The notes below the pieces were generated by a model. The model was not told the origin of the DNA. It did not search any database and worked only from the letters and a program-made list of their open reading frames with translations. The position numbers and the translations under genes are program-made. This document shows, one piece after another, positions 1-64,000 of a DNA stretch of 64,000 nucleotides. This stretch comes from Cloacimonetes bacterium UBA5614. GTDB taxonomy: Bacteria > Cloacimonadota > Cloacimonadia > Cloacimonadales > Cloacimonadaceae. How positions within the stretch are numbered: the stretch's first letter is position 1; the number at the start of each line of letters is the position of its first letter. The stretch lies in NCBI GenBank assembly GCA_002424605.1, contig DIKQ01000002.1, positions 23,483 to 87,482 of the forward strand, given 5' to 3'.

Positions 1-1074
1 AACCAGACTACCGGCAAGCGCGAGCGTGTATCCAGAATCCTGCAGATGATGAGCAACCGCAAAAACGACCTGGATAAACTCTATGCCGGGGACATTGGCG
101 CGGTGGTCGGACCCAAGAACCTGATTACAGGCGATACCATCACTTCGGACAATATCTCTGTCCTGCTCTCCAGGATGAATTTCCCCGATACCGTAATCTC
201 CATTGCCATCGAACCCAAAACCAAGGCAGACCAGGACGCCCTGAAAGAAGCTCTGGCGCGCCTGGAAGAAGAAGACCCCACCTTCAATGTGAGAATAGAC
301 AAGGAAACGGGGCAGACCCTGATTTCAGGCATGGGGGAACTGCACCTGGACATCATCGTTGACCGCCTCAAACGCGAATTCAACGTGCAGGCAAACGTCG
401 GCACCCCACAGGTGTCTTACAAGGAAACCATCACCAAACAGGTCACTATAGATGAAGCCTTCCAAAGGGAAATGAACGGCAAGGTAAACTTTGCCAAAGT
501 CCGGCTGGTAATCAGTCCGATTCCGCTTTCCAAAGTGCCGGAAGGCAAGAAGAATGTATTTGTGAACAAGGTGACGGAAGACGTCATCCCGTCCTGCTAC
601 TGGAAGGCAATTGAAGAGAGCGCTATGAACGCCCTGAATGACGGACCCCTCATCAACGGAAACGTGGAACGGGTGAAAGTGGAGCTGGTAGGCGGTCAGT
701 TTGACACGGTGAATTCCAGTGAAATGGCGTTTCACATAACTACGGCTATGGCTGTCAGCAGAGGATTGCGGGAAGCGGACGCCGTGATAATGGAACCCAT
801 TATGCTGTTGTCAGTGCTGACTCCGGATGAGTTTGTGGGTGACATCATCGGCGATATCAATTCCAAACGCGGTAAAGTGGATATCTTTAGAAGGCACAAT
901 GAATATCAGCAGGAGATTGTGGCGGAAGTGCCGCTTAGCGAGCTTTTCGGCTATGCTACGCGCATCCGTTCGCTATCGCAGGGAAGAGCAGTCTATACCC
1001 TGGAATTCAAGAAGTATGAGGTCACTCCCCCCAATGTGCAAAACGTGATTCTAAAGCGCATCAGGGGTTATTGA
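1..1074 (+). CDS. fusA: Elongation factor G, C-terminal ~357 aa (5' end outside window)
   Basis: Frame 1 is open from base 1. Translation NQTTGKRERVSRILQMMSNRKND...GELHLDIIVDRLKREF...PDEFVGDIIGDINSKRG is typical of EF-G domains II-V. Confidence 0.9.
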   Translation, partial: NQTTGKRERVSRILQMMSNRKNDLDKLYAGDIGAVVGPKNLITGDTITSDNISVLLSRMNFPDTVISIAIEPKTKADQDALKEALARLEEEDPTFNVRIDKETGQTLISGMGELHLDIIVDRLKREFNVQANVGTPQVSYKETITKQVTIDEAFQREMNGKVNFAKVRLVISPIPLSKVPEGKKNVFVNKVTEDVIPSCYWKAIEESAMNALNDGPLINGNVERVKVELVGGQFDTVNSSEMAFHITTAMAVSRGLREADAVIMEPIMLLSVLTPDEFVGDIIGDINSKRGKVDIFRRHNEYQQEIVAEVPLSELFGYATRIRSLSQGRAVYTLEFKKYEVTPPNVQNVILKRIRGY

Positions 1075-1092
1075 TACAGTCCCGTTCCAATC

Positions 1093-2310
1093 CTATTCGT
1101 ATCTCAGGGCATCTATCAGGTTCAGGTTCGCTGCTTTTTTTGCAGGATACCAGCCGAAAAAGATGCCGATAGCACAGGAGAAAGTTACTGCCAGAACCAC
1201 TGACCAAGCAGTGATGGATATGCTCCACTGCATGGTTTGTCCCACGATTTTAGCAGCTATATAACCCAGCGCAATACCGATAAATCCACCCATCACACTG
1301 ATTGTAACGGCTTCAATAATGAATTGCAGCAGGACATCCCTTTTCTTGGCCCCTACAGCCATGCGGATGCCTATCTCCTTGATGCGTTCAGTGACAGAGA
1401 CCAGCATGATGTTCATTATGCCGATGCCTCCCACCAGCAGGGATATGCCTGCTATGCTGGCAAGCAGGATAGTAAGGGTGTTGGAGACTGATTCCGAGGT
1501 CTGGGCAATGTCGGTCTGGCTGCGAACCCAGAAATCTTCGGTCGTGGTATCGCGATGCCTTCTCTGGAGCAGGCTGATTATGTCCTGCTGAACCATGGGC
1601 ATTACATCCTTGGATTCTGCAGAGACGTTTATCATCATCATGGGCCTGCGGTCACCCATCAGGCGCGTAAGAACCATAGTGTAGGGAGCAATCACCACGT
1701 CATCCTGGTCTCCGCCCATGATGCTCTGGCCTTTGGACTTGAGGACGCCTATAACGGTGACTGGTACATTGCGGATCCTGATAACCTTGTCAATGGGGTC
1801 TTCGTCCCCAAACAAGCCAGAGGCAACGGTTTGGCCGATGACGCACACCTTATGCCCCGAGCGCACTTCGCTGCTGTTAAAGAAACCGCCCAGCTCAGCT
1901 TCCATATCCCTGATGTAGAAGTAATCCACGTCTGCGCCTATGATGCTGCTGCGCCAGTTCTGGTTCGAATACTTGAGCTGTCCCCAGGTTCTCACGATAG
2001 GGGAGGCATACCTTACACCCTTGACCTCTTCGCGAATGGCATCCACATCATCAATCTTGAGCATGGTTCCCGTGCCTGCTTCGGCCCGGACGGCCGTTCT
2101 GGAACTGCTGAAATTGGAGGAGATGGTCAGCACGTTGGTGCCCATGCTGCTAATCTGGTCATCAACGATTTTCTTGGCTCCCTGCCCGATTGCCAGCATG
2201 GTGATGACTGCTGCCACGCCGATGATGATACCCAGCATGGTCAGAAAGGTGCGGGTCTTGTTTCTCTGCAGGGATTTGAATGCGATTTTTATGATTGCTA
2301 AGATAGGCAT
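1093..2310 (-). CDS. ABC transporter permease, MacB/FtsX family
   Basis: 405 aa with an N-terminal TM helix, a large periplasmic loop and a C-terminal FtsX-type TM bundle. Lies in an operon with the ATPase and adaptor. Confidence 0.85.
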   Translation of the reverse strand: MPILAIIKIAFKSLQRNKTRTFLTMLGIIIGVAAVITMLAIGQGAKKIVDDQISSMGTNVLTISSNFSSSRTAVRAEAGTGTMLKIDDVDAIREEVKGVRYASPIVRTWGQLKYSNQNWRSSIIGADVDYFYIRDMEAELGGFFNSSEVRSGHKVCVIGQTVASGLFGDEDPIDKVIRIRNVPVTVIGVLKSKGQSIMGGDQDDVVIAPYTMVLTRLMGDRRPMMMINVSAESKDVMPMVQQDIISLLQRRHRDTTTEDFWVRSQTDIAQTSESVSNTLTILLASIAGISLLVGGIGIMNIMLVSVTERIKEIGIRMAVGAKKRDVLLQFIIEAVTISVMGGFIGIALGYIAAKIVGQTMQWSISITAWSVVLAVTFSCAIGIFFGWYPAKKAANLNLIDALRYE

Positions 2311-2311
2311 A

Positions 2312-3058
2312 TCAGTCCTCTTCGATGGGTGGAAGCGCCTTCAGGTCCTCTATGGCGGATTTTGGTCTGTCATTCGTAGTATCAGAGCGGATTTTTCCGT
2401 CCTTGAAAGTGATTATTCTATCCGCATACTGGGAGATATCGTGCTCATGCGTGACCAGGATTATAGTGATGCCTCTGGAGTGCAGTTCCTGAAACACAGC
2501 CATGACTTCCACACTGGTGCGGGAGTCCAGGTTTCCGGTGGGCTCGTCCGCCAGCAGGATAACCGGCTCATTGACGATTGCCCTGGCGATGGCAACCCTT
2601 TGTTGCTGACCGCCGGAAAGCTGATTGGGAAAATGATGCGCCCTGTCCTCAATATTCACGTTCCGCATGGCTTTGCGGGTAAGCTCTTTGCGTTCATGAT
2701 GCGAAAGCCTGGTCCTGTAGAGCAGGGGCAATTCCACATTCTCAAGAGCGGTGGTTCTGGACAGCAGATAGAAGGACTGAAAGACATAGCCTATCTTCTG
2801 GTTACGGAGGTTTGCCAGCTCTTCTTCCGGAATGGTGTGGACGCCAATCCCGTCCAGCGAGTACTTGCCGGAAGTGGGCTTATCCAGGCAGCCGATGAGG
2901 TTCATCAAAGTTGTCTTGCCGGAACCGCTGGCGCCCATGATGGCAATGAACTCGCCTTTATTGATGTTCAAATCCACTCCCCGCAGGGCATGGACTTCCA
3001 CATCGCCCATTATGTAGGTCTTGGTCAGCTGTTCGATTTTTACCAGTGGTTCAGACAT
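2312..3058 (-). CDS. ABC transporter ATP-binding protein (MacB/LolD-like)
   Basis: Walker A GASGSGKT, ABC signature LSGGQQQR, Walker B ILLADEPT. Confidence 0.95.
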   Translation of the reverse strand: MSEPLVKIEQLTKTYIMGDVEVHALRGVDLNINKGEFIAIMGASGSGKTTLMNLIGCLDKPTSGKYSLDGIGVHTIPEEELANLRNQKIGYVFQSFYLLSRTTALENVELPLLYRTRLSHHERKELTRKAMRNVNIEDRAHHFPNQLSGGQQQRVAIARAIVNEPVILLADEPTGNLDSRTSVEVMAVFQELHSRGITIILVTHEHDISQYADRIITFKDGKIRSDTTNDRPKSAIEDLKALPPIEED

Positions 3059-3066
3059 AGCTTATC

Positions 3067-4539
3067 CTATCGACCGGGACCGAACCCGCCCGGGGTAAAG
3101 GCGGAACGGTTTGCGGCGGAAGCCTGCTTGGCGTTTTTATAGTTTACGCCGGCAATGAATTCCTGTCCTTCTGTGATGCCGGAGATTACTTCCGCAAAGT
3201 TACCGTCCGAAAGTCCTGTTACCACCTCTATCGCTTTGGGTTTGCCGTTTTCCAGCACCCAGACGCGGTTGCGGGTGGTGCGGACTCGGTCGCTGCTGTT
3301 GGCATCAAAGACAAACTCGCCGCCTGTGCTGCTTTTGCCTTCCACTGCTTCCGAGGGTTTTCCTTCCTGACCGGCCTTGCCTCGTCCTTCGCCTCCGCGC
3401 ATTTTCTGCATGAATTCCCTTCTCTGCTCCGGAGTCATATTCTCCAGTTTTGCGCGCAAGCTGTCCGGCAACTGCTGTCTTTGTCCGGAACTGGATGCCT
3501 GGGTTTCTCCGGCAGGTGGCTGTCCGGTGGGTGCAGCGGCTTCTCCGTTCTGCATGGAGCGTCCCCGTCCACGCAGGGAAGCTGTGAGGCTATCATCCCA
3601 TTTCAGCCCGAACTGCTTCCACAGTTCTTTGCTGGGCCTGAAACGCAAGGCAGTTTCGGGGATACGCAGCACGTTCTGCTTTTCTTTCACAATGATGGTT
3701 ACGTTGGCGGTCATGCCGGGCAATAACTTTAGCTGGGGGTTATCCACATCTATGATAACGCTGTAGGTGACCACGTTTTGGGAGGAGGTGGGGCTGAGGC
3801 GCACCTGATTGACCTTGCCCAAAAACTGTTCTGTGGCAAAGGCGTCAACCTTGAATTCCACATCTTCGCCGACCCTGATTTTACCGATATCCGCTTCGTC
3901 TATGTCTGCGTTTATCTGCATTTTCCTTAGGTTGTTGGCGATGATAAACAGGGTGGGCGAACTCATGCTGGCAGCCACTGTCTGCCCTTCCTCCACTTTG
4001 CGGGAGATGATTACTCCGTCAATGGGGGAGGTGATGATGGCGTTTTGCAGGTTCTTTTCCGCCCTTTGCAGGGAGAAACGTGCGTTGGCAAGCGTTTGCA
4101 GGGTCTGTTCGTATTTATTCCTGGCTTTCAGCAGGTCATAGTCTGTGCCCATACCCTGTCTGTTAAGCTCGGTCTGCAGGTCCAGGTCTATTTTGGCATC
4201 GTCGGAACTTAGCTTTGCCCTGCGGACATCTGCGCGGGCAGATTCCAGGGCGGTTTCCAGGTTTTCCGTATCCAGTTTGGCAAGTATGTCACCTTGCCTT
4301 ACAGTTGAATTAAAATCTTTGAAAATCTTGGCGATTTTTCCTGAAATCTCGGTGCCCACTTCCACCTGTGAGGAAGGGTTGAGGGTTCCGCTGGCAGTCA
4401 CCAGTTCACGGATGTTGCCGGTTGAAGTTGTGTCCAGACGCCATTCCGGTCTGTTGCGGTTTTTCCTGTATTGCGTGTAGCCGATGATTAGTGCCGCAAG
4501 CACTATAACGATGATTGCGTATCTGATGGCTTTTTTCAT
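3067..4539 (-). CDS. HlyD/MacA-family periplasmic efflux adaptor with a low-complexity insert
   Basis: N-terminal TM anchor, coiled-coil hairpin region and beta-barrel motifs. First gene of the adaptor-ATPase-permease operon. Confidence 0.8.
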   Translation of the reverse strand: MKKAIRYAIIVIVLAALIIGYTQYRKNRNRPEWRLDTTSTGNIRELVTASGTLNPSSQVEVGTEISGKIAKIFKDFNSTVRQGDILAKLDTENLETALESARADVRRAKLSSDDAKIDLDLQTELNRQGMGTDYDLLKARNKYEQTLQTLANARFSLQRAEKNLQNAIITSPIDGVIISRKVEEGQTVAASMSSPTLFIIANNLRKMQINADIDEADIGKIRVGEDVEFKVDAFATEQFLGKVNQVRLSPTSSQNVVTYSVIIDVDNPQLKLLPGMTANVTIIVKEKQNVLRIPETALRFRPSKELWKQFGLKWDDSLTASLRGRGRSMQNGEAAAPTGQPPAGETQASSSGQRQQLPDSLRAKLENMTPEQRREFMQKMRGGEGRGKAGQEGKPSEAVEGKSSTGGEFVFDANSSDRVRTTRNRVWVLENGKPKAIEVVTGLSDGNFAEVISGITEGQEFIAGVNYKNAKQASAANRSAFTPGGFGPGR

Positions 4540-4670
4540 TACTCCGTCCTATCTATCCGGTATGATTTTGATTTCCTTAGGGATTTATGATGAGAATCAC
4601 TTACGCTTCAATCTGAATGCAACTCTTCTGTCAATCATTTCTTTCCTTAGTTTAATACAATCCCGTCCTG

Positions 4671-4800
4671 TGTTTCCTTTATCTTTTCTTTGCCTGTTCC
4701 TTGCTTAGATGTCCCGAAGATGTCCCGAAGCCGGCCGGGTTTTCTTCGGGAGGCTTCGGGACATCTCCGCGACAACTAACTGAGGGAAAAGAGAGAAACA
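4671..4800. repeat. Element A copy 1: CT-rich leader plus modular palindrome (GATGTCCCGAA x2 ... CTTCGGGA x2)
   Basis: Near-identical to 11813-11930. Core 4697-4749 and 4754-4777 are identical by manual alignment. GATG modules start at 4708 and 4719 (11-nt period), and inverted CTTCGGG modules start at 4744 and 4754. Confidence 0.85.
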
Positions 4801-4819
4801 TATAAGAATAGAGTGCTTA

Positions 4820-5074
4820 GCAGAGTCGAATATCCCGGGCTCTGACCCGAATTCAGGACATAAAACTATACGAAAGCGGATATCTCCGTAATCGGACAGT
4901 GTTTGCATAAAGTGAAGACAGACAGTAGGATAGACTGCTTGTAGATAGGGTGTATTACGGATTCGGAGAAACCTCTTGAGCAGGAAAACCGGGATACGGA
5001 CGGCTATTGTGCTGCAAAATAGTGTGTTAAGATGTTGGAACAAAGATTGATTATACTTGACTTTGATATGATAT
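4820..5074 (+). promoter_or_regulatory. Duplicated non-coding control block (homolog of 15648-15901), including a fossil EBP-gene 3' end
   Basis: Collinear, high-identity manual alignment with the region between the EBP gene and the pseudo-receiver gene of unit 2. Confidence 0.8.
5036..5051 (+). promoter_or_regulatory. Candidate sigma-54 (-24/-12) promoter, TGGAAC-N5-TTGAT
   Basis: GG and TTG elements at the canonical spacing. Conserved in position with 15863-15878. An NtrC-type EBP is encoded in the locus. Confidence 0.45.
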
Positions 5075-5217
5075 GTGTAAGTATTGGTAATCAGTTCCAG
5101 CTATTATGAACAGGATGCATCTGCTGGATAAGAGTCCCCGGAATCGGACACAGGTGAAACTGGTTAGATCTTAGAAATCAGAATTATAAAAATAAACTAG
5201 AGAGTGAAGGAGAAGTC
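5075..5217 (+). pseudogene. Remnant of the pseudo-receiver gene (nonsense at codon 2 plus ~260-nt internal deletion)
   Basis: GTG TAA GTA TTG GTA here versus GTG AAA GTA TTG GTA at 15902. The 5' ~45 nt and 3' ~110 nt of the 15902-16327 gene are retained and the middle is missing. Confidence 0.75.
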
Positions 5218-8200
5218 ATGAAAAAGCTCGTTATAGTTTTTATGCTGTGCCTGCTGGGTGCGCTTCATGCAGAAACCCGTATAGTATCGTTAACCGATGC
5301 AAGGAGAATTGCAGACAGCAATGCCGCCATATTATGGGGCGGAAATCTCGGATCTGCAGAACCAATCCCTTACTACGGACCGGATGATAAAATCATAGCT
5401 TACCATTTCAACTATGCCATTGGCAGACCTTTTCCTGATAAACATTCTCTTCAGCAAAGAAGCGGTGAGGCACTGTCATCCGGTAACCGAGACCTGGGCT
5501 GGGGCGTGGGCGAATTTGGCAATATGGTTATCGGTGCTAATCGTAATATGCCCGTCTTTGTGGAATATTCCAAATGTCTCTCACAGCAATACGCTTATGC
5601 CCAAAAACTGGAAGAAGCAGCTTCCCGCGAGTTTCCCAAAGGATACGAACTGACCAAAACATACTATCTGGGACTGGTAGATGTCTGGTATAGAATAAAC
5701 GACGGGAATGAAACCAAATATATAAATCTTGAACCCTATACCAAGGTAAAAACAGAGACGGAATTTCGTGAGATGATAAAAGACAAGATCTTTTTCTGGG
5801 AAAGGGACAGTTTTGAGGAGGAATGGGAATACCTGCTGGATAACGGCAACACTATGAGCAGAGCAGAAGTGATGATTCCCGGTGAAGAGCTGATGCCATA
5901 CTATGAGTGGAACTATGGCTGCACACCAACTTCCGGAGCCATGCTTTTTGCCTGGTGGGATGCCTATAAAGGTTATGGTAAACTGATAAAGCACCATTCA
6001 ACCAAATGGGATCCTGTGGTTGGTCGATACACACATCACGTTCCAGATATTCAGGGTATACTGGCAAACACTATGGATACAGGTTCTGATGGCACTACTT
6101 ATTCGTGGGACATTTGTGATGGAATGGTCGATGCTGCAAGTATTGTCGGATACAACTGTGAATCTGACGGTCTTTGGGCTCTTCACCATACTGTAGCAAC
6201 CTTATTTAATGGAATTCGAAATTCAATTGATAGTGGTTATCCAATATTGGTTGACACCTGGTCACATACGATGTGTGCGGTTGGTTATGGAACCTGGCCT
6301 TCCATGGTTCTCGTGCATGACCCTAATCTACCAGCCATTAGATTTCTTTCCAGGTCCTCGTTATGGCGATACTATTGGGCAGATTTTGAACCTTTAAATG
6401 ACTTCCACTCGGCTGAGTTGAATTTTCCCAATGGCGGGACCCAGTGGGAGAATAACTTTGGCGGCGAAACTCTGATATCCGGAATCTATTATGACATTAC
6501 CTGGAGTTCCACACTCAGTCCCAATGCCTATGCCAAGATTTATTATCATGACGAGGGCGGATCGACATCCAACAGATGGTTTCCCATAACCTTATACACT
6601 CCCAATGACGGACATTACCGGTGGCTGGTTCCAACTATTCAGGGTTGTATGTACGGTATCAATACTGACTATGCCAGAGTAAAAATCGAAATCTATGATA
6701 ACAACACCCATCAATTGCTCGCCGCAGACGGGAGCTACGGCAATTTAAAAATAAAAGGCGATTACGTCATGCCCTGGTTGAATGCCGCAGGTACCAATAT
6801 CAATACCAGTAAAATTTACACCAGAATAAATCATTCGACCAATAATAACTGGGGACTGATTGCTTTCCGTGGTTCAAATAGCAACATAGACATAGAGCTT
6901 TACCAGAGTCCGGATTTTTACAATCAGCTATATACCTCGCAATCCCCTTCAAGTTTGAATTATATGCTGATAAACAACTTCCAGCAAACACCCAACGCTT
7001 ATGGAGTCAAGTTTGCTACAGATGTATCATCTTTTCAGGGTAGTGCTGCATTTGTAACATCCAATGCTTCACAAATAAGTCCATATATAACATACAATTA
7101 TGACTGGGGTAATACTGATATAGCCAAAGTTTATCAGGTTTACCTGACACCCGGTCAATATTCTATTACAATGCACAGAATTGCCGGTTTTATGGATCTT
7201 GATATAGCTCTCTATGCGCCTGGCTCGGGTGTTTATACCTATAACCAGGCAGTAGCATATTCCAATAATTACGGTACCGTTGATGATGTAATTGTTTACA
7301 GGGTTACAACTGCCGGTTATTATGCTTTGGTTGTCAGTTGCAGTTCCGAGCATAACGGAGAATACTCAATTCTTATCGAAAACGCCGGTAAATGGCTGGG
7401 GACGGTAAGCAACAACTGGTTCAACCCCGCTAATTGGGTAGGCAATACCGTGCCGAATTTAACAAACGATGTGGTAATACCTCCCGATTGTCCCAATTAT
7501 CCCATTCTTTGGTCAGGAACTTATCCCGAGATTAAGTCCATAAGGATTGAATCGAATGCTTTTCTGACCATCGGAGCCACCGAGATGAATGTCCACCAGA
7601 GCATGCAGGTCTATGGCACTATCAACATGACCTCGAACAGCAGCGTTTTGAGTGTGGGAGAAAACCTGTATTGGGGAGCCGGTTCTTCTCTGGTAGGCAG
7701 TATTTACAATTACCAGATAGTATGTTACAAAAACTGGGACTTTGGATTAGGTTCCAATATTCAGATGACTTCGGGTACCGTGGTATTCTGGGGGGACGAG
7801 GACAGCTATGTCACCACCAGTTCTGCCACTTCCAGGTTCAATAATGTGACCATAAACAAACAATACACTCTCACAGGCAGGTCTGTCATCCATAGCGGAA
7901 ACTCATCCAATGACTGGAGAGTTAACGGCAACCTCTTAATATCAAGCAGCTATTCCACCCTGCGCTCAGATTCAGAGAAAAAAATCATTTTGCTGAACCC
8001 CATTACCAACAACGGGTATATCGAACTGGATAATGGCACCCTTGAACTTACTGCCAGCTGTTCCCTTCCCTATCTATCCACTGGCAACTATCTTAACAAT
8101 CTTGTAATCAGCACTAATGCAGTCAATGCCTTGCCTTCAAATTATAAAATAGTGGGCAATCTCACCATCAACAGCGGTGGCATCGATGCCAACACCAGAA

Positions 8201-11200
8201 CCATTACCTTGTCCGGTAACTTTATAAACAATGTCGGACCTTCAGGATTTGTCAAAGGAACCAGTACCGTAATCTTTAACGGATACGGAGACCAGAGATG
8301 CACCAATGGCAATTTCCACCGCATGGAAGTTAACAAGACGACCGGCAATGTCAAATTCACGGGAACAGGTGCCATTTCAAATGTGGATATCTACGACTGG
8401 ACAACCGGCGGTATAGAAGTAAATCAGGGAGCTCTGACCATTTTTGATTTAGCGGATAACGGCTTGTATGGCACCTACAAAATGACGGGAGGTACTCTAA
8501 ACGTTAATCAGGATAACTCCCAATATACAGACCTTAATGGCAGTCTGTATATCTACAGCGGGACCATGAATGTCTATGGTGGAAACGGAAACAGCTACTG
8601 GCCATATGCAGCCAATGCCCACATAGAAATGCATGGCGGAGTGCTGGATTTCAAAAACCGCGGGATTTACGTCTACAATTCTCCGGTCTTTTCGCTGACT
8701 ACAGAGCTTTTTGGGGGCAGAATCCGCACAGCTGGAAGTTTTCTCTGTTACCGTCCGGACTTCCAGCCTGCCGGGGAGTATTACCTTGAACTTTATGGCA
8801 GTACGGATGCCAACATCTATCTGCATAGTTCCGCCTCGGTACACTCTGTAATATTCAACAAAGGCAGCAACCGTTCGGAGGCCTGTCCTCCCGGGCTTGA
8901 CCTGATAAGACGGGACGGGGTCGACTTTCCCGCAGAACTGCGCAATAGTGAAAATGACTTGACCAGAATCAATCAGGTTAACCTCATCAGCAACGTCTAT
9001 ATCTTCGGTGACCTGATTATCGAATCAGGTACCGTCAACCTGAACAGCTACACCCTGACCACTGAAAGCGATACTGATGTAATAAATGGCACCATTCTAA
9101 TGAACCAGGCATCAGCCCGGTTAGTGACCTATGGCAGATTCCAGTGGGGAGAGAATGCCACACTGAACGTCACTGCAGGTGAAATGCATTTCTATTATCA
9201 TCTTACTATAGCCGAGAATTCTGTCTTCCAGATGGGTTCCGCCACGACAGCCAGATTCTGGACTGAGTTCAGCAAAATTATCAACTATGGTGCCAACTGC
9301 CAGTTCGGCTATGTTGTGCTGGAAGACGGATGCGAACTGGAAATCCTGGACTTTCAGCCGGTTACGATTACAAGCGGCCTGATCCTCCAGGGCGAAAGCA
9401 TTCTGCAGGTCAATGGAGTCCTCAATGTCATCGGCTATGTTGTTGTCTATGAATATGCCAATATCTATATCCGGGCAAACACGACAATCGATTATTACAT
9501 CAATTTGTATGGTGTCCTGACCATAGATAACTCCACTTTAACCTGTCACAGTTACTTATATAACATTGGCGGATCTCTGGTCTTGAATAATAATGGCAGT
9601 TGCATACTTGACAGGGCATTTGACAGCACTTACCATCAGATGGATGGAGTATATATTATAAACAGCGGTGTATTTGAAGTTACGAACAACGGTGTCCAGT
9701 TTACCAACGACTCCTATGTTACCATGTATGGCGGCACCCTCCGCACCGGCTGGAATTTTTGGGCAACCATAGCCAACAGGTTTAATCCGGCTGGCGGCAG
9801 TGTGGAGTTTATCGGAGACAGAAACGCTTCCCTCTGGTGCAATAATGGCAATTACTTCCATAATCTCATCTTCAGCAAACCCGGCACCAGGAGTGTTGGG
9901 ATAAACACGGATTTGCAGATTAATGGTGATTTAATCCACCAGAGCGGTTATTCTGCTATGAACGGATACAACATCCACATCATGAGGGACGTAATTATCC
10001 ACGCAGGCAGAATGGGTGCTTCCAGCACCGACCTGACTGATATCTATGTGGGCAGGAACTGGATAAAAAATGGCGGCTCCTTTGTTGCGGGAACTAATTC
10101 ATTAAACGGCTGCACTGTGCATCTCATCAGTGCCGGTGAAAATGCCGTCCTCTCTACTGAATCATTCTATAACCTTCACATCAACAAACAGAATGCGGTC
10201 GGAAACATTGTTTCGCTGCAGCCCTCTGCTACTGTGCAGGTAAATGGCGCTCTGGACATTGAGCGGGGAAAACTGAATGTGTTGAGTAACAGCATCCTGG
10301 ATGTCAACAACCATCTGACCATCATGCCCGGTGGCGGTTTGCGCCTTAGTGATACTTATACTGGCGGAACCCTTAAACTGGCAGGAAACTTTACCGACCA
10401 GAACACCACTATGGCTGGAGGTGATGGCTTTCAGGCATTAGACGACTGCCTGGTAATTCTGGATGGAACTGCAGACCAATACTTAACCGCTAATTACCCC
10501 TGGCTGCAATTCTATCATTTGTCCGTCGACAAATCCTCCGGCAGGGTTATGCCAAACAGCAACGTGACAATCGCCAGAGAACTGCACCTTGTAAGAGGAG
10601 AGTGGCATTATGGGCAACAGAATGTGGAGTTAGCCATTGGTACAGATTTGGTCGTAGAAGCGGCTGCATCTTTCAATTATTTTACGGGTTGTGTCCGGTT
10701 TGAAAGCTGGAGGGACAGCAATATCACAATCCTTGGTACCGCTAATATGGCTGCTATCCGCATTGATAAAGGCGGCTTCAACTTCAATCTTACCGGGAAC
10801 ACCGTCATTGGCGGAGAACCGGAAATCAGCCTCTACTCCGGTATCATCAACCTGAACGGCCACACCCTTCAGTTGGATGCAGGCCGTATATACATTGGCT
10901 CTGCTGTTTCCACAGTATTTCTGCAGGCGGGTTCTGTCCTCAGTTTGGGCAATGATTTTGTGGTTGAGGTCGTCAACGGCGGCAGATTCGTCACACTGGG
11001 AACGGAAGCCAATCCGGCTCTTGTCACCAGTCATAATGGTTACTATATCTTTATTGTGTTTGATAATGGTAAAATCGGCGGAAGCTGGGGCATCTATGAA
11101 AAGATGAGTGCTGAAGGAATTTGGTTTGAACAGGCATCCAGCCCGGTTGATAATACTTACCCCTGGACTTATCCAACCTTCCGCAATGGCGCACCCGGCG

Positions 11201-11637
11201 GTTCTCTGCTGACCTTTGACGGAGATAATGTCAGCAACATTGTAATTCAAAATCCCATCTTTCCTGCCAATACCTGGGGCAGTATTTACAATGTCGAAAA
11301 GTTTTCATCAATCGGTTCCGTCACTCTGCAGAATGCTACAGGCGCTTTTGCCGGTGCAGTTTTTGAAAGTGACATGTATAACACCGTTCACTGGACTTAT
11401 GTTCTTCAACCACCACAGAACTTTAAAGTTCAAGTAATTAATAATGAATTGGTTTTTTCTTGGGATGCTGTCCCTAATGTCAACGGTTACAACTTGTACT
11501 ACTGTTCAGACCCTGATTTCTCAAGCTCTCCGGTGGGAACCGTTTCTGACGGGGTAGCTGATACGTTCTTTTCTACTCCCTTAATCTGGTTCCCTGAGCC
11601 CTATATGTTTTTCAGGGTAACTGCATTTCAGGATTAA
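5218..11637 (+). CDS. Giant secreted protein 1 (2139 aa): signal peptide, papain-like cysteine peptidase, PPC-like domain, long beta-helix repeat region, C-terminal FN3-like domain
   Basis: RBS GAAGGAG lies before the ATG. Signal peptide is MKKLVIVFMLCLLGALHA. Cys motif YGCTPTSGAM (Cys235, nt 5920-5922) and His motif SHTMCAVGYG (His350, nt 6265-6267). Repeated GNLTINSGG / LSGNFINN type strands. C-terminus has ...SWDAVPNVNGYNLYY...FFRVTAFQD. Confidence 0.9.
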   Translation: MKKLVIVFMLCLLGALHAETRIVSLTDARRIADSNAAILWGGNLGSAEPIPYYGPDDKIIAYHFNYAIGRPFPDKHSLQQRSGEALSSGNRDLGWGVGEFGNMVIGANRNMPVFVEYSKCLSQQYAYAQKLEEAASREFPKGYELTKTYYLGLVDVWYRINDGNETKYINLEPYTKVKTETEFREMIKDKIFFWERDSFEEEWEYLLDNGNTMSRAEVMIPGEELMPYYEWNYGCTPTSGAMLFAWWDAYKGYGKLIKHHSTKWDPVVGRYTHHVPDIQGILANTMDTGSDGTTYSWDICDGMVDAASIVGYNCESDGLWALHHTVATLFNGIRNSIDSGYPILVDTWSHTMCAVGYGTWPSMVLVHDPNLPAIRFLSRSSLWRYYWADFEPLNDFHSAELNFPNGGTQWENNFGGETLISGIYYDITWSSTLSPNAYAKIYYHDEGGSTSNRWFPITLYTPNDGHYRWLVPTIQGCMYGINTDYARVKIEIYDNNTHQLLAADGSYGNLKIKGDYVMPWLNAAGTNINTSKIYTRINHSTNNNWGLIAFRGSNSNIDIELYQSPDFYNQLYTSQSPSSLNYMLINNFQQTPNAYGVKFATDVSSFQGSAAFVTSNASQISPYITYNYDWGNTDIAKVYQVYLTPGQYSITMHRIAGFMDLDIALYAPGSGVYTYNQAVAYSNNYGTVDDVIVYRVTTAGYYALVVSCSSEHNGEYSILIENAGKWLGTVSNNWFNPANWVGNTVPNLTNDVVIPPDCPNYPILWSGTYPEIKSIRIESNAFLTIGATEMNVHQSMQVYGTINMTSNSSVLSVGENLYWGAGSSLVGSIYNYQIVCYKNWDFGLGSNIQMTSGTVVFWGDEDSYVTTSSATSRFNNVTINKQYTLTGRSVIHSGNSSNDWRVNGNLLISSSYSTLRSDSEKKIILLNPITNNGYIELDNGTLELTASCSLPYLSTGNYLNNLVISTNAVNALPSNYKIVGNLTINSGGIDANTRTITLSGNFINNVGPSGFVKGTSTVIFNGYGDQRCTNGNFHRMEVNKTTGNVKFTGTGAISNVDIYDWTTGGIEVNQGALTIFDLADNGLYGTYKMTGGTLNVNQDNSQYTDLNGSLYIYSGTMNVYGGNGNSYWPYAANAHIEMHGGVLDFKNRGIYVYNSPVFSLTTELFGGRIRTAGSFLCYRPDFQPAGEYYLELYGSTDANIYLHSSASVHSVIFNKGSNRSEACPPGLDLIRRDGVDFPAELRNSENDLTRINQVNLISNVYIFGDLIIESGTVNLNSYTLTTESDTDVINGTILMNQASARLVTYGRFQWGENATLNVTAGEMHFYYHLTIAENSVFQMGSATTARFWTEFSKIINYGANCQFGYVVLEDGCELEILDFQPVTITSGLILQGESILQVNGVLNVIGYVVVYEYANIYIRANTTIDYYINLYGVLTIDNSTLTCHSYLYNIGGSLVLNNNGSCILDRAFDSTYHQMDGVYIINSGVFEVTNNGVQFTNDSYVTMYGGTLRTGWNFWATIANRFNPAGGSVEFIGDRNASLWCNNGNYFHNLIFSKPGTRSVGINTDLQINGDLIHQSGYSAMNGYNIHIMRDVIIHAGRMGASSTDLTDIYVGRNWIKNGGSFVAGTNSLNGCTVHLISAGENAVLSTESFYNLHINKQNAVGNIVSLQPSATVQVNGALDIERGKLNVLSNSILDVNNHLTIMPGGGLRLSDTYTGGTLKLAGNFTDQNTTMAGGDGFQALDDCLVILDGTADQYLTANYPWLQFYHLSVDKSSGRVMPNSNVTIARELHLVRGEWHYGQQNVELAIGTDLVVEAAASFNYFTGCVRFESWRDSNITILGTANMAAIRIDKGGFNFNLTGNTVIGGEPEISLYSGIINLNGHTLQLDAGRIYIGSAVSTVFLQAGSVLSLGNDFVVEVVNGGRFVTLGTEANPALVTSHNGYYIFIVFDNGKIGGSWGIYEKMSAEGIWFEQASSPVDNTYPWTYPTFRNGAPGGSLLTFDGDNVSNIVIQNPIFPANTWGSIYNVEKFSSIGSVTLQNATGAFAGAVFESDMYNTVHWTYVLQPPQNFKVQVINNELVFSWDAVPNVNGYNLYYCSDPDFSSSPVGTVSDGVADTFFSTPLIWFPEPYMFFRVTAFQD

Positions 11638-11760
11638 AAGCACCCATGTATAATTACTGTGATGGTTGTTGTAAGCACAATGGATTTCTTCTGAAATCGC
11701 TTTTGTGCATGATAAGATTGTGATTCTAAGCATAGTGTAACAACTATCAAATCAAACTGC

Positions 11761-11797
11761 GGCTGCCGCGCTCTCCTTGCCGGCAGCCGTTTTTTTT
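11761..11797 (+). terminator. Rho-independent terminator of giant gene 1
   Basis: GGCTGCCG ... CGGCAGCC stem followed by T8. Same sequence as 22792-22828. Confidence 0.85.
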
Positions 11798-11812
11798 CTA
11801 TACTAATAAAAG

Positions 11813-11930
11813 TTGTTTCCTGCTTCTTCCTTGCTTAGATGTCCCGAAGATGTCCCGAAGCCGGCCGGGTTTTCTTCGGTTATCTTCGGGACATCTCCGC
11901 GACAACTCACTGAGAAAGTAAAGAGAAACA
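11813..11930. repeat. Element A copy 2
   Basis: tgtttcctgcttcttccttgcttaGATGTCCCGAAGATGTCCCGAAGccggccgggttttCTTCGGttatCTTCGGGACATCtccgcgacaac, near-identical to copy 1. Confidence 0.85.
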
Positions 11931-11971
11931 GATAAGTTGACTGGTTACATCCAATGCTGTGCAAATCAAGA

Positions 11972-12000
11972 TTGACATAATATCTAAAAGAGATTAATTA
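11972..12000 (+). promoter_or_regulatory. Candidate sigma-70-type promoter for the kinase/EBP operon
   Basis: TTGACA, 17 nt, then TAATTA, about 55 nt upstream of the ATG at 12054. Confidence 0.3.
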
Positions 12001-12053
12001 GGATGTATGGTAATATTGATTAGTTTTTTTGTTTGGAACGTTTATGGTGAAGT

Positions 12054-14306
12054 ATGCCTAAAACTATTATAAGTAATAGTTTAGTGTCTTCATCATCTGA
12101 CTGCAGTGCCGGGGAGAAGGCCGGCGAGTTACTGCAGAAAGCTGTTTCGTTTTTGAAAAACAATCCGGAAGAAGCGTTGCGTTATGCCGTCAAGGCAGAA
12201 CAGATTGCAAAAAAAAATAATCAATCCTATGAACTGGCAATGGCAGGGAAGATTGCCGGGAATGTACACTTTAACAGAAACGCTAATGACCAGGCGCACA
12301 AAAAATACCAATCAGCCCTCAAACCAGCCCTGCAAGCAGGCGATGATAAGCTTTTGGGGGATTTGCACTATAACCTGGGCAGGACCTTTACACGCAAAAA
12401 AGATTACCAGCCCGCCCTTGAGCATTTGCTGAAATCTCTGGAATACAGGAAAAAACTACCCACCAGAGAAGATGAAAGCGCTTCGCTGAACCATATCGGA
12501 CAAGTTTACTGGGAACTGAAAGACTATGACAAGGCAAGCGACTTTTTCCGGAACTCTACGGAATTGATTAACCCGGACGAACAAATTTTGCTTGCTTCCG
12601 CAGTGTATAACAATCTCGGGAATGCCCTGCTGAAAACCGGGAACACGGATAAAGCGCTGGAAGCATACCTTGTTTCGCTGCATTGCAAGGAAAAGCTGGG
12701 CAAGGACGACAGTATCGCCACAGCTTACATCAGTCTGGGAAACCTTTATTTTACCTGCGGGGAGTTTTACAAAGCGGCGGAGTTTTATCTCAAGGCAAGT
12801 AAAAAGTTTGATAAACCCGGATACCGCAAAATGGCAGCCACGGCTTTTTCCAACCTTGGCTCCACGTACAACGAACTGGGAAATGACAAGCTGGCTCTTC
12901 AGTTCCACAGAAAAGCGCTAAAGGTTTTTGATACAGAAAAACTGCCGGAAGAAGAAGCCAAATCGCTTAATAACATCGGGAACGTCTATCTGAAACGGCA
13001 GGATTATAACAAAGCGCTGAGCTATTTCCGGCAAGCGCTGGAAATCAAGCTGATGAAGGGCGATAATGAAAGCCTGGCAATTGCCTACAACAATCTGGGC
13101 AGTGTATTCTGCCTGAAAGGAAACCTGAAAGCTGCAGCGGAGAACTTTGCCATGTCGGTAAGCCATGCGGAACAAACCGGCAACAAGAAAATGCTGTTGG
13201 AGAATTACAGCCGTTTGGGAGACGTCTCTGCCGCTCTTGGCGACTACGAGAATGCCTTTGAATTTCTCAGGAAACACTGCAAGGCAGATTTGGAGCTTTA
13301 CAGCGAGGAATCCAGGAACAGATTGACTGAGACGATGGTGCGCTTTGACGTGGAGCTCAAAACCAGCGAGATTAATCAACTCACTGAACTGCAGAAAGTC
13401 CAGAAAGAAATGCTGGACAGGCAGATAAGAGACAAGCTGCGTTATATGAATCTGTACCGCTCCAAACAACGTGAAGTCAAAAAACGCGAGCAGGCCCAGA
13501 AAGCTTTGCAGGCATTGAACAAGGATTTGGAAGTCCGCATCGAAAAAGCCCTGGCTGAATATAAAGTTCAGCAGGAACTTATCATCCAGAAATCAAAACT
13601 GGAATCCCTTGGCGTGCTGGCAGCAGGCATCGCGCATGAGGTTTACCAGCCGCTTTCCGCCATCTCCATCAGCATTAACAATATGCGCAATAAAGCCCAG
13701 AAAAATGAGCTGACCAGCCAATATCTTAGTAATAAATTTAACCGGATTTCGGAAGACATACAGCGCATCCGCCAGGTAATCGAGCACGTACGTCTGTTTT
13801 CCCGCGAGCAGAAAGATAACCATCTGGAAAGGATAGACATTCACCAGACCCTCAAGGATGCCCTGAGGCTGATAGGATATGATTTGAATAGGCAAGGCAT
13901 CAAAACCAGCCTGAATCTGGCGGAGTCTTCCCCTGTTTCTGTGGGCAGTAAATTCAAGCTGGAACAGGTGTTTCTGAACCTGATATCCAATGCCAGGGAC
14001 GCAGTATTGGAAAAGCAAGCAGGCAAATCCGCCTATGAACCGCAGATAGAAATCAGGACAAGCACCCGCAACGCAAGCGTCGAGATTGACTTCACAGATA
14101 ATGGTACCGGAATGAGCCAGGCAGTGACTGACAAGATGTTTGACCCGTTTTTCACCACCAAAAATCCGGAAAAGGGAACGGGTCTGGGGCTTTCCATCAG
14201 CTACGGCATCATCAGGGAAATGGAAGGTGAGATATCCGTACTGAGCGAACCTGATGAGTTCACAAGAATCACAGTTAAGCTTCCTGACCTGCAGGAGAAA
14301 AGATGA
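12054..14306 (+). CDS. Cytoplasmic TPR-repeat sensor histidine kinase
   Basis: About 400 aa of TPR-like repeats, then a coiled coil. H-box LAAGIAHEVYQPL, N-box NLISNARDA, G1 DNGTGM, G2 GTGLGLS. No hydrophobic TM segment seen. Confidence 0.85.
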   Translation: MPKTIISNSLVSSSSDCSAGEKAGELLQKAVSFLKNNPEEALRYAVKAEQIAKKNNQSYELAMAGKIAGNVHFNRNANDQAHKKYQSALKPALQAGDDKLLGDLHYNLGRTFTRKKDYQPALEHLLKSLEYRKKLPTREDESASLNHIGQVYWELKDYDKASDFFRNSTELINPDEQILLASAVYNNLGNALLKTGNTDKALEAYLVSLHCKEKLGKDDSIATAYISLGNLYFTCGEFYKAAEFYLKASKKFDKPGYRKMAATAFSNLGSTYNELGNDKLALQFHRKALKVFDTEKLPEEEAKSLNNIGNVYLKRQDYNKALSYFRQALEIKLMKGDNESLAIAYNNLGSVFCLKGNLKAAAENFAMSVSHAEQTGNKKMLLENYSRLGDVSAALGDYENAFEFLRKHCKADLELYSEESRNRLTETMVRFDVELKTSEINQLTELQKVQKEMLDRQIRDKLRYMNLYRSKQREVKKREQAQKALQALNKDLEVRIEKALAEYKVQQELIIQKSKLESLGVLAAGIAHEVYQPLSAISISINNMRNKAQKNELTSQYLSNKFNRISEDIQRIRQVIEHVRLFSREQKDNHLERIDIHQTLKDALRLIGYDLNRQGIKTSLNLAESSPVSVGSKFKLEQVFLNLISNARDAVLEKQAGKSAYEPQIEIRTSTRNASVEIDFTDNGTGMSQAVTDKMFDPFFTTKNPEKGTGLGLSISYGIIREMEGEISVLSEPDEFTRITVKLPDLQEKR

Positions 14307-15673
14307 ATACGCAACACATTCTGATTCTGGACGACGAACCCCGCCTGAGAGAGGAATTACTTGAGTTCCTGACTGATGAAGGATACAAATGCTTTGAAGC
14401 CAGCTCTCCTTCCGAAGCTATGAAAGTAATCAGGGCAAACAGGATAGACATAGCCATAGTGGACATCAATCTGCCTGAAAAAGATGGCATTGCAGTCTTG
14501 AAGGAAATCAAGGAATATGACGAGGATATTGAAGTCCTGATGATAACCGGACAGGGAGATATGGATCTTGCCATCCGTTCGATGCGGTCCGGAGCTGCTG
14601 ATTTCTTTAACAAACCCATTCAGCCAGAAGAAGTCCTGCAGGCAGTGGAACGGAGCAAGCGTTTCATCAATCTCACCCGGCGCTGCCAGCATTTACGCAA
14701 CAATTATGACAGGGTGTTTCATGAACTGCAGGATAATCTGGGATTGCAGATGCTGGGCACCAGTAAAGCCATCAGGGAGATAAAGTCCGATATTGAGACC
14801 GCAGCAAAAAACCCTGACACAGCAGTCCTGATCAGCGGTGAAAGCGGTACGGGAAAGGAACTGGTTGCTCGCAGCATCCATCACCTGAGCGCCCGGAAAC
14901 ATCACTATTTCTATGCGGTTAATTGCGCTGCTATTCCGGAAAACCTGTTTGAAAGCGAGTTCTTTGGATATACCAAAGGTGCCTTCACAGGCGCTGCCGC
15001 CAATAAGCAGGGCTGGTTTGAAATTGCCGACAAAGGAACGCTGTTTTTAGACGAAATCGGCGATATGCAGCCCTTTATGCAGGCGAAACTGCTGCGTGTG
15101 ACGGAAGACGGAGTGGTTCACAGATTGGGGAGCAACAGGGATATCCAGGTCAATGTCAGATTGATTTCCGCCACTAACCGGGATATAGCAGATTTGGTTG
15201 ATAAGGGGATTTTCAGGCAGGACCTCTATCATCGCCTGAACACTATACAGATACATATCCCTCCCCTGAGGGAACGCCGGGAAGACATCCCTGTCCTGGT
15301 GGAACACTTCCTGCGTCATTTTACCCAAAAGACCGGAAAAGCCATCCCGGAAATTGAATCAGGCCTTTTGGACAAATTGATGCAATATCCCTTCAAAGGC
15401 AATGTCAGGGAGTTGAAGAATATGCTGGAAAGGGCTGTCATCCTCTGCGATGGCTCCCGGCTCAGCCAAAAGCACTTTAACTCGCTTGGCAACGACAAAT
15501 CAAACCACCATTCACCATCTGGCGAACCTGAAAATCTGAACTTGGAATCCCTGGAAAAAGAAGCGGTGAAAAAAGCTCTGCAAAGCTGCGGCAACAACAA
15601 ACAGCAGGCGGCAAAACTACTCAATATTACCTGGCAGTCACTGGAACGCAGAATCAAGAAACACGGGCTCTGA
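14303..15673 (+). CDS. NtrC-family sigma-54-dependent response regulator (REC, AAA+, Fis-type HTH)
   Basis: REC domain (ILILDDE, VDINLP). Walker A GESGTGKE, sigma-54 contact loop GAFTGA, Walker B LFLDEIG. C-terminal HTH AAKLLNITWQSLERRIKK. ATGA overlap with the kinase gene. Confidence 0.92.
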   Translation: MNTQHILILDDEPRLREELLEFLTDEGYKCFEASSPSEAMKVIRANRIDIAIVDINLPEKDGIAVLKEIKEYDEDIEVLMITGQGDMDLAIRSMRSGAADFFNKPIQPEEVLQAVERSKRFINLTRRCQHLRNNYDRVFHELQDNLGLQMLGTSKAIREIKSDIETAAKNPDTAVLISGESGTGKELVARSIHHLSARKHHYFYAVNCAAIPENLFESEFFGYTKGAFTGAAANKQGWFEIADKGTLFLDEIGDMQPFMQAKLLRVTEDGVVHRLGSNRDIQVNVRLISATNRDIADLVDKGIFRQDLYHRLNTIQIHIPPLRERREDIPVLVEHFLRHFTQKTGKAIPEIESGLLDKLMQYPFKGNVRELKNMLERAVILCDGSRLSQKHFNSLGNDKSNHHSPSGEPENLNLESLEKEAVKKALQSCGNNKQQAAKLLNITWQSLERRIKKHGL

Positions 15674-15862
15674 GCCGAACTCAGGATAGATAGCTATACG
15701 AAAGCGGATACCTCCGTAATCGGATAGTGTTAGCATAAAGTGATGACAGACAGCAGGATAGACTGCATTTCTGCGGATGTTTGACGGAATCGGATAGTCT
15801 TTTTGAGGCGGAAATCCGGGACGCGGACAGCTATTGTGCTGCAATATAGTGTGTTAAGGTTT

Positions 15863-15878
15863 TGGAACAAAGGTTGTT
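15863..15878 (+). promoter_or_regulatory. Candidate sigma-54 (-24/-12) promoter, TGGAAC-N5-TTGTT
   Basis: Lies about 25 nt upstream of the GTG at 15902, which is preceded by RBS GAGGTGA. Positionally conserved with 5036-5051. Confidence 0.45.
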
Positions 15879-15901
15879 AATACTAATAGCAGAGGTGAGA
15901 T

Positions 15902-16327
15902 GTGAAAGTATTGGTAACCAAGTCCAGCCTTTATGAACGGGATGAACTGCAGGAGTTTTTCCAGGACCATTCCTGGGAGCCCACTTTTGCAGAAGAGTCC
16001 AAAACGATGTATCAGATGCTGTCGCGGGAGGATTTTGATACAGTCCTGTTTAATCTCAGCAGTACGGATGACTTTGCTGCCATCAGGTACATTAACAGGA
16101 ACTATCCGAATATCCGGGTGATAGTTTCCACCGATGACAGGCTGGTATCGACCATCCGCAATGTGCGGGCAGGCAAGTTCACGGTAACGGGCCATCTGGA
16201 AAAGATGAATCTGCTGGAAAAGCTGTTCCCGGAATCGGACACAGGCGAAACTGCTGATACAGGAAAGTCGGAAATAGAAGAAGTCAGAAATATAAAAATC
16301 AACAAGAGAGTGAAGGAGAAGTTATGA
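15902..16327 (+). CDS. Stand-alone pseudo-receiver (REC-like fold lacking phospho-acceptor residues)
   Basis: GTG start after GAGGTGA. By eye it aligns to CheY-like receivers, but the acidic pair is TK (KVLVTKSS), the phospho-Asp position is Asn (VLFNLSS), and the conserved Lys is absent. ATGA overlap with giant gene 2. Confidence 0.65.
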   Translation: MKVLVTKSSLYERDELQEFFQDHSWEPTFAEESKTMYQMLSREDFDTVLFNLSSTDDFAAIRYINRNYPNIRVIVSTDDRLVSTIRNVRAGKFTVTGHLEKMNLLEKLFPESDTGETADTGKSEIEEVRNIKINKRVKEKL

Positions 16328-19300
16328 GAAAGCTCGTTATAGTTTTTTTGCTGTGCCTGCTGGGTACGCTTTATGCTGAAACCCGCATAGTGTCGTTAAC
16401 CGATGCAAGGAGAATTGCAGACAGCAATGCTGCCATATTATGGGGCGGCAATCTCGGTTCTGCAGAGCCAATACCTTACTACGGACCGGATGATAAAATC
16501 ATTGCTTATCATTTCAACTATGCCATCGGCAGACCTTTTCCTGATAAACATTCTCTTCAACAAAGAAGCGGAGAGGCATTTTCATCAGGTAACCGAGATC
16601 TTGGCTGGGGCGTGGGCGAATTTGGCAATATGGTTATCGGTGCCAATCGCGGCATGCCAGTGTTCATAGAATATGGCAAAGGGCTTTCCTACATATTGGC
16701 TATGGGAAACAAGCTAGAGGAAGTTGCCCGTAAAGAATTTCCTGCAGGATACACTCTGGAAAAAACCTATTATCTTGGTTTGGTCCATATCTGGCACAAG
16801 ATAACCTCCGGCACAGAGGTGCGCTATATTAATCTGCAGCCATATACAAAGGTTATTGGAGAATCTGAGTTCCGGGAAATGGTAAGCACCAGAGCTTTCT
16901 TTTGGGAACGCGGTAATTTTGATGAAGAATGGACCACTTTTTTAGACAATGATGGGACCATCGGACGCTCTGATGTCTGGGTTGTTGGTGAAGAATATAT
17001 GCCGTTTTACGAATGGAGTTATGGCTGCACTCCCACTGCAGCAGCAATGATATGCGCCTGGTGGGACCACTACAAAGGTTATTCCCGTCTGATAGATTAT
17101 CATATTTCACGAGGAGACCCTGTACAGGATGGCTATGATCACCATGTTCCCACTATACAAGGCTTACTTGCTGCTCATATGGATACTGATCCATCTACCG
17201 GAGGAACAGCGGTCAGTGATATCAGTGATGGTATTATAAATGCAGTGGAATCTTTAGGCTATGAATGCTCTTCCGACGGTTTAATTGGCTGGAACGAAGA
17301 CAGCAACGATGTTTATTGGGAAATCATTGATCAGATTGATGGTAATCATCCCTGTATGGTCGGAATTGATAGACATTCTATAGCTGGTGTGGGGTACAAT
17401 CTGACAACCCGGTCAATAATTATTCATGATTCTAACCGTTCTTATGCCTACCAAATTACCCGTTCAATGCTCGAAAGATATCAGTGGGTGTCCCTTCAGC
17501 CTATCAGTAACAATTACTATCTGGAAATCACCTACCCCAATGGAGGCGAAGTCTGGGGTTCAAATATTGGTGGCGGAACTCTTATTTCAGGTGTCTATTA
17601 CGACATTACCTGGAATGGAATGTTGAGTTCAGAGACATATGCCAAGCTATATTACCATCACGAGGGAGGACAAAATCCAGATCGCTGGTTTCCAATCACA
17701 ACATTTACTCCCAATGACGGGCATTATCAATGGCTGGTACCCATCCCGCAAGATTGTGTATTTGGGATTAATACTGATTACAGTAGGGTTAAGATCGAAA
17801 TATATGATTTGAATACCCATGAAATGCTAGCCGCTGATGGCAGTTTTGGCAATTTCAAAACAGGGGGAAGTTTTACTGTTCCTGAACTTACTTTGAATGC
17901 AACTCATTTATTTGGTGGCAATAACCTTTTTGTCGCTCCACAAACTGAAACAGGTACCTGGGGCGCAGTTATTGTAAAAGAAGATCCATTAATGTTGGGA
18001 ACAAAGATTGAATTATTTAATGGTCCGGACTTTTATCAGGAGTATGTAGAATCAATATCCAGCGAGAAAATCAATTATGTTATGATTAACAATCATCAGT
18101 TGCTACCCAGAGAATATGGAGTCAGAATATCAAATATGTATAGTACAGATAATGTATCAACATGGGCATCTAATTCCTCAATACCCGGTCTAATATTGAA
18201 TCCCGGGACTCCGCACACCGATATTTGGACTTCAGGTGTTTTAGGCAAAGTATTTAATGTGTATCTAAATCCCGGGAGTTACTTTTTTGAAATGACAATG
18301 GATTCTTATATGAATCTGGATTTTGCTTTGTTTACTCCATTCGGAGCAGGTGGTATCTATACTTATAATCAAGCAGCTGCTTACTCCAGAAATTCACTTT
18401 TTGGGGGTAGTGAAGGATTTTTCTACACAGTCCCCGAAGCTGGATACTATGGTCTGATTGTTACAGCAAGGGTAAATGGCGTTGGCACTTATAACATCAA
18501 CATCCACAATCCCGGTAAATGGCTGGGAACTGCCGATACCAACTGGTTCAATCCTGCCAACTGGATTGGCAATTCCGTGCCGAATTTTACAAACGATGTG
18601 GTAATACCAGGCGGATGTCCCAATTATCCCATTATTCTGACAGGAACTTATCCTGAGATAAAGTCTATATCTGTTGAAGCGAATGCTTTACTCACCATAG
18701 GCGCTACCGAAATGAATGTGCACCAGAGCATGCAGGTCTATGGCATTATCAACATGACCTCGAACAGCAGCGTTTTGAGTGTGGGTGAAAACCTGTATTG
18801 GGGAGCCGGTTCTTCTCTGGTAGGCAGTATTTACAATTACCAGATAGTATGTTACAAAAACTGGGACTTTGGATTAGGTTCCAATATTCAGATGACTTCG
18901 GGAACCGTAGTATTCTGGGGAGATCAGGACAGCTATGTCACCACCAGTTCTGCCACTTCCAAGTTTAATAATGTTACCCTGAATAAAATCACGGCAGGGC
19001 GTTCAGTAATCCATAGTGAATATTCCAGCAATGACTGGAGGATATACGGCAACCTGACAATCTCAAATTCCAACACCACGTTAAGTTCGGAAACAGATAA
19101 GAAAATCCAGATATATAGCAGTATTACCAATAATGGGCATATCCAGTTGGATAACGGAACAGTCGATTTCAAGATAGGAAGCTCATTGCCTGTCCTCAAT
19201 ACAGGCGATTACTTTTATGGCTTGACCATCAGCACTACTACCGCTTTATCTCTGCCTTCCAATTACAGCATCAGTGGTGACCTCACTATCTCCAGTGGAG

Positions 19301-22300
19301 GCATCAATGCCAACACCAGAGCCATTACCTTGTCCGGCAACTTCATAAACAATGTGGGACCTGCAGGGTTTGTCAAAGGCACCAGTACCGTTATCTTTAA
19401 CGGCGGCGGAGACCAGAGATGCACCAATGGCAATTTCTATCGTATGGAGATTGCAAGCCAGTACTGCAATGTTATATTCACGGGAGCCGGAGCAACATCA
19501 ACCTGCGATATCTATGACTGGACGGCCGGTTCATTGGAAGTGGAGCAGGGAACTCTAAACATTTTAGATTTAGCGGATAACGGCTTGTATGGCAATTACA
19601 TGTTAACGGGTGGTACTCTTAATGTTAATCAGGATAACTCCCAATACACAGACCTTAATGGCAGTCTGTATATCTACAGTGGGACCATGAATGTCTATGG
19701 CGGAAACGGCAACAGCTACTGGCCATATGCAGCCAATGCCCATATTGAAATGCACGGCGGAGTGCTGGATTTCAGGAATCGCGGCATCTATATTTATAAT
19801 TCTCCCACGTATACACTGACCACAGAGCTCAGGGGTGGTATAATCCGTACAGCCGGAAGCTTCCTCTGTTACAGGCCGGATTTCTGGTTTGCTGATGAGC
19901 ATTACATTGAGCTCTACGGGTCTACAGATGCCAATATCTATCTGCACAGTTCCGCCGGTTTTCACTCATTTATCTTCAACAAAGGTTCTGCCCGGGCGGA
20001 TGCCTGCCCTGCCGGCCTTGACCAGATAGAGAGGGAAGGCGTGGAACTGCCGGTTGAACTGCGTAGCAGCAACAGCAGCGCTACCCGGGCAAATACCGTT
20101 AACCTCATCAGCAACGTCTATATCTTCGGTGACCTGATTATTGAATCAGGTACCGTCAACCTGAACAGCTACAACCTGACCACTGAAAGCGATTCTGATG
20201 TCATGGGTGGCACCATTATTATGAACCAGGCATCAGCCCGGTTAGTGACTTATGGCAGATTCCAGTGGGGAGAGAATGCCGTTCTCAATGCTACGGCAGG
20301 TGAGATGCATTTCTATCACAGTCTGACTTTTGCTGAGGACTCAGTCTTCCAGATGGGTACGGGTACTACAGCCAGATTCTGGACTGAGTTCAATACCATT
20401 GCCAGTTACGCAGACATCTGCCAGTTTGGGAATGTTGTCCTGGAAGACGACTGCGAAATGGAAATCCTGAATTATCAGCCCATCACGATAACGGGTAATA
20501 TGTCTCTGCTTGGTGAAAGCATCCTTCGGGCAGATGGCGTTATCAACATTAGTGGCAGCTTTACGGACAATGAATATGCCTACACGTATATCCAGACAGA
20601 TATGACGGTTAATCAGAACATCCTGCTATACGGTGTCCTGACTATAGAAAACTCCACTCTCACCTGTCATGGCAACTTCCAGAACCTTGCCGGAAGCCTT
20701 GTCCTTAGCAATAATGGTAACTGCATAATTGACAGACCTTTTGACAGCACCTACCAGTTGATTGAGGGAGGCTTGATTATCAGTAGCGGTGTGTTTGAAG
20801 TCACTAACAATGGTATCCAGTTTACCAATGACGCCTATCTTGCTATGGATGGCGGCACCATCCGCACCGGCTGGAATTTTGTGGCAACCAGTTCCAATGT
20901 CTTCAATCCCGATGGCGGAAGCGTGGAGTTTATCGGCGACAGGAATGCCACAATTGAATGCAACAACGGCAATTATTTCTATGATATCGTCTTCAACAAA
21001 CCCATCACAACCAATGTTGTTTCGGTTCTGACTGACCTGAGTGTAGGGCTTGACTTCACCGTACTGGGTGGAAATCCGGCTTTAAACGGTAACAACATTT
21101 ACATTAGTCGTGATATGATAATCAATGGTGGCAGGGTCTCTGCCTCCAGTAACTCTCTTACGGACATCTATGTCGCCAGGAACTGGATTAACAATGTCGG
21201 AACAACTGCGTTTTCCGAGGGCACCACTCCGTTAAACTATTCCACCGTACATTTCTACGGTGCAGAAAACTCCATTGTATCGACCGAGACGTTTTATGTG
21301 TTGCGTATCAATAAAAGCACCTCAGGCAGCTACACTGTGACTCCTCAGGCCGGGGCAACGATTACTGCCAAGGGTCCGGTGGAGATTGTAAGGGGTAATT
21401 TGCAGCTCAGGGATAATTGCATCCTTGATGTTAATAGCAGTATCAATATCTCTGCTGGCGGGGGCTTGGACCTTAGTGACACATCGTCTTACGGAACGCT
21501 TTATCTGACGGGAAATCTTTATGATGCAAATACTACTTTCGGCTCAGGAGTCGGGTTTGATGCCATTGCCGAATGCCATGTTATCCTTGATGGCGGTGGA
21601 GACCAGATTATTGACGCTAACCGCAGCAATGTTCAGTTCTACAATCTCACAGTCAACAAACCCTCCGGAAGGGTTATGCCCCATAAAAATGTCTCCACCT
21701 CCGGCTACCTTCATCTGATTTCAGGTGAATGGAATTATGGAGTGGCAGGCTTGGTCAAATTAATCATGACCAACCTGATTATAGAAGCTGCTGCTTCCTT
21801 TACTGATAATACCGGCATAGTTCTTTTTGATGGCTGGATTGTCAGCGAAGCAAGAATTCTTGGCAATGCCTCGCTGGGAACTATCAACATTGACAAAGGT
21901 GCGTATAGCTTCAACCTGAGCGGGAATGTGTCCTTGGCAGGAACCACCACCCTGAACCTGATCAGCGGTAATATCAATTTAAACGGGTACACTCTGCAGA
22001 TGACTGGCACCCTAAATCTGGCAAACTATCTTTATCTGCAGCCAAGCTCCGTCCTCAGCCTGGGAAACAACTCCGTGCTGAATGTCAACAACGGCGGCAG
22101 GTTCATTACGCTGGGAACGCAAGCCAATCCTGCCCTGGTCACCAGTCATGACGGCTATTATGCCTTTAACGTGAACGATTATGGGAAAATCGGCGGTAGC
22201 TGGGGAATCTACGAAAAGATGAATATCAATGGAATTCTCTTTGCTCAAAGGACAAGCATTGACAGCGAATATCCCATGCAGTACCCGACCTTCCGCAACG

Positions 22301-22752
22301 GTGCTCCCGGCGGTTCCCTGCTGCGCGTTAATTGGGCTGCTGCCAGTAACAACGTAATCCAGAATCCCATCTTCCCTGCCAATACCTGGGGAGGGCTCTA
22401 TAACGTCAGGAAGGCAGGCGGCACCGGTTCCATCACTCTCCAGAATGCCACCGGTGCTTTTTCCGGAGCAGCGTTTGAATATGACCCCTATGGCACTGTA
22501 CACTGGACCTATCCGGTCGCTCCGGGAGTTCCCCAGAACGTTCAGATTATCCGGGTCTCAGGCAATGCAGTGCTTTCCTGGAATGCTGTTGCCGGAGTTA
22601 CGGGATACAAAATATACCGTGCTGTTTCTCCGGAACTGATGGGTGAAGCCATACTGGTCGGAACCACCGCACAGACCTCTTTCACGGATACGGTTCATCC
22701 GTTGGGTTCACATACTGCGGGATTCTACTTTGTGAAGTCTTATGTAGATTAA
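16324..22752 (+). CDS. Giant secreted protein 2 (2142 aa), paralog of 5218-11637
   Basis: Same architecture as protein 1. Signal peptide MRKLVIVFLLCLLGTLYA, Cys motif YGCTPTAAAM, His motif RHSIAGVGYN, beta-helix repeats, C-terminal FN3-like ...SWNAVAGVTGYKIYR...FYFVKSYVD. Confidence 0.9.
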   Translation: MRKLVIVFLLCLLGTLYAETRIVSLTDARRIADSNAAILWGGNLGSAEPIPYYGPDDKIIAYHFNYAIGRPFPDKHSLQQRSGEAFSSGNRDLGWGVGEFGNMVIGANRGMPVFIEYGKGLSYILAMGNKLEEVARKEFPAGYTLEKTYYLGLVHIWHKITSGTEVRYINLQPYTKVIGESEFREMVSTRAFFWERGNFDEEWTTFLDNDGTIGRSDVWVVGEEYMPFYEWSYGCTPTAAAMICAWWDHYKGYSRLIDYHISRGDPVQDGYDHHVPTIQGLLAAHMDTDPSTGGTAVSDISDGIINAVESLGYECSSDGLIGWNEDSNDVYWEIIDQIDGNHPCMVGIDRHSIAGVGYNLTTRSIIIHDSNRSYAYQITRSMLERYQWVSLQPISNNYYLEITYPNGGEVWGSNIGGGTLISGVYYDITWNGMLSSETYAKLYYHHEGGQNPDRWFPITTFTPNDGHYQWLVPIPQDCVFGINTDYSRVKIEIYDLNTHEMLAADGSFGNFKTGGSFTVPELTLNATHLFGGNNLFVAPQTETGTWGAVIVKEDPLMLGTKIELFNGPDFYQEYVESISSEKINYVMINNHQLLPREYGVRISNMYSTDNVSTWASNSSIPGLILNPGTPHTDIWTSGVLGKVFNVYLNPGSYFFEMTMDSYMNLDFALFTPFGAGGIYTYNQAAAYSRNSLFGGSEGFFYTVPEAGYYGLIVTARVNGVGTYNINIHNPGKWLGTADTNWFNPANWIGNSVPNFTNDVVIPGGCPNYPIILTGTYPEIKSISVEANALLTIGATEMNVHQSMQVYGIINMTSNSSVLSVGENLYWGAGSSLVGSIYNYQIVCYKNWDFGLGSNIQMTSGTVVFWGDQDSYVTTSSATSKFNNVTLNKITAGRSVIHSEYSSNDWRIYGNLTISNSNTTLSSETDKKIQIYSSITNNGHIQLDNGTVDFKIGSSLPVLNTGDYFYGLTISTTTALSLPSNYSISGDLTISSGGINANTRAITLSGNFINNVGPAGFVKGTSTVIFNGGGDQRCTNGNFYRMEIASQYCNVIFTGAGATSTCDIYDWTAGSLEVEQGTLNILDLADNGLYGNYMLTGGTLNVNQDNSQYTDLNGSLYIYSGTMNVYGGNGNSYWPYAANAHIEMHGGVLDFRNRGIYIYNSPTYTLTTELRGGIIRTAGSFLCYRPDFWFADEHYIELYGSTDANIYLHSSAGFHSFIFNKGSARADACPAGLDQIEREGVELPVELRSSNSSATRANTVNLISNVYIFGDLIIESGTVNLNSYNLTTESDSDVMGGTIIMNQASARLVTYGRFQWGENAVLNATAGEMHFYHSLTFAEDSVFQMGTGTTARFWTEFNTIASYADICQFGNVVLEDDCEMEILNYQPITITGNMSLLGESILRADGVINISGSFTDNEYAYTYIQTDMTVNQNILLYGVLTIENSTLTCHGNFQNLAGSLVLSNNGNCIIDRPFDSTYQLIEGGLIISSGVFEVTNNGIQFTNDAYLAMDGGTIRTGWNFVATSSNVFNPDGGSVEFIGDRNATIECNNGNYFYDIVFNKPITTNVVSVLTDLSVGLDFTVLGGNPALNGNNIYISRDMIINGGRVSASSNSLTDIYVARNWINNVGTTAFSEGTTPLNYSTVHFYGAENSIVSTETFYVLRINKSTSGSYTVTPQAGATITAKGPVEIVRGNLQLRDNCILDVNSSINISAGGGLDLSDTSSYGTLYLTGNLYDANTTFGSGVGFDAIAECHVILDGGGDQIIDANRSNVQFYNLTVNKPSGRVMPHKNVSTSGYLHLISGEWNYGVAGLVKLIMTNLIIEAAASFTDNTGIVLFDGWIVSEARILGNASLGTINIDKGAYSFNLSGNVSLAGTTTLNLISGNINLNGYTLQMTGTLNLANYLYLQPSSVLSLGNNSVLNVNNGGRFITLGTQANPALVTSHDGYYAFNVNDYGKIGGSWGIYEKMNINGILFAQRTSIDSEYPMQYPTFRNGAPGGSLLRVNWAAASNNVIQNPIFPANTWGGLYNVRKAGGTGSITLQNATGAFSGAAFEYDPYGTVHWTYPVAPGVPQNVQIIRVSGNAVLSWNAVAGVTGYKIYRAVSPELMGEAILVGTTAQTSFTDTVHPLGSHTAGFYFVKSYVD

Positions 22753-22791
22753 TTATCTGCTTAATAAGCAGTTAACTCCAAGCAAAACCAA

Positions 22792-22828
22792 GGCTGCCGC
22801 GCTCTCCTTGCCGGCAGCCGTTTTTTTT
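22792..22828 (+). terminator. Rho-independent terminator of giant gene 2
   Basis: GGCTGCCG ... CGGCAGCC stem followed by T8. Confidence 0.85.
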
Positions 22829-22842
22829 ATACTGAAGAATAT

Positions 22843-22945
22843 TGTTTCCTGCTTCTCCCTTTATGAGATGTCCCGAAGATGTCGCGGAGATGGCCGGGTT
22901 TTCTTCGGGAGGCTTCGGGGCATCTTCGGGACATCTAAGTAAGCG
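22843..22945. repeat. Element A copy 3 (rearranged variant, 3 + 3 modules)
   Basis: Same CT-rich leader (tgtttcctgcttctccc). GATG modules start at 22867, 22878 and 22889. CTTCGGG modules start at 22903, 22913 and 22924. There is a perfect 16-bp pairing between 22866-22881 and 22921-22936. Confidence 0.8.
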
Positions 22946-23050
22946 GGGATTGAGCAATATTCATGCGGGAAAATAAATCTGCTTGACAATGTTTCCTCAT
23001 TATATCAAGGTGATAAATGTAAGATAATTAGTCTAACCATCAACAGATTT

Positions 23051-23380
23051 ATGTATCGCAAGGGGGATATGATGAACGTTGAGCTCACCTATGATGGCAA
23101 GACCGCAGTAATGAAGATTGACGGTATTCTGACCAGTGATAACAGCTATATATTGCAGGACAGGCTGAATGAAGTGCTGAAAAGCGAAGCCTCGGTACTG
23201 GAGATGGATTTGCTGGAATGCCGTAACATCAGCAGTACCGGTATCGGCAAAATTTTACTTTTTTACAAAGACTTCATAGCCAAAGGCGGGGAAATAGAGG
23301 TCGTTCGCTGTTCCCACGGCGTTTACGAGCTGTTCTCCATGTTAAAACTGAATCAGCTTTTCACGGTGAACCTGGGATAG
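23051..23380 (+). CDS. STAS-domain anti-sigma-factor antagonist (SpoIIAA/RsbV-like)
   Basis: ~100-aa STAS pattern (MKIDGILTSDNSYILQDRL...ISSTGIGKILLF...VRCSHGVYELFSMLKLNQLF). The true start is probably ATG 23069 or 23072, after AAGGGGGA. Confidence 0.75.
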   Translation: MYRKGDMMNVELTYDGKTAVMKIDGILTSDNSYILQDRLNEVLKSEASVLEMDLLECRNISSTGIGKILLFYKDFIAKGGEIEVVRCSHGVYELFSMLKLNQLFTVNLG

Positions 23381-24286
23381 ATGGCTACAAGAAAAATCAG
23401 AATTCTTATCGTTGACGACAGCGTAAGCATGGTCAATGGGCTGATTATGATACTCAAGGTATCCGGCTTTGACGCAGACCCGGCTTACAACGGTCACGAT
23501 GCCCTCCGCAAGCTTTCCGCCAAAGAATATGATTTGGTGATTTGTGACATTGAAATGCCCGGTCTCAGCGGTCTGGACTTGCTGAAGCACGTGCGCCACG
23601 ATTATGATAACATCTCTTTTATCCTGATGACGGGTTTCCTGGAACAGGAATATTTCATCAGGGCCATCCAGCTCGGCGCCAGTGACTTTATCCGCAAACC
23701 CATCGATACAGAGCTTTTACTAAAATCCGTCCAGCTCCAGATTAACAAGAAAAAGGAGCACTGGGATTACCTGAGCGTCAGCAATCAGGTCAGCCTGGCG
23801 GATGTGAATTTCTCCCTGCCTCCCCAGATGTTCAGGCAGGTGGACTTCATCAAGATTTTCACCAAGTTTTTCAAACAGAACCTTAACCTCAACAATACCA
23901 TCATCAACGAGCTCCTGCTGTGCATGGAAGAAATGCTTTACAATGCCTTCATCCACGGTACCCTAAACCTAGGCCTGGCTGAAAGGACCCTGGGATATGA
24001 TGATTACAGGGACCTGATTTCCCAAAGGCTTCAACAGCCCGAAATCGCTGCCAAGCAAATCCACATCCGCTTTTCGCTCAATCAGGTAAAACAGATTGTA
24101 ATCCTGGAAGTGGAAGACGAAGGCAAAGGATTTGACCACAAGTTCTGGATTAATAAAATCAAGAAATCCGAAGGAATCCAGTTGGAAGACTTCGGACGTG
24201 GAATTTCCATCATTTACCACCTGTCCAGCAAGGTAACCTTCGGAAAAGGCGGCAGACTCATCAGGATAGAGAAACAAATCACTTAA
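23381..24286 (+). CDS. Response-regulator receiver fused to an RsbW/SpoIIAB-like serine-kinase (HATPase_c_2-like) domain
   Basis: REC domain with ILIVDDS, VICDIEMPG, ILMTG and IRKP. C-terminal N-box-like EEMLYNAFIHG, G1-like VEDEGKGFD and G2-like GRGISIIYHL. Confidence 0.7.
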   Translation: MATRKIRILIVDDSVSMVNGLIMILKVSGFDADPAYNGHDALRKLSAKEYDLVICDIEMPGLSGLDLLKHVRHDYDNISFILMTGFLEQEYFIRAIQLGASDFIRKPIDTELLLKSVQLQINKKKEHWDYLSVSNQVSLADVNFSLPPQMFRQVDFIKIFTKFFKQNLNLNNTIINELLLCMEEMLYNAFIHGTLNLGLAERTLGYDDYRDLISQRLQQPEIAAKQIHIRFSLNQVKQIVILEVEDEGKGFDHKFWINKIKKSEGIQLEDFGRGISIIYHLSSKVTFGKGGRLIRIEKQIT

Positions 24287-25125
24287 TGCTATCTGATAAA
24301 TTGTTAACACTTTCCGAACTGCATCATTCGGCGATGCAGTCAGCCCTGAATGAACGTCTCCAGACTTCTGCGGTAAAACTGTTGCTTTCAGAGCTTACAG
24401 GGCTTACCCTTCCCGAACTCTCCGTCAGGACGGATTTTCCCCTCACTGAGTTTCAGGTATCCGTTTTCTGGGAATGGTTTGGACGGCTGAAGGCGCATGA
24501 ACCGGTGCAGTATATCATTGGCAAAGCTCACTTTTACGGATTGGAACTCCAGGTTAACCGCAATGTGCTGATTCCGCGTCCCGAAACTGAAGGACTGGTG
24601 GAATGGCTGGTCAAGCGTGAAAAAGGTTTGCCCCGGATTCTGGATATCGGGACAGGCAGCGGAGCCATCGCTCTTGCCCTCAAAAACCTCAAGCCCGGCT
24701 TTGAAGTCTCCGCCACCGACATCTCGCAGGCTGCCATAGACCAGGCGCAAAAAAATGCCGAAATCCTGAAGCTGAATGTGCATTTCCTCTGTTGCGGACT
24801 CTTCCCGATGGATAAAGTTCGCTTCGATATCGTTGTCTCCAATCCGCCTTACATCACCGAAGCAGATTATGCAAAACTGGATGATGAAATCCGCCTGTTT
24901 GAGCCGAAACTGGCTTTGCTGGCAGGAGAGGACGGGCTGGAGTTTTATCACCGCATCCTCAGCCAGGCTCCGGACTTCCTTACTCCCAGCGGCAAGGTCT
25001 ATCTGGAAACGGGTGAATTGCAATCCTCCGCCATCAGCAGAATAGCCGTGGACTCGGGATTCAGCAAGGTGGAAGTAAAAAGGGATTTGACCGGACGCAA
25101 CCGCTATCTCTGCGCTTCGCTATAA
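24286..25125 (+). CDS. prmC: Release-factor glutamine N5-methyltransferase
   Basis: SAM motif LDIGTGSGAI and catalytic NPPY (VSNPPYI). Confidence 0.85.
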   Translation: MLSDKLLTLSELHHSAMQSALNERLQTSAVKLLLSELTGLTLPELSVRTDFPLTEFQVSVFWEWFGRLKAHEPVQYIIGKAHFYGLELQVNRNVLIPRPETEGLVEWLVKREKGLPRILDIGTGSGAIALALKNLKPGFEVSATDISQAAIDQAQKNAEILKLNVHFLCCGLFPMDKVRFDIVVSNPPYITEADYAKLDDEIRLFEPKLALLAGEDGLEFYHRILSQAPDFLTPSGKVYLETGELQSSAISRIAVDSGFSKVEVKRDLTGRNRYLCASL

Positions 25126-25199
25126 AGATATATTGACAAAAAGGCACATTTCGGAACACGCTATCCGCATAGAACACGAATTTCACTCAAGGTAGAAAT

Positions 25200-26453
25200 A
25201 TGGACAGATTTATCATCAAAGGCGGTAATCCGCTGCAGGGCACGATTCAGGTCAGCGGTGCCAAAAACGCCATCCTTCCCATCATGGCAGCCAGTCTGCT
25301 GGCTCCGGGCAAATCCGTGCTTTCCAATGTGCCAAACCTGATTGACCTCAAGACCATGGCGCACCTGATGCGCATCATCGGTGCCAGGGTGGAGATGTCC
25401 GAAGGCAGGATGCACATTGATTCCACCAACGTTTGCTACAGCGAAGCCCCCTATGAGTTGGTCAGCAAGATGCGCGCCTCCATCTATGTGATGGGACCTC
25501 TGCTTGCCCGTTTGGGTGAAGCCAGGGTCTCCTTTCCCGGCGGTTGCGCCATCGGAACCCGTCCGGTGGATTTGCACCTCAAGGCCATTGAAAAGCTGGG
25601 AGCTGAAATCAATATCGAGCAGGGTTACATCCATGCCAAAGCAAAGAAGCTCAAAGGCGCTGTCATCCATTTTGAAAAGTCCTCCGTCGGCGCTACCATC
25701 AATACCCTGATGGCTTGCGTAACCGCCGAGGGCGAGACGGAATTGCTCAATGCCGCCATGGAGCCGGAAGTGGATTCCACCATTGATTTTCTGAACCAGA
25801 TGGGTGCCAAAATCAGCGGTAAAGGCAGTACTCATCTCATCATCAAGGGCGTTTCAGAGCTTTTCCCGGTCGGGATGGAGATGATTTCAGACCGCATTGA
25901 AGCGGGAACTTTCCTGATTGCCGGTGCCATGAGCTCCGAACCTCTCACTGTGGCAAATTGCCAGCCCCATCATCTGGATGAACTGATAGCCAAGCTCCGC
26001 AGTGCCGGCTGTGAGCTTCTGGTAAACGATGATTCCATCACTGTCCATCCTCCCAAAGTCATCAAACCCGTAAACATCACCACTGTGCCCTATCCCGGTT
26101 TCCCGACCGACCTCCAGGCGCAGTTCATGGTCCTGATGGCGCTTGCCGATGGTGTCAGCATCGTCACCGATACCATCTTCCCCGACCGCTTTATGCATGT
26201 GGCAGAGCTGAACCGTTTGCAGGCGAATATCAGCCTGAACCTGAATATTGCCACCGTAAAGGGTGTGAAGGGCTTTGGCGGAGCGGAAATCATGGCGACC
26301 GACCTCCGCGCCAGCGCTGCTTTGGTTCTGGCAGGACTCAAGGCAGAAGGCGAAACGATTATCAACCGCATCTATCACATAGACCGCGGTTATGACCGCA
26401 TCGAGGAAAAGCTCAATGCCGTCGGTGCCCAAATCATCAGGGACAATGCCTGA
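25200..26453 (+). CDS. murA: UDP-N-acetylglucosamine 1-carboxyvinyltransferase
   Basis: MDRFIIKGGNPLQGTIQVSGAKNA... and the full-length 417-aa MurA pattern. Confidence 0.93.
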   Translation: MDRFIIKGGNPLQGTIQVSGAKNAILPIMAASLLAPGKSVLSNVPNLIDLKTMAHLMRIIGARVEMSEGRMHIDSTNVCYSEAPYELVSKMRASIYVMGPLLARLGEARVSFPGGCAIGTRPVDLHLKAIEKLGAEINIEQGYIHAKAKKLKGAVIHFEKSSVGATINTLMACVTAEGETELLNAAMEPEVDSTIDFLNQMGAKISGKGSTHLIIKGVSELFPVGMEMISDRIEAGTFLIAGAMSSEPLTVANCQPHHLDELIAKLRSAGCELLVNDDSITVHPPKVIKPVNITTVPYPGFPTDLQAQFMVLMALADGVSIVTDTIFPDRFMHVAELNRLQANISLNLNIATVKGVKGFGGAEIMATDLRASAALVLAGLKAEGETIINRIYHIDRGYDRIEEKLNAVGAQIIRDNA

Positions 26454-26462
26454 GGCAGGAAC

Positions 26463-27287
26463 ATGAAGAAAAACCTCCTGTTCTCCTGTCTGGTTTTCCT
26501 CACATTCTGTTTGTTTGCTGCAAAGAGCGCGCTACCTGATGATAATCGGTTCGATATTGAGAAGTTCCTGTCCAAGGAAAGCCAGGAAAACAGCAAAGGA
26601 ACTACTCCGATTTCTCTCGAAACCATCAGAGTAAAATCCGGTAAAGGGGATGCCGGGGGAAAGAACTGCATCTTCCCAATTCCTCAAAACTCATCTCCTG
26701 CGTCCCGGACTTTGTTTCGAAAACTAAACTCGTATTTTATCTACACCGATGCAAACGACCCGGATTTCAACAAAGGCGATGACCAATACTATGATGCCTC
26801 TGATTATTATGTGTATTCCAGGTCTTATATCACTATGAATACCAGTGATTGCCTTTCTGGTATCGTTATTGGGGAGGCCTATACAGGCGGAGCACATCCG
26901 ATTCACGAAAACCTGACTTTCCTGATTCGTAGCGACACAGGTGAAGAAGTCAGCATACGGGACTTAATCAAGGAAGATGGCTTTAAAGAGCTTATGAGCA
27001 TGGTTTATAAGAGTTATCTGGCAAATTACTACATAAACAGCGGATATGAGTCAGTCGAGGAAGATGTCAGATTAAGGAAGGAAAGTCTCTTTTCAGTTAA
27101 AAAGAACAGCAAAGATTTTGCAGCTTTCTTCAAACACATCTTCGTTTCCCGGAACTATCTCTATGTGTATATACCCCGGTATGAGTTTGGAGCTTATTAC
27201 GAGGGGGATTGTTATGTTCCGGTTGGTTTGGATAAGCTAAATGCCGTTCTGACCCCTTTGGGCAGAAAACTACTCATTGTTAAGTAA
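26463..27287 (+). CDS. Secreted protein with DUF3298-like motif
   Basis: Signal peptide MKKNLLFSCLVFLTFCLFA and an AYTGGAHP motif. Confidence 0.6.
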   Translation: MKKNLLFSCLVFLTFCLFAAKSALPDDNRFDIEKFLSKESQENSKGTTPISLETIRVKSGKGDAGGKNCIFPIPQNSSPASRTLFRKLNSYFIYTDANDPDFNKGDDQYYDASDYYVYSRSYITMNTSDCLSGIVIGEAYTGGAHPIHENLTFLIRSDTGEEVSIRDLIKEDGFKELMSMVYKSYLANYYINSGYESVEEDVRLRKESLFSVKKNSKDFAAFFKHIFVSRNYLYVYIPRYEFGAYYEGDCYVPVGLDKLNAVLTPLGRKLLIVK

Positions 27288-27296
27288 ACTTAGATT

Positions 27297-28250
27297 ATGA
27301 ATATTCTGGTCACCGGAGGCGCCGGCTTCATTGGTTCGCATCTTTGCGAACGCCTGATTGCCAAAGGGGAGAGGGTCGTCTGCCTGGATAACTTCCATCC
27401 CTTTTACAGCCCCGGGATAAAAAGGCAAAACCTTTCCGCCATCCTCAGCCATCCATCTTTCCGGCTGGTGGAAGGCGACATCCGCAATCCCGGCGACCTG
27501 GACAAATGCTTTGCCGATAGCGGGATTGACCTTGTAATCCATCTGGCTGCCATGGCGGGAGTGCGTCCCAGCATTGAAAATCCCCTGCTTTATGCCGATG
27601 TTAACATCTCTGGAACCCTGCAGGTGTTGCTTGCCTGCCAAAAGTATGGCGTGAAGCGGATGCTTTTTGCCTCGTCATCTTCTGTCTATGGTAATAAGGA
27701 TGGCGGAAGCTTCCGTGAGACCGACCCGGTGGACCAGCCCGTCTCACCCTATGCCGCCACCAAAAGGGCCGGGGAACTGGTCTGCTACAACCAGAGCCGG
27801 CTTATGGATATGTCTATCGTCTGCCTGCGCTTTTTTACTGTCTTCGGACCGCGTCAGCGTCCCGACCTGGCAATCCACAAATTTACCCGCCTGCTTTGTG
27901 AAGGCAGTCCCATCCCGGTGTACGGCGACGGAAGCACCAGCCGGGATTACACCTACATTGACGACACCATAGACGGCGTCCTGAAAGCGATTGACTACAT
28001 CGGAAGCCACCACGGCTTTGAGATATTTAACCTGGGCGAATCACGCACAGTTTCCCTGGCTGAAATGCTTGCCGGACTGGAAAAAGCGACCGGCAAAAAA
28101 GCCTTGATTGACCGTCAGCCCCTTCAGCCCGGGGACGTTGCTTACACCTGCGCGGACATTACAAAAAGCCGGGAAGTGCTTGCCTACAATCCCGTCTGGA
28201 CCTTTGAGGACGGGCTCAGCCGTTTTCTGGATTGGTATTACAAAAACTAA
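27297..28250 (+). CDS. NAD-dependent nucleotide-sugar epimerase/dehydratase (SDR family)
   Basis: GGAGFIGSHL Rossmann motif and catalytic YAATKRAGE (YxxxK). Confidence 0.85.
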   Translation: MNILVTGGAGFIGSHLCERLIAKGERVVCLDNFHPFYSPGIKRQNLSAILSHPSFRLVEGDIRNPGDLDKCFADSGIDLVIHLAAMAGVRPSIENPLLYADVNISGTLQVLLACQKYGVKRMLFASSSSVYGNKDGGSFRETDPVDQPVSPYAATKRAGELVCYNQSRLMDMSIVCLRFFTVFGPRQRPDLAIHKFTRLLCEGSPIPVYGDGSTSRDYTYIDDTIDGVLKAIDYIGSHHGFEIFNLGESRTVSLAEMLAGLEKATGKKALIDRQPLQPGDVAYTCADITKSREVLAYNPVWTFEDGLSRFLDWYYKN

Positions 28251-28288
28251 TCACCCTTATTCCTGCGCAGGCAGGATTCCGGCGACCC

Positions 28289-28696
28289 TTAGCTCTCCCT
28301 CTCTATATACCTTTCAAACACATCATATATCTCCGGAACCAGTCGCGCCGGCTTGCCCTGATAGGCAAATACAGCCGTCATAATAGCCCGGAAGCACAGC
28401 TCACCCTCGGAATTGTACATCAGTTGTTCCCAGCTTGATTTCACCTTGTTCAGCGTCAGAACCTTGCTTTTCACCTCAATGATGTCTTCCAGCTGGATTG
28501 CCTTGATATAGTCAATCTCAAAGCGGAGCACATACAGGTGCCAATGCATATCCAGCAGTTTCTGGATGGGGACGCCCATTTCCTGCAATGCCTCGCTTCT
28601 GGCTGCTTCCAGGATGGGCAGGTAGTTGGCGTTATTCAGGTGACCATAGATGTCGCACTCATATCCGTAGATTCTTTTCCGGAAGGTAAAGCTCAT
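28289..28696 (-). CDS. Acyl-CoA thioesterase, 4HBT/YbgC-like hotdog fold
   Basis: RIYGYECDIYGHLNNANYL motif, 135 aa. Confidence 0.75.
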   Translation of the reverse strand: MSFTFRKRIYGYECDIYGHLNNANYLPILEAARSEALQEMGVPIQKLLDMHWHLYVLRFEIDYIKAIQLEDIIEVKSKVLTLNKVKSSWEQLMYNSEGELCFRAIMTAVFAYQGKPARLVPEIYDVFERYIERES

Positions 28697-28711
28697 GATA
28701 TCCGTCTCCTC

Positions 28712-29227
28712 TTACAGTCCCGGTTTCCCCGTGGCAAAGGAATATATCTCATAAGTCACGTAGAACATGAATATGCCAATCATAACGGCGGTCACATATT
28801 TGGCAAGCTTGGGCATTGGCTGGCTTGGCCTGATTCTATCCTTGTTTCTGTGTTTCAGGAAAAGGTGTATCAGCCGGGCGGGCAATATCAGCATCGTCAC
28901 GTTAAACAGGATTTGCAGGTTACGCAAGGCCTCATACCACTTTCCCAGCTGTTTGTTAAAAACGAACGCCAACAACACGTATATCGGAACCCAGATAAAC
29001 ATGGAAATCCGGTAGAAGTGGTTCTCGTCATACAGACCGTCAGCCTCGTGAAGTTCCTTCTGCTTTTTGTTGGCTTTTGTGCCATAGATTCCCAATATGA
29101 TTATACTGCCAATCATCAGGACTCCGCCCACTATCATAAACATATCCATTGACTGCGTGGTCAGCCATAGTCCCACTAAGACCAATGCCATTACAGCCCC
29201 CAAGCTCAGCATTTCCGCTACTTTCAT
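28712..29227 (-). CDS. Integral membrane protein, unknown function
   Basis: 171 aa with about 5 hydrophobic helices. Sits 3 nt downstream of the preceding minus-strand gene. Confidence 0.55.
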   Translation of the reverse strand: MKVAEMLSLGAVMALVLVGLWLTTQSMDMFMIVGGVLMIGSIIILGIYGTKANKKQKELHEADGLYDENHFYRISMFIWVPIYVLLAFVFNKQLGKWYEALRNLQILFNVTMLILPARLIHLFLKHRNKDRIRPSQPMPKLAKYVTAVMIGIFMFYVTYEIYSFATGKPGL

Positions 29228-29230
29228 TCA

Positions 29231-30370
29231 TCACCTCCCGCTATCTGCTGTTACTCTAAAGAACGCCTGCTGGGGGTTTACCCCGTTTGCCTGTAAAAAG
29301 GCATCTCCCAATCCGCTTTCCGTGTCTGCAGTGGCGGAGAGGAAACGGTATCCCGCATACGGCTCATCCGAGACATATATTTTGTAGTTGTTTGCTCCGC
29401 TTACGGCAGACCAGTCCAGCCGGAAACCATCCGTTATCCTTTGGATGGTCAGGTACTGCGGGGCAGGGGGGATGGATGCATCCGTCATCAGGACAAATTC
29501 CCCCAGGGCAGTAACCTGGGCTGTCAGGTAGCCAGTGGCGGGATTATACACCGCAGGCACATAAGTGAAGGCACCCGTGCCGTGGATGTTTCTGCGAAAG
29601 AGCAATGCGTTTTCCGGATTCTCCGCTCCCGGCAGTCCTGCTATCATAAAGCTTACCGTCGCCGGATATTGCGTTGTGGCGTAATAGGAGATGTATTGCG
29701 TGTCAATGAACCAGCCGAGGTTCGGATTTGTCGGGGGGGCAGTGCCGTCAAAGGTGCAGTCCAGGGTCGGCGTGTCAAAGGAATATGCCGTCACCGTTCC
29801 ACCGCCTCCGGCGTTTATCCACATCTGGTCTATCACCACTCCTGCCTGCGGGAAAGATTTGTTATACACATATCCTCCGCCCGGACCGGCTGGCGGGGTC
29901 AGTATCTGCGAGCCGATGCCTGTCGGGCTGGAATAGCTTATCAGGTGGACAAAGCTGTCGCCCTGTGTCTCAAAGTATGCCTGGCTGGCGTCATCAAAGA
30001 AGACAGACATCTCCGGATAGGCATATTCCGTCTGGGTGTCTGCTTTCCATACTTTTATGGTGATAAAGTGACCCGGAATTGCGCTGGCGGGTACGCCTCC
30101 GCCTGTCATTGATACGTTGATGGGAACGCTCTGCCAGGGATAACTGCTGATGGGTCCCGTCAGAAGCACAGCTCCCACCAGGGTATTGCCGTCAAAGATG
30201 CCGATTTCGTCCCCGGCTTGCAGGGCAGTGCCGTGCACCTCTGCTCCGGAAACAAAGAAATTCATTGCCAGGTAAGGGTTTTGCCCCCACCAGGCTGGCG
30301 TGAAATGATTGGCATACACAATTCCGGTCAATAGTATCAATCCAATAAATGTGACAGCAATTCTCTTCAC
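29231..30370 (-). CDS. Secreted protein with C-terminal FN3-like tail
   Basis: Signal peptide MKRIAVTFIGLILLTGIVYA. C-terminus has ...DWSAVSGANNYKIYVSDEPY...AFFRVTADSGR. Confidence 0.7.
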   Translation of the reverse strand: MKRIAVTFIGLILLTGIVYANHFTPAWWGQNPYLAMNFFVSGAEVHGTALQAGDEIGIFDGNTLVGAVLLTGPISSYPWQSVPINVSMTGGGVPASAIPGHFITIKVWKADTQTEYAYPEMSVFFDDASQAYFETQGDSFVHLISYSSPTGIGSQILTPPAGPGGGYVYNKSFPQAGVVIDQMWINAGGGGTVTAYSFDTPTLDCTFDGTAPPTNPNLGWFIDTQYISYYATTQYPATVSFMIAGLPGAENPENALLFRRNIHGTGAFTYVPAVYNPATGYLTAQVTALGEFVLMTDASIPPAPQYLTIQRITDGFRLDWSAVSGANNYKIYVSDEPYAGYRFLSATADTESGLGDAFLQANGVNPQQAFFRVTADSGR

Positions 30371-30475
30371 ACATACCTCTTTCTGTTTTTCAAATATTCC
30401 ATCTCAAACCTTTATTTATCCGATTAAATTTCCTGTCAATAAATGTCTTAAAATTTCGCAATCCGAAGCATCACT

Positions 30476-30547
30476 CCTGCTTGATACGAGGAGACAACGG
30501 GGAGATTCTCCCCGCATCGTTCCCGTATCGTTCTCCTATCAAGCAGG
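30476..30547. repeat. Long imperfect palindrome with nested hairpin and phased 11-mers
   Basis: CCTGCTTGATA (30476-86) pairs with TATCAAGCAGG (30537-47). Inner hairpin is GGGGAG-att-CTCCCC (30499-30513). ATCG/ATCG/ATCA units start at 30516, 30527 and 30538. Confidence 0.7.
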
Positions 30548-30632
30548 CAAGAGCCATAAAAATTGTCTTGACGATAGAGGATAAATCTGTAAAGAGCGAA
30601 ACAGGAGAAAATAACAGAAAGTGGAGGTATCC

Positions 30633-31169
30633 GTGCAGACTAAAAGCAGTATTATGGATAAAGCGCAGATGGAGCGCACGATTCACCGCATGGCGCACGA
30701 AATCATTGAGCAGAACAAGGGGTTGGAAAAAATCCGCCTGGTCGGTATCCGGAGCCGGGGGGTTCCTCTGGCGGAAAGGATGTCCGCATACCTGAAAAGG
30801 ATTGAATCCGTGGAAATCCCGGTCGGCATCATTGATATTACGCTTTACAGGGACGACCTGAGCACGATTTCGCATCAGCCGGTCATCAAGGGCAGTTCCA
30901 TAGACTTTGAGATGGAAGACGCCATCGTTATCCTGGTGGATGATGTGCTCTTTACGGGCAGAACGGTCCGCGCCGCGATTGACGCTCTCTTGGACTTCGG
31001 CAGACCCAGCCAGATTCAGCTTGCGGTCCTGGTGGACAGAGGCCACAGGGAACTTCCCATCAAAGCGGATTATGTGGGCAAAAACGTCCCCACCTCCAAA
31101 GAAGAAATCATCAAGGTCGCATTTGAGGAAACCGATGGCGAGGATTCGGTCAAAATCGTTCTGGTCTAA
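30633..31169 (+). CDS. pyrR: Bifunctional pyrimidine regulatory protein / uracil phosphoribosyltransferase
   Basis: [18 protein letters not shown] and PRPP motif [17 protein letters not shown]. The GTG at 30633 follows GGAGG. The ORF-track start at 30621 is also possible. Confidence 0.88.
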
Positions 31170-31950
31170 GTACCAGATAAACCGCCGTGAACGGAAATCC
31201 CTGGTCTGCATAGGGCTGGATTCCGATTACGCCCATCTGCCCCAGTGCGTCCGCAAAGACGCCAACCCCATTTATACCTTTAACAAGGCAATCATAGAAG
31301 CCACGGCTCCCTTTGCCTGCGCCTACAAGCCCAACCTCGCCTTTTACCTGGCAATGGGGGTCAAGGGACTGGAAGCGCTCAAACTCACCATAGACGCCAT
31401 TCCGGAAGACATCCCCGTGATTCTGGACTGCAAAGTTGGCGACATCGGAAACACGATGGACGCCTATCTGAAGGGCTTCTTTGAGGAAATGGGCGTGGAC
31501 GCCATCACGGTAAATCCGCTGATGGGCAAAGACGTAATCAAAATGATGGTCAATGACGTGAAAAGTTTTGCCTTTGCGCTGGCTCTGACCTCCAATCCCT
31601 CGGCAAAGGACTTCCTGCTCAAAGGCGGGCTCTACCGGGAAATCGCAGAATGGATAAAGGGCTTTGACGAAAAGCAGGTGGGAGCAGTGGTGGGCGCCAC
31701 CCAGACCTCGCATCTGGAAGAAATGCGCACCCTACTGCCTTCGCAGATATTCCTGATACCGGGCATCGGAGCGCAGGGCGGGGATTTGCAGGCAGTGCTG
31801 GACAACGCCGTCAGCTCATTTGCCGAGCCCAATATCCTGATAAACTCCTCCAGGGGAATCATCTTTAAGGACAGCGGAACTTCCTTTGCAGAAACCGCCG
31901 GTAAAGAAGCGGAAAAACTGCGCGACCAAATCAGGCAGGGAATGGAATAA
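31135..31950 (+). CDS. pyrF: Orotidine-5'-phosphate decarboxylase (type 2)
   Basis: [12 protein letters not shown] and [10 protein letters not shown] motifs. The ORF-track N-terminus (30907) is read-through in the alternative frame of pyrR. ATG 31135 chosen. Confidence 0.8.
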
Positions 31951-32427
31951 TCAGGTAAGGCGGGTCATCGCACCGCTTACACGGTCATAGCGAATCATCT
32001 CCACCCCCGCCTCGCGGAACATCTGTTCTGCCAGGGTATCGGGATAGGTATCCGCAATATAGACCGTCTTAATCTCCGCATTGATAATCAGTTTGGCGCA
32101 GATACTGCAGGGCTGGTTTGTGCAATAGAGCACGGCATTGCGGGTGGTGGCGCCGTTGATGGAGCACTGGATGATGGCATTCTGCTCGGCATGAACTCCC
32201 CGGCAGAGCTCGTGCTTTTCTCCGGCGGGGACATTCAGCTTCTCACGCAGGCAACCGGTCTGGCTGCAATGGGAAATGTTTTTGGGACTGCCGTTGTAGC
32301 CGGTTGAAAGAATCTGGTTGTCACGCACCAATACAGCGCCCACGTGCCGCCTGAGACAGGTGCTCCGCTGGGACGCCAGATAAGCCATTTCCATAAAATA
32401 CTTTTGCCAGGTGGGTCTGTCGTTCAT
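31951..32427 (-). CDS. dCMP deaminase / ComEB-family zinc deaminase
   Basis: HAEQNAI and PCSICAKLI zinc-binding motifs. Confidence 0.88.
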   Translation of the reverse strand: MNDRPTWQKYFMEMAYLASQRSTCLRRHVGAVLVRDNQILSTGYNGSPKNISHCSQTGCLREKLNVPAGEKHELCRGVHAEQNAIIQCSINGATTRNAVLYCTNQPCSICAKLIINAEIKTVYIADTYPDTLAEQMFREAGVEMIRYDRVSGAMTRLT

Positions 32428-32524
32428 AACGCATCCTTCTGAGAAATAAATCTGAAATCAATTTGACAGATATTTCGCAGGTGATATGTTGTCAAGACAA
32501 GAAGAAAAGGAAAACGGGAGCGAA

Positions 32525-33787
32525 ATGAAACACCTTCCATACCAGGGATTTGTCCGGCTGGCCGGCTCCAAATCGGTCATTCAGCGCTACCTGCTGATGG
32601 CGACATTTAACCGTTTTGAGACAATCCTGAAACCCGGCTCGCTCTGTGACGACGTGAGGGAAATGGCATCCGCAGCCAGGAAAAACGGAGTCAAAATCAG
32701 TATCTCGGCAGAGCGGATAGTCATCAATTCCCAGCAAATCCTCCCCAAAAAAGATACGGAGGTAAAGTTCAGCGCTTCGGCTACCGCCCTGCGTTTCTGG
32801 CTGGCGAGAGCTGTGTATAGCCGGGGAAAATCCGTCATCCTGATATCGGAAGCGCTGGCAAACCGTCCCCTCAAACCCTTTCTGGACAGGATGGAAACCC
32901 TGGGCTGTAAAATCATCCGGACGCAAAGCGAGGACCCGAAGTTTCCCCACCGGCTGGAAATCACTCCGCCCAGGACAGTTCCCGACAGCATTGAAACCGA
33001 CGCCAAAGTAAGCAGTCAGTTCATCTCCGGACTGATGCTCAGCGCCGGCGCCACCGGAAGGTTTTTGCACCTCAATTTCCGCAGTAATCCGGTTTCCTAT
33101 GACTTTCTTGTCCTGACGGAATACACCCTGAACTCCTGCAACGTCTATACCTGCATCAGTAAAAAGGAGTGCCTGGTCAAGGGCAGTGACTTCGCTGTCA
33201 GCCCTGTGGTAAAAGTAGAGCCCGAGCTCTCGGCAGGGGCTTTTCTGATGGCTCTGGGGGCTTTTTCGGAGAAGGGGGCCGGCTTTTATGACCCGGTGAG
33301 GACCTATTTCCAGCCGGACTGGGAGATAGGCCCCATCCTGCGCAGTATGAAAGCGAAAGTAATGAACAGGCAAAACGTCTGGGGCGTGAAATATGCTCCG
33401 CTTACAGGCACGGAATATGAGATGGACAGCTTTCCGGATTTGGTTCCGCTGGTGGCTGTCCTGGCTTTGTTTGCCTCCACTCCCACCACCCTGAAAAACA
33501 TCAGCCGGCTCAAATATAAGGAATCGGACAGGATAAAGGGCATCCTCACCGCCTTTGAGGAAATCGGGGCACGGTATCTTTACAGCGGTAAGACGCTGGT
33601 CATCTTTCCCTATGACGAAACGCCTCCGGAAGTGACTCTGGACACTCAGAACGACCACCGCCTGGTGATGGCTTTCCTGCTTTTGCACCTGCATTTTCCC
33701 CAGGTGGAGCTCTCCGAAACAAAATCCGTCCGCAAGTCCTATCCCGGCTTCTTTGAAATGCTCAGAAGCATCCGGATTGACCGGTAA
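32525..33787 (+). CDS. aroA: 3-phosphoshikimate 1-carboxyvinyltransferase (EPSP synthase)
   Basis: LAGSKSVIQRYLLMA, KESDRIK and DHRLVMAF motifs. ATG 32525 follows GGGAG. Confidence 0.8.
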   Translation: MKHLPYQGFVRLAGSKSVIQRYLLMATFNRFETILKPGSLCDDVREMASAARKNGVKISISAERIVINSQQILPKKDTEVKFSASATALRFWLARAVYSRGKSVILISEALANRPLKPFLDRMETLGCKIIRTQSEDPKFPHRLEITPPRTVPDSIETDAKVSSQFISGLMLSAGATGRFLHLNFRSNPVSYDFLVLTEYTLNSCNVYTCISKKECLVKGSDFAVSPVVKVEPELSAGAFLMALGAFSEKGAGFYDPVRTYFQPDWEIGPILRSMKAKVMNRQNVWGVKYAPLTGTEYEMDSFPDLVPLVAVLALFASTPTTLKNISRLKYKESDRIKGILTAFEEIGARYLYSGKTLVIFPYDETPPEVTLDTQNDHRLVMAFLLLHLHFPQVELSETKSVRKSYPGFFEMLRSIRIDR

Positions 33788-33889
33788 CGCCAAAGCACTG
33801 CTGACCGTAAACAACCGTTTTCCTGTTGACAAAAATGAACTGAAAGGGCAGGTTGCGTTTATTGAAAAAATAATCAACTGGAGGACTCC

Positions 33890-34969
33890 ATGACCTATCG
33901 CGTTTTAGCAATCAATCCCGGTTCAACCTCTACCAAGATAGCGGTTTATGACGAACTGACCCCTGTCTTTGAAAAGACCCTGCGTCACGACCCGGCGGAA
34001 CTGGACAACTATGGCGGCATCATTGAGCAGTATGATTTCCGCAAGCAACTGGTGATGGAAGCGATGAAAGAAAACAGCGTCGCTCCCGAAACCCTGCACG
34101 CAGTGGTGGGCAGAGGCGGACTGGTGCGTCCCGTCAGCGGTGGAACCTGGAAGATTTGCGACAATATGCTGCGTGACCTCAAAGACCCGTCCCTGTGGGG
34201 CAGAATCCACGCTTCCAACCTGGGCGCCTTCATAGCCGACGCCATCTCCAAAGAGCTGGGCATCCCCGGCTTCATCGTTGACCCCGTGGTGGTGGATGAG
34301 TTTGACGACATTGCCCGCATTTCCGGCATTCCGGAGATTGAACGCAAATCCCTGCTCCACGCGCTGAACATCCGCTACATCGCCAGACTGATGGCAACGG
34401 AACTGAACAAGGACTTCAATACCATCAACCTGATTGGCGTGCACATGGGCGGAGGCATCTCCGTGGCAGCCATCAAGCAGGGCAGGATTGTGGATGTGAA
34501 CAATGCCTTGCTCGGCATGGGACCCTTCTCTCCGCAAAGAGCCGGGGCACTGCCCATCGGAGACCTGCTGGAGCTTGCCTTCTCAGGAAAATATACTCAC
34601 AAGGAACTGGTCAACCGCCTTACCAAGACCGGCGGATATGTCGCTTACCTGGGCACGGACAGCGGTATTGAAGTGGAAAACAGGATTGAAGCGGGGGACA
34701 AGTTTGCCGAGAAAATCCAGAAAGCCATGTGCTATCAGGTAGCCAAGGAAATCGGCGCTTGCGCCACAGTCTTGGAAGGCAAGGTGGACGCCATCTTCAT
34801 GTCCGGCGGACTGGTCTATAACCCCGTTATCGTGAACGAAATCAAATCCCGCACCAGCTTTATCGCCCCCTTCCACATCTATCCCGGCGAAAAGGAAATG
34901 GAAGCCCTCAGCCAGGGCGGAATCCGTGTCCTCAAAGGCCTGGAGCCGGCACAGGATTATCCCTATTAA
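33890..34969 (+). CDS. buk: Butyrate kinase
   Basis: MTYRVLAINPGSTSTKIAVYD N-terminus and full-length 359-aa ASKHA-fold pattern. Confidence 0.9.
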   Translation: MTYRVLAINPGSTSTKIAVYDELTPVFEKTLRHDPAELDNYGGIIEQYDFRKQLVMEAMKENSVAPETLHAVVGRGGLVRPVSGGTWKICDNMLRDLKDPSLWGRIHASNLGAFIADAISKELGIPGFIVDPVVVDEFDDIARISGIPEIERKSLLHALNIRYIARLMATELNKDFNTINLIGVHMGGGISVAAIKQGRIVDVNNALLGMGPFSPQRAGALPIGDLLELAFSGKYTHKELVNRLTKTGGYVAYLGTDSGIEVENRIEAGDKFAEKIQKAMCYQVAKEIGACATVLEGKVDAIFMSGGLVYNPVIVNEIKSRTSFIAPFHIYPGEKEMEALSQGGIRVLKGLEPAQDYPY

Positions 34970-34992
34970 ATAACTTCATACAAAGTATCAAG

Positions 34993-35027
34993 GCTGAATC
35001 TGATTTACCGGGTTCAGCTTTTTTTTT
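34993..35027 (+). terminator. Rho-independent terminator after buk
   Basis: GCTGAATC / GGTTCAGC stem (one G-U pair) followed by a T9 run. Confidence 0.65.
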
Positions 35028-35122
35028 GCCTGCTTGCCACGTGGGGTCCTCCTGGGGACCACGTGGGGTAAGCCCAGGTGGATGTCAGGTGGATGGCGGG
35101 TCCGGATTAGGCGGGAAAAGGG

Positions 35123-35251
35123 TTATAAACACAGAAAGGCAGTTGTGTGCATAACATGTGGATAACTTTGGATAAAATCAGGGGGATGGGCTTAAACCCT
35201 TTATGGAAAGTGATTTAGAAAAAGCGTCTTATCCACCGCTTTTGTGCATAA
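35123..35251. promoter_or_regulatory. Cluster of DnaA-box-like 9-mers
   Basis: TGTGCATAA 35146-54, TGTGGATAA 35157-65 (perfect reverse complement of TTATCCACA), TTTGGATAA 35167-75, TTATCCACC 35229-37, TGTGCATAA 35243-51. A weaker TTATAAACA lies at 35123-31. Confidence 0.6.
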
Positions 35252-35371
35252 CTTCCCAACTACTGCAAAAACAGGCACCTACGATTTCCCTGAATGTCAG
35301 CTCAGACAGAGGTGTCTTTCCTTGACAGGTTTGCACTGTAATTATCTTGGTAACCTGATAATTTTAATGGA

Positions 35372-35677
35372 ATGAAAATGAAAAAGAAAGAACCGAGAGA
35401 CATCGCTTTTTACTTTGATTTGCTCCAGCAGTATGACTGGGACGATATCTTCTATACGTCCACTTTCACGCTGAAAAAGGACGATACTGGGAATATCATC
35501 CTCTATCCTGATGAGAAGTTTATCAATAAGAAAAGCTGTGTCTATAGCCACAACACCGTCATCTTTGAAGGCGAAATGCCTGAAATGATGCTGATTGCAG
35601 TTCAGCCGGGCCTTCGTCCGATGCACCTGAACGATATCCTGCAACTCAGGATTGAGATTATGAATGATGAATTCTGA
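35372..35677 (+). CDS. Hypothetical protein (101 aa)
   Basis: ORF overlapping the trmH-family start by 14 nt. No recognisable motif. Confidence 0.4.
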   Translation: MKMKKKEPRDIAFYFDLLQQYDWDDIFYTSTFTLKKDDTGNIILYPDEKFINKKSCVYSHNTVIFEGEMPEMMLIAVQPGLRPMHLNDILQLRIEIMNDEF

Positions 35678-36434
35678 GCAGGCTACGTTTCCGCAACTGA
35701 GCAAAAACCATCTGGCAGAGCTGAAAAAGCTTCACCAGAAAAAGTTCCGCCATCTGGAAGGCAGGACTTTGGCAGAAGGGATGAACCTGATAGAACAGCT
35801 TCATGCCAACGGGATAAATCCCCTGCAACTGATTACGGACCAGCCGGAGATGGTGCAAAAGCTGTTCAGGACCTACAGGTGTGAAGTGTTGCTTGCCAAA
35901 CCGCATGAGATCGGGCAACTGGCGGAAACGGAGACACCCCAGCCGTTGATTGGCGTTTATTTTATACCTGAACACGTGATTAAGCAATATGACACCGCCC
36001 TGTATCTGGACGGCATCCGTGACCCCGGCAACCTGGGAACGGTATTCCGCACAGCGTCCGCCTTTGGCATAGATGCGATATTCCTTTCAGCGGACTGTTG
36101 CGAAGTCTGGTCGCCCAAGGTCATCAGGGCTTCGCTGGGAAGCGTATTCTGGCTTCCTTCCATCACGGCGGACAGCGCTTGGCTTAAGGAACAGAAAGCC
36201 GAAAAAGCCGGTCTGGTGATGGATGGCTCCATCCTCCTGAAAGATTTTGTTCCGGATAAAACCCTGCCTCTCATACTGGTCATAGGTTCTGAAGGCAGTG
36301 GTATCAGCACTGAGATTGCGGAACTTTTGACCGTCACACTCAGCATCCCCATCTCTGACAGGATGGAATCCCTAAACGCCTCTGTAGCGGCTGCCATCGC
36401 CATGTATGAGACCTGTGTCAGGAAATCTGGTTGA
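35664..36434 (+). CDS. TrmH/SpoU-family RNA 2'-O-methyltransferase
   Basis: GNLGTVFRTASAFG, IGSEGSGIS and ESLNASVAAAIAMYE motifs. Confidence 0.85.
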   Translation: MMNSEQATFPQLSKNHLAELKKLHQKKFRHLEGRTLAEGMNLIEQLHANGINPLQLITDQPEMVQKLFRTYRCEVLLAKPHEIGQLAETETPQPLIGVYFIPEHVIKQYDTALYLDGIRDPGNLGTVFRTASAFGIDAIFLSADCCEVWSPKVIRASLGSVFWLPSITADSAWLKEQKAEKAGLVMDGSILLKDFVPDKTLPLILVIGSEGSGISTEIAELLTVTLSIPISDRMESLNASVAAAIAMYETCVRKSG

Positions 36435-36498
36435 CATGAGAAGCGCATCCGGAAAGTTATATCATTCGCTGAATCAGAAGCGGGAAGAAGGAGATAAT

Positions 36499-37059
36499 GT
36501 GAACATCAACATACAGAACACCGGCTGGATAGAAGTCATTTGCGGAAGTATGTTCAGCGGTAAGACCGAGGAACTTATCAAACGCATCCGCAGAGCGGAA
36601 TATGCCCGCCAGAAAATCATGGTCTTCAAGCCGATAATCGACAACAGGTATGACCATGAGAACATTGTATCCCATTCCCAGATGCAGGCGCCGTCCATTC
36701 CCATCAGTGAAGCCAGCGAGATTTATGAGCACCTGACGGAGGATGTCCAGATTGTAGCGGTTGACGAGGCGCAATTCTTTGACGAATCGCTGATAGGCAT
36801 CTGCAACGACCTAGCAGACCGCGGAATCAGGGTGATTGTGGCAGGGCTGGACCAGGATTACAAAGGCAATCCCTTTGGCTGTATGCCCCAGTTGCTTGCC
36901 ATTGCGGAATACGTGACCAAAAACCTGGCAATCTGTCTCAAATGCGGTAATCCCGCCAATAGGACGCAGAGAACCATCCACAGCAGTGAGCAGATTCTGG
37001 TGGGTTCCACCGATTCCTATGAAGCGCGGTGCCGTAACTGTCACGAGGTATTGGACTGA
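36499..37059 (+). CDS. tdk: Thymidine kinase
   Basis: GSMFSGKTEELI P-loop and C-terminal CxxC zinc motifs. The GTG at 36499 follows GAAGGAG. The ORF-track start at 36406 overlaps the upstream gene. Confidence 0.88.
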   Translation: MNINIQNTGWIEVICGSMFSGKTEELIKRIRRAEYARQKIMVFKPIIDNRYDHENIVSHSQMQAPSIPISEASEIYEHLTEDVQIVAVDEAQFFDESLIGICNDLADRGIRVIVAGLDQDYKGNPFGCMPQLLAIAEYVTKNLAICLKCGNPANRTQRTIHSSEQILVGSTDSYEARCRNCHEVLD

Positions 37060-37349
37060 TGGCAGGCGAAGAGAGCTTCGGGCACTTCATCATCTGGCTG
37101 TTGGAACTGCTGATAAACGGCTATGTGATTCTCATCATTATCCGCGCGCTGATGTCATGGTTTGCGCCCAATCCTTATAACCGTTTTTATCTTCTGCTGA
37201 TGCAGGTGACCGAACCCGTTCTGGCACCGCTGAGACGCATCATACCAATGTCCGGGATAGACTTTTCGCCGATTATAGCCATATTATTGATAAACATAGT
37301 ATTGAAACGGATTCTGCTGGGTCTGTTAAAATCTCTTTTTCTGTATTAG
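37059..37349 (+). CDS. yggT: YggT-family membrane protein
   Basis: IIRALMSWFAPNPYN...TEPVLAPLRRIIP motif. Confidence 0.8.
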   Translation: MAGEESFGHFIIWLLELLINGYVILIIIRALMSWFAPNPYNRFYLLLMQVTEPVLAPLRRIIPMSGIDFSPIIAILLINIVLKRILLGLLKSLFLY

Positions 37350-37357
37350 GAGGAAGT

Positions 37358-37939
37358 ATGCCTTTGAATCCCATCGATATCAGGCATCAGGAATTTACGA
37401 CCGTTATCAGCGGTTACAAAAAGAAAGAAGTCAAGGCGTTCCTGGAAGAGATTGCCAGGGAAGTTGAAGAGCTGAATAAACTGCAGGAGCGGGAAATCCG
37501 CCGCCAGATGCAGATGCAGCAGGAAGTGAAGCAGGAAGCTGTTCATGCCTCGCAGGCAGTGGAAGACCTGAAAAGACGTGAGGAGCTCATCAGCCGTACC
37601 CTGGTTTTTGCGGAAAAAACCAAGGCGGATATCATCGCCAACGCCCGCAAGGAAGGGGAAAACATCATCCAGGAAGCCGAGATAAAAGCCAAGCGCGCCA
37701 TCCAGGAAGCCAAGCAGTATTTGAGCGTTTTGGAACACCAGTATCTGCATCTCAAGGAACAGAAAAGGCAATTCCTCATCCAGTTCAGGGTGGAGCTCCA
37801 GACCTTTATGGACCGCATCGGCAAAGACCCTCTCCTGACCAGGGAGAGTGAAAATCTTTTGGACAAAGAGTTTAACCAGATAAAAGAAGAAATCGTCCCC
37901 AAAGTGGAAAACCAGGCGGATAACGGAGCAGTTAACTGA
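37358..37939 (+). CDS. divIVA: DivIVA-domain protein
   Basis: MPLNPIDIRHQEFTTVISGYKKKEVKAFLEEI N-terminus followed by a coiled coil. Confidence 0.8.
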   Translation: MPLNPIDIRHQEFTTVISGYKKKEVKAFLEEIAREVEELNKLQEREIRRQMQMQQEVKQEAVHASQAVEDLKRREELISRTLVFAEKTKADIIANARKEGENIIQEAEIKAKRAIQEAKQYLSVLEHQYLHLKEQKRQFLIQFRVELQTFMDRIGKDPLLTRESENLLDKEFNQIKEEIVPKVENQADNGAVN

Positions 37940-38745
37940 TGGATTACAGAGCGACGGCTGAGTGGCTCAGGGCAAAGTTTCCCGAAACCCCTGTCGCCGG
38001 AATCATTCTGGGAACGGGCCTATCGCCTCTTGCCGAAATGATTGCAGACAGCATAGCCCTTGAATACACTCAGATACCGGGTTTTGTGAAGAGTACCGCT
38101 CCCTCGCATGCCGGCAGATTGCTCTTTGGCTATCTGGGCGGAAAACCGGTGCTGTGCCTGCAGGGACGCTTTCACTTTTACGAGGGCTACTCCATGGAAC
38201 AGGTGGTTTTCCCGGTCAGGGTATTGGCGGCATTGGGCGTAAAAAACCTGATTGTGACCAACGCTTCCGGAAGCCTGAGAGAGGATTTTGCCCCCGGTGA
38301 CATCATAGTCCTGACCGACCATATAAACTTTATGGGCACCAATCCGCTGATTGGCAGAAACGACGATGAACTGGGCGAGAGATTCCCCTCTATGAACCTG
38401 CCCTATTCACCTGCCATACACGCAAAGGTGAAGGCAATCGCCGCAGAACAGCACATCCCGCTCAAATGGGGTGTTTACATTTCTGTAACAGGGCCTTCGC
38501 TGGAAACCAAGGCGGAATGCGCTATGTTTGCGGGATTGGGAGCTGATTTGGTGGGGATGTCCACCGTTCCGGAAGTGATAACGGCTCGTCACGCAGGGCT
38601 GGAAGTATTGGGGATTTCCATAGTAACGAATTATAGCAACCTGTTTCACAGCCAGGCCCATTCGCAGGAAGAAATCAGGCAGAACGCAGGCATTGCGACT
38701 GCATATCTGCAGACCCTGATCACTGAACTTGTTAAAGTGATTTAG
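37939..38745 (+). CDS. punA: Purine nucleoside phosphorylase (PNP family I, trimeric type)
   Basis: GRFHFYEGY, VGMSTVPEV and full-length pattern. Confidence 0.85.
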   Translation: MDYRATAEWLRAKFPETPVAGIILGTGLSPLAEMIADSIALEYTQIPGFVKSTAPSHAGRLLFGYLGGKPVLCLQGRFHFYEGYSMEQVVFPVRVLAALGVKNLIVTNASGSLREDFAPGDIIVLTDHINFMGTNPLIGRNDDELGERFPSMNLPYSPAIHAKVKAIAAEQHIPLKWGVYISVTGPSLETKAECAMFAGLGADLVGMSTVPEVITARHAGLEVLGISIVTNYSNLFHSQAHSQEEIRQNAGIATAYLQTLITELVKVI

Positions 38746-38758
38746 CGGGTTATTTTGT

Positions 38759-38778
38759 AAAGCGTCCATGCGCTTTTT
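38759..38778 (+). terminator. Short rho-independent terminator after punA
   Basis: AAAGCG-tccatg-CGCTTT stem-loop running into a T run. Confidence 0.45.
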
Positions 38779-38860
38779 ACATTGACAGATTAAAGATAGA
38801 ATAAAATAAGTAAATCTTTACGGATACCTTAGATTGGAATGATTTCACGGGGAGTTAGAA

Positions 38861-39259
38861 ATGGCAGTAAAACCCTTGTCAGCAGTGAAGCTGAAACACT
38901 TTGAAGCATTGATACTGAAAGAGCTGAACGAAAGCAGAAGTTATATTGATAAAGCTAATCAGGACCAGAGTATCGGAGCCAGGGAAAGCTCCGGGGATTT
39001 ATCCTCCTACGCTTTTCACCAGGCAGACCAGGGCAGCGATACCAACCTGATGGAACAGAACGTAATGCTGATGGAGCAGGAAAGGGAAAAAGTCCGCCTG
39101 CTCAACGACGCCCTCAAAAAGATAGCAGAAGGGCTGTTCGGCAAATGTGAGATTTGCGGTGATAACATTGCGGAGACACGGCTGGAAGTGATTCCCTACG
39201 CCAGGTATTGTATGGACTGCAAAACCAAGGAAGAAGACAAGAAGAGACGCAGAAAATAA
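38861..39259 (+). CDS. DksA/TraR-family C4 zinc-finger protein
   Basis: CEICGDNI...YCMDCK four-Cys motif after a coiled-coil region. Confidence 0.8.
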   Translation: MAVKPLSAVKLKHFEALILKELNESRSYIDKANQDQSIGARESSGDLSSYAFHQADQGSDTNLMEQNVMLMEQEREKVRLLNDALKKIAEGLFGKCEICGDNIAETRLEVIPYARYCMDCKTKEEDKKRRRK

Positions 39260-39816
39260 TGGAACTTATCTGGATGAAGGAAAAAGACACGCACTCTGCC
39301 AGGCAGTTCAGATACCTGTGGCTGGCTGCGGTGGTGATTCTTTTGGACCAATTGGTCAAAATCATCGTAAAGATGTATCTTCCGCTGTATGAGAGCAGGC
39401 AAATCTGGGGCGAACTGGTAATGCTGACCCATGTCCAGAATACGGGTGCGGCATTCAGCTTAAGCTTGGGCAGCCTGAACTTTAACCGGGTTTTCTTTAT
39501 TATCACATCCATACTGGCTATCATCTTTGTAATATATATGATATACAGGTCTACCACCAAACTGCAGAGAATCGGCCTCAGCCTGATAATCGGCGGAGCC
39601 ATCGGCAACCTGATAGACAGGATTTTGTTCGGCTATGTCACAGACTTTATGGATGTGGATTTTCCAGACATCATCATGCACAGATGGCCGGTCTTCAATG
39701 TGGCGGACAGTTCAATAGTAATAGCAATGGGTCTGTTGATTCTGGATATGATAATCAATAAGCAGACAGAAGAGACAGCCCTGCCCAACAAAGAAACCAA
39801 TAATTATTCCACATAA
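39259..39816 (+). CDS. lspA: Lipoprotein signal peptidase II
   Basis: NTGAAFSL and FNVADSSIV motifs. ATG 39259 overlaps the upstream stop (TAATG). Confidence 0.88.
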   Translation: MELIWMKEKDTHSARQFRYLWLAAVVILLDQLVKIIVKMYLPLYESRQIWGELVMLTHVQNTGAAFSLSLGSLNFNRVFFIITSILAIIFVIYMIYRSTTKLQRIGLSLIIGGAIGNLIDRILFGYVTDFMDVDFPDIIMHRWPVFNVADSSIVIAMGLLILDMIINKQTEETALPNKETNNYST

Positions 39817-39830
39817 TACAGGAGTAAGCT

Positions 39831-41312
39831 ATGAGATTACTTGTATCTATACTTGTCATGTTGATAGTCAGCACTGCCCTCATCGGCGTGTCCATCTATG
39901 ACATCCAATACACCACCGTAGCCGGGGCAAACAGCACCTATCCATCCCTGCTTGTGAATCAGGTTGTTTCCACGGAAGGAATCGTTTCCGCTGTCGGTTT
40001 TACCGGAGGGAAATACGTGATTACCGAGGGACCCGGACCCTGGAAAGGCATCTTTGTCAATGACCCGGGACGCAATCCGCAACTGGGAGACAGGATAGCC
40101 ATCACAGGCACGGTCAACGAAGTCAGCGGTTTTACCGAAATTGGTGCTGTTACATCCTATTCGGTGATAGACTCCGGTAATGAGATTCCTGCCTCCACTC
40201 CTGTGACAACTGCCGACCTTCAGACCTTTCCCAACTACACGGGGGAGAAGTATGAAGGCGTTCTGGTCAGGCTATCCGATATCAAGGTCACGCTGGTTTA
40301 CAGCACTGATATATTTTACGTGACACAGGTTTCAGGAAGCACTGCAACCTGCCAGATTATGGACAGTTTCTTCCCTTCCGACCATAGCTGGAGCGGAGTT
40401 ATCGTAAACCAGATATGGTCTGAAATCAGCGGCGTGGTTTATTACTCATCCCCCAATCCTCCCCAATACAGGGTCCACCCCAGGAATGATAATGATATGA
40501 TTCCGTCTGCTGATATTAATGCGATTTCCCTGAAACTGGAAGACGTGGAATTCAAGAAAGGCGAAACCAAAGAAGTTAAGGCAATCATATCACGGACGGA
40601 AGAAAGCTGGGAACTGAACAAGTACCGCTTTACCTTCAGCTTTAATCCCAGGATTGCCCGCTTTGTTGATGTTGATATCGCCTCCACGCTGTCCGATGTC
40701 TATCCTGTCGTGGAATTATCCGATAATGCGGACGCAGTGACCATAATGTATCAAGGCACTGACCCCATCGTATCACCCAACAACAACGGACTGCTGCTCA
40801 AGCTGGTGTTTGAGGCAGTGTCATACGGCGAGACGGTGCTAGACCTCACTTCCGCCAGATTCTATGCCGCGGACGGGGATTCAGTCAATGCCTCTTTCCT
40901 GACCGACGGTAAAATCAGGGTGCCGATTATCAAAAGGATTGCCTGGCTAAGCATTTACAGGGATGAACTGGATAAGAAAAACATCTTTAACCCCTGGCTG
41001 AACGAGAAGATTACCCTGGAGTATGGCAGCCTGATGGTTCCCGGCGTTGCCAGCGCCAAGGCTATAGTGCGTATTTACGATGCCCAGGGCAGACTGGTGG
41101 CGACACCCTTTAACGGAGTGATTGATACGGATACGACATCAGGATATTCAGTGGCAACCGGACTCAGGAAGACCATCTGGGACGGCAGGGACAGGAACAA
41201 AAACCTGCTTCCCATCGGCGTTTATTACTGCCATCTGGAAATCATTGACCGCAATACGGGTCATTCCGAAACCACGGTTCAACCCATAGTCATAGCTTCC
41301 AAGCTGAAGTAG
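39831..41312 (+). CDS. Secreted protein with cohesin-like module and FlgD-Ig/T9SS-type C-terminal domain
   Basis: Signal peptide present. C-terminus has ...FNPWLNEKITLEY...VRIYDAQGRLV...WDGRDRNKNLLPIGVYYCHLE. Confidence 0.75.
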   Translation: MRLLVSILVMLIVSTALIGVSIYDIQYTTVAGANSTYPSLLVNQVVSTEGIVSAVGFTGGKYVITEGPGPWKGIFVNDPGRNPQLGDRIAITGTVNEVSGFTEIGAVTSYSVIDSGNEIPASTPVTTADLQTFPNYTGEKYEGVLVRLSDIKVTLVYSTDIFYVTQVSGSTATCQIMDSFFPSDHSWSGVIVNQIWSEISGVVYYSSPNPPQYRVHPRNDNDMIPSADINAISLKLEDVEFKKGETKEVKAIISRTEESWELNKYRFTFSFNPRIARFVDVDIASTLSDVYPVVELSDNADAVTIMYQGTDPIVSPNNNGLLLKLVFEAVSYGETVLDLTSARFYAADGDSVNASFLTDGKIRVPIIKRIAWLSIYRDELDKKNIFNPWLNEKITLEYGSLMVPGVASAKAIVRIYDAQGRLVATPFNGVIDTDTTSGYSVATGLRKTIWDGRDRNKNLLPIGVYYCHLEIIDRNTGHSETTVQPIVIASKLK

Positions 41313-41342
41313 GCAAAGATGATCAACAGAATTGAGGATAAA

Positions 41343-42194
41343 ATGAAAAAGTTATTATTTGTCACCCTGCTAATCGTCAGTGTTAGTTTACTGCCGGCAG
41401 TGTTCAACGATTATCAGCCCTCAGCCAGAGCCAGAGCCATGAGCGGAGCTTTTGTACCCCTTTCTGATGATGCCAATGGCGTCTTCTTTAATCCTGCCGG
41501 GATATACTTCGCTCCCGCCAGTGCATCAGTCGGCGTAGCTCAGCTGTATGGTCAAAGCTTCTCCGAACTCAAGACCTTTAGCATCGTTCATCCGCTTAAC
41601 GGCGAATGGGGCGTTATCGGCGTCGGAGCCAAGCTGTTTGACGTGGATTATGAAGATTACAGCCTGATGTCTGAAAGCCACCTAACCCTGGCGCACAGTT
41701 TTGAACTGATGTCGGACATACATTCCTCCCTGCATGTGGGCTGGACTGCCAATCTCTATAATGTAGCCATGAACGGTTATGGTGACGATACAGCCTATGG
41801 AATCAACGTGGGAGCAATCGCCACCCTGCACCAGCGCACCAAATTCGGCTTTTCCGTGACCAATCTCAATCATCCCAAAATAGGCGTGGACAACCGCCAT
41901 GACCTGCCCCGCAAGTTTTCCATGGGCATATCCTATATCCCTTATGACCAGGTGACCACCACCATTGAGATGAAAAAGGATTTTGCCGAGGATACAGAGT
42001 TTATGGCTGGCGCTGAACTGAAGCTGTTTGAGCCCCTATACCTGAGGGCAGGCGTGCACCAGAATCCCGCCACCTGGTCTGCCGGAGCCAGTTTCCGTAT
42101 GATTGGAGTGATTCTGGATTACTCTTTTACCCAGCATACAGTGCTTGACCCTACTCATTTTCTTAATATCAGCTACGAGTTCGGGAGGAAGTAA
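41343..42194 (+). CDS. Outer-membrane beta-barrel protein with PorV/FadL-like N-terminal motif
   Basis: Signal peptide MKKLLFVTLLIVSVSL, then ARARAMSGAFVPLSDDANGVFFNPAGI, then alternating beta-strand pattern. Confidence 0.6.
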   Translation: MKKLLFVTLLIVSVSLLPAVFNDYQPSARARAMSGAFVPLSDDANGVFFNPAGIYFAPASASVGVAQLYGQSFSELKTFSIVHPLNGEWGVIGVGAKLFDVDYEDYSLMSESHLTLAHSFELMSDIHSSLHVGWTANLYNVAMNGYGDDTAYGINVGAIATLHQRTKFGFSVTNLNHPKIGVDNRHDLPRKFSMGISYIPYDQVTTTIEMKKDFAEDTEFMAGAELKLFEPLYLRAGVHQNPATWSAGASFRMIGVILDYSFTQHTVLDPTHFLNISYEFGRK

Positions 42195-42478
42195 TGGGTG
42201 ACAAGAGCATAAAACGTTTTCTGCCTTCATTCCTGATTCTGGTGTTCCAACTCATGTCACAGTGGAAAAGGAATTTTTCGCATAACAACAATATCCGCAA
42301 GATAGACAAAACAGCCGAACAGCTTGGCACGATTGAGCACATGCTGGTACGCCTGGAAAAGAAAATCCAGTACAACAGGGATTTGGTTGATAAGCTGAAA
42401 ATCCAGCTGATATTCAGCATGGCGATGAACTTGGTGCTGATGGCGCTGGTAATCCTTAAGCTATTTGGATTTATTTGA
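42194..42478 (+). CDS. Small coiled-coil protein with C-terminal TM helix
   Basis: 94-aa ORF that abuts the upstream gene (ATG overlaps its stop). Confidence 0.4.
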   Translation: MGDKSIKRFLPSFLILVFQLMSQWKRNFSHNNNIRKIDKTAEQLGTIEHMLVRLEKKIQYNRDLVDKLKIQLIFSMAMNLVLMALVILKLFGFI

Positions 42479-44296
42479 TCAGAACATCAGGTTAATGGAG
42501 CAGTAGAGTCTCCAGTCCAAGTCCTTGAGGTCCGGTCCGACCGGATTGATGCTGATTTCCGCCACAGATTCGCGGTTTAGCTGAAAAGCGGTGGACAACA
42601 GGAAACTGTATTCCTTCCAGTTTCCCCAGCTATATTTTGGCTGCGCTTGCCAAATGGCAATTCCGAGCTGCTTTTGAAGGGTGAACCCCAGGGTCTGGCG
42701 TTCATCCACTCCGTTAATCTCATAGACATTTCCATTCTTTGCAGCTGTTTCCGTTTTTTCCCACACAAAGCCCAAATCCATCCTCAAAGCTTCCTGATTC
42801 CTGCTTCGGTAGGGAAGCTTTGACCACTTGGGATGAAGGAGTTTGGCTGCCAGGGGTGTAGAATCATAAATCATGTTGTAGGAAGCGGACACCTTGCGGT
42901 AAAACGTATCCCTGATGTTGGTGAAATCCTTATACTGGTAGTTGTCATAATCTGCCCGCAACTGGTAATCCTGATGCAGCAGGAAGCTGTCTCCCAAGAG
43001 GATGTCGCATTCCGGCAGCCACTGGTATCCCTTCACTGTGTTATTGTAAGCGGAGAGGGAGGAGTTTATGAATACTTCCTGTTTTTCCAGGTAAATCAGC
43101 CGGTTGGCAAGCCGGATACGGTCTTTCCAAAACGCAATCCAGCCCACTTTATAGATATTGTTCAGGTAATCGTTATCCAGCCTGTGGTCGCCGTCGGGAT
43201 AAATGGTGCGTCTCAGCTCAACTGTATAATCAAACAGCAGTGAATCATTTGCCACATATTCCCAGGCAGTGCCAAAACCGGTGGTCCGGACGTCTATAAT
43301 CCTGGTGTTGTTTATATAGGACAGGTCTTTGATATAATAGTTGTGGCTGCTTCGGGAACTCAGACTGATGTTATCTGTCATTTGGTAAGTGAAATTCACC
43401 TGAGCCAGATTGTTGTAATCGCCTGAATTCCTGGTCCGGTTCACCTTGTGACGGTAGTAGTTAAGATTGTAGCTCTCCATTATTTCACAGTTCAGCTCAT
43501 CACTGACAGGGATGATAGCATTCAGGCTGGTGGTTAGTGACTTTTTGTCCTGGCTGTCATAGCGGGTGTAATTGCCGGTTTCAGTGTCCAGCCTGGGATT
43601 CTGCAACACATACAAATCTTCGCTTCGCGCCGAGGCATTCACATTGCAGTTTAGCACTACAGCCCGGCTGTTCAGGTATGCGGCAAGGCCTGCATTGGTT
43701 ACCTGATAGGCTTCCCAATCCATTTTCTTTTGTTCCATGCTACCGGAAAGCTGCAGGAAAAGGTCCGGACTGCCTGCGTACCACCCTGAGGATATCCTTT
43801 CCGAGGTTCCCCGGCTGATGAGCAGATGGTCTGCTTTATACCTGTCCTGCTCTCGGCGGTAAAATCCTTTCACTTGCGCTTCCAGGAACAGGCTGTCCAG
43901 GGGTGTGATTCTCGCGCTGTAACCCATGAAGCCGGTCTTGTTTTCATAAGGCTGCAGTTCACTTTCCAGGCTGCTGCGGTCAGAGAGGTCTTCATAACCG
44001 CTCTGGATGTTGTGGCTCATCAGTTTCCCATATCTGGAGAAGGCAAGGTTGACGGCATTATTACGGCTGAGTTGGTCAAAATCCAGGCGTTTATCTTCCA
44101 GGCTTCGGCTGCTGAACAGCATCTGCCAGTTGTGATGGCTGGTCAGGCTATAATTGGTGCTTTGCTCAAATCTGCGCAACTTTGCGCTGTTGTAGTAATA
44201 GAGGTTAAAATCGCTTGAATGGATTTCGCTAATGACGCATAAGGTCAAAAGCGCAATCAGCCAGACGGATATACTCGCCTTCATCAATCGTTTCAC
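42479..44296 (-). CDS. Large outer-membrane beta-barrel protein, unknown function
   Basis: Signal peptide, Tyr/Asn/Ser-rich alternating strands, terminal aromatic residue (...CSINLMF). Confidence 0.65.
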   Translation of the reverse strand: MKRLMKASISVWLIALLTLCVISEIHSSDFNLYYYNSAKLRRFEQSTNYSLTSHHNWQMLFSSRSLEDKRLDFDQLSRNNAVNLAFSRYGKLMSHNIQSGYEDLSDRSSLESELQPYENKTGFMGYSARITPLDSLFLEAQVKGFYRREQDRYKADHLLISRGTSERISSGWYAGSPDLFLQLSGSMEQKKMDWEAYQVTNAGLAAYLNSRAVVLNCNVNASARSEDLYVLQNPRLDTETGNYTRYDSQDKKSLTTSLNAIIPVSDELNCEIMESYNLNYYRHKVNRTRNSGDYNNLAQVNFTYQMTDNISLSSRSSHNYYIKDLSYINNTRIIDVRTTGFGTAWEYVANDSLLFDYTVELRRTIYPDGDHRLDNDYLNNIYKVGWIAFWKDRIRLANRLIYLEKQEVFINSSLSAYNNTVKGYQWLPECDILLGDSFLLHQDYQLRADYDNYQYKDFTNIRDTFYRKVSASYNMIYDSTPLAAKLLHPKWSKLPYRSRNQEALRMDLGFVWEKTETAAKNGNVYEINGVDERQTLGFTLQKQLGIAIWQAQPKYSWGNWKEYSFLLSTAFQLNRESVAEISINPVGPDLKDLDWRLYCSINLMF

Positions 44297-45038
44297 CTCT
44301 TCTGTTAAAATCTATTCCGCTGCCGGATTCCAGCTTTGCCACGTCTTCAGTGTTAAACATCCGGCGCAGGTTATTACGCAAAGTCTTGCGTCTCTGCTCA
44401 AAAGCTTTATCTATGATTCTGCGGTAGATGTCAAGGGATTTGGGATTTGGCTTATCAGTGCGGGGGGTGAGAAGCACTACGGAAGAGTGAACCTTGGGCT
44501 CCGGTGTGAAAGAGGAAGGCGGGACATGAAAGAGCAGGGTGGTGTCAAACGAGTAACCCACCTTGAGCGTTAGAACCCCATAAGCTTTGCTGGCAGCTCT
44601 GGCAGTGAGGCGCTCTGCCACTTCTTTTTGAATCATCAGCACAATGCGTGAGAAATGTTCCGCATTTTTTTCCAGAGCATACAAAATCGGGGATGTAATC
44701 TGATAGGGCAGGTTGGATACAAGCTTCACCTGCTGACCGCTTTCCTGTCTTGCCTGAGCCAGCAGTTCAAGCCAGTTCACAGCAAGGATATCCCGGTTTA
44801 CCAGATTCAGCCGGTCACCAAATCTGTTCCTGAGAAAATCGCTCAGCCGGAAATCTATCTCAAACGCCGTCAGCTTATCTGTCTGCTCCAGAAGCCTTTC
44901 TGTGAGGACACCTTTGCCGGGACCGATTTCCCAGACCGGCTCGCTGCACTGCAGTTCAGCAGACGCTACAATCCTATCCGCCATTTCAGTGTCGGTCAGA
45001 AAGTGCTGTCCAAATTGCTTGAGTGGTTTGATTGCCAT
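44229..45038 (-). CDS. rsmA: 16S rRNA (adenine1518/1519-N6)-dimethyltransferase
   Basis: FGQHFL and EIGPGKGVLT motifs. Confidence 0.9.
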   Translation of the reverse strand: MAIKPLKQFGQHFLTDTEMADRIVASAELQCSEPVWEIGPGKGVLTERLLEQTDKLTAFEIDFRLSDFLRNRFGDRLNLVNRDILAVNWLELLAQARQESGQQVKLVSNLPYQITSPILYALEKNAEHFSRIVLMIQKEVAERLTARAASKAYGVLTLKVGYSFDTTLLFHVPPSSFTPEPKVHSSVVLLTPRTDKPNPKSLDIYRRIIDKAFEQRRKTLRNNLRRMFNTEDVAKLESGSGIDFNRRGETIDEGEYIRLADCAFDLMRH

Positions 45039-45070
45039 ATGATTAAATGCTTTTATCCCTTATTGCTGCC

Positions 45071-45136
45071 ATAAAAAACAATCCTGAAACCGGTTACAGA
45101 CAGGGGGGAGTTGAGATAAAAACCGATTCCAGGATT
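45071..45136 (-). terminator. Rho-independent terminator after the small zinc-ribbon ORF
   Basis: On the minus strand, AAUCCUGGAAUCGGUU ... AACCGGUUUCAGGAUU forms a 16-bp stem with two G-U pairs, followed by GUUUUUUAU. Confidence 0.6.
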
Positions 45137-45141
45137 TAATG

Positions 45142-45318
45142 TTATGCGCTAAAAACTTCAGGCTTTACGCTTTTGCAGACTTTGCATACCTTGTGTGTCT
45201 TTTCGCCGGCTTTGACTTCGTGGGTCAGTTTGACGCCGGTGCGGTGACAGACAGGGCACTCGCCTCTGCCATGATTGGGCAGGCTTCTAAGTTCCTTTCC
45301 GCGATGATGCTTTGCCAT
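45142..45318 (-). CDS. Small four-cysteine zinc-ribbon protein (58 aa), absent from the ORF track
   Basis: Hand translation gives MAKHHRGKELRSLPNHGRGECPVCHRTGVKLTHEVKAGEKTHKVCKVCKSVKPEVFSA. RBS AAGGAGAA lies 4 nt upstream. A terminator lies downstream. Confidence 0.6.
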   Translation of the reverse strand: MAKHHRGKELRSLPNHGRGECPVCHRTGVKLTHEVKAGEKTHKVCKVCKSVKPEVFSA

Positions 45319-45428
45319 TCTATTCTCCTTGTTCTCATCTAATTATCTTTTTTATCAATTCTATGTGCAATTTTGTGGAGATGCATTTATCGTCAATGGA
45401 AAACTGAACTTCCCCTCTTTTTCGCCGG

Positions 45429-46379
45429 TTATTTCAGCAGGAAAACCGCGTAGGCAATGTAAACGGCTATCAGCATTCCGCCTTGCCAGCGTTCCAGCCG
45501 GTGCCGCCGCGGAATCAGGATAAAGATAAACAGCAGCGCTATGGAAAGAATCATCGCATACTGGTCGGTATTAAAGGACAAACTGTATAGCGGCGGTTCG
45601 ATAATGCTGGTCACGCCCATCACAAACAGCAGGTTAAAGATATTGGAACCGATGATGTTGCCGATTGCGATGTCCGAATGTTTTTTGTAGGCAGCCACGG
45701 CGGAGGTTGCCAGTTCCGGCAGGGAAGTTCCTGCCGCCACAATCGTGAGCCCGATGATTTTTTCGCTGATGCCCATTTCCCTGGCGATTACCAGGGCATA
45801 TTTCACCACCCAGTTCCCGCCCAGAACCAGTCCGCCCAATCCCACCAGGATAAATCCAATGCAGGCAGCCAGCGGATAGGTTTTGATGTGCGGTTGTGCT
45901 TCCGAACCCTGTTTGCTCAAACTGTGAGCGTAAATCAGAAAGAGGCCAAACAAGCCCAAAAGGATAAATCCGTCACCCCGGCTGAGCAGATTGGCTGCGC
46001 CTGCGTCAAACCAGTGGTCGTTTACCATGATGAGCATGACAATTGATGCCAGCAGGGCAAAGGGGATTTCCTTCAGGAAAGTGGCTTTGCGGATATTGAG
46101 CGGATAAATCATCGCGCTGATGCCAAGGATGATGAACACATTGAAGGTGTTGCTGCCGATGATGTTGCCATAGGACAAATCCGGCGAACCTTTCAAAGCT
46201 GCCACGATATTGACTATCAGTTCCGGGGTGGAAGTCCCCAGCGCCACTATGGTAAGCCCGATTACAATCTGCGGAACGTTGAGCTGTTTTGCCAGCGACG
46301 CCGCCCCTTTCACCAGACGGTCTGCCCCCAGCAGCAAAATGGCAAAACCCAAAATCAGCATCAGCATTGAAACAATCAT
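45429..46379 (-). CDS. Ca2+/Na+ antiporter (CaCA/YrbG family)
   Basis: Two alpha-repeat motifs (GTSTPELIV and GTSLPELATS) and 10 predicted TM helices. Confidence 0.88.
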   Translation of the reverse strand: MIVSMLMLILGFAILLLGADRLVKGAASLAKQLNVPQIVIGLTIVALGTSTPELIVNIVAALKGSPDLSYGNIIGSNTFNVFIILGISAMIYPLNIRKATFLKEIPFALLASIVMLIMVNDHWFDAGAANLLSRGDGFILLGLFGLFLIYAHSLSKQGSEAQPHIKTYPLAACIGFILVGLGGLVLGGNWVVKYALVIAREMGISEKIIGLTIVAAGTSLPELATSAVAAYKKHSDIAIGNIIGSNIFNLLFVMGVTSIIEPPLYSLSFNTDQYAMILSIALLFIFILIPRRHRLERWQGGMLIAVYIAYAVFLLK

Positions 46380-46487
46380 ACTTTCCTCACGGAACTATCC
46401 TGCCAGAATTTCCCTTTTATGTCAACCAAATATTCCATATTTGCTATCTGCTTCTTATCCAATCCTTTCCCTCTTCCTCCTTAGGAG

Positions 46488-46543
46488 CATTACGCTATCA
46501 TTACGGAGTTAATGCGTAATGATAGCGTAATGGTAGCGTAATG
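46488..46543. repeat. Perfect 18-nt inverted repeat built from phased TTACGCT 11-mers
   Basis: CATTACGCTATCATTACG (46488-46505) and CGTAATGATAGCGTAATG (46515-46532), plus an extra GTAGCGTAATG unit. Confidence 0.85.
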
Positions 46544-46586
46544 CTATTATGAGACAAGTATGGAAAAAGCCTGAGTAAAATATCCC

Positions 46587-46617
46587 TTGACAAAGCAATA
46601 GTTATAATATTTATAAA
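46587..46617 (+). promoter_or_regulatory. Candidate sigma-70-type promoter for the 46645 gene
   Basis: TTGACA at 46587-92 followed by an AT-rich TATAAT / TATAAA region. Confidence 0.3.
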
Positions 46618-46644
46618 ATTAACTTGTTTTATCTGGAGGAGTCA

Positions 46645-49275
46645 ATGAAAAGAATAGCCCTGCTGTTGCTTGTCTTGTCATCTTGTGCAATAATGTTTTC
46701 AAACGTTTCAACCCCAATCAGGGGAACCCATAATCCGGTTTTAATGCCTCAAAGTGCATCCGCTGAACGTGACCTGGTCCGCAATGCGCCGAACTGGAGT
46801 TTCAGCCGCACACCCACCAATGTGATGGAATCCTGGTTTGACTATATGCCCGGCAGCTACAACGGCCTGCCGATGCAGATTGTTCCGGACAACTACGGCG
46901 GCGGCTATTTTATGATATTTCATGCCAAAAGCACTTCCGCAGCCACCCGCAAGGTTTATTATGCCAAAATTGCTTCCGGCGGAACTGTGGAAGGCACTGC
47001 TGCCATTACCACCAGCACAAACATTGAGGGCTATCCCGCCATGGACCTTGACACAGAATCCGGCAAACCGTTGTATTCGTGGCATAGTAATGTGGATGCC
47101 GATACCCAAAGCGAAATTGTCCTGACCTGGGACAAGCTGACCGGCGGCACTCTCGGCACTTTTTCACCGGTCGGCATAGCCATTAACAACCCGATTACCT
47201 ATCCGGCACCCTACAGTACGACCGACAACGTGTTTTACTGGCCGGAAGCTCAAATCGGCCCCTCGCCCACAGCAGGGATGCGCAGGATATACCTGATGGG
47301 GCGCAACAACATTACACACGCCGGCACAGGCAATACCGTTGAGAACGTTTACATCGCCTATGCGGATTTTGATACGGCAATTCTGGAGGCAGGCACAGCC
47401 CTGACCTGGAGCTATACTTCCATCCCTGATCTGGATACCTGGAACCACGATACCGCAACCTGGCGGCGACCCTATGTTGCGCTCCGGGTAGGCACAGACG
47501 GACGTATCTTTGTCATGGGATACCACACTTCAGTGACAGGCGGACAGCTTTTGGACGAAGCGGATTTGGACGTCTTTGTATGTGACAATTACGGAGCCGG
47601 AGCCTGGCAGCGTTATTCCGTTTCCAGCAAGATTCCCAGCTGGAACCCACCCACCAGCAACGGGCAGGGCCCGGGATATTTTACGGGTATCACAGACGAA
47701 AATGTCTATTGGCGGATAACGGATTCAGGGCATATGAATACAGTCCTGGACAGCGACGGAATGCTGCACTTCAGCGGTTTCTGGAACCTGATGACACTAT
47801 CCGGGACAACCCAAACTGCTCTGTCCGGACTGAACACCGTCAAGGAAGCGATATTTGATACAGACACATTTGATTTTACCATCCGCGAGGTTTATCCTAT
47901 AGCCGGATTGGCTACTGACAACCTGGTCTGGCAACCCTGGGATGAGGATGCAGACGGTGAAGTGGATGCCTATAACCCCACCACCGGCGACCCCATCCTT
48001 AAAACAGACTGGAATTATCCCTACTGGAGCGCAACGGTTCACAATAACGCCATGGGCTATCAATACAACAATTTCAAGCTGACAGAACCCAATGCAGATG
48101 GCTGGATGGCTTGCGTGTGGCAAAACAGCAACCGGGCGCGTGCATACAATTTCCACAGCATCGGTCAGTTCCAACCCTATGCCAACGTTCCGGAAATCTA
48201 CATCGCTGTCTCGGATGACAACGGAGTCAACTGGTCTGAACCGATAGTCATAAACTCGGTGGAAGTGGCTCAGTTCGCCAGCAATATCCCGATGTATGTG
48301 TATCCGGCAGACAAGATTAAAAATATGGGCATGGTCAACGGACACCCGACCGGCAGATTGGCCCTGATGTATTATCACGACAACACCTGGGGCAGCTATA
48401 ACGTAACCCCTGCCATAGGCGCAAACGACGGCGGTTTTGTCCGCTTTATGTCCATAGACATTGATATGGGAAGCCTGGTATCCAGCGGAATCAACGGCAC
48501 CGTAAGAAGAGCGGATAACCAACAGACAATAATCAATGCTACAATTACCGCGGGAGAGGAAACGACTGCAACCAATGAAAACGGCACATACAGCATGGGA
48601 CTTTTGCCCGGGGTGTATAGCGTTACCGCCAGCGCCACCGGCTATGCCGCAGAAACCATTACCAACGTAAACATCACTCCCAACCTGAACCTGACGCTGG
48701 ACTTCAACCTCTATCCGGCTGTTTCTGTGTTTGGCAATGTGAGGAGCCTGAATCCGCCTGCCCTGCTGGAAGGAGCCATAGTATCACTGACAGGCGCGAC
48801 CACGTATGAAGCTGTAACCAATAACCTGGGTAATTTCACCATTCCGGGGGTCAGGATAAACCAGACATACCTTTATGTGGTACTAATGGATGGTTATCAG
48901 ATGGCGACGGGTGTCATTCAGGTGCTGACCGTTAACTTCAACATGGGTGTGATAATCCTGCAGCCGGTGTCAAACGATGATGATGTGGCAGCTCTTTATA
49001 CCGATAATCTACTGGGAGCAGCCCCCAATCCTTTCAGGGACATCACCTGCCTTACTTATACCCTGGAAAAGGCAGCGCCAGTTCAAATGGAAATCTATAA
49101 CGTACGCGGACAACTGATAAATACAATAGCCATAAACGATAATGCCAAAGGACTGAATACCGCGGTTTGGGACGGCAGAGACAGCCAGGGCAGAAAATCC
49201 GCTGCGGGAGTATATTTCTGCCGGATGAAGACACCCGGCTACTCCGGAACACAGAAGGTCATGCTATTGAAGTAG
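46645..49275 (+). CDS. Large secreted protein with CarboxypepD_reg-like modules and T9SS-type C-terminal sorting domain
   Basis: ATG after GGAGG. Signal peptide MKRIALLLLVLSSCAIMFS. C-terminus has APNPFRDITCLTYTL...MEIYNVRGQLI...WDGRDSQGRKSAAGVYFCRM. Confidence 0.85.
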   Translation: MKRIALLLLVLSSCAIMFSNVSTPIRGTHNPVLMPQSASAERDLVRNAPNWSFSRTPTNVMESWFDYMPGSYNGLPMQIVPDNYGGGYFMIFHAKSTSAATRKVYYAKIASGGTVEGTAAITTSTNIEGYPAMDLDTESGKPLYSWHSNVDADTQSEIVLTWDKLTGGTLGTFSPVGIAINNPITYPAPYSTTDNVFYWPEAQIGPSPTAGMRRIYLMGRNNITHAGTGNTVENVYIAYADFDTAILEAGTALTWSYTSIPDLDTWNHDTATWRRPYVALRVGTDGRIFVMGYHTSVTGGQLLDEADLDVFVCDNYGAGAWQRYSVSSKIPSWNPPTSNGQGPGYFTGITDENVYWRITDSGHMNTVLDSDGMLHFSGFWNLMTLSGTTQTALSGLNTVKEAIFDTDTFDFTIREVYPIAGLATDNLVWQPWDEDADGEVDAYNPTTGDPILKTDWNYPYWSATVHNNAMGYQYNNFKLTEPNADGWMACVWQNSNRARAYNFHSIGQFQPYANVPEIYIAVSDDNGVNWSEPIVINSVEVAQFASNIPMYVYPADKIKNMGMVNGHPTGRLALMYYHDNTWGSYNVTPAIGANDGGFVRFMSIDIDMGSLVSSGINGTVRRADNQQTIINATITAGEETTATNENGTYSMGLLPGVYSVTASATGYAAETITNVNITPNLNLTLDFNLYPAVSVFGNVRSLNPPALLEGAIVSLTGATTYEAVTNNLGNFTIPGVRINQTYLYVVLMDGYQMATGVIQVLTVNFNMGVIILQPVSNDDDVAALYTDNLLGAAPNPFRDITCLTYTLEKAAPVQMEIYNVRGQLINTIAINDNAKGLNTAVWDGRDSQGRKSAAGVYFCRMKTPGYSGTQKVMLLK

Positions 49276-49315
49276 CCGGAGATAATAAATACTGACTGCT
49301 ATATTTAACGGTCTG

Positions 49316-49738
49316 CTAATTGATTAGCTGAAGGAATTCGTCTATTCTTTCTTCTATCATGTCCTTGACGGCAACAGTCTGCATGAACTTTTCCTCGTAA
49401 CTTCCTTCAAAAGATGAAGGATCGGGAAAACTCCAGTGGAGGTACTTAACTGCTCCGGGAAAAATGGGGCAGCGTTCTCCGCTGGCAGCGTCACAGACAG
49501 TGATTACATAATGGAAGCTGGCGCCTTTTCTGAATAAATCAAACACGTTTTTGGTTTCTTTGCCGGAAATGTCTATACCCAGGGTGGATAAGACGTCAAC
49601 GACTATCGGATTCAGCTTTCCAGGCTCCAGTCCGGCGCTTTCCACATGGATGGGACCATTAGATTTCTTCCGAAGCAGCTCTTCTGCAATCTGGCTGCGG
49701 GCAGAATTATGAACACAGACGAACAAAACTCTTAGCAT
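49316..49738 (-). CDS. Low-molecular-weight phosphatase / ArsC-type arsenate reductase
   Basis: CX5R(S) P-loop in VCVHNSARSQ. Confidence 0.8.
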   Translation of the reverse strand: MLRVLFVCVHNSARSQIAEELLRKKSNGPIHVESAGLEPGKLNPIVVDVLSTLGIDISGKETKNVFDLFRKGASFHYVITVCDAASGERCPIFPGAVKYLHWSFPDPSSFEGSYEEKFMQTVAVKDMIEERIDEFLQLIN

Positions 49739-50403
49739 CAGTTCTCCCTGTCAGTGTTCTCAAGCTGATGTTTGATTACCCTGCCCTGGACAAGATAAAC
49801 GGTGTTTTCACCAATGTTTGTGCTCAAATCACCGATGCGTTCCAGGTTTTTGGTAATCCGCAGCAGGTGCAGGTAGTATTCAATCTGGAGGGGATTTTCT
49901 TTGATGAGAACTATCAGCTGGTTTGTTATGCGTCGGTTGTAGCTATCCACGATTTCATCCTGACGGCAAACCAGGCGTGCGTTTTCCACATCTTCATTGG
50001 TGTAGGCGGCAATACTCTGGTGCAGCATTTTCAGCGTGACATCCATCATGCTGGACAGCTCCGGAATATCGGCATTGTGAGGATTGCCTGCAACGATATT
50101 GACGCTTTCGGCAATGTTGACCGCCTGGTCGCCCAGCCTTTCCAGGTCGTTGTTTATCTTATAAATCATCAGGATTATACGCAGGTCCTTAGCTTCGGGA
50201 TGATGCCTTGCCATAAGGACGATACAATCGTCTTCGATTTCCATCTCCAGGCGGTTTACCCTCTGCTCGTATTCCATCACTTCATTATATTTGTTGTTGC
50301 CTGTTTCAATACCTTCAAATGAATAAGCCACCATCTTCTCAACCAGGGCAGCCATCTCCAGTATCTTCTTCTTTAGTTCTGTTACTTTTTCTGTAAGCAT
50401 CAT
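49738..50403 (-). CDS. phoU: Phosphate uptake regulator
   Basis: Duplicated PhoU repeats (DLERLGDQAVNIAE and NLERIGDLSTNIGE). Confidence 0.9.
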   Translation of the reverse strand: MMLTEKVTELKKKILEMAALVEKMVAYSFEGIETGNNKYNEVMEYEQRVNRLEMEIEDDCIVLMARHHPEAKDLRIILMIYKINNDLERLGDQAVNIAESVNIVAGNPHNADIPELSSMMDVTLKMLHQSIAAYTNEDVENARLVCRQDEIVDSYNRRITNQLIVLIKENPLQIEYYLHLLRITKNLERIGDLSTNIGENTVYLVQGRVIKHQLENTDREN

Positions 50404-50409
50404 TTCTCC

Positions 50410-51168
50410 TTATCCAAATACACCGGTCAGGTAGGCTTCGGTTCTCTTGTCCTGTGGTACAGTAAATACCTTGTTGGTCTCACCGAATTCCACCAGTTCG
50501 CCCAAATACATGAAAGCAATGTAGTCAGAAATACGTCCGGCTTGGGCAATGTTATGTGTGACTATAAGAATTGTCACCATGTTTTTTAGTTCAAGGCAGA
50601 GTTCTTCAATTTTAGAGGTAGATTGCGGGTCAAGAGCTGAGGTCGGTTCGTCCAGCAGAAGGACTTCAGGGTTGTTTGCCAGAGCTCTGGCGATGCAGAG
50701 TCTCTGCTGCTGCCCACCTGAAAGCGACATGGCCGATTCGTTTAGACGGTCCTTGACCTCATCCCAAAGCCAGGCGTCCCGCAGGCTTTTTTCCACACGA
50801 TCCTCGATTTGAGACCGGTTGAACTTTCCCTGGACCGCCATTCCGAAAGCGACGTTGTTGAAAATGCTCTTGGGGAAGGGATTGGGTTTTTGGAACACCA
50901 TGCCCACTCTGGTGCGGAGATTGGTCACGTCAGCTTTTGAGCGATAAATATCCTCACCATCCAGCAGAACTTTGCCTGAGATGCGAGTTTCATCAATCAG
51001 GTCATTCATACGGTTAAAGGTTCTGAGCAAAGTAGATTTACCGCAGCCGCTGGGACCAATCATAGCAGTTATTTTCTTTTCCGTTACGCCCATGCTGACA
51101 TCGTGTAAAACGTGATTGTTTCCGAACCAAAGATTGAGTTTTAGGGTTTGAATCTGATTTGTTACCAT
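50410..51168 (-). CDS. pstB: Phosphate ABC transporter ATP-binding protein
   Basis: [22 protein letters not shown] and [11 protein letters not shown] motifs. Confidence 0.95.
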
Positions 51169-52016
51169 TTTCTTTTCTTCCTGATGCGATATCTGATTAT
51201 GATAGCTGTAGCGCTGATGCTGAGCACCAGCATTAGAAGCACCACAGCTGTTCCGTAAGCAATAGGAACCTGTGATTCTGCCTTGGTTCCTTCGGTCATC
51301 AATGCATAAATATGATAGGGCAAAGCCATTACTTCATCAAAGATGCCGTTTGGTAAACGGCGTGAGTAGAAGGTGGCTGCCGTGAACATAATGGGAGCTG
51401 TCTCTCCGGCGACTCTGCCGATACTGATAATTGTGCCTGTAAGGATATTGGGAAGGGCTGTCGGGATGAGAACCCGCATGATGGTCTGGCGCTTTGTAGC
51501 TCCCAAGGCCAGCGATGCATCGCGAAAATCAACCGGGACGCTTTTCAGGGCTTCCTCTGATGCGTTGATAATCATCGGCAAAGCCAGAACTGCAAGAGTT
51601 AGTGCTCCGGCGATTATGGAAACGTCAAAACGGAGCATATTCACAAACAATGCCATTCCAAACAGACCGTAAATTATTGATGGAACGCCTGCCAAAGTGT
51701 TGATGGAGATGCGGATAATCCTGACCAGCCAGGCAGGTTTGCCATATGCATTCAGCCAGATAGCTGTCATTATTCCCAGTGGGAAAGCAATTCCTATGGA
51801 TGTTACTGTCAGCCAAAAGGTGCCGACCAATGCAGGGTATATCCCTCCAGCGGTCATAGAGTTCTTAGGGGGTGTTGTCAGAAACTGCCAACTGATTACA
51901 CTCAGTCCTTTGGAAAAAATCCTGAACAGGAATGCAATGAGAAAAAGAGCGGTAACTGCCAGGCATAGCCTTAGCAGATTTATTCCTATATGGCTTTTAA
52001 GCCGTCTGTATGTCAT
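51162..52016 (-). CDS. pstA: Phosphate ABC transporter permease
   Basis: BPD-type permease with an EAA-like loop. Position in the pst operon. Confidence 0.9.
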
Positions 52017-52882
52017 CGCGCGCTCCTTTTCAGGAAGACGATTTCAGTGAAGATATTGGTGGCAAAGGTTATCAAAAAAAGCACTATGGCTATGGCAAAG
52101 AGCGATTGATAATGCAGGTCTCCCACGACCGTTTCTCCCATTTCTGCGGCAATGGCACTGGTCATTGGCCGGGTAGAATGGAATATGCTTGAGGGGATTT
52201 TTGCAGAACCGCCAGCCACCATCAGAACTACCATGGTTTCGCCTATTGCTCTGCCAAAACCTATCAGGGTGCTGCCGATGATTCCTCTTTTAGCTGCAGG
52301 GACTACCACCCTGACTATAGTCTCCCACTTTGTCGCTCCAAGGGCAAGGGATGATTCTCTCAACGCTTTGGGAACAGTACTTAGTGCGTCTTCAGACATA
52401 CTGGCAATGATTGGGATGACCATTATGCCCAATATGATTGAAGAAGTAAAGACATTCAATCCCGTTGGCAGATTGAACCATTGCCTCACAGCCGGAGCAA
52501 GGAAAGCCATGCCGAACAGCCCATATATGACAGAGGGTATAGCTGCCAATAGCTCAATAATGGGTTTGGCTATTTCGCGCATGCGAGGGCTGGCAACCTC
52601 TGAAATGTAAACAGCAGAGCCAAGTCCCAGGGGAAGGGCAACCACGAGAGCTCCCAATGTTACATAGACAGAGCCAATGATAAGAGTCCAGATACCAAAT
52701 TCCGGTATCTCATGGGTTGGATACCAGGCGCTGCCAAAGATGAAGTCCTGAAGCTTCACCACCTTTAGTATGGGAAGCCCTTCCCGGAATATGCTATAGA
52801 TGATTCCAAACAGGAAGATGATTACGAACAGGGAAGCTGTGTAGGTCAGTGCTTTGAAGAGCTTTTCTTTATATGTATTCAT
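52013..52882 (-). CDS. pstC: Phosphate ABC transporter permease
   Basis: Permease pattern. ATG 52882 (MNTYKEKLF) chosen after AAGGAA. The ORF-track start is 52951. Confidence 0.88.
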   Translation of the reverse strand: MNTYKEKLFKALTYTASLFVIIFLFGIIYSIFREGLPILKVVKLQDFIFGSAWYPTHEIPEFGIWTLIIGSVYVTLGALVVALPLGLGSAVYISEVASPRMREIAKPIIELLAAIPSVIYGLFGMAFLAPAVRQWFNLPTGLNVFTSSIILGIMVIPIIASMSEDALSTVPKALRESSLALGATKWETIVRVVVPAAKRGIIGSTLIGFGRAIGETMVVLMVAGGSAKIPSSIFHSTRPMTSAIAAEMGETVVGDLHYQSLFAIAIVLFLITFATNIFTEIVFLKRSAR

Positions 52883-52991
52883 TGGTTCCTTTTTGTTTTT
52901 TTCTATTATTAACGCTTTGGTGGGGCGGCTCTGCAACCGCCCCACACTCAACTTAGGCTCACAGGGAGGTATGAGTTATTGATGAGATTAT

Positions 52992-53807
52992 CTATTTAAC
53001 TGAGATGAAACCCTGGTCTTCCACAAGCTTCTGTCCCTTATCGGAAAAGATGAAGTTCAGGAATCTTGCTACGTCGCCGGTCGCTTTGCCATTGGTGTAC
53101 ATATACAATTTACGGGCAATCTTGTACTCACCGCTTTTGATGGTGGCAACTGTGGGCATCACATTTTCAACGGTTACTATCTTTGTTTTGTCGGTTACAT
53201 AACCAAGTCCGATATAGGCGATAGCGCCGGGAGTGTCACCTACTGTTGTGGCACAAGCATTGTTGGATGCCAGCATCATAGCAGAATCGATAACCTTCGC
53301 ACCACCCAGAACTTTTTCATTGAACACTTCAAAGGTTCCTGATGCCACGTCACGGGAGACGATAACGATGGGCATATTGGGTCCGCCCACCTGGTTCCAG
53401 TTGGAAATCTTACCGGTGTAGATATCTTTAATCTGTTTGATGGTCAGGTTTTTTACTGTATTTGTCTTATGCACAACCATAGTGATGCCGTCGTTGGCCA
53501 CAGCATAACCGGTGGGATTGACGCCGGCAGATTTGGCAGTGGTGATTTCTTTGGCTTTCATGGGACGGGATGAATTGGCAATGGTGCAGGTCTTGTTAAT
53601 AAGAGCTGCTACACCCACACCGGAACCGCCGCCTCGGACCGAGATATTGACGCTGTTCTTATCCATAAAGGCTTCTGCCGCTGCCTGGGCAATGGGAAGC
53701 ACTGTGGTGGAACCGGTGATGGTTATCTGGTTTTTCTTCTGGGCCAGAAGAGGGCTTACCATAATCAGCACAAGGCTGAGAATCAAGATAATACTAATAT
53801 TCTTCAT
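52992..53807 (-). CDS. pstS: Phosphate-binding protein
   Basis: Signal peptide MKNISIILILSLVLIMVS, then GSTTVLPIAQAAAEAF. ATG 53807 follows GGAG. Confidence 0.9.
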   Translation of the reverse strand: MKNISIILILSLVLIMVSPLLAQKKNQITITGSTTVLPIAQAAAEAFMDKNSVNISVRGGGSGVGVAALINKTCTIANSSRPMKAKEITTAKSAGVNPTGYAVANDGITMVVHKTNTVKNLTIKQIKDIYTGKISNWNQVGGPNMPIVIVSRDVASGTFEVFNEKVLGGAKVIDSAMMLASNNACATTVGDTPGAIAYIGLGYVTDKTKIVTVENVMPTVATIKSGEYKIARKLYMYTNGKATGDVARFLNFIFSDKGQKLVEDQGFISVK

Positions 53808-53824
53808 TTTAACTCCTGTAAAAA

Positions 53825-54946
53825 TTAGTTGGAAATGGTGCTTGAGAAGCGCCACTTGAGCTGAAGCATGATCTGGCTGCTGTCTTTAGCGCCGTCGGCA
53901 TAAGCCGGGGCAGAGTCATCTTCGTTATATTTTTTCATCGTGTAATTCAACTGCAGCTGCATGGCAGGCACATTGGCGGCATCGTGGAAGAAATTATAGT
54001 TTGCGCCGATTGTGGTGGCATTGAGCTTATAGAAGGAAGTGCTGGAAGGATTGTCTGTCTCATCCCAGATATCGTACCTGCCGATAAGCTGGACATTATG
54101 TCCCAGGATTGGCTGCAGGGATATGATGGGCATAATCATCAGACCGGTAGCGGTGTAATCCTTGTTGGTATCGTTAGGGAATTTCCTGTCTTTGGATATG
54201 TATTCACCCCAGAGGTCAACTATGCTGTAATTCAAGCGGATGACACCATCCATCAGGTTCTGCTCTTCATAACCAGCTACAGGAGCATCGTCTGCCAGGG
54301 CTTTTTCGCGCTTGACGCTGTTCATCATATAAGAACCGCCGACTGTGACGCCGGGAATCGGGGTGAGGCGCAGGTTTGCCAGATAAGCAAAATCTGTGTT
54401 ATCATTCAGAGCGGTGCCGAATTTCTTATAGCCTTCTCCGTTATATGCGCCCAGGGCATATTCGCCGTAACCGCCGGGAATGAACCCGTTCACTGTAAGG
54501 CCGTAGTCGGCGGAGTTGGCAACTTTATATTCATCTGTCGGGGCTTTGCCGATTAATGTATAGTTCCAGTCATAAATGGTGCCGAAATACACTTTTTGCA
54601 AACCGGCTGTCAATACCAGTTCAGGAATGGGGGTGAGTCTGCCAAAATCCACATAGGCATATTTCAGTTTCAGGCCGGCGCCATCAACTTCGGTATCAGT
54701 GGAAAACATATCTACTGTAAAACGAGCTTTGGTGTTTTCGGTGAAAGTGGTTTCCAGCCCGAAGTATCCTCTTTCCAGGGCGAAGAAGTTTTTGGATATC
54801 TTGTCTTTTCCGTCGGCGGCTTTAATCTGTTCGTTTGTCCAGCGTCCCCACATTTCTCCGCTTACTTTGGTGGGAAGGGCATTAATCAGGATTGGAGTGA
54901 TAAGTAATACTGCCAATAACCATTTTGCATTGCTTTTTAGTGACAT
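53825..54946 (-). CDS. Outer-membrane porin, probably phosphate-selective (OprO/P-like)
   Basis: Signal peptide, beta-barrel pattern, terminal ...KWRFSSTISN. First gene of the pst operon. Confidence 0.6.
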   Translation of the reverse strand: MSLKSNAKWLLAVLLITPILINALPTKVSGEMWGRWTNEQIKAADGKDKISKNFFALERGYFGLETTFTENTKARFTVDMFSTDTEVDGAGLKLKYAYVDFGRLTPIPELVLTAGLQKVYFGTIYDWNYTLIGKAPTDEYKVANSADYGLTVNGFIPGGYGEYALGAYNGEGYKKFGTALNDNTDFAYLANLRLTPIPGVTVGGSYMMNSVKREKALADDAPVAGYEEQNLMDGVIRLNYSIVDLWGEYISKDRKFPNDTNKDYTATGLMIMPIISLQPILGHNVQLIGRYDIWDETDNPSSTSFYKLNATTIGANYNFFHDAANVPAMQLQLNYTMKKYNEDDSAPAYADGAKDSSQIMLQLKWRFSSTISN

Positions 54947-54992
54947 TTCAGTCTCCTTGGTTTTTATTTCCGAGTTGTATATACGTTACAAA

Positions 54993-55042
54993 TGTTAAGA
55001 TTGTATAAAGCGATTGTTAAGATTGGGTTAAATTCCTGTAGC
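54993..55042 (-). promoter_or_regulatory. Pho-box-like array (TTAACA-type hexamers every 11 nt, read on the minus strand)
   Basis: On the plus strand, 11-mers start TGTTAAG, TATAAAG, TGTTAAG, GGTTAAA and TGTAGCA at 54993, 55004, 55015, 55026 and 55037. Confidence 0.5.
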
Positions 55043-55102
55043 AATGTAAAAAAGCCCTGAAATCCTTTGCTATCAATGCAGAAAGTGGTATGTTAAGAAT
55101 AT

Positions 55103-55119
55103 TTAACCGGAAATTAACC
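55103..55119 (+). promoter_or_regulatory. Pho-box-like dimer TTAACC-N5-TTAACC upstream of phoB
   Basis: Direct hexamer repeat at 55103 and 55114 (11-nt period), about 50 nt upstream of the start codon. Confidence 0.45.
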
Positions 55120-55164
55120 TTTTTTACTTGTCAGATAAACAATTAACCATATGTTGTGTATCAT

Positions 55165-55893
55165 ATGAGTTACCTAGTTTATATCGTAGATGACGAGCCG
55201 GACATTCTGGAACTGGTGGAGCTAAACCTCACCAAGGCGGGATTTCTGACTGAGACTTTTGAAAGAGCCGAGTTAATGGTGCGCGCTCTTGCCAATAAGG
55301 TGCCGGATTTACTGGTGCTGGACCTGATGCTTCCGGATGCAGACGGTATGGAAGTTTGCCGCAAGCTGCGCGAGCAGGACAAATACCGCAAGCTGCCGAT
55401 AGTGATGCTCACGGCAAAAGTAGCCCTGGATGACAGGATTCAGGGATTGGACTATGGCGCGGATGACTATATCACCAAACCCTTCTCACCCCAGGAACTG
55501 GTAGCCCGCATCAAAGCTGTGCTGCGCAGGGCGGAGTGGGAAACCTTTAACAAAGTACTGAACATCGATGCAGGGCTGCAGATTGACTTCAACAAGTTTG
55601 AGGTTTATGTGGACAATGCCAAAGCCGACCTTACCCTGACCGAGTTCAAGATTCTGCAACTGCTCACCAAGCGTCCCGGGTGGGTCTATAACCGTCAGCA
55701 GATACTGGATTTCCTCTGGGGCAACGATAAGATTGTAATAGACAGGACCGTGGATGTGCATGTGAAGCATCTGCGTGCAAAGCTGGGCAGGTTTGCCGGC
55801 TTTATCCGCAACCTGCGCGGCGTGGGCTACAAGTTTGAGCCGGATGCTGATAATAAACCAAAAGAGAATATGGACAGCCATGATAAACAATAA
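55165..55893 (+). CDS. phoB: OmpR-family phosphate-regulon response regulator
   Basis: REC domain (VYIVDDEP, LVLDLMLPD, MLTAK) plus a winged-helix C-terminus (RGVGYKF). Confidence 0.85.
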   Translation: MSYLVYIVDDEPDILELVELNLTKAGFLTETFERAELMVRALANKVPDLLVLDLMLPDADGMEVCRKLREQDKYRKLPIVMLTAKVALDDRIQGLDYGADDYITKPFSPQELVARIKAVLRRAEWETFNKVLNIDAGLQIDFNKFEVYVDNAKADLTLTEFKILQLLTKRPGWVYNRQQILDFLWGNDKIVIDRTVDVHVKHLRAKLGRFAGFIRNLRGVGYKFEPDADNKPKENMDSHDKQ

Positions 55894-57196
55894 TCTCTTC
55901 CTCACCCTGATAATCTACTTTCTCGTCACCTGCCTGAGCGTGGTGGCGGTCATTCTGCTGGGGCATGTATATCTATTGTTTCTGCCCCTGGTCATCTCAT
56001 TTATCTTTACCCTGATGATTATCTCCCGCATCGACAAATCCATCTTTGAGATGACGGATGTCCTGCTCAAAGCCAGCCGGGGTGACTTCAGTGGCAGATA
56101 CAAAGCCCGCATTGACTGGGAAATCGAACCGCTGGGACTGGCAATCAACGACCTGCTGGAAAACTTTACCCATCTGGTGCAGGACTTCAAAGCCGACCGC
56201 GAAGAGCTCAAGATACTTTTGGACAACATCAGCGAAGCGCTCTGGATTCAGAACAAAGATGGCAACCTGCTGTGGACCAGTCATGGTTTCGGCGAGCTAT
56301 TTACAAACTATACTCCCCATTCCGGACAGCGTTACTGGGAAGTAATCCTGGAACCGGGACTGCTGGATTATGTGAAAGAAGTGGTTGCCAATCCTGATGT
56401 GCAAATCCGCGAGATTGTTATCGACCACAATTTTTACCTGGCAAAGGGCATCCGCAACTCCAACAACGACACCCACGTCTTTATCCTGCAGAGCATTGAC
56501 CTGCTGAAGCAGACCGAGCAGATGAAGAAAGACTTTATGATAAACCTTGCCCACGAACTCCGCACCCCATTGACTGCTATCAAAGGTTTTGCAGAAGCGG
56601 TTTCCGAAACTGCCGCCAAGGACAATCTGCGCTATCTGAACATCATCAGGAACCACACAGACCGCCTGATAAGCCTGGTTAGCGACCTGCAGACCCTGGC
56701 TGGACTGGAGCGGTTACCCCAGCTCAATCTGGTGCCCATCAACCTCGTCACTTTCCTCGAAAACGTCAAAGCCCTTTACCAGCACACCCTGGATGAACGC
56801 GGACTCTACCTTGTGATTGAGAACTGCGAAGATGCACCCCGCCTCAGGGTGGACCCTTTTAAGTTTGAGCAGATTTTCATAAACCTGATTGATAATGCCC
56901 TGCGTTACACCGAATCCGGCGGCATCACCCTTCACCTGTCAGCAAGTGAACAACAGGTGGGCATCAAGGTTTGCGACACCGGAAAGGGTATCGAGCCGGA
57001 GCACCTGCCCAGGATTTTTGAGCGTTTTTATGTGGCGGACCCTTCGCGAAACCGGAGCATCAGCGGGACAGGACTGGGGCTGGCAATCGTCAAGCATGCC
57101 GTTCTGCTCCATCAGGGCACGATTGAAGTAAAGAGCGAACCCGGCAAGGGTACCTGTTTCAGTCTGCTGTTCCCTGCCGATAAATCTGTTCAATGA
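55880..57196 (+). CDS. phoR: Phosphate-regulon sensor histidine kinase
   Basis: Two N-terminal TM helices, HAMP/PAS-like region, H-box LAHELRTPLT, DTGKGI and GTGLGLAIV. ATG 55880 overlaps the phoB end. Confidence 0.85.
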   Translation: MINNNLFLTLIIYFLVTCLSVVAVILLGHVYLLFLPLVISFIFTLMIISRIDKSIFEMTDVLLKASRGDFSGRYKARIDWEIEPLGLAINDLLENFTHLVQDFKADREELKILLDNISEALWIQNKDGNLLWTSHGFGELFTNYTPHSGQRYWEVILEPGLLDYVKEVVANPDVQIREIVIDHNFYLAKGIRNSNNDTHVFILQSIDLLKQTEQMKKDFMINLAHELRTPLTAIKGFAEAVSETAAKDNLRYLNIIRNHTDRLISLVSDLQTLAGLERLPQLNLVPINLVTFLENVKALYQHTLDERGLYLVIENCEDAPRLRVDPFKFEQIFINLIDNALRYTESGGITLHLSASEQQVGIKVCDTGKGIEPEHLPRIFERFYVADPSRNRSISGTGLGLAIVKHAVLLHQGTIEVKSEPGKGTCFSLLFPADKSVQ

Positions 57197-57690
57197 TTCC
57201 TGCCCCGGACTTTTCCAATCCTGACCGGATTATCAGCGAATACAAACCGCTTGTGCAGTTCTTTGCCCGCAAATATTCCGGTTGCGGACTCAGCCGGGAG
57301 GATTTGGAACAGGAAGGAATGCTGGGATTGCTGGAAGCCTGCCAAAGATTTGACCCCGTCAAGAACGTTCGCTTTGAAACCTATGCTTCCCACTGGGTAA
57401 AAAAATACATCCTGCAAGCCCTGGGCAGGGAATCCAAACACTCTTACAATGCTGTGGAACTGGACGAGACAGCCCTTGCCGACAAATCTGCCAAGCCCGA
57501 AAGTCCGGAGACTCAGAAACTGGCTCTGCCTTCCGATATGCCAGAACTGGAACGGCGCATCCTCACCCTGAGCTTTGAACAGAATAAAACCACCCGCGAC
57601 ATCGCTGCGGAATGCAATATCAGCCAGGAAAAAGTCCGCCAGACCAGGGATAAAGCCCTGCGGCGCCTGCGCAAATCCAGCTCCTCATAA
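57193..57690 (+). CDS. Compact sigma-70-family sigma factor (regions 2 and 4 only)
   Basis: Region 2 has DLEQEGMLGLLEACQRFDP...FETYASHWVKKYI. Region 4 HTH is TTRDIAAECNISQEKVRQTRDKALRRLR. ATGA overlap with phoR. Confidence 0.8.
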   Translation: MIPAPDFSNPDRIISEYKPLVQFFARKYSGCGLSREDLEQEGMLGLLEACQRFDPVKNVRFETYASHWVKKYILQALGRESKHSYNAVELDETALADKSAKPESPETQKLALPSDMPELERRILTLSFEQNKTTRDIAAECNISQEKVRQTRDKALRRLRKSSSS

Positions 57691-57850
57691 GCCCTCTTAC
57701 TCTGCTGACTCCCCTCTCATCAATATTTGGCTTGTATCCTATACCCTCCACTTTTAGTCATTAGCGGATAACCAAATCCGGCATTTTAGCTTATCTATCC
57801 TTGCTTCATCCCTGCTTCTTTCCCTCATCACACCATATACCAGACATAAA

Positions 57851-57894
57851 TCAAGCGTATATCAAGCGTATATTAAATACGCTTGATATACGCT
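57851..57894. repeat. Perfect 18-nt inverted repeat built from phased ATCAAGCGTAT 11-mers
   Basis: AGCGTATATCAAGCGTAT (57854-57871), loop ATTAA, then ATACGCTTGATATACGCT (57877-57894). Confidence 0.85.
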
Positions 57895-58124
57895 AGATAA
57901 TGGGATGAAACATAGCGTCAAAAGGGGTAGAAGCAGGCAAAAGCACAGGAGAAGGCGGGGAATCTGCCTGCCGCAACTTTGCACTTGACGGAATATGATT
58001 GTCAAAGCGATAAACCTCCAGACTGATATCTGAAATCAGGATACGGCGTTGTTAAGAGAATCCTGTATTCGCTGTAATGGAGCAGGATAACCTCTGGCAA
58101 GGCGGTAAAAGGAGTTTGCTTCAG

Positions 58125-58826
58125 ATGAAAAAACCCGTAATCGGACTGAGCATGAACTTTATGCAACTGGGCAGCTATCACCAGTTCCACATCCGCGACA
58201 AATATATTGATGCGGTTTATGAGCACGGCGGATTGCCAATGCCGGTGCCGACCCTGACCGATGCAGACGCTCTGAGGCAGTATATCGGGATGATTGACGG
58301 CCTTATCATCATTGGCGGGATGGATTATCCGCCCTCAATGTATGGTCAGGAACCTCACCCCAAGGCAGATATCATGCACGAAAGAAGGGCCATATCAGAC
58401 CCCCTGCTGGTGCAGCTCATCCTTGAAACAGACAAGCCGGTACTGGGTATTTGCGCCGGAATGCAGCTGCTCAATATCTGCGCCGGGGGAAAACTCATCC
58501 AGCATCTGGAAACGGTGGATAACCATCTGGGGGAAAAGTATCACGACATCAAACTTACTGAGAGCCGCTGGCTGTCTCAGATAGTGCCCGGAGATACCAT
58601 CACGGTAAATTCCAATCACCACCAGGGCATCGACCCGCAGTTTATCGGCAATGGATTTGCCGTGGTCGCCACAGCGGAAGACGGCGTGATTGAGGCGATG
58701 GAACTGGAAGGAAAACAGATGGTGCTTGCCATCCAGTGGCATCCGGAAAGGATTACAGATTTGGAGCACCGCAGGCGGATGTTTGATTTTTTCATAGGTA
58801 AATCAGGTTCATCAAAACATCAGTAA
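58125..58826 (+). CDS. Class I glutamine amidotransferase / gamma-glutamyl hydrolase (peptidase C26, PuuD-like)
   Basis: GICAGMQLLN nucleophile elbow and QWHPE motif. ATG 58125 follows AAAGGAG. Confidence 0.82.
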   Translation: MKKPVIGLSMNFMQLGSYHQFHIRDKYIDAVYEHGGLPMPVPTLTDADALRQYIGMIDGLIIIGGMDYPPSMYGQEPHPKADIMHERRAISDPLLVQLILETDKPVLGICAGMQLLNICAGGKLIQHLETVDNHLGEKYHDIKLTESRWLSQIVPGDTITVNSNHHQGIDPQFIGNGFAVVATAEDGVIEAMELEGKQMVLAIQWHPERITDLEHRRRMFDFFIGKSGSSKHQ

Positions 58827-58970
58827 AATTTCAATTGACGAGATGTTAGCGGTTCATATTTGGTGTTTCAAATCTAAAAAGGATTTCCGTAAAAATAGAT
58901 GATAAGTTTGAAGAAGCTCTCTATAAAACAATCCAAAGAATTAATCCATCCAAATAAAATAGCATGCTGA

Positions 58971-60344
<1,374 letters not shown>

Positions 60345-60382
60345 TCAATTAACTGCAGGTGTTTACCCTGCAAAAACTTATA

Positions 60383-60416
60383 GAGGCAGTGCCAAAACGG
60401 TGCTGCCTCATTTTTT
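60383..60416 (+). terminator. Rho-independent terminator after gdhA
   Basis: GAGGCAG ... CTGCCTC stem followed by ATTTTTT. Confidence 0.7.
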
Positions 60417-60544
60417 CATCAAATCCAGACATTTTTCTTGACTACATTCAGCAGATGATAAACCATACACTCAGTTAGTTTGATGACTTAATCGGGTTAT
60501 TTTAAAAGAAGATACAACCAATATTACAAGCGAGGATTCAATCC

Positions 60545-61261
60545 ATGAAGGACGTTTTCAAAAAGCTGTCGCATATTGACGCAGGAAAGGTGCTGGATGC
60601 TGCGACCGGACGGGGTGACTTCATAAACGTAATCAAGCAGAGTTTTAAATCATACAGCCAGATAATCGGCGTGGATAGCTCTGACACTGCAGTCAGGCAA
60701 GCGCAGAAGACGTTTCCTGAAAATGACATCGAGATATATCGGATGGAACTGGAAAACCTGTCTTATGCAGATGGCTACTTTGATACGGTTTGTATATCAA
60801 ATTCACTGCACCATCTGGAAAACAAAGACCAGGTCTTTGCCGAATTGCTGCGCGTCCTGAAGAAGGGCGGACTGATGATAGTAGTGGAAATGTACCGCGA
60901 CGGCAAGCAAAACCAGGCACAGCAGACGCATATAATGATGCATCATTGGTTTGCCAGGATTGATACCCTGAACAAGACTTACCACTGGGAAACATTCAAA
61001 AGAGACGACATTCTGGAACTGGTCAAAGCTCTTCCGCTCAAAGAAACAAGTTTTGAGGACTATTATATTCCCGTGGATAACCCCACTGAACCAAAATTAA
61101 TCGAACCTTTGATAAAGAATGTCCAGGACTGGATCAAGAAGTGTGAAAGCATCCCGGAAGCGGAATTCATCTGCTGCGAAGGGCAGAAAATAATTGAAAG
61201 AATAAAGACCATAGGATGTGTCAGCGCCAGCAGGCTGCTGATAACAGGCACTAAAAAATAG
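60545..61261 (+). CDS. Class I SAM-dependent methyltransferase
   Basis: Motif I VLDAATGRGDF and a Methyltransf_11-like core. Confidence 0.7.
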   Translation: MKDVFKKLSHIDAGKVLDAATGRGDFINVIKQSFKSYSQIIGVDSSDTAVRQAQKTFPENDIEIYRMELENLSYADGYFDTVCISNSLHHLENKDQVFAELLRVLKKGGLMIVVEMYRDGKQNQAQQTHIMMHHWFARIDTLNKTYHWETFKRDDILELVKALPLKETSFEDYYIPVDNPTEPKLIEPLIKNVQDWIKKCESIPEAEFICCEGQKIIERIKTIGCVSASRLLITGTKK

Positions 61262-61269
61262 AGGAAGAC

Positions 61270-62562
61270 ATGAGAAAGAAAGCAAAACCGGCTACCGAAG
61301 ATACACCCGTAGTCGAAGATTTATTTGAACTTACCCAACCCCAGCTCAATAAAATTGCCAAGGAATGCGAAATCCCCGGGATTGCGCAGATGAACAAACA
61401 GCAGACAATATTCAGTATCCTGGAATTCCGGGCTGGTCAGGAAGGACTCGCCTTTGTTACCGGTTGCCTGGAAATCATGGAAGACGGATTCGGGTTCCTG
61501 CGATTTCCCGCCAATAACTACAACCCAGGCAGGGATGATGTATATGTATCGCTCACCCAAATCCGGCGGTTTAACCTGAAAAAGGGCCATATGGTCTCCG
61601 GACCGGTGCGTTCCCCCAAGGAAGGGGAGAAATACTATGCCCTGCTGAGAGTGGAATCCATCAATTACTGCTCCCCGAACAGCACTCAGGATATGCGTCT
61701 CTTTGATGAGCTTACTCCCTACTACCCGACTGAAAGGCTCAACCTCGAATATGATGCAGGAAACTATTCCACCAGGATTATAAACATCTTTACCCCGATC
61801 GGAAAAGGGCAGCGCGGCCTGATTGTGGCAGCACCCAGGACCGGTAAAACCACTCTTCTGCAGGACACAGCCAACGCTATTCTGACCAATCATCCTGAAG
61901 TGCACCTGATTGTGCTGCTGGTGGATGAACGTCCGGAAGAAGTGACTGAGATGAAAAAGATTCTGCGTCCGGGCAACAAGGAAGTCATCAGCTCCACTTT
62001 TGACGAGTCTCCCCGCAACCACACCAACGTTGCTGAGATGGTTCTGGAAAAAGCCAAGCGCATGGTGGAAATGAACCAGGACGTGGTCATAGTGCTGGAT
62101 AGCATTACCCGTCTGGCACGCGCATACAACAGCGTGATGCCTTCCAGCGGCAAGGTGCTCTCCGGCGGTATTGACGCCAACGGCCTCATCAAGCCCAAGA
62201 AGTTCTTCGGTTCCGCCCGTAACACCGAGGAGTCCGGAAGCCTTACCATAATCGCCACTGCCCTGATTGACACAGGCAGCAAGATGGACCAGGTTATCTT
62301 TGAGGAATTCAAAGGCACCGGTAATATGGAACTCCAGCTTGACAGAAGCATCTCTGATATGAGACTCTATCCTGCCATAGACCTGGTCAAATCAGGCACC
62401 CGCAGGGAAGAACTGCTGCTCACCCAGAACGAGATCAACCGAATGTATGTTCTGCGTAAATATCTGAAGACTATCAGTCCCATTCAGGGTATTGAGATGC
62501 TGCGTAAGAAGATGGCAGTCACCAAGACTAATGATGACCTTCTGAACACCATGAGCAATTAG
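61270..62562 (+). CDS. rho: Transcription termination factor Rho
   Basis: N-terminal RNA-binding domain (GFGFLR), Walker [10 protein letters not shown], full-length pattern. Confidence 0.95.
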
Positions 62563-62574
62563 TTTATCGTATAA

Positions 62575-63804
62575 ATGGAAATTACAGCGCCAGCCGGCAA
62601 CCTTGAAAAGTTGCAGTATGCTCTTGCCTACAATGCCGATGCCGTCTATCTGGCGGGTCAGCAGTTCGGGCTCAGGGCATTTGCGGGTAATTTTAGCACA
62701 GACGAGCTCAGGCTGGGCGTTGAACATGCACATGCCTTGGGTAGAAAAGCTTATCTTACCCTGAATGTTTTTTCCGGAAATGCCGATATTGAAGCCTTGC
62801 CGGAATACCTCCAGGAAATCTCCAAGACCCCTTTTGATGCAGTCATAGTATCTGAACCCGGCACTTTGGCCATAGTCAGAAAACACACTGCATTTCCGGT
62901 TCATCTCAGCACCCAGGCCAATACCACCAACTACCAGGCAGTAAAATTCTGGCAGGAACAGGGCATCAGCCGTGTAATACTGGCAAGGGAGGTTTCTTAT
63001 GCCGAGATGCTGGAAATCAGGCAAAGGGTGCCCGAAATTGAGCTGGAAGCCTTTATTCACGGCGCTATGTGCATGGCATGGTCAGGCAGGTGCCTGATGA
63101 GTGCTTTGCTTAACGACAGGAGCGCCAATATGGGTGAATGCACGCATCCCTGCCGTTGGGAATGGAACCTGACAGAGCCCACCCGCCCGGGGCAGGAATT
63201 TACCATAGAAGAGGATGCGCGCGGCAGTTACCTGATGCACTCCAAAGACCTTTGCCTTCTGCGTGAAATGCCGCTGCTGGCTGCTTCCGGCATTGCTGCC
63301 GGCAAGATAGAAGGCAGGATGAAGAGCACATATTATACTGCCCTGATGAGCCGGACCTATCATGAGGCAAAGACCCTGCAGGCAACAGATCAACGGGCAT
63401 GGCAGATTTTGGCGGAAGAAGTGTGCAAGGTAAACCATCGCCCCTATTTTCCGGGGTTCTTCTATTCCGGAGATGAAGCGGTTCTGCTAAGTAAAATGCC
63501 TGACATCAATCTTGGTGATTACAATATTGACTGGCAATACTGCGGCAAGACCCTCAGGGCAGAAAACGGTTTGCTGTGGTTTGACTGCCTCTCCAAAATC
63601 TCGACCGGAGACACTGTCCAGGTGATTTATCCTGACAGACTGATGGATGTAACTTTTACGGCAGACAGAATATATGACGAGGAAAGTAACCTCGTCTCCC
63701 TGACCAAGCCCAACCGCAGCTTTGCTTTCCCGCTGGAAAACTGCAGCGCTGAATGGGGTCTGGTGAGAAAGCTGGAAAAAGGAAGCATTAAAGACGATGC
63801 ATAA
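62575..63804 (+). CDS. Peptidase U32 family protein
   Basis: MEITAPAGNLEKLQYALAYNADAVYL N-terminus and the Cys-rich CMAWSGRCLMS...CTHPCRW segment typical of U32. Confidence 0.85.
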   Translation: MEITAPAGNLEKLQYALAYNADAVYLAGQQFGLRAFAGNFSTDELRLGVEHAHALGRKAYLTLNVFSGNADIEALPEYLQEISKTPFDAVIVSEPGTLAIVRKHTAFPVHLSTQANTTNYQAVKFWQEQGISRVILAREVSYAEMLEIRQRVPEIELEAFIHGAMCMAWSGRCLMSALLNDRSANMGECTHPCRWEWNLTEPTRPGQEFTIEEDARGSYLMHSKDLCLLREMPLLAASGIAAGKIEGRMKSTYYTALMSRTYHEAKTLQATDQRAWQILAEEVCKVNHRPYFPGFFYSGDEAVLLSKMPDINLGDYNIDWQYCGKTLRAENGLLWFDCLSKISTGDTVQVIYPDRLMDVTFTADRIYDEESNLVSLTKPNRSFAFPLENCSAEWGLVRKLEKGSIKDDA

Positions 63805-64000
63805 AAAAGCAATTACCACTGTAGTGCTCATTGTGCTTCTTTGCAGCTTTGCCTGCCTGGCGATGGCTGCCAGAGCCGAAATCCAGGCATTAATCAATGC
63901 TTATGAAAAAGGCGACCCGGAGAAAAGCAGAACCCTGCTAATGAGGATAAATCCTGAAAACGCGGAGGAAAGGGCAACTGTTCAATACTATCAGGCATTG
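63797..64000 (+). CDS. Secreted protein, N-terminal 68 aa only (runs off the window)
   Basis: Hand translation gives MHKKAITTVVLIVLLCSFACLAMAARAEIQALINAYEKGDPEKS... The frame is open to the window end and the ATG overlaps the U32 stop. Confidence 0.5.
   Translation, partial: MHKKAITTVVLIVLLCSFACLAMAARAEIQALINAYEKGDPEKSRTLLMRINPENAEERATVQYYQAL

Follow-up and report, generated by a model that had tools for sequence, protein, structure and literature searches.

A strain-variable locus with two apparently old, mosaic genes for giant predicted secreted proteins in a Cloacimonadota bacterium

The window analysed here, a 64,000-nt stretch of the genome of Cloacimonetes bacterium UBA5614 (contig DIKQ01000002.1, positions 23,483 to 87,482), contains two collinear units in direct orientation, offset by about 11.1 kb in blastn (Table 1). 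The diagonal, traced by hand in a sequence-only reading of this DNA, was recovered by blastn as five aligned segments, and a separate repeat search recovered the same families; because of indels, the unit-to-unit offset drifts from 10,828 to about 11,090-11,127 and then to 11,031. The parts listed in that reading as shared, namely the tail of the EBP gene, a non-coding block, a receiver remnant, a giant ORF and an identical terminator, all align. Unit 2, which it called complete, indeed comprises a TPR-HisKA kinase, a sigma-54 EBP, a pseudo-receiver and a giant gene (Pfam domains), and the regulator fossils that it ascribed to unit 1 were confirmed: what is left there is the 26-nt end of the EBP gene and a disrupted receiver. 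Unit 1 is thus without kinase and EBP and lacks 3.7 kb relative to unit 2. The two units are alike in GC content and 60-80% identical in DNA, and neither transposase nor integrase is present at the duplicated locus, in agreement with the earlier reading.

Table 1. Positions, in the window, of the features of the two units and of the blastn segments aligned between them
Feature	Position	Strand	Remarks
Element A1	4691-4806	.	left boundary of unit 1; arms 4679-4737 and 4747-4805, imperfect palindrome
Unit 1 sensu stricto	4807-11820	+	7014-bp block missing from conspecific single-unit strain L001
EBP fossil, last 26 nt	4820-4845	+	TGA at 4843-4845; matches 15648-15673
Unit 1 non-coding block	4846-5074	+	74-80% identical to 15674-15901
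Unit 1 putative activator sites	4885-4896; about 4957-4967	+	TCCGTAATCGGA; ACGGATTCGGA
Unit 1 sigma-54-like -24/-12 element	5036-5051	+	TGGAACAAAGATTGAT
Pseudo-receiver remnant, unit 1	5075-5217	+	GTG-TAA nonsense at 5075-5080 (codon 2)
Giant gene 1	5218-11637	+	2139 aa, intact ORF
Giant gene 1 patch shared with L001 gene	5512-5868	+	357 nt, 98.3% identity, 6 mismatches
Low-divergence island, giant 1/giant 2	7618-7775	+	pS 0.04; 116-nt identical run 7660-7775
Intrinsic terminator, giant gene 1	11760-11797	+	hairpin GGCTGCCG..CGGCAGCC, then T8
Element A2	11821-11936	.	118 nt upstream of kinase ATG
Sensor kinase, TPR-HisKA-HATPase	12054-14306	+	no obvious membrane segment
NtrC-type sigma-54 EBP response regulator	14303-15673	+	receiver, AAA+, Fis-type HTH
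Unit 2 putative activator sites	15713-15724; about 15784-15794	+	
Unit 2 sigma-54-like -24/-12 element	15863-15878	+	TGGAACAAAGGTTGTT
Pseudo-receiver, 141 aa	15902-16327	+	stop overlaps giant gene 2 start (ATGA)
Giant gene 2	16324-22752	+	2142 aa; hypervariable part 16674-18512 (aa about 117-730)
Intrinsic terminator, giant gene 2	22792-22828	+	hairpin identical to that of giant gene 1, then T8
Element A3	about 22850-22965	.	right boundary; palindrome 22859-22943
Blastn segment	4836-5128 and 15664-15954		80% identity
Blastn segment	5114-5543 and 16204-16649		89% identity
Blastn segment	7385-9882 and 18512-21003		78% identity, E = 0
Blastn segment	10974-11400 and 22089-22512		74% identity
Blastn segment	11761-11904 and 22792-22933		86% identity

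One palindrome, here called element A, marks all three unit boundaries, as the sequence-only reading had described. The element is 116 nt long, with 89% identity between A1 and A2, and folds strongly (-42 to -58 kcal/mol, z -4.8 to -7.2); it occurs at exactly three sites in the 64 kb, 0 being expected in shuffled sequence. A1 contains two tandem copies of the 11-mer GATGTCCCGAA plus an inverted one, and A3 lies about 110 nt upstream of the ATG of a STAS gene (23051). A2 combines an A3-type left flank, on the terminator side, with an A1-type core, judged from few informative sites, and this hybrid looks like the join-point of a recombination between a downstream and an upstream A copy. The upstream A of the conspecific single-unit strain L001 is a patchy A1/A2 mosaic, unlike the product of a single crossover. 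At the left junction, which falls exactly at the end of A1, a 13-nt stretch (4807-4819) has no clear source.

The EBP of unit 2 matches Pfam Sigma54_activat (3e-66), Response_reg and HTH_8. Partial NCBIfam matches of the kinase and EBP to AtoS/AtoC, PEP_resp_reg and FimS all score below the curated cut-offs, indicating that the two-component pair is not an equivalog of any named system. The 141-aa ORF scores 17.5 bits against Pfam Response_reg, below the cut-off of 30.2, carries Asn at the phospho-acceptor position and is missing the acidic (DD) pocket, which makes it a pseudo-receiver at best. Besides the early nonsense codon, its remnant in unit 1 shows a frameshift of 1 nt and has lost about 250 nt internally, corresponding to about 15955-16203; giant gene 1 is still preceded by the Shine-Dalgarno sequence GAAGGAG, identical to that before giant gene 2. 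The sigma-54-like elements of both units have the spacing of the canonical TGGCAC-N5-TTGC, with a -12 part that reads TTGA or TTGT in place of TTGC. Upstream of the promoter, where activator sites are expected at about 60-150 nt, each unit has a putative TCCGTAATCGGA site at about 140-150 nt and a second, half-conserved putative site at about 65-70 nt. Four loci of two species, namely the two units, L001 and the more distant L003, have TGGAAC-N5-TTG and TCCGTAATCGGA in conserved form, whereas solo giant genes without an EBP lack both upstream. As to rpoN, no RpoN box was found within the 64-kb window. Since unit 1 retains both TGGAAC-N5-TTG and the TCCGTAATCGGA site, the single EBP could plausibly control giant gene 1 in trans.

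Giant proteins 1 and 2 are 61% identical in amino acid sequence over their full length. Giant gene 1 is complete in length, with a promoter-like block and a Shine-Dalgarno sequence ahead of its start codon, an encoded signal peptide and its own terminator; its domains follow in the order signal peptide, clan-CA-like cysteine-peptidase domain, PPC-like beta-sandwich domains, long beta-solenoid and C-terminal FN3. AF2 models of the giant protein (pLDDT 88-89) were matched by Foldseek to PPC/collagen-binding domains, prointerpain A and FN3, the match to prointerpain A (3bb7) being weak (rank 48, E 9e-5, TM 0.17-0.34); for the beta-solenoid, Foldseek gave no significant PDB match. Pfam Peptidase_C39_2 scores 18.6 bits on giant 1, under the gathering threshold of 24, and does not match giant 2; relatives carry precomputed PF13529 matches, and all of 24 relatives compared share Cys235 and His351. 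Over most of its length the family has no curated domain model. Domain searches of giant 1 and giant 2 found no T9SS Por_Secre_tail or type B sorting domain, such as would mark T9SS cargo, and no other anchor domain, and the C-terminal domain is FN3-like; some distant family members have T9SS tails (PF18962). We infer a surface location from the signal peptide, the fold and the relatives.

Strain L001 has a single module with one A on each side. Window positions 1-4806 match L001 808-5613 at 98.0% and positions 11821-16674 match L001 5498-10351 at 96.1%, so that L001 is without exactly the block between them. Unit 1 is therefore present or absent as a block among conspecific strains, and since that block measures 7014 bp, the extra DNA is 7.0 kb and not the roughly 11 kb that the sequence-only reading gave to the duplication. 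Two assemblies, L004 and L005, show the identical two-unit arrangement with 0 mismatches between them, and so probably represent the same underlying data. For this species the databases hold only three alleles, with the two-unit state in what is probably one sample.

The earlier description of the upstream copy as decayed applies to its regulators, with their 26-nt EBP tail and broken receiver, but not to giant gene 1, which is an intact ORF of 2139 aa with a dN/dS of about 0.23 across its whole length. This ratio indicates selection on the protein: giant gene 1 is under purifying selection, and decay in unit 1 is confined to the regulators. Between giant 1 and giant 2, dS is saturated at aa 116-730, 0.77 in the middle and 1.6 in the C-terminal part, with pS at 0.6-0.99 over most of the gene, whereas divergence between strains amounts to a dS of 0.03-0.08 and a pS of 0.02-0.08. 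With a synonymous divergence from giant gene 2 about 25-50 times that between strains, giant gene 1 is much older than the strain split. Trees of different segments contradict one another, every one at 98-100% bootstrap: at aa 116-730 giant 1 falls with P0001 and P0004, at aa 731-1400 with giant 2, and at aa 1401-2142 with P0004 of another species (bootstrap 100), which makes it phylogenetically mosaic. Giant 2 is only about 60-68% identical to giant 1 across the patch that giant 1 shares almost unchanged with the L001 gene. Where the two giant genes share islands of low divergence, pS is 0.04-0.14, and the island listed in Table 1 is interpreted as a gene-conversion tract. Recombination is evident from the conflicting trees, from the patch of 98.3% identity and from the low-pS islands.

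The explanation that we favour, and consider probable though by no means secure, is that of a recombining, strain-variable giant-secreted-protein locus with old mosaic paralogues or alleles, block gain and loss via element A, and giant gene 1 under the EBP of unit 2. Its core module, lying between two A copies, would consist of the TPR kinase, the sigma-54 EBP and a sigma-54-type promoter driving the pseudo-receiver and the giant protein, the latter with a predicted signal peptide, clan-CA cysteine-peptidase-like head, PPC beta-sandwiches, beta-solenoid and FN3. Upstream of the kinase, a second cassette of 7.0 kb between two A copies would hold the EBP tail, promoter block, dead pseudo-receiver, giant gene 1 and terminator. 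Homologous A x A recombination would have created this arrangement, with the hybrid middle A as join-point, and could reverse it, so that conspecific strains would acquire or shed unit 1 as a whole, be it by gain in this strain or by loss in L001. Rather than recent copies, giant genes 1 and 2 would be old paralogues or alleles of mosaic make-up, each maintained in working order, and they would trade segments with one another and with alleles from other strains and species by way of conserved islands inside the gene and its conserved 5' and 3' ends. Should the lone EBP of unit 2 drive giant gene 1 from the sigma-54 promoter that this gene retains, a single signal would lead the cell to display two distinct heads, and the cell would possess a stock of sequence from which new chimeric alleles can be made.

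A recent import is a serious contender, although we lean against it. According to this explanation, a fragment or one-A circle from a related lineage, carrying an EBP 3' end, promoter block, giant allele and downstream A, entered the resident upstream A through A x A recombination (Campbell-type or homology-facilitated illegitimate), and in this genome unit 1 was without regulators from the start. The low DNA identity between the units, set against 96-98% between strains, would fit a foreign source, yet no donor was found among 5.8 billion proteins and GC content is equal between the units. Parts of giant 1 do group with the gene of another species, but the unit 1 non-coding block and aa 731-1400 are nearest to unit 2, and the giant-1-like patch in the single-unit strain is also explained by an ancestor that carried unit 1. 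The junctions speak for import: a duplicated 116-nt A flanks the block, the 13-nt stretch at its left end is of unclear origin, and with a left junction exactly at the A1 end a second deletion is unneeded.

The sequence-only reading had proposed a single 11-kb duplication with a decaying upstream copy, and such a scheme is not sustained by a giant gene 1 that is intact, constrained, old, mosaic and strain-variable. In its strict form, which we regard as unlikely, the 11-kb four-gene unit was duplicated in situ by unequal crossing-over between A copies, a 3.7-kb kinase/EBP deletion followed, the upstream copy began to decay, and L001 either never had the duplication or lost the copy. The collinear order of parts, EBP tail included, the A copies at every boundary and the hybrid A2 join-point would all follow from it, but the deletion must then have begun exactly at the right edge of A. 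A receiver broken by three lesions accords with a decaying copy, whereas a giant gene intact over 6.4 kb with low dN/dS does not. Strains that differ in unit 1 are far closer at synonymous sites than the two giant genes are to each other, and in the C-terminal third it is P0004, rather than giant 2, that forms the sister of giant 1. A softer variant, with an ancient duplication, later recombinational reshuffling and recent loss in L001, may hold and is folded into the explanation we favour.

We give rather little credence to giant gene 1 as a silent donor cassette, that is, a sequence reservoir for conversion into an expressed giant gene 2 in the manner of pilS or vls. The mosaic alleles, the conversion-like tracts among giant 1, giant 2 and the L001 gene, and the loss of the unit 1 regulators are compatible with such a role; known silent cassettes, however, are truncated and promoterless, whereas giant gene 1 is complete from its Shine-Dalgarno sequence, start codon and signal peptide to its terminator, follows a conserved promoter-like block, and has a dN/dS that indicates protein-level selection over the entire ORF. 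An assembly artefact, with the two-unit structure or a chimeric L001 gene mis-joined from co-existing strains, is unlikely and carries next to no weight: although every dataset is a metagenome assembly, the two-unit assemblies probably stem from the same reads and both ends of the Logan contig L002 fall exactly inside A, the divergence between the units is far too great for a collapse or an expansion, five JGI and Logan contigs (four of 0.2-1 Mb) carry the exact protein P0001, the variable part of the L001 gene is no splice of giant 1 and giant 2 (55-86% identity beyond the patch), and the protein collection holds no giant-1-like protein from the L001 sample.

Tandem duplication and deletion by unequal recombination between repeats are familiar from the rrn-, IS- and REP-mediated cases of Salmonella and E. 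coli. The present locus resembles these in having direct repeats (element A) at its ends and at the join, with a hybrid copy at the join, and in a copy number that varies among conspecific strains with transposase uninvolved; it differs from a recent event of this kind in giant copies that are diverged nearly to saturation at synonymous sites, in unequal content, the upstream unit being 3.7 kb short, and in that its repeat is a palindrome specific to the locus rather than a dispersed sequence. Segmental gene conversion generates surface variation at Neisseria pilE/pilS, Borrelia vlsE/vls and Treponema tprK, where, as here, paralogous surface-protein genes are adjacent, alleles are mosaic, near-identical short tracts lie within diverged sequence and a variable head lies between conserved ends. 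Unlike pilS and vls, the locus has one extra copy only, of full length and with promoter-like block, Shine-Dalgarno sequence and terminator; unlike pilE, vlsE and tprK, it belongs to an environmental host and not a pathogen, and its variation is seen between strains, not as programmed, high-frequency within-clone switching. Replacement-type flexible genomic islands of environmental bacteria encode giant cell-surface proteins, as in the metagenomic islands of Rodriguez-Valera and Lopez-Perez. With these the locus shares a hypervariable surface-protein gene at a fixed chromosomal site with flanks 96-98% identical, allele divergence far above genome divergence and homologous exchange via conserved edges; it departs from them in having two alleles in tandem per genome and a dedicated sigma-54 two-component system.

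The evolutionary principles at work, namely duplication and loss through repeats and recombination at hypervariable surface loci, are already well known and are here extended rather than overturned: the locus is of a familiar evolutionary kind and its protein family is uncharacterised. It provides an example of giant surface-protein diversification from an uncultured phylum, in which alleles as diverged as those between species are stacked in one genome, vary as a block between strains and are reshuffled segmentally. Such loci break assemblies and mislead strain binning. A bolder proposal, which we consider improbable, is that element A serves as a dedicated recombination and regulatory palindrome, by which regulator-less giant-gene cassettes would be excised or inserted beside a resident sigma-54 module without a recombinase in cis, the stacked cassettes feeding segmental gene conversion. 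If true, this would amount to genuine cassette-based surface variation in free-living or syntrophic Cloacimonadota, with one EBP co-regulating the cassettes.

The proposed regulatory wiring, which would join a TPR kinase, a sigma-54 EBP, a pseudo-receiver and a giant predicted peptidase/beta-solenoid protein, is new. As in the NtrC-family two-component systems that act on sigma-54 promoters of surface structures, such as PilS/PilR-pilin, FleS/FleR and PrsK/PrsR (PEP-CTERM), and as with the Porphyromonas TPR kinase FimS, a kinase and a receiver-AAA+-HTH EBP adjoin the target gene, and there are likewise a GG-N10-TTG element and putative upstream palindromic sites. The locus differs from the named systems of that family in its non-canonical -12 element, in a pseudo-receiver gene translationally coupled to the target and in that one EBP would serve two promoters. 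The giant protein recalls C10/C39-type clan-CA peptidases (interpain A, streptopain) in its weak Peptidase_C39_2 match, its prointerpain A fold match and the invariant Cys/His pair; unlike in interpain A and streptopain, the predicted peptidase domain is the N-terminal part of a protein of 2140 aa that also has PPC domains, a beta-solenoid and a C-terminal FN3.

The sequence-only reading had described two collinear copies of a regulator and giant-surface-protein unit, the upstream one (unit 1) decayed and the downstream one (unit 2) complete. Comparison of 4600-11950 with 11800-22950 by blastn gave a single collinear plus-strand diagonal (table below). Its offset is 10,828 at first and rises to about 11,100, as about 250 nt of the small receiver gene are missing in unit 1. 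The finer points of that reading were borne out as well: a 26-nt fossil tail of the sigma-54 enhancer-binding protein (EBP) gene, stop codon included, lies in unit 1; the terminator hairpin with its T8 run has the same sequence in both units; unit 2 contains the TPR kinase, the sigma-54 EBP, the pseudo-receiver and the giant gene; and element A, a 116-nt palindrome folding into a long hairpin, is found at all three unit boundaries (A1, A2 and A3 from left to right). Exactly three copies of A occur in the 64 kb, where chance predicts none. The locus does not qualify as a recent tandem duplication, its two copies being dissimilar and unequal in content. Assembly collapse or expansion was rejected as the two copies are too diverged, a transposon-borne duplication as neither transposase nor integrase is present, and a diversity-generating retroelement as no reverse transcriptase was found among the ORFs scanned against Pfam.

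Features of the two-unit locus and of the palindromes (window positions unless a contig is named)
Feature	Position	Counterpart in unit 2	Strand	Remark
blastn block	4836-5128	15664-15954	plus	80%
blastn block	5114-5543	16204-16649	plus	89%
blastn block	6458-6751	17567-17860	plus	72%
blastn block	7385-9882	18512-21003	plus	78%, E = 0
blastn block	10974-11400	22089-22512	plus	74%
blastn block	11761-11904	22792-22933	plus	86%
Giant ORF	5218-11637	16324-22752		2139 aa and 2142 aa; 61% identity end to end
Fossil EBP tail	4820-4845
Putative upstream site TCCGTAATCGGA	4885	15713
TGGAAC-N5-TTG block	5036	15863
AATCGGA word GGAATCGGACACAGG	5142	16233
Element A1	4691-4806
Element A2	11821-11936
Element A3	about 22850-22965
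STAS and receiver-HATPase_c_2 genes	23051-24286
CarboxypepD_reg protein gene	46624-49275			883 aa
ECF-type sigma-70 gene	57193-57690
Second modular palindrome	57811-57937
Peptidase_C26/GATase gene	58077-58826
Palindrome, contig L030	9555-9622			about 380 nt upstream of giant gene
Palindromes, contig L032	16308-16378, 16441-16492			begin 44-180 nt downstream of giant gene

The closest relative of giant protein 2 is P0001 (83%), encoded on the 648-kb contig L001, the flanks of which are 98.0%, 96.1% and 97.6% identical to the window, placing it in the same species. The synteny comparison proposed from the sequence revealed that L001 differs by holding a single unit, arranged as HlyD gene, A, kinase, EBP, pseudo-receiver, giant gene, A and STAS gene. 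Exactly 7014 bp (window 4807-11820) are missing from it, and a single 116-nt A stands at the place of A1 and A2; unit 1 is therefore a presence/absence polymorphism within the species, bounded by duplicated A. Five contigs of different assemblies encode exactly P0001, and no giant-1-like protein from the L001 sample was found in the protein collection searched, so a fault of assembly does not explain the single-unit state. Two units appear in two assemblies, which are set apart by three indels alone and so probably stem from one data set. Contig L004 (JGI 3300000558 Draft_10004510), from the older JGI assembly, departs from the window solely by three single-base indels. These fragment the reading frames of the EBP (392 aa) and of giant 2 (1287 + 843 aa) and are sequencing or assembly errors, not biology. 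An independent contig of the single-unit strain, L002 (Logan contig SRR11844737_195570, 11,006 bp), starts inside the upstream A, stops inside the downstream A and contains exactly the four-gene module. Most likely the de Bruijn assembly was interrupted there by the repeated 11-mers; a circular or excised form of the module is a less likely possibility.

Divergence of the giant genes, calculated by the Nei-Gojobori method, gave a dN/dS of 0.23 for giant 1 and giant 2 over the whole gene, with dS saturated at aa 116-730, 0.77 in the middle and 1.6 in the C-terminal third; outside the variable head, dS between giant 2 and the L001 gene is 0.03-0.08. NJ trees of single segments, with nine relatives included, disagree with one another with strong bootstrap in each. 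Giant 1 groups with P0001 (100) at aa 116-320, joined by P0004 from another species (99) with giant 2 outside, and at aa 321-730 giant 1, P0004 and P0001 form a clade (100) that again leaves giant 2 outside. The topology becomes ((giant 2, P0001) 100, giant 1) 98-100 at aa 731-1400, and (giant 1, P0004) 100 with (giant 2, P0001) 100 at aa 1401-2142. The kinase and EBP accompanying P0004 show only ~72% DNA identity, and the genomic context is different. A type II CRISPR-Cas locus (Cas9 and Cas1; 1-3883 of contig L003) lies ~1.8 kb upstream of the P0004 module, so that its chromosomal context differs from that of the window species.

The L001 giant gene itself is chimeric. From about 18512 (window position) on, it resembles giant 2 (97-100%); it differs from giant 1 at 6/357 nt over 5512-5868, where giant 2 is 60-68% identical, and represents a third allele type beyond that patch. 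Between giant 1 and giant 2, pS falls to 0.04 at 7618-7737, including a 116-nt identical run, and to 0.14 at 5218-5337, against 0.6-0.99 elsewhere, which indicates recombination tracts and not constraint on the protein. The giant gene copies are old, constrained and mosaic. Their hypervariable part, the head (aa about 117-730), is set between a conserved 5′ side (promoter block, signal peptide and first 115 aa) and a conserved 3′ side (terminator and A), the geometry expected of cassette exchange via homologous recombination.

Alignment of all A copies revealed a composite A2: its left flank, on the terminator side, is of the downstream type (like A3), and its core is of the upstream type, identical to A1 across ~50 nt. 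A2 thus looks, from its sequence, like the join-point of a recombination between a downstream and an upstream A; such a hybrid fits unequal crossover (duplication) and Campbell-type integration of an A-bearing circle equally, and the reverse reaction, A1 with A2, would remove exactly the segment missing from L001. The informative sites of the upstream A of L001 are a patchy mosaic of A1 and A2 (order A2, A2, A1, A2), because of which the polarity of gain or loss is not readable from it. Two histories are about equally probable. The first, an ancient duplication followed by loss of the unit 1 kinase and EBP, long recombining coexistence and recent loss in L001, accounts for the patch in which L001 matches giant 1. 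In the second, a resident A captured part of a diverged allele of a related lineage, and no extra event is then needed to explain why unit 1 opens only 26 nt short of the EBP stop, right beside A1.

The locus is real, and its evolutionary kind is already known, combining three familiar ingredients: repeat-mediated duplication/deletion, hypervariable surface-protein islands exchanged by homologous recombination, and NtrC-type control of surface structures. It differs from silent-cassette antigenic variation because the donor, giant 1, is full length and has a predicted promoter. Literature searches on Cloacimonadota giant or surface proteins with sigma-54 returned nothing relevant. The main value of the locus is as a tractable case of surface-gene diversification in an uncultured phylum, and its putative one-activator/two-promoter wiring adds to this.

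The unit 2 kinase (TPR-HisKA-HATPase) has no obvious membrane segment, the EBP is an NtrC-type sigma-54 activator, and both score under the NCBIfam cut-offs for every named system. The 141-aa pseudo-receiver, to which giant protein 2 is translationally coupled, has a sub-threshold Response_reg match, carries Asn in place of the acceptor Asp and lacks the acidic pocket. The giant proteins carry a Sec-type signal peptide, as judged by eye. In the AF2 model of residues 1-730 (pLDDT 89), structure comparison matched the beta-sandwiches to PPC/collagen-binding domains and, weakly, the head to prointerpain A, a C10 cysteine peptidase; all of 24 relatives keep Cys235 and His351. Residues 943-2142 (pLDDT 88) were modelled as a long beta-solenoid with an FN3 domain at the end, and a Foldseek search of PDB structures matched the FN3 tail alone, with nothing significant for the solenoid body. 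A PDB sequence search with giant 2 gave nothing at E <= 1, and no above-threshold Pfam domain was found in the family. The relatives are giant proteins from Cloacimonadota and some Bacteroidales, several with T9SS tails; domain searches of giant 1 and giant 2 found no such tail. Both may reasonably be called giant surface proteins. Elsewhere in the window, a protein with CarboxypepD_reg domains has a weak Por_Secre_tail (E 3e-4, under threshold), and L004 and L005, assemblies showing two units, encode a Peptidase_M1 protein bearing Por_Secre_tail; from these sorting-tail proteins, the organism probably has a type IX secretion system, despite the lack of the tail on either giant protein. The locus flanks are ordinary chromosome, with EF-G and a MacAB-type ABC/HlyD efflux system upstream and a STAS protein, a receiver-HATPase_c_2 protein, PrmC and EPSP synthase downstream. 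Rfam (gathering thresholds) and tRNA searches across the window found nothing.

The conserved TGGAAC-N5-TTG block of both units recurs in L001 and in the species that carries P0004 (L003); the 64 kb contains one further match only, by chance, and the motif is absent at solo giant genes of distant relatives without an adjacent EBP. These candidate sigma-54 promoters lack the canonical C in the -12 element, and rpoN was not seen within the window. The TCCGTAATCGGA sites have a second AATCGGA/ATTCGGA site close by. Each giant start is preceded, at about 75-90 nt, by a third such word, GGAATCGGACACAGG, which falls within the 3′ end of the pseudo-receiver gene in unit 2 and in its dead remnant in unit 1; 5131-5215 is still about 85% identical between units, though now non-coding in unit 1. 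A sigma-70 promoter scan (53 found, 34 expected) was uninformative, and the loop length of the real terminators, 11 nt, made the terminator scan overlook them. From this gene and site arrangement, the kinase would phosphorylate the EBP, which would drive sigma-54 transcription of the pseudo-receiver and giant 2 and, in trans, act on giant 1 via a ~160-nt leader holding the dead receiver. The cell would deploy, on one signal, two proteins of the same stalk architecture with very different heads, and the second giant copy may supply sequence for new chimeras.

The placement of A suggests that it may also act in regulation: 118 nt separate A2 from the kinase ATG downstream of it and about 110 nt separate A3 from the STAS ATG, and AAATC..TTGACA follows each of these two copies. 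Just downstream of A3, a STAS-domain gene and one for a receiver-HATPase_c_2 (RsbW-like) protein form a pair of partner-switching-like type, so A precedes two signal-transduction operons at similar distance. Scans of public genome and metagenome contig collections for the 18-mer core of A gave chance matches of 19-33 nt alone and no complete element. Within the window, a second modular palindrome with the architecture of A is located between an ECF-type sigma-70 gene and a Peptidase_C26/GATase gene, about 140 nt upstream of the latter. CCTTGCTT and CCTGCTTCT occur both in its outer arms and on the left side of A, and its inner part consists of a different tandem 11-mer (ATCAAGCGTAT x2) and an inverted copy, which suggests a family of palindromes close to promoters whose 11-mer cores are exchangeable. 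Long imperfect palindromes also adjoin the giant gene in distant Cloacimonadota relatives that have solo giant genes with neither kinase nor EBP (contigs L030 and L032), and the first of the two on L032 holds a repeated AAGCGGTA word.

Follow-up and report, generated by a model that had tools for sequence, protein, structure and literature searches.

The gingipains RgpB and Kgp, which have the clan CD (C25) fold, consist of a signal peptide, a prodomain, a cysteine peptidase, an Ig-like domain, adhesin-type modules (haemagglutinin/cleaved-adhesin domains), and a C-terminal sorting domain. In the passengers of SPATE, Hap, and IgA1 protease, an N-terminal serine protease head is carried on a long three-faced beta-helix that displays the enzyme on a rigid spacer, and export uses a C-terminal barrel. 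In the choice-of-anchor families of NCBI, a conserved core is joined to one of several C-terminal ends for sorting or anchoring. Here, we analysed a 64,000-nucleotide stretch of the genome of Cloacimonetes bacterium UBA5614 (the window), which carries two giant ORFs, G1 (5218–11637, + strand; 2139 aa) and its paralogue G2 (16324–22752, + strand; 2142 aa).

Architecture of the two giant proteins

Both ORFs are intact, and G1 and G2 showed 61% identity across 2122 aligned residues. A protein identical to G1 (P0001) is present on two public contigs. The AF2 models (n = 2) had mean pLDDT values of 90.3 and 88.7. In both proteins, a Sec signal peptide is followed by an N-domain, a C39-like clan-CA domain, beta-sandwiches, a beta-solenoid stalk, and an FN3-like end. 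The intact ORFs, the motifs, AF2, and Foldseek agree with the initial annotation, which had assigned one architecture to both ORFs and did not recognise it as a described one; no description of it, and no characterised member of the peptidase subfamily, was found in the literature searched. From that annotation, the head, the architecture, and the absence of a type IX secretion (T9SS) C-terminal domain (CTD) stand, whereas an unassigned family, the C10 likeness, autotransporter repeats, and dedicated control are unsupported or overstated.

The Sec signal peptide was already noted; it occupies aa 1–18 (5218–5271, + strand; MKKLVIVFMLCLLGALHA followed by ETR) as read from the sequence. Its residues 2–17 form a helix in AF2, with low confidence at residues 16–19 (pLDDT <50). 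A family-specific alpha/beta N-domain (aa ~25–225; 5290–5892, + strand; pLDDT ~95), a candidate prodomain, follows and had no Pfam match at E ≤ 10. Sister proteins have Propeptide_C25 or Peptidase_S8_N at the corresponding position, and by this analogy, a propeptide role of the whole N-domain (25–225) is plausible. The domain (~200 aa), lying ahead of the peptidase, would most likely act as a prodomain or chaperone-inhibitor and may be cut off at a conserved Arg/Lys close to residue 215. At 45–57% identity in other Cloacimonadota-type relatives, versus 35–52% for the peptidase domain, the N-domain is better conserved than any other part of the protein. Conservation above that of the catalytic domain is unusual for a propeptide and was counted against our preferred explanation.

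A ~95-aa N-terminal segment had been described as nearly identical between the paralogues and possibly a propeptide. The near-identity is real but covers residues 1–117, and the conserved N-domain reaches ~225. Identical codons were found at 81% of the identical residues in this tract versus 41–46% in divergent tracts, a pattern that indicates a recombination tract between the paralogues. Since gene conversion produced the near-identity, the latter is uninformative on a propeptide, and only the argument from the whole N-domain is retained.

Peptidase head and beta-sandwiches

The C39-like papain-fold domain (aa 226–400; 5893–6417, + strand) was delimited with Pfam PF13529, the conserved Cys and His, and AF2. 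The Cys, His, and HD motifs are present in both proteins as previously given: NYGC(235)TPTSGAM, WSH(350)TMCAVGYG, and VLVH(367)DPN in G1 (+ strand codons: Cys235, 5920–5922; His350, 6265–6267; His367, 6316–6318), and SYGCTPTAAAM, DRHSIAGVGYN, and IIIHDSN in G2, in which Cys and both His are conserved. Cys235, His350, and His367 were invariant in 40 relatives that are 21–84% identical to G1 and span three phyla. In AF2, Cys235 opens a helix (235–251) at its N-terminus and His350 opens a strand (350–358); His367 ends the strand that follows, an arrangement seen in papain-like folds.

G1 residues 227–370 aligned with positions 4–143 of the 143-position PF13529 (Peptidase_C39_2) profile at 18.6–20.8 bits, below the cut-off of 24 bits, and G2 gave no direct Pfam match to it. 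Among the family heads, 34/40 matched PF13529 at E ≤ 0.01 (best E, 6.9e-11), and P0031 (32.5), P0006 (33.7), and P0026 (25.9) exceeded the cut-off. "C39 family peptidase" is the NCBI name of a 533-aa head-only relative. With these matches and this name, the family is not unassigned, contrary to what had been proposed. The motifs had been likened to clan CA families C10 and C39; the PF13529 matches and the conserved Cys/His support C39, whereas the Peptidase_C10 model had no match at E ≤ 1 in G1/G2. The Foldseek lists for the multi-domain AF2 model were filled by beta-sandwich matches, and a profile search of PDB sequences gave only a marginal match, the papain-like effector GtgE (E ~1). Judged by its sequence and the placement of these residues in the model, the head is probably a papain-like (clan CA), C39-like peptidase domain in which Cys235 and His350 would form a dyad, with His367 or Asp/Asn368 as the probable third catalytic residue.

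N-domain, peptidase, and an Ig-like sandwich (aa 401–520; 6418–6777, + strand; AF2) form one conserved unit, a ~520-aa head. Head-only proteins of ~530–720 aa, which lack the stalk, comprise P0031, NCBI-named as a C39 family peptidase, and WOR-3 members. The Ig-like domain weakly matched choice-of-anchor H (NF038116), and Kre9_KNH matches were found at this region in 9/40 relatives; the module also occurs in tandem arrays in other proteins. Two PPC/collagen-binding-like sandwiches follow (aa 521–722; 6778–7383, + strand), for which Foldseek retrieved the tandem collagen-binding domains of ColG (5iku; E 1.2e-8) and a PPC domain (5sv5; TM 0.74), and they constitute the region varying most between alleles. 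No Pfam PPC match was obtained for the G1 sandwiches at the sequence level. A single PPC-like sandwich had been described; the fold was correct, but there are three sandwiches, one Ig-like and two PPC-like. They would probably hold a polymeric substrate.

Beta-solenoid stalk

The stalk (aa 723–2040; 7384–11337, + strand) starts with a W-x-G...NW...VP motif (GKWLGTVSNNWFNPANWVGNTVPN at residue 723) and makes up 60% of the protein. In AF2, it is a ~1300-aa, three-faced, all-beta solenoid with three short strands per ~20–26-residue turn, about 38 rungs, 15 long strands, two regions of long hairpins, and a loop (aa ~1220–1250) that is disordered. With its composition (G, 10.8%; N, 10.7%; S, 8.5%; T, 8.2%), this confirms the ~1300-aa G/N/T-rich beta-helix of the initial annotation. 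The suggested likeness to autotransporter-associated beta-strand repeats found no such support; autotransporter-repeat HMMs had no match at E ≤ 1 in G1/G2, and the long alignments that Foldseek gave to the passengers of Hap, SepA, and IgA1 protease had a probability of just 0.03–0.07. No significant PDB match for the stalk was obtained with Foldseek.

In further proteins of Cloacimonadota and Bacteroidales, homologous stalks carry heads of the C25 (gingipain-like), S8 (subtilisin), M6, and trypsin-like classes: P0030 (S8_N and S8; E 9e-66 against the G1 stalk), P0199 (Propeptide_C25, C25, and C25_C), P0213 (S8), P0193 (M6), and P0248 (Trypsin_2 and CTD). In headless proteins (e.g., P0174, P0179, P0188, P0215, P0244, and P0251), the signal peptide leads directly into the stalk. 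The stalk is a shared, reusable module carrying several protease classes, a point missed in the initial annotation. We regard it as a generic display scaffold, and its ~38 rungs would be roughly 18 nm long.

C-terminus

G1 ends in an FN3-like module (11338–11634, + strand; …MFFRVTAFQD*) that stops after strand F. Foldseek gave an FN3 probability of 1.0 and TM scores of 0.52–0.63 to single-domain FN3 structures. Its AF2 model has six strands only, without strand G, whereas full FN3 domains in L090–L092 run on with the FG loop and strand G. The previously noted terminal FN3-like domain is therefore right in fold but is not a complete domain. This strand-F ending is common to 43 of the proteins retrieved and is shared by an unrelated 379-aa secreted protein in the window (29231–30370, − strand; …AFFRVTADSGR*; hmmsearch E 7e-10 and translation), for which no Pfam or NCBIfam family was found.

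T9SS CTD models did not match the G1/G2 C-termini at E ≤ 1, whereas ORF 46624–49275 carries a CTD (TIGR04183, 39.9 bits), which confirms the difference from other cargo noted earlier. Such CTD cargo and a PorV/PorQ-like protein occur in the same genome as G1/G2. In Bacteroidales and WOR-3, family members carry a T9SS type A CTD at the C-terminus, with a TIGR04183 score of 58.9 bits for L036 and one near threshold for L047. The C-terminus is interchangeable, another point missed in the initial annotation: relatives have either a T9SS type A CTD, a dockerin-like tail, or the FN3-like module ending at strand F. It would decide the destination of the protein, for G1/G2 through the lineage-specific FN3-like module. 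The passage of a 230-kDa protein that has no recognisable CTD across the outer membrane was counted as a difficulty for our preferred explanation.

Neighbouring genes and recombination

A TPR histidine kinase gene (12054–14306, + strand; Pfam) and a sigma-54-dependent response regulator gene (14303–15673, + strand; Pfam Response_reg, Sigma54_activat, and HTH_8) lie between G1 and G2. A 141-aa, degenerate receiver-like ORF (15902–16327, + strand; weak NCBIfam receiver-domain matches) overlaps the G2 start codon by 4 nt; its homologue is found upstream of the giant gene in L007. The conserved region upstream of the 141-aa ORF/G2 operon (15648–15901, + strand) contains no canonical −24/−12 promoter; the sole −24/−12-like element (TGGAAC-N5-TTGT at 15863) lacks the GC of the −12 box. 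Two-component and sigma-54 control dedicated to the giants had been proposed. The adjacency is limited to the window and the relative closest to it (L003/L004) and does not extend to 79 other loci; with the canonical promoter missing as well, dedicated control is not supported.

The region upstream of G1 (4820–5217, + strand) is a copy of that of G2 (blastn, 79% identity) minus ~250 bp comprising most of the 141-aa ORF, and it keeps an AAGGAG ribosome-binding site. Copies of a palindromic repeat lie at the left (4708–4765) and right (11838–11895) flanks of G1 and after G2 (22867–22935), and the terminator hairpin after G1 (11761–11797, + strand) recurs after G2 as an identical 37-nt copy (22792–22828, + strand). 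G1 is an extra cassette inserted at the palindromic repeat. Residues 298–705 are hypervariable: identity is 29–78% among the alleles G1, G2, and P0002, compared with 97–99% for flanking genes. Head and sandwich regions diversify through recombination between paralogues and strains, and heads and stalks recombine between strains.

Function and alternative explanations

G1 and G2 are predicted to be Sec-exported cysteine peptidases displayed extracellularly or on the cell surface of a protein-degrading, uncultured Cloacimonadota anaerobe, a reading to which we assign a probability of about 0.55. They would digest extracellular protein, and the resulting peptides would feed an anaerobe that ferments amino acids. 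NlpC/P60 amidases typically show an invariant Cys-His-His set, in which respect the family resembles them, and Peptidase_C39_2 is among the domains in phage endolysin surveys; therefore, peptidoglycan rather than protein is a possible substrate. The head would then be a peptidoglycan amidase/endopeptidase or another anti-neighbour effector, and the giants antagonistic or predatory surface weapons of fast-evolving specificity, for which the hypervariability of 298–705 and the head swaps by recombination are the pattern typical of polymorphic effectors. However, the same stalk bears general proteases (C25, S8, M6, and trypsin-like), PPC domains are a typical feature of secreted proteases, no immunity-like gene lies next to the giants (the sole small neighbouring ORF encodes a cytoplasmic receiver-like protein), and domain-model searches of G1/G2 detected no cell-wall-binding domain, so we regard such weapons as unlikely.

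We consider it similarly improbable that the proteins are mainly structural adhesins or surface-layer fibres whose C39-like head serves only self-processing or maturation, or is catalytically irrelevant. Headless proteins exist, so the stalk must have an independent function; it is also the larger part of the protein, and the disordered loop could be a processing site. Nevertheless, the catalytic residues do not vary across three phyla, head-only proteins exist and the head therefore also functions alone, and the occurrence of five protease classes on a single stalk speaks for a stalk in the service of the enzyme and not the reverse. Export of G1 by the adjacent MacB/ABC/HlyD-type tripartite system, or in a type V autotransporter-like manner, is largely refuted. 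The HlyD-ABC-MacB operon lies directly upstream of G1 in divergent orientation (1093–4539), and the protease-on-beta-helix shape with its long Foldseek alignments recalls SPATE passengers. Yet G1 has a Sec signal peptide, the exporter is adjacent in the closest relatives only, and kinase and regulator genes separate the exporter and giant genes in a single-copy relative. G1/G2 had no RTX, autotransporter barrel, or PATR match, the C-terminus is an FN3-like sandwich and not a barrel, and the Foldseek probabilities are low. Since four further protease classes sit on this stalk in related bacteria, the combination of protease head and long beta-helix looks, under the preferred reading of displayed peptidases, like a display mode for extracellular proteases that is undescribed but not exotic.

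Comparison with known systems

G1 residues 226–400 align over the full PF13529 profile with Cys and His conserved; G1 stays under the cut-off, G2 is undetected, and the domain is embedded between the family N-domain and the Ig-like sandwich. The fold of the tandem s3a-s3b domains of ColG collagenase is matched by G1 residues 521–722 (E 1.2e-8), but the ColG domains are C-terminal, whereas the G1 sandwiches lie between enzyme and stalk and are hypervariable. With SPATE, Hap, and IgA1 protease, G1 shares the N-terminal protease head on a long helix, without significant structural or sequence similarity (probability ≤0.07; no HMM match), serine protease chemistry, or the barrel. Some relatives bear the NCBI name choice-of-anchor J or D domain protein, and the family likewise varies its C-terminal ends; its core, however, is a peptidase with a giant stalk, and one of its ends, the FN3-like module lacking strand G, is not among the recognised sorting signals. 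The domain order of G1 resembles that of the gingipains, sister proteins on the G1-type stalk are C25 enzymes with Propeptide_C25, and many family members have a type A CTD. In contrast to the gingipains, G1 and G2 have a clan CA (C39-like) head, lack a CTD, and carry a beta-solenoid in place of the haemagglutinin/cleaved-adhesin domains.

Two intact giant paralogues with one domain layout

Two giant ORFs lie on the forward strand, G1 (5218–11637, 2139 aa) and its paralogue G2 (16324–22752, 2142 aa). Both are intact, they share 61% identity over 2122 aligned residues, and each begins with a typical Sec signal (MKKLVIVFMLCLLGALHA/ET). The motifs quoted in the initial annotation were all found in place (Cys235 in YGCTPT, His350 in SHTMCAVGY, and HDPN at 367–370), and the stalk-opening motif, GKWLGT...NWFNPANWVGNTVPN, is present at residue 723. 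We predicted the structure of G1 residues 1–940 and 940–2139 using 29-sequence alignments (mean pLDDT 90.3 and 88.7, respectively). The predicted structure comprises a signal helix (residues 1–18), an alpha/beta N-domain (~25–225), a peptidase domain (226–400), an Ig-like sandwich (401–520), two further sandwiches (521–722), an all-beta region (723–2040; the stalk), and a terminal sandwich (2041–2139). The first ~520 residues are referred to as the head. In an older assembly of the same locus (L001; JGI 3300000558, Draft_10004510), G2 appears as two ORFs of 1287 aa and 843 aa, and the sigma-54 regulator has 392 aa instead of 456. Since the locus is unbroken both in the window and in the ENA contig (L002), these breaks are probably assembly frameshifts.

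The head is a divergent relative of Peptidase_C39_2

G1 scored 18.6 bits as a whole protein and 20.8 bits as the head alone against Pfam PF13529 (Peptidase_C39_2), under the gathering cut-off of 24; the match covers residues 227–370 and spans the whole 143-position profile. G2 showed no match to this profile at E ≤ 1. A head-only relative of 533 aa (P0031), which shares 51% identity with the G1 head across 520 aa (E 6e-170), passes PF13529 at 32.5 bits and carries the NCBI name "C39 family peptidase". Other relatives scored 33.7 bits (P0006) and 25.9 bits (P0026), and nearly all of 30 relatives of 1200–3700 aa have a precomputed PF13529 match. When 40 heads from Cloacimonadota, Bacteroidales, and WOR-3 (21–84% identity to G1) were aligned, 34 matched the profile at E ≤ 0.01 (best 6.9e-11). 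Despite the sub-threshold score of G1 itself, the homology to relatives that pass the cut-off indicates that the head is of the Peptidase_C39_2 kind. The family had been proposed as unassigned; this no longer applies because Pfam already has a family for the catalytic domain and NCBI has names for its relatives. The suggested resemblance to family C10 was not borne out either, as Peptidase_C10 and the Inhibitor_I69 prodomain had no match in the whole proteins (E ≤ 1) or the N-domains (E ≤ 10).

Cys235, His350, and His367 are invariant among the 40 heads, as are Trp203, Trp231, Gly234, Pro237, Asp248, Met286, and Thr288; position 368 is D, N, or Y. In the G1 model, Cys235 forms the N-terminus of helix 235–251, His350 starts strand 350–358, and His367 ends the strand that follows. 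This order of secondary structure fits a papain-like fold, and the predicted geometry of the dyad derives from that order only. A sequence search with G1 gave no match in PDB, and the 40-head profile gave marginal matches only (GtgE at E ~1). Foldseek with the 940-residue head model against PDB and viral libraries returned beta-sandwich and phage receptor-binding protein matches; none involved the peptidase domain.

The 520-aa head was searched exhaustively against 1.84 billion representatives, giving 438 clusters at E ≤ 1e-3, of which 73 reached E ≤ 1e-30; a portion of the weaker matches share only the repeated Ig-like module. The head subfamily (N-domain, C39-like domain, and Ig-like sandwich) amounts to ~70–200 clusters at 50% identity among these representatives; it is genuine but rare. 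No description of the head family was found in the literature on C39 peptidases with T9SS or Cloacimonadota, and the subfamily has no characterised member in the literature searched.

The N-domain is the best-conserved part of the giant protein and has no meaningful Pfam match, even at E ≤ 10; its candidate role as a prodomain is therefore drawn from its position only. The proposal of a PPC-like sandwich agrees with the structural comparison: Foldseek against PDB placed G1 521–722 on the tandem collagen-binding domains of ColG (5iku, E 1.2e-8), and this region aligned with the PPC domain 5sv5 at TM 0.74 and rmsd 2.9 Å over 105 columns. At the sequence level, neither G1 nor G2 has a Pfam match to PPC.

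The stalk is common to several classes of protease

The stalk is modelled as a beta-solenoid of ~38 rungs, each turn of ~20–26 residues containing three short strands, with two long-hairpin regions and a disordered loop at ~1220–1250. This loop (window ~8875–8967) is the sole long low-confidence segment of the stalk (pLDDT 32–38), varies over ~30 residues, and contains ACP(P/A)GLD in both paralogues; it may serve as a hinge or be a site of processing. The stalk model had no match in PDB at E ≤ 0.001 using Foldseek. Long alignments were obtained only to the passengers of Hap, SepA, and IgA1 protease with probabilities of 0.03–0.07, and no Autotransporter or PATR match was found in G1 or G2, so that the likeness to autotransporter repeats suggested in the initial annotation is not supported.

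A query with the stalk only (G1 940–2040) retrieved 80 proteins from Cloacimonadota and Bacteroidales with differing N-terminal parts. Besides the C39_2 head of G1, G2, and their relatives, the stalk is joined to Propeptide_C25, Peptidase_C25, and C25_C (P0199, P0233, and P0241), to Peptidase_S8_N and Peptidase_S8 (P0030, P0213, P0216, P0228, P0232, and P0249), to an M6 head (P0193, P0219, and P0223), and to Trypsin_2 (P0248). In six headless proteins (P0174, P0179, P0188, P0215, P0244, and P0251), the signal peptide directly precedes the W-x-G...W start of the stalk. The S8 protein P0030 matched the G1 stalk at E 9e-66. In the enzyme-headed proteins, an enzyme with its own N-terminal prodomain takes the place of the N-domain and C39-like head of G1. 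These results show that G1 and G2 are part of a modular system of Cloacimonadota and their relatives, in which C39-like, C25, S8, M6, and S1 heads are interchangeable on a common stalk.

C-terminal ends and secretion

A scan of GTDB species genomes detected at least 79 loci in Cloacimonadota, Bacteroidales (Lentimicrobiaceae, Prolixibacteraceae, and Draconibacterium), and WOR-3. The WOR-3 members (~720 aa) consist of the head and a CTD-like tail near the TIGR04183 threshold, and most of the Bacteroidales members (~2100–2900 aa) end in a type A C-terminal sorting domain (CTD) of the T9SS. The TIGR04183 score was 58.9 bits at locus L036 and near the threshold at L047; the relatives P0026, P0028, and P0029 also bear a CTD. 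Such CTDs are removed from T9SS cargo by cleavage. Other relatives end in a dockerin-like D-x-N-x-D...DKND...QVP(E/D) tail, in an FGE-sulfatase domain, or in a Fibrobacter paralogous domain. In the Cloacimonadota members, G1 and G2 among them, the last part is an FN3-like module.

The tail D-x-(N/D)-L-(D/N)-x-Q-V-x-N-x-DKND...(S/T)Q(V/I)P(E/D) is conserved at the end of many stalk proteins, among them P0006, P0011, P0012, P0017, P0030, P0177, P0191, P0197, and those at loci L013 and L027. It resembles a dockerin or a repeat that binds calcium; enzymes with dockerins have been reported from Cloacimonadota (PMC8542988).

The last ~90 residues of G1 matched FN3 with a Foldseek probability of 1.0 (TM 0.52–0.63 to single-domain structures, E 0.06–0.5); Pfam fn3 gave only a weak match, on G2 (E 0.098). 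The fibronectin type III domain is a seven-strand 3+4 sandwich (A, B, C, C′, E, F, and G). The terminal model of G1 has six strands, and the module ends 2–5 residues past the F-strand motif (F/Y)Y(R/K)VTA in 43 retrieved proteins. Complete FN3 domains at L090–L092 have the FG loop and strand G after strand F. The absence of a T9SS CTD, claimed in the initial annotation, was confirmed in that the C-termini of G1 and G2 had no TIGR04183 or PF18962 match at E ≤ 1. We also considered whether the FN3-like end might be a type A CTD that has diverged, and rejected this: hhalign against 36 CTDs of the family gave 0.3% probability, and no type A, B, or C model matched.

An unrelated secreted protein of 379 aa in the window (29231–30370, reverse strand), which has no family match, carries the same FN3-like end without strand G (…AFFRVTADSGR-stop; hmmsearch E 7e-10), and this hints at a reusable C-terminal signal. 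A metagenome scan with the terminal module detected six further stalk proteins, plus three FN3 domains of the ordinary, complete form. It revealed no new unrelated protein ending in the module, leaving the 379-aa protein as the sole case. That the lineage-specific module serves as a new signal for sorting or anchoring in place of the T9SS CTD is a tentative and, on balance, doubtful proposal; in that case, an anchor protein might donate a strand that completes the module in trans. A truncated FN3-like terminal module is undescribed in the searched literature.

As to the T9SS within the window, ORF 46624–49275 encodes standard CTD cargo (TIGR04183, 39.9 bits), and 41319–42194 (forward strand) encodes a PorV/PorQ-like outer-membrane protein (NF033709, 59.7 bits against a cut-off of 90); no core T9SS gene was found there. 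Directly upstream of the latter gene, 39831–41312 (forward strand) encodes an ExeM/NucH-like nuclease whose tail weakly resembles a CTD, and the two may be a pair of cargo and shuttle.

Mosaic evolution of the giants

Near-identical tracts alternate with strongly divergent ones between G1 and G2. Amino acid identity is 94% at residues 1–117 and 91% at 766–885, where 81% and 84% of the codons of identical residues are themselves identical; at residues 298–705 and 1546–1902, it falls to 42% and 49%, with 46% and 41% identical codons, respectively. The conserved tracts (window 5218–5568 against 16324–16674, and aa 766–885) have 91% nucleotide identity. Given the high codon identity, these tracts are attributed to gene conversion. 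P0002, the single giant of the closest relative's locus (L003 10001–16396), is a chimera: its residues 1–297 are 89–98% identical to G1, and its stalk from ~770 is 88–100% identical to G2 (≥97% in most windows). Residues 298–705 of P0002 diverge from both G1 and G2, despite flanking genes with 97–99% identity. This variable block contains the His-bearing half of the peptidase and three sandwiches, and substrate contacts are expected to lie there.

Genomic context and regulation

The genes and elements of the window are, in order, a divergent HlyD-ABC-MacB operon, a palindromic element, G1 with its terminator, a second palindromic element, a TPR histidine kinase, a sigma-54 response regulator, a 141-aa ORF, G2 with its terminator, a third palindromic element, and then STAS, RR/HATPase_c_2, and downstream genes. 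In the sister genome (L003), the flanking proteins are 97–99% identical to those of the window, and the only giant stands at the G2 position, 3′ of the kinase, regulator, and 141-aa ORF. The upstream region of G1 is a copy of that of G2 minus ~250 bp, i.e., most of the 141-aa ORF. The palindromic element (~60 bp) consists of GATGTCCCGAAG x2 ... CTTCGGGACATC (reverse complement). Its copies at 4708–4765, 11838–11895, and 22867–22935 are the only three in the 64 kb and all flank giants; the 12-mer has nine matches against 0.36 expected. L003 has it at the corresponding two places (5515–5572 and 16511–16579). Because the element flanks the giants and L003 has two corresponding sites and one giant, we regard G1 as an added cassette inserted at the element. 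Rfam gave no match over the whole window. Substrate specificity may be switched through the repeat-flanked cassette and the recombination of heads and stalks.

The 141-aa ORF (15902–16327, forward strand) overlaps the G2 start by 4 nt, has a weak likeness to a receiver with Asn at the phospho-accepting Asp site (DTVLFNLSS), and has a homologue upstream of the giant at L007. On the 3′ side of G2, a STAS-domain protein (22950–23384) and a receiver/HATPase_c_2 protein (23381–24286), both on the forward strand, form a partner-switching pair that is also present in L003. The receiver of the latter resembles the receiver region of PorX, a T9SS regulator, below threshold (80.9 bits; cut-off 300).

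Dedicated two-component and sigma-54 control of the giants had been proposed from this neighbourhood. The adjacency of kinase and regulator was found only in the window and at L003 and L004, and not in the 79 other loci listed, which have occasional sigma-54 regulator homologues within 10 kb. No canonical −24/−12 promoter (TGGCAC-N5-TTGC) occurs upstream of G1 or G2; the closest elements are TGGAAC-N5-TTGT (15863) and TGGAAC-N5-TTGA (5036), neither of which has the −12 box GC. A conserved block occupies 15700–15860, upstream of the 141-aa ORF. Since the adjacency is not family-wide and the −12 box has no GC, sigma-54 control stays a guess from adjacency.

Proposed role and alternatives

We interpret G1 and G2 as displayed extracellular cysteine peptidases, with a probability of roughly 55%. 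The predicted peptidase would be preceded by the N-domain as its prodomain, the sandwiches are candidates for holding the substrate, the stalk would serve as rigid spacer and scaffold, and the C-terminal module would set the destination. Other stalks bear an enzyme with a prodomain at the place of the G1 head, and this is the strongest argument for the head working as an extracellular peptidase and for the N-domain being equivalent to a prodomain. The same domains might instead act as a cell-wall hydrolase or antagonistic effector; C39_2 domains occur in endolysins, and the Cys-His-His set and hypervariability point in this direction, yet set against that argument, we consider such a role improbable. 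It is likewise rather unlikely that the giants are structural adhesins whose head processes only the protein itself. Export through the neighbouring ABC pump or an autotransporter-like mechanism is largely refuted and highly improbable: the adjacency of the MacB/HlyD pump is not conserved, and the giants carry a Sec signal peptide.

Cloacimonadota are abundant, uncultured fermenters of protein and amino acids in digesters and anoxic waters. To our knowledge, their attack on polymeric protein is known from gene lists only, and we know of no study of secretion in this phylum. If the interpretation as displayed peptidases is true, a stalk that displays peptidases of five catalytic classes would offer a concrete model of extracellular proteolysis in Cloacimonadota and a functional handle on hundreds of giant "hypothetical" proteins. 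Relatives have a dockerin-like tail or a T9SS CTD at the position of the truncated FN3-like end, and this end is a candidate for a new sorting signal. A C39-like head on a stalk common to four other protease classes is undescribed in the searched literature. The giants differ from the type V autotransporters (SPATE-like) in their C-terminus, which is a barrel in the latter and an FN3-like sandwich in G1.

Follow-up and report, generated by a model that had tools for sequence, protein, structure and literature searches.

Two giant genes in this locus, referred to here as A and B, share a short stretch of almost identical DNA, and the question is how it came to be there. The genes are 66% identical overall at the nucleotide level (61% in amino acid sequence) and lie in a window, the whole 64,000-nt stretch of DNA that was analyzed, taken from a metagenome-assembled genome of 1.94 Mb that is 69% complete and divided among 14 contigs. 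An initial annotation of this DNA proposed gene conversion between tandem paralogs. That reading is supported by the range of dS values, by a diverged ortholog, by a switch in tree topology and by a natural chimeric allele, and we consider ectopic gene conversion between A and B, in which repeated copying of short stretches made the gene a mosaic, to be the probable explanation (roughly 80%). The word "tandem" applies only in part. A and B are direct repeats on the same strand of one contig with a spacing of ~11.1 kb, but a histidine kinase gene and a sigma-54 activator gene separate them, so that they are not adjacent in the strict sense. The main features of the locus are as follows.

4691-4806, forward strand: REP-like palindromic element, copy Ta, at the left border of the A-unit
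4807-11820, forward strand: A-unit (leader, gene A and terminator), present here and missing from sister strain L028
5036-5049, forward strand: sigma-54-like -24/-12 motif TGGAACAAAGATTG 5' of A, with a twin 5' of B at 15863-15876
5218-11637, forward strand: giant paralog A, open reading frame of 2139 aa
11821-11936, forward strand: REP-like element, copy Tb, at the right border of the A-unit, 89% identical to Ta
12054-14306, forward strand: TPR histidine kinase, between A and B
14303-15673, forward strand: NtrC-type sigma-54 activator, between A and B
16324-22752, forward strand: giant paralog B, open reading frame of 2142 aa

Homology between the A and B units outruns the reading frames on both sides, extending over 4820-5128 versus 15648-15954 (79%) upstream and over 11761-11907 versus 22792-22936 (84%) on the 3' side. 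The sigma-54-promoter-like motif TGGAACAAAGRTTG has two exact matches in the window (0 expected), one 5' of each giant gene. A and B are the only close copies in the genome, both being full-length reading frames with their own promoter-like motif, and the remaining family members are at most 36% identical. The borders of the A-unit are direct copies of a dispersed palindromic element.

Near-identical tracts in a diverged background

A recount of the alignment of 7594-7775 with 18721-18902 gave the same 2 mismatches in 182 nt that the initial annotation had counted by hand; in A coordinates they lie at 7619 (C/T) and 7659 (A/T). Its further observations, that synonymous sites in the tract are identical and that the DNA just 5' of it is diverged, were also borne out: the tract has a pS of 0.03, and its 5' flank (7500-7593, 94 nt) has 19 mismatches between A and B. 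The longest exact run shared by the two genes is 116 nt (7660-7775), whereas shuffling the codon columns 500 times gave no run above 42. Identical synonymous codons form a run of 35, where 2000 permutations reached no more than 29. Blocks of high identity were detected with a log-odds segment scan and a permutation threshold, the 99th percentile of the null scores being 18.6. Five significant segments with 91-95% identity were found, among them segments matching the additional blocks that had been proposed at 5218-5560, 8491-8700 and 8977-9159. Identity outside the five blocks is 59.8%. The peptidase region and residues ~520-720, which had been described as barely alignable, are 17-43% identical in amino acid sequence when compared in 30-codon windows. 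The segments are listed here with the variable region that lies between blocks 1 and 2.

5223-5543, forward strand: block 1, partner 16329-16649, 93.1% identity, score 92; signal peptide and N-terminal domain
5544-7384, forward strand: variable N-module cassette of A, partner in B ~16650-18511, pS saturated, pN 0.37; peptidase and beta-sandwich domains
7441-7847, forward strand: block 2, partner 18568-18974, 91.4% identity, score 98; holds the core tract and encodes the first beta-solenoid rungs
7594-7775, forward strand: putative core conversion tract in A, partner 18721-18902 in B
8179-8316, forward strand: block 3, partner 19300-19437, 91.3% identity
8439-8653, forward strand: block 4, partner 19560-19774, 92.1% identity
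8977-9159, forward strand: block 5, partner 20098-20280, 94.5% identity, pS 0.10 between A and B
18721-18902, forward strand: putative core conversion tract in B, with two B-private substitutions at 18746 and 18786

Synonymous divergence and comparison with an ortholog

The initial annotation had called for a sliding dS analysis and had named uniform dS, with low dN alone accounting for the blocks, as the pattern expected if purifying selection were responsible. What was found is a strongly heterogeneous profile that ranges from 0.04 to saturation. Nei-Gojobori dS between A and B is lowest (0.04) at 7630-7749, amounts to 0.15-0.4 in the other blocks and is saturated over 5578-7390, 7876-8175 and 9916-10900. 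Calculated for each tract, dS is ~0.03 at 7594-7775, ~0.1 at 8977-9159 and ~0.3-0.4 at 5223-5543, 8179-8316 and 8439-8653 (pS of block 1, 0.29). At residues conserved between A and B, the fraction of identical codons is 0.85 in the blocks and 0.48 in the background, whereas chance agreement under the codon usage would give 0.37.

The control for constraint was D (locus L030), an ortholog of a different species whose neighboring kinase and regulator genes have a pS of 0.75-0.77 to those of the window; the contig with D stops 415 nt past the gene. At the tract codons A and D differ with a pS of 0.73 and a pN of 0.20, values no lower than in the rest of the gene, and A and B are equidistant from D. 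Block 5 likewise has a pS of 0.81-0.85 to D. Because D has diverged normally at the tract codons, constraint does not explain the near-identity of the tract. Block 4 is a less clear case: D is unusually similar to the window there as well (0.87 at the nucleotide level, pS 0.44-0.56), so constraint may contribute to its conservation. With block 4 set apart in this way, the comparison with D indicates that A and B are nearly identical in the tracts through recent common ancestry of these segments and not through constraint.

Conflicting phylogenies

Trees were built with outgroups from 5088 background nucleotide columns and from 1461 low-dS columns, with gene C, the giant gene of a sister strain (see below), included. 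The background DNA tree is ((A,D),(B,C)) with support of 100/100, and the background rejects an (A,B,C) clade (p-AU of 5e-4 for DNA and 2e-71 for protein). The low-dS columns place (A,(B,C)) apart from D, again with 100/100 support, and reject an (A,D) clade (p-AU 0.003). For the 182-nt tract alone, which is too short for such a test, the (A,D) clade is not rejected (p-AU 0.25). The columns for the tract tree were picked by their similarity between A and B, so that tree is partly circular and leans towards its result; the support free of this circularity is the unreduced divergence of the tracts from D. Taken together, the topologies mean that the split between A and B predates the departure of D's species, and that the tracts were exchanged long afterwards.

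A natural chimera in a sister strain

Chimeric alleles in sister strains had been suggested as a further check, and one was found. The locus of a closely related strain (L028, from JGI metagenome 3300037043), in which the flanking genes have a pS of 0.04-0.12 to the window, lacks the DNA corresponding to 4807-11820, that is, copy A, and a single palindromic element replaces the two direct copies. Its sole giant gene, C, occupies the position of B, 3' of the same kinase, regulator and small reading frame. C is A-like over ~5190-7383, an N-terminal module of ~2.2 kb, and B-like elsewhere: the sites inside 5222-7383 divide into 555 A-like and 161 B-like ones, those outside it into 29 and 1218, respectively. 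A 3SEQ-like statistic for this pattern is 1189, compared with a maximum of 810 in 10000 permutations. JGI and Logan assemblies contain 5 contigs that encode the identical C protein.

The left junction of C lies at ~5185-5222, in the region of the ribosome-binding site and start codon just 5' of block 1. On the right, the switch falls at ~7384-7401, around a 16-nt stretch (7385-7400) identical in A, B and C, where the homology leading into block 2 begins and the solenoid starts. These positions imply that the exchanged piece was the entire N-terminal module. Identity of the module to A is 97-99% at 5518-5760 and only 55-80% beyond ~6100, a drop which indicates that the donor was an A-type allele other than the A of this window. 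Formation of C by a one-step deletion between A and B was ruled out, since the upstream region of C (pseudo-receiver, RR, HK) is still B-type and both regulator genes are retained; the module instead entered as a patch, either by conversion or by a double crossover. Further alleles were sought by scanning contigs from metagenomes and genomes, which returned only distant relatives (at most 56% identity over short stretches). In protein searches with A and with the B cassette, C and D remained the closest alleles, and the B-type N-module had no relative above 49% amino acid identity.

Within the core tract A and C are identical, and B differs from both at its two private sites. Because the pS of the tract (0.03) compares with a strain-level pS of 0.04-0.12, the last exchange in the tract and the split between the strains are of about the same age. 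The higher pS of block 1 suggests an older exchange, and block 5 as well as blocks 1, 3 and 4 (pS 0.3-0.4 for these three) appear from their divergence to predate the last tract exchange. The pattern is most simply explained by several events that took place at different times. In the mechanism we propose, A and B are old paralogs of a gene for a giant secreted protein, and homologous (RecA-type) recombination between them would on several occasions have overwritten stretches of ~140-400 nt in one copy with the sequence of the other. Within its tract, every event would wipe out divergence at synonymous and non-synonymous sites alike, and the outcome would be a patchwork of differently aged tracts on a saturated background. 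A larger-scale version of the same process would swap whole modules and could have produced C, with its A-type N-module at the B locus. The exchange was presumably intragenomic and non-reciprocal, probably depends on RecA and may have an adaptive role. Surface or antigenic variation, which the initial annotation had raised, is a plausible consequence.

Alternative explanations

Collapsed repeats or a path switch between paralogs during assembly or polishing could create false identity or a false chimera, and the source is indeed an incomplete metagenome-assembled genome for which one older assembly version has a frameshift inside block 5. Such an artefact is nevertheless extremely unlikely. 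The locus was compared in JGI 3300000558, JGI 3300002220 and ENA ERZ27315067 (contig k141_187131), which were assembled by different pipelines (JGI "Draft", JGI "CLC" and ENA k141). All three match the window from A to B save for three one-base insertions in the oldest, and both tract mismatches are kept in every one; because they agree, the locus is not an assembly artefact. In addition, the longest exact repeat, at 116 nt, falls below the k of 141 given in the ENA contig name, the flanks of the tract (~80% identical) are too diverged for collapse, the same tract sequence is present in the single-copy sister strain, and the chimera was recovered from 5 contigs. It is also very unlikely that the blocks have been held alike by selection, whether by purifying selection on the protein together with codon bias or through an embedded RNA or DNA element. 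In keeping with selection, dN is low in the low-dS blocks too, segments that the wider family has conserved overlap with blocks 1 and 4, and D is unusually similar in block 4. The substitutions in D at the tract codons argue against it, as does an unlinked pair of paralogs in a genome of the same genus (G003), which has a pS of 0.74-0.84 and a pN of 0.39-0.46 over the tract and contains no window with a pS below 0.45 anywhere. Codon bias predicts a codon identity of 0.37 against the 0.85-1.0 seen. Folding of the tract RNA is no better than that of shuffled sequences (z = +0.2) and no long antisense reading frame overlaps the tract, so that an RNA structure or antisense frame embedded there was rejected. 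For blocks 2 and 5, selection is already contradicted. GC-biased conversion was also considered and gave no signal, with a GC3 of 0.51 in the tracts versus 0.49 in the background.

The tracts might instead have been imported, with DNA of co-occurring strains recombining ectopically into A or B or replacing whole modules, so that the mosaic would reflect a population-wide pool of alleles. Since A equals C in the tract, unlike its own neighbor B (0 differences versus 2), the donor could have been the DNA of another strain, and the A-type module of C was likewise donated by something other than this A. Divergence between B and C is also locally raised, with a pS of 0.14 at 7387-7593 and 0.22 at 8491-8700 compared with 0.00-0.08 elsewhere, and the pS between A and D falls to 0.23-0.40 in some windows while that of the adjoining HK and RR genes stays at 0.75-0.77. 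On the other hand, a donor within the chromosome itself, at a distance of 11 kb, is the simpler source, the 2 differences in 182 nt fit ordinary strain divergence and so do not discriminate between the two readings, and no third allele bearing the tracts was found in the collections searched. We regard import as unlikely, and as it would still involve recombination of paralogous sequences, it would modify the gene conversion reading and not replace it.

Relation to known systems

The process is well known from textbooks, and the A/B case is a fresh example of it and not a new kind. The closest parallel is provided by the babA, babB and babC genes of Helicobacter pylori, where gene conversion between loci has given rise to babAB, babBA and babBC chimeras in natural isolates (PMC4552749). 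As with the bab genes, full-length paralogous genes for surface proteins lie at separate loci on one chromosome and combine conserved with divergent stretches, and a natural chimeric allele, here the A-type/B-type hybrid C, has its junctions in shared sequence. The host, however, is no pathogen but an environmental Cloacimonadota bacterium, the genes have about three times the length of the bab genes and no CT-repeat phase switch, and divergence is greatest at their extreme 3' end, where there is no conserved anchor; for the comparison with bab, only two alleles of the arrangement are available here.

In Salmonella, RecA-dependent gene conversion keeps tufA and tufB almost identical over their full length. 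Short non-reciprocal tracts homogenize the paralogs in that case too, synonymous sites included, but in A and B conversion has acted in patches and left most of the gene untouched, at 60% identity outside the blocks. In Rhs/CdiA-type systems, modules are displaced by recombination at a conserved demarcation motif. A conserved junction (aa 724-740) similarly divides a variable module from a conserved scaffold in the giant proteins, and recombination has exchanged the module between gene copies. This module is N-terminal, though, with peptidase-like and binding domains in place of a C-terminal toxin, and neither an immunity gene nor promoterless orphan cassettes are present here. Programmed antigenic variation, as in Neisseria pilE/pilS and Borrelia vlsE, uses one expression site and several silent, promoterless partial cassettes. 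Mosaic surface-protein genes arise by segmental gene conversion in those systems as well, but both copies here are complete reading frames with their own sigma-54-like promoter motif, and there is no array of silent cassettes. The locus does not have the layout of a programmed cassette system of this type, given only two close copies, both full-length and each with a promoter-like motif.

Protein architecture and the exchangeable module

The A protein combines a Sec signal peptide and a conserved N-domain with a C39-like Cys/His peptidase, beta-sandwich domains and a beta-solenoid, and has an FN3-like C-terminal end. AF2 models of aa 1-723 and aa 724-1461 have pLDDT values of 89.9 and 90.5. 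The match to PF13529 (Peptidase_C39_2) in A, C and D is weak (18.6 bits versus a cut-off of 24) and B has none; Cys235 and His350 are invariant in 21 homologs, and precomputed Pfam assigns PF13529 to many homologs. In Foldseek searches the beta-sandwiches of the N-module resembled collagen-binding and pre-peptidase C-terminal domains (5iku, 1nqj, 5sv5). The all-beta solenoid model had no significant match in the PDB, the structures listed being only beta-helix adhesins and tailspikes, and a sequence search of the PDB gave no match. The solenoid, whose first rungs are encoded by the core tract, is introduced by the conserved junction GKWLGT..NWFNPANW (aa 724-740), which opens solenoid modules in many unrelated FCB-group proteins; its NWFNPANW motif (aa 733-740) does so in many proteins of other phyla.

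This arrangement invites a more ambitious reading, in which the blocks would be maintained as recombination anchors flanking an exchangeable "head" cassette (peptidase and PPC/collagen-binding-like domains, aa ~1-723), and A and B would form a two-locus cassette-exchange system diversifying the specificity of a sigma-54-controlled giant surface protein in natural populations. We consider this quite unlikely; if it were true, specificity might be diversified against phage, for example, or for changing substrates. The value of the locus lies in a clean natural chimera and in the identification of an exchangeable module in a giant protein family. The hybrid allele is direct evidence that homologous recombination of diverged paralogs still operates at strain-level time depth in an uncultured lineage without genetics. 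It also marks the N-terminal peptidase/binding module as the fast-changing, exchangeable part of these uncharacterized proteins of ~2100 aa, with the beta-solenoid as the scaffold, and thus offers a lead on where ligand or substrate specificity is located. Ignoring the mosaic structure of such genes would lead to misleading orthology calls, dN/dS estimates and strain typing. Homologs of the giant proteins carry the source name "Candidatus Cloacimonetes".

A dispersed palindromic element and the presence or absence of gene A

A palindromic element of ∼116 nt, composed of GATGTCCCGAAG modules around CCGGCCGGG, was found at three places in the window:

4691–4806: element copy
11821–11936: element copy
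22850–22938: element copy

Genome-wide, in the 1.94-Mb assembly to which the window belongs, BLAST returned 72 matches with both strands counted, corresponding to ∼40 sites and mostly of 82–94% identity. It is a dispersed repeat, similar in behaviour to intergenic elements of the REP or MITE type.

The unit comprising the leader, giant gene A and its terminator (4807–11820) is a presence/absence polymorphism between the window strain and its sister strain. Two element copies surround gene A in the window, while the sister-strain locus, L028, has a single copy (L028:5498–5613). This single copy is a hybrid, its left part resembling 4691–4806 and its right part 11821–11936. Two events would fit this arrangement: the two copies recombined and the unit between them was deleted, or the unit was inserted at the element.

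Module boundaries and the small upstream reading frame

The following features lie within or ahead of the giant genes:

7387–7437: junction motif GKWLGT..NWFNPANW (A residues 724–740), start of the beta-solenoid module
15902–16327: small ORF before B
5075–5217: shortened counterpart before A

Homology matches, spread over many Bacteroidota and Cloacimonadota as well as other phyla, start precisely at the junction motif, and the N-terminal heads that precede it differ among homologs (for example, a C10 peptidase in P0026). The sole match of the small ORF before B was a weak one to the receiver domain PF00072 (17.5 bits, cut-off 30.2). Its counterpart in front of A has been shortened through a deletion of ∼250 nt, and the ORF is undisrupted in both L028 and L030, the other-species locus carrying ortholog D.

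Local divergence and other loci

Synonymous divergence (pS) between A and D falls to 0.23–0.40 in a few windows versus 0.75–0.77 for the adjacent kinase and regulator genes. The low stretches are:

∼10220–10340: A residues 1669–1708
∼10990–11220: A residues 1924–2002

These windows hint at between-species exchange or local synonymous constraint. Between B and the sister-strain gene C, pS is 0.00–0.08 except for local rises to 0.14 (18514–18720) and 0.22 (19611–19820), which suggests additional small patches of between-strain recombination. A type II CRISPR-Cas module (Cas9, Cas1; L030:608–3883) adjoins the D locus, whose contig covers only 415 nt downstream of D.

The same-genus genome G003 carries two full-length paralogs on separate contigs (C70:72212–78583 and C95:56742–63062) that group with each other in the tree. 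No low-dS tract was seen between this unlinked pair, consistent with the idea that conversion may require linkage or residual identity.

Finally, the oldest assembly of the window locus (JGI 3300000558) differs from the window solely by three one-base insertions (at 15473, 15561 and 20168). In that record they break up the sigma-54 regulator and gene B, the latter into 1287 and 843 aa, and are probably sequencing errors rather than biology.

What the first reader, a model, noticed from the sequence alone, without database searches (positions are those of the whole stretch)
11813..11930. Element A: a ~110-nt modular palindrome present at all three boundaries of the duplicated units
- Three copies exist: 4671-4800, 11813-11930 and 22843-22945.
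- Each starts with a CT-rich leader (TGTTTCCTGCTTCTTCC...).
- The leader is followed by two or three tandem GATGTCCCGAA-type modules with an 11-nt period, a GC-rich centre (CCGGCCGGG), and then two or three inverted CTTCGGGACATC modules.
- The element can fold into a hairpin or cruciform longer than 20 bp.
- Copies 2 and 3 lie about 15 nt downstream of the giant-gene terminators.
- Its position at every junction makes it the obvious recombination substrate for the duplication.
- The phased modules on one helix face also look like an array of protein-binding sites. Alternatively it may be a REP/MITE-like family.
Basis: seen in the sequence. Interest (0 to 1): 0.6.

Follow-up and report, generated by a model that had tools for sequence, protein, structure and literature searches.

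The report
Dispersed modular palindromic repeat family
The three copies belong to a family of about 115-base hairpin-forming DNA repeats scattered at least 57 times between genes of this uncultured bacterium, a familiar kind of bacterial "junk-like" repeat, though with no known relative and no identifiable enzyme that moves it.

Summary
Element A lies at about 4684-4800, 11814-11930 and 22843-22959, built as described, and folds stably. The three copies are not special to the duplication: the 1.94-Mb, 69%-complete assembly holds 57 copies on 9 contigs. Nearly all are intergenic, in either orientation, typically just after a terminator and/or upstream of an outward -35 box. BLAST finds nothing outside this species. 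A covariance model finds diverged, full-length relatives in 20 of 97 genomes of the same bacterial family and none in 12 sister families. Between lineages both arms change together; a phased GAT/ATC box stays invariant. Within this genome the arms are systematically imperfect. Module L1 matches R1, one 11-nt step out of register, in 27 of 56 copies. It is not a RAYT-linked REPIN: RAYT genes carry other repeats, and two copy-rich genomes lack any Y1 transposase. It is not a demonstrable MITE either: no target duplication, no partner transposon. Copy 2 is a chimera of copy 3 (left) and copy 1 (right), which supports unequal crossing-over as the origin of the duplication. Verdict: a new family of a known kind of interspersed palindromic repeat; mover unknown.

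The parts
4684..4800 (+). Element A copy 1. CT-rich left end; modules GATGTCCCGAAG at 4708-4719 and 4719-4730; centre 4735-4749; inverted module at 4754-4765; then CTCCGCGACAAC and a GA-rich right end.
   Evidence: 113 bits. Boundaries taken from the family profile.
11814..11930 (+). Element A copy 2, the flagged copy. It is a chimera: the left flank and first ~17 nt resemble copy 3; the remainder, plus ~7 nt beyond the right end, resembles copy 1.
   Evidence: 112.4 bits. Folds.
22843..22959 (+). Element A copy 3. Its second left module is GATGTCGCGGAG; its right modules are CTTCGGGGCATC and TTCGGGACATC.
   Evidence: 124.7 bits. Orthologous copies in four other assemblies differ at the module sites.
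11760..11797 (+). Intrinsic terminator of giant gene 1: a 9-bp GC-rich stem plus T8, ending 16 nt before copy 2.
   Evidence: Read from the sequence. Duplicated at 22785-22831 (D14). Terminator scan.
22792..22828 (+). Intrinsic terminator of giant gene 2, ending 14 nt before copy 3.
11972..11977 (+). Outward-facing TTGACA (-35-like box) 42 nt right of copy 2, upstream of the TPR-histidine-kinase gene (12054-14306).
22983..22988 (+). Outward-facing TTGACA 24 nt right of copy 3, upstream of the STAS-domain gene (23051-23380).
4629..4634 (-). Outward-facing TTGACA (TGTCAA on the + strand) about 50 nt left of copy 1, upstream of the HlyD-like gene on the minus strand (3067-4539).
4820..11800 (+). 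Duplicated unit 1 (relic of the activator gene's tail, leader, giant gene 1, terminator). It is bounded on the left by copy 1 and on the right by copy 2.
   Evidence: D1-D15. ORFs.
15648..22831 (+). Duplicated unit 2. The left boundary lies inside the end of the sigma-54 activator gene and has no element. The right boundary is followed by copy 3.

Best explanation
Element A is one member of a lineage-restricted family of non-coding, roughly 95-118-nt modular palindromes. These are interspersed repeats that behave like REP/REPIN or MITE elements. Shown: whole palindromes, never single arms, are scattered through the genome in the gaps between transcription units. Inferred: they were spread as complete units by a trans-acting enzyme that is not encoded next to them. 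Inferred: that enzyme acts on the folded, single-stranded hairpin. The grounds are that both arms change together between lineages while a phased GAT/ATC box and certain mismatches or bulges are kept, and that no target duplication is left behind. Shown: the core is far better conserved than the edges. Inferred: this reflects selection on the core or gene conversion among copies. Shown for copy 2 (a chimera) and inferred for the event: in this window the copies supplied homology for unequal crossing-over between copy 1 and copy 3. That would have produced a tandem duplication of the kinase-activator-giant-gene block, after which the first kinase-activator pair was deleted.
For: Family and spread: 57 copies on 9 of 14 contigs with unrelated flanks. 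Modules and centre occur nowhere outside these loci, so there are no single arms.
Position: nearly all copies are intergenic, in all gene configurations and both orientations. Outward TTGACA boxes number 36 against 4 inward within 150 nt, at variable distance. A terminator-like hairpin facing the element lies within 100 nt of 29 copies, against 12 copies with one facing away.
Structure: every copy folds, at DNA dG -18 to -36 kcal/mol; shuffle z-scores for the three window copies and the consensus are -4.9 to -11.
Deep conservation of the palindrome: the covariance model finds full-length relatives in 20 of 97 genomes of the same family, across 5 of 11 genera, with dozens of copies in some. It finds none in 82 genomes of 12 sister families.
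Between lineages: 86.7% of cells pair, against 70.7 +/- 1.2 in shuffles. 27 of 36 pairs have changes on both sides (0 of 500 shuffles reach this), while GAT/ATC is invariant.
No consistent target duplication.
Persistence: orthologous copies are retained in other assemblies of the species and between two congeneric species about 82-85% identical.
Core against edge identity: 86% against 53%.
Recombination: copy 2 is chimeric.
Against: No mobilising gene was identified. No empty site or insertion polymorphism was seen at the 4 loci compared within the species. No two copies are 95% or more identical overall; the maximum is 91.6%. Current mobility is therefore not shown.
The ends are the least conserved part of the element, the opposite of what a transposase that recognises ends would give.
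Within this genome pairing is lower than in shuffles: 75.7% against 78.1 +/- 0.4, and double changes number 55 against 117 +/- 10. The hairpin is therefore not being optimised here.
Arm-to-arm covariation across lineages would equally fit a symmetric double-stranded binding site.
The genome is a 69%-complete MAG and the gene calls used were crude ORFs.
Confidence: 0.55

Rival explanations
1. Host-useful DNA element. The phased GATG/CATC boxes, one per helical turn and mirrored on both arms, would be an array of binding sites for a nucleoid, topology or roadblock protein. The array would insulate neighbouring transcription units and would be kept by selection rather than by transposition.
For: Copies sit almost exclusively between terminators and promoters. 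The 11-nt phasing and the GAT/ATC box are invariant across lineages. The core is conserved far above the edges. Copies are retained at orthologous sites in strains and in a sister species. No mobilising enzyme was found.
Against: Distribution is patchy: 20 of 97 genomes of the family have hits, congeners have few (4-6 weak hits in two of seven) or none, and copy number ranges from 0 to 40 or more within one genus. The module sequence differs in each lineage, which is unusual for a site read by a conserved host protein. Distance to promoters and terminators varies from 0 to about 60 nt.
Confidence: 0.2
2. A true REPIN moved by a RAYT (Y1 HUH transposase) that is unlinked, highly diverged, or sits in the unassembled 31% of the genome.
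For: The architecture is REPIN-like: two inverted arms, a hairpin, an extragenic position, no target duplication and long vertical persistence (PMC3337134). The genome does encode two RAYT-like proteins: NF047646 at 88.6 bits (over its 80-bit cut-off) and 76.5 bits (just under it).
Against: Both RAYT-like genes are flanked by their own, different repeats of 2-7 copies. No element lies within 1.5 kb of any RAYT-like gene in four genomes. G021 (99% complete, at least 37 copies) and G097 (93% complete, 29 copies) have no Y1_Tnp hit. Y1 is present in 16 of 21 element-bearing genomes and in 60 of 77 element-free genomes, so there is no association. The conservation pattern is the reverse of REPINs: here the centre is conserved and the ends are variable. 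There are no singlets.
Confidence: 0.08
3. A classical MITE: an internally deleted transposon moved in trans by a DDE transposase that recognises its terminal inverted repeats.
For: It is small, non-coding, multi-copy and inverted-repeat in structure. DDE_Tnp_1 genes exist in 4 of 5 copy-rich genomes, two of them within 0.6-1.5 kb of an element.
Against: No consistent target-site duplication of 4 nt or more. No pair of arms is separated by a coding region in G000 or G014. The ends are the least conserved part. G014 has about 25 copies but no DDE_Tnp_1 hit. The transposase loci examined share no ends with the element.
Confidence: 0.07
4. An RNA-level element. Read-through or own-promoter transcripts would fold into a very stable hairpin that blocks exonucleases, is cut by RNase III, or acts as a small RNA.
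For: The RNA folds are very stable: -42.7 to -73.4 kcal/mol, z -4.9 to -11.6. Many G-U-compatible positions lie on one strand. Copies sit just downstream of terminators.
Against: There is no orientation preference relative to genes: 16 opposite against 9 same in tandem contexts. Most copies lie outside the predicted transcription units. No U-run follows the hairpin. There is no Rfam match.
Confidence: 0.1

Closest known systems
REPINs / REP sequences with RAYT transposases (Pseudomonas, Enterobacteria; PMC3116915, PMC3337134)
   Same: About 90-110 nt. Two inverted arms form a long hairpin. Extragenic, tens to hundreds of copies, no target duplication, lineage-specific sequence, long vertical persistence.
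   Different: No cognate RAYT flanked by the repeat, and no association with Y1 genes across 98 genomes. The centre is the most conserved part and the ends the least, whereas in REPINs the REP ends are conserved and the spacer is free. There are no singlets. The arms are built of tandem 11-nt modules.
BIMEs (bacterial interspersed mosaic elements) of E. coli (from my own knowledge)
   Same: A mosaic of a few short module variants in alternating orientation, an extragenic position, and an association with ends of transcription units.
   Different: BIMEs are clusters of REP units with defined linker motifs and known partners (IHF, gyrase, Pol I). Here the unit is a single fixed-size palindrome with an 11-nt module period and no sequence similarity. 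Partners are unknown.
BOX elements of Streptococcus pneumoniae and ERIC/IRU of enterobacteria (from my own knowledge)
   Same: Orphan, modular (boxA-boxB(n)-boxC) or imperfect-palindrome intergenic repeats of about 100-130 nt, with a variable number of internal modules, stable predicted folds and no identified transposase.
   Different: No sequence similarity and a different phylum. BOX and ERIC are usually co-transcribed with neighbouring genes. Element A mostly lies between a terminator and the next promoter.
Correia / NEMIS elements of Neisseria and other DDE-derived MITEs (from my own knowledge)
   Same: About 100-150 nt with an inverted-repeat structure, in intergenic positions and at high copy number.
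   Different: Correia elements have sharply conserved 26-bp terminal repeats and a TA target duplication. Element A has fuzzy ends and no detectable duplication or parent element.
Integron attC sites such as Vibrio cholerae repeats (from my own knowledge)
   Same: Imperfect palindromes of about 60-140 nt. The structure, with conserved unpaired bases, is kept while the sequence drifts, and the site is recognised as folded single-stranded DNA.
   Different: attC sites lie in one array, each behind a cassette and in one orientation, and carry RYYYAAC/GTTRRRY boxes. Element A is dispersed, lies in both orientations, and ends in CCTGC.../...GCAGG.

Membership tests
REPIN / REP (RAYT-mobilised) | Two inverted arms able to form a hairpin; extragenic; multi-copy | tested here: met
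   57 copies, nearly all intergenic. All fold at -18 to -36 kcal/mol as DNA.
REPIN / REP (RAYT-mobilised) | A cognate RAYT gene flanked by copies of the same repeat | tested here: not met
   The two RAYT-like genes of G000 are flanked by other repeats. No model hit lies within 1.5 kb of the 12 RAYT-model (NF047646) hit loci in G011, G014 and G098 or the two RAYT-like genes of G000. Caveat: G000 is 69% complete.
REPIN / REP (RAYT-mobilised) | The repeat population co-occurs with a Y1/RAYT gene | tested here: not met
   G021 and G097 are copy-rich but have no Y1_Tnp hit. Y1 is present in 16 of 21 element-bearing and 60 of 77 element-free genomes.
REPIN / REP (RAYT-mobilised) | Conserved REP ends with a free (only structure-constrained) spacer; decaying singlets present | tested here: not met
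   The centre and inner modules are the most conserved, and the outer 16 nt the least (86% against 53%). No single arms in G000 or G014.
MITE (DDE transposon derivative) | Target-site duplication flanking each copy | tested here: inconclusive
   There is no duplication at a consistent position. Direct repeats of 6 nt or more occur in 13 copies against 4.6 expected, but at scattered offsets. Duplications of 2-3 nt cannot be judged because the ends are fuzzy.
MITE (DDE transposon derivative) | A longer autonomous element with the same terminal repeats | tested here: not met
   No module or arm occurs outside complete elements in G000. All 49 arms in G014 are paired 46 nt apart or lie next to a diverged partner. 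The DDE_Tnp_1 loci share no ends. Caveat: draft genomes.
MITE (DDE transposon derivative) | Presence/absence polymorphism with precise empty sites | tested here: inconclusive
   The element is present at all 4 loci in other assemblies of the species. Sister-species sites are too diverged to define an empty site.
Integron attC site | Arrayed behind cassettes in one orientation; R boxes RYYYAAC/GTTRRRY at the ends | tested here: not met
   Copies are dispersed over 9 contigs in both orientations. The ends read CCTGCTTC.../...GAAGCAGG.
Intrinsic (rho-independent) terminator | A GC-rich hairpin immediately followed by a U-run | tested here: not met
   The T-run lies in the loop (CCGGGTTTTCTTCGG). 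The 3' side of the hairpin is GA-rich on either strand. Separate canonical terminators precede copies 2 and 3.
Any curated Rfam RNA family | Match at the gathering score | tested here: not met
   No match in the window at gathering thresholds. At E up to 10 there are only chance hairpin hits, all at 17.5 bits or less.

The most novel reading that the evidence does not exclude
The family is not a passive transposon relic. It would be a structure-specific system new to this bacterial family. A protein other than a Y1/RAYT enzyme would recognise GATG/CATC boxes phased one helical turn apart on a slipped hairpin or cruciform that carries a deliberate 11-nt bulge. That protein would either propagate the element or use it as an insulator between transcription units. 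Intra-element recombination between the arms would flip the centre, giving the module-permuted (flip/flop) variants.
Probability: 0.2. Interest if true: 0.7.

Novelty: new member of a known kind. Interest (0 to 1): 0.4.

Why it matters
Interspersed palindromic repeats are known mainly from Proteobacteria and Firmicutes. This is a well-defined family in an uncultured lineage; earlier scan notes call it Cloacimonadota/Cloacimonadaceae, which I did not verify. It matters practically in three ways. The element breaks short-read assemblies. It marks the gaps between transcription units. In this window it supplies the homology that explains how the giant secreted-protein locus was duplicated.

It matters conceptually because it combines three features with no link to a RAYT or any other transposase found here. 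First, the palindrome is maintained by compensating changes across genera. Second, mismatches are deliberately kept within a genome. Third, the core is better conserved than the ends. This makes it a tractable case for asking what propagates or maintains orphan bacterial repeats.

Tried and rejected
- **Known RNA families.** Rfam at gathering and at permissive thresholds gave nothing meaningful.
- **Plasmid and phage collections.** blastn found no match.
- **Exact-pattern scans of genome and metagenome collections.** The strict pattern gave 0 hits. The degenerate pattern gave 19 single hits in unrelated taxa that lack the rest of the element, so they are chance or tandem 11-mers.
- **Species-restricted reading.** A BLAST-level search of 40 relatives found none, which first suggested a species-restricted element. 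The covariance model overturned that reading.
- **RAYT hypothesis.** Rejected on linkage and on phyletic association.
- **IS110 and TnpB.** Absent from five copy-rich genomes.
- **DDE_Tnp_1.** Present in 4 of 5 copy-rich genomes, but with no shared ends.
- **Target-site duplication.** None consistent.
- **Insertion into a pre-existing CT/GA palindrome.** No empty-looking sites were found.
- **Orientation against replication strand.** No association with GC skew: Fisher p = 0.79; a local switch on contig C7 is not reproduced on C14.
- **Empty sites.** Not found within the species. Not resolvable between species.
- **Faster evolution of the element than its flanks.** Not supported at the STAS locus: 12-13% divergence in both.
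- **Searching the long metagenome contigs of the same species.** Not possible.
- **Naming the organism from protein clusters.** No names were returned.

Full report
**What is in the window.** The three stretches were read directly. All share the same plan:
- a CT-rich left end (TTTCCTGCTTCTTCC);
- two or three tandem 11-nt modules beginning with GATG;
- a centre, CCGGGTTTTCTTCGG;
- two or three inverted modules ending in CATC;
- a GA-rich right end.

The repeat finder groups them as one family at 4691-4806, 11821-11936 and 22850-22965, at 89% and 77% identity. A covariance model built later scores them at 113-125 bits and finds no further copy in the window. GATGTCCCGAAG with up to one mismatch occurs nine times in the window, all inside the three copies; 0.36 are expected by chance. 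From the profile of all genomic copies, conservation extends 46-51 nt either side of the 15-nt centre. That gives about 4684-4800, 11814-11930 and 22843-22959. Copies 2 and 3 begin 16 and 14 nt after the T-runs of the giant-gene terminators. As single strands they fold well beyond shuffled controls. DNA energies are -25.7 to -29.3 kcal/mol (z -4.9 to -6.1). RNA energies are -42.7 to -61.6 kcal/mol.

**It is a genome-wide family.** The window's assembly (G000; 1.94 Mb, 14 contigs, 69% complete) holds 57 copies on nine contigs. All are 80-140 nt and have unrelated flanks. The module and the centre occur nowhere else in the assembly, so there are no single arms and no arms separated by a gene. 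By a crude ORF map:
- 47 copies lie between ORFs: 25 tandem, 11 convergent and 11 divergent contexts;
- 10 overlap a doubtful long ORF;
- relative to tandem genes, 16 are opposite and 9 are co-oriented, so there is no strong strand preference.

The flanks show a pattern. Exact TTGACA boxes pointing away from the element occur 36 times within 150 nt, against 4 pointing inward, at variable distances of 7-60 nt or more. A terminator-like hairpin plus T-run facing the element lies within 100 nt of 29 copies, against 12 copies with one facing away; several of those 12 are bidirectional. The elements therefore mostly occupy the untranscribed gap between one unit's terminator and the next unit's promoter. 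The three window copies do exactly this.

**Architecture and variation within the genome.** Every copy folds as DNA (-18 to -36 kcal/mol), but in different registers. The commonest arrangement of the variable heptamers is A (TCCCGAA), B (CCGCGGA) on the left arm and, read as reverse complement from the centre outward, A, B (TCGCGGA) on the right arm. The module order is therefore not mirrored. As a result:
- L1 is perfectly complementary to R1, one 11-nt step out of register, in 27 of 56 copies;
- the in-register partners are perfect in only 7 (L1:R2) and 5 (L2:R1) copies.

The best folds therefore carry an 11-nt bulge on one side. On the in-register structure, 75.7% of cells pair, which is fewer than in all 500 shuffles (78.1 +/- 0.4). 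Double-sided changes number 55 against 117 +/- 10. Within this genome, variation thus preserves mismatches rather than repairing them. I regard centre inversion by recombination between the arms as possible, not shown.

Conservation falls from the core outwards. Mean pairwise identity is 86% for columns 18-92 and 53% for the outer 16+16 nt. No two copies reach 95% overall.

**Distribution beyond the genome.** BLAST-level searches found nothing in 40 relatives, including seven congeners. They also found nothing in plasmids or phages, and exact-pattern scans found nothing genuine. A covariance model of 56 copies changed this picture.
- It finds full-length matches (1-118, up to 78 bits) in 20 of 97 other genomes of the same taxonomic family, in 5 of 11 genera.
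G011 and G021 reach that cap, and G014, G097 and G098 give 34, 29 and 21 matches.
- A sample of 82 genomes from 12 other families of the order gave none at E of 1e-6 or lower.

The relatives keep the plan: CT-rich end, 11-nt modules, a small T-loop hairpin, mirrored modules, GA-rich end. Their modules differ, however: GATGTGGCTAT in G014, CTCGGTGAT in G011 and G021, GATGACGTGGA in G097.

Across these lineages:
- 86.7% of cells pair, against 70.7 +/- 1.2 in shuffles;
- 27 of 36 pairs have changes on both sides;
- the covariation score is 0.51 against 0.23; none of the 500 shuffles reaches any of these three observed values;
- slid controls pair at 39-48%;
- a GAT/ATC box in mid-arm is invariant.

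Two caveats apply: that alignment is fitted to the model, and it counts both strands of each palindrome. In G014 the arms are in register and mostly identical. All 49 arms are paired at a fixed 46-nt offset or sit next to a diverged partner. The core-over-edge contrast recurs there: 91-94% against 68%.

**Is it mobile, and by what?**

*In favour of past spread.* Dozens of copies have unrelated flanks. Copy numbers within one genus run from about 1-7 (G087-G090) to 40 or more (G011, G021).

*Against recent activity.*
- The element is present, nearly unchanged, at all four loci compared in other assemblies of the species.
- It is retained in the orthologous intergenic region at both loci compared between G011 and G021, whose flanking sequences at those loci are about 82-85% identical.
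- Short-read contigs often end inside the element, as expected of a repeat.
- Sister-species sites are too diverged to define empty sites. One such site, upstream of a conserved TTGACA promoter, carries the element in G011 and G021, other sequence in G087, a different long palindrome in G089, and nothing in G090.
- No consistent target duplication exists.

*The RAYT idea was tested and failed.*
- G000 has two RAYT-like genes, at 88.6 bits (over the 80-bit cut-off of NF047646) and 76.5 bits (just under it). Each is flanked by its own, different repeats of 2-7 copies.
- No element lies within 1.5 kb of any RAYT-like gene in G000, G011, G014 or G098.
- G021 (99% complete) and G097 (93% complete) are copy-rich yet have no Y1_Tnp hit.
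- Y1 genes occur in 16 of 21 element-bearing genomes and 60 of 77 element-free genomes.

*Other transposases.* IS110 and TnpB signatures are absent from five copy-rich genomes. DDE_Tnp_1 genes occur in four of the five but share no ends with the element. The mover is therefore unknown.

The between-lineage compensation, the retained imperfections and the missing duplication make a folded single-strand intermediate the most economical guess. This is inference, and symmetric duplex binding would explain the compensation equally well.

**Role in the duplication.**
- The two units are 4820-11800 and 15648-22831.
- Elements lie left of unit 1, right of unit 1 and right of unit 2.
- The left boundary of unit 2 lies inside the end of the sigma-54 activator gene (14303-15673) and has no element.

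A three-way alignment shows that copy 2 is a chimera. Its upstream terminator, spacer and first ~17 nt match copy 3. From TCCTTGCTTAGATG onward it matches copy 1, through ...AGAGAAACA-ATAAG, about 7 nt beyond the family's usual end.

This is the joint expected from unequal crossing-over between an element upstream of the kinase gene (copy 1) and the one downstream of the giant gene (copy 3). That event gives element - kinase - activator - unit - hybrid element - kinase - activator - unit - element. A later deletion would then have removed the first kinase-activator pair, leaving only the last 26 nt of the activator gene, which begin 14 nt from the end of copy 1. Two events explain the layout. 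Gene conversion between neighbouring copies could mimic the chimera, so I rate this as supported, not proven.

A second paralogous pair on contig C14 shares a 428-nt tract at 95.8% identity. The tract covers the element, the terminator and the gene's 3' end, while the gene bodies are 66-70% identical.

**Comparison with known systems.** In behaviour it is closest to REPINs and to orphan repeats such as BOX, ERIC and BIMEs. It fails the defining REPIN tests: RAYT linkage and co-occurrence, conserved ends with a free spacer, and singlets. It does not meet the MITE tests: target duplication and a parent element. It is not an attC site, an intrinsic terminator or any Rfam family. I therefore file it as a new family of the known kind "bacterial interspersed palindromic repeat", with an unidentified partner.

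The taxon name (uncultured Cloacimonadota/Cloacimonadaceae) comes from earlier scan notes and was not verified here. A literature search found no described repeat family in that group.

Noticed in passing
L031:1100-1942 (G000 contig C14, about 694.6-695.4 kb): A RAYT-like gene (L031:1198-1827, 209 aa, HUH motif HLH, NF047646 88.6 bits) is bracketed by two direct copies of a ~48-nt double-hairpin repeat, GATGACAGCAACCTGAGGTTGCTGCGGCAAGCAGGAGCTTGCCACCCC. The repeat occurs only at these two places in the assembly.
   Followed up: partly
L032:1200-2270 (G000 contig C14, about 262.9-263.9 kb): A second RAYT-like gene (L032:1417-2088, minus strand, 223 aa, 76.5 bits) is flanked on both sides by tandem GTTGAGCAACGTAGCAGT units and by a GCGCAGGACTCCGTTCCTGCGAAA hairpin. 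These have 5-7 copies in the genome. It is a separate low-copy REP family.
   Followed up: partly
G000 contig C14: 464606-465033 versus 469279-469706 (outside the window): Two adjacent large minus-strand paralogous genes share a 428-nt tract at 95.8% identity that covers element A, the terminator and the gene's 3' end. The gene bodies are only 66-70% identical. This looks like gene conversion or a recent exchange anchored at the element, and parallels the giant-gene pair in the window.
   Followed up: partly
L106:2870-3000 (G089), compared with L076, L104, L107 and L108: The intergenic site upstream of a conserved gttcTTGACAaaaa promoter carries a different insert in each congeneric species. 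G011 and G021 have element-A relatives. G087 has unrelated sequence. G089 has a different long perfect palindrome (TTGCCCATTAACCACCCTTGTCTC...GAGACAAGGGTGGTTAATGGGCAA). G090 has nothing.
   Followed up: partly
L057, L060-L062, L064 (Logan short-read contigs of the same species): Several public short-read contigs end inside element A, about 40-60 nt into it. The repeat is thus a recurrent assembly breakpoint for this organism.
   Followed up: no
L112-L131 (G014): In G014 the two arms are in register and mostly identical (TTGTGGCTATGATGTGGCTAT). The 25-nt centre occurs as two mutually reverse-complementary forms (GCCGCCCTATGATTCATGGGGCGGC and GCCGCCCCATGAATCATAGGGCGGC). With perfectly symmetric arms, these may simply mark the element's orientation on the chromosome.
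   Followed up: partly
G000 contig C7, about 36-317 kb: Element orientation switches from mostly minus (6 of 7 copies) to all plus (5 of 5) near 180 kb, where cumulative GC skew also turns. The pattern is not reproduced on contig C14, and overall there is no association (p = 0.79).
   Followed up: yes
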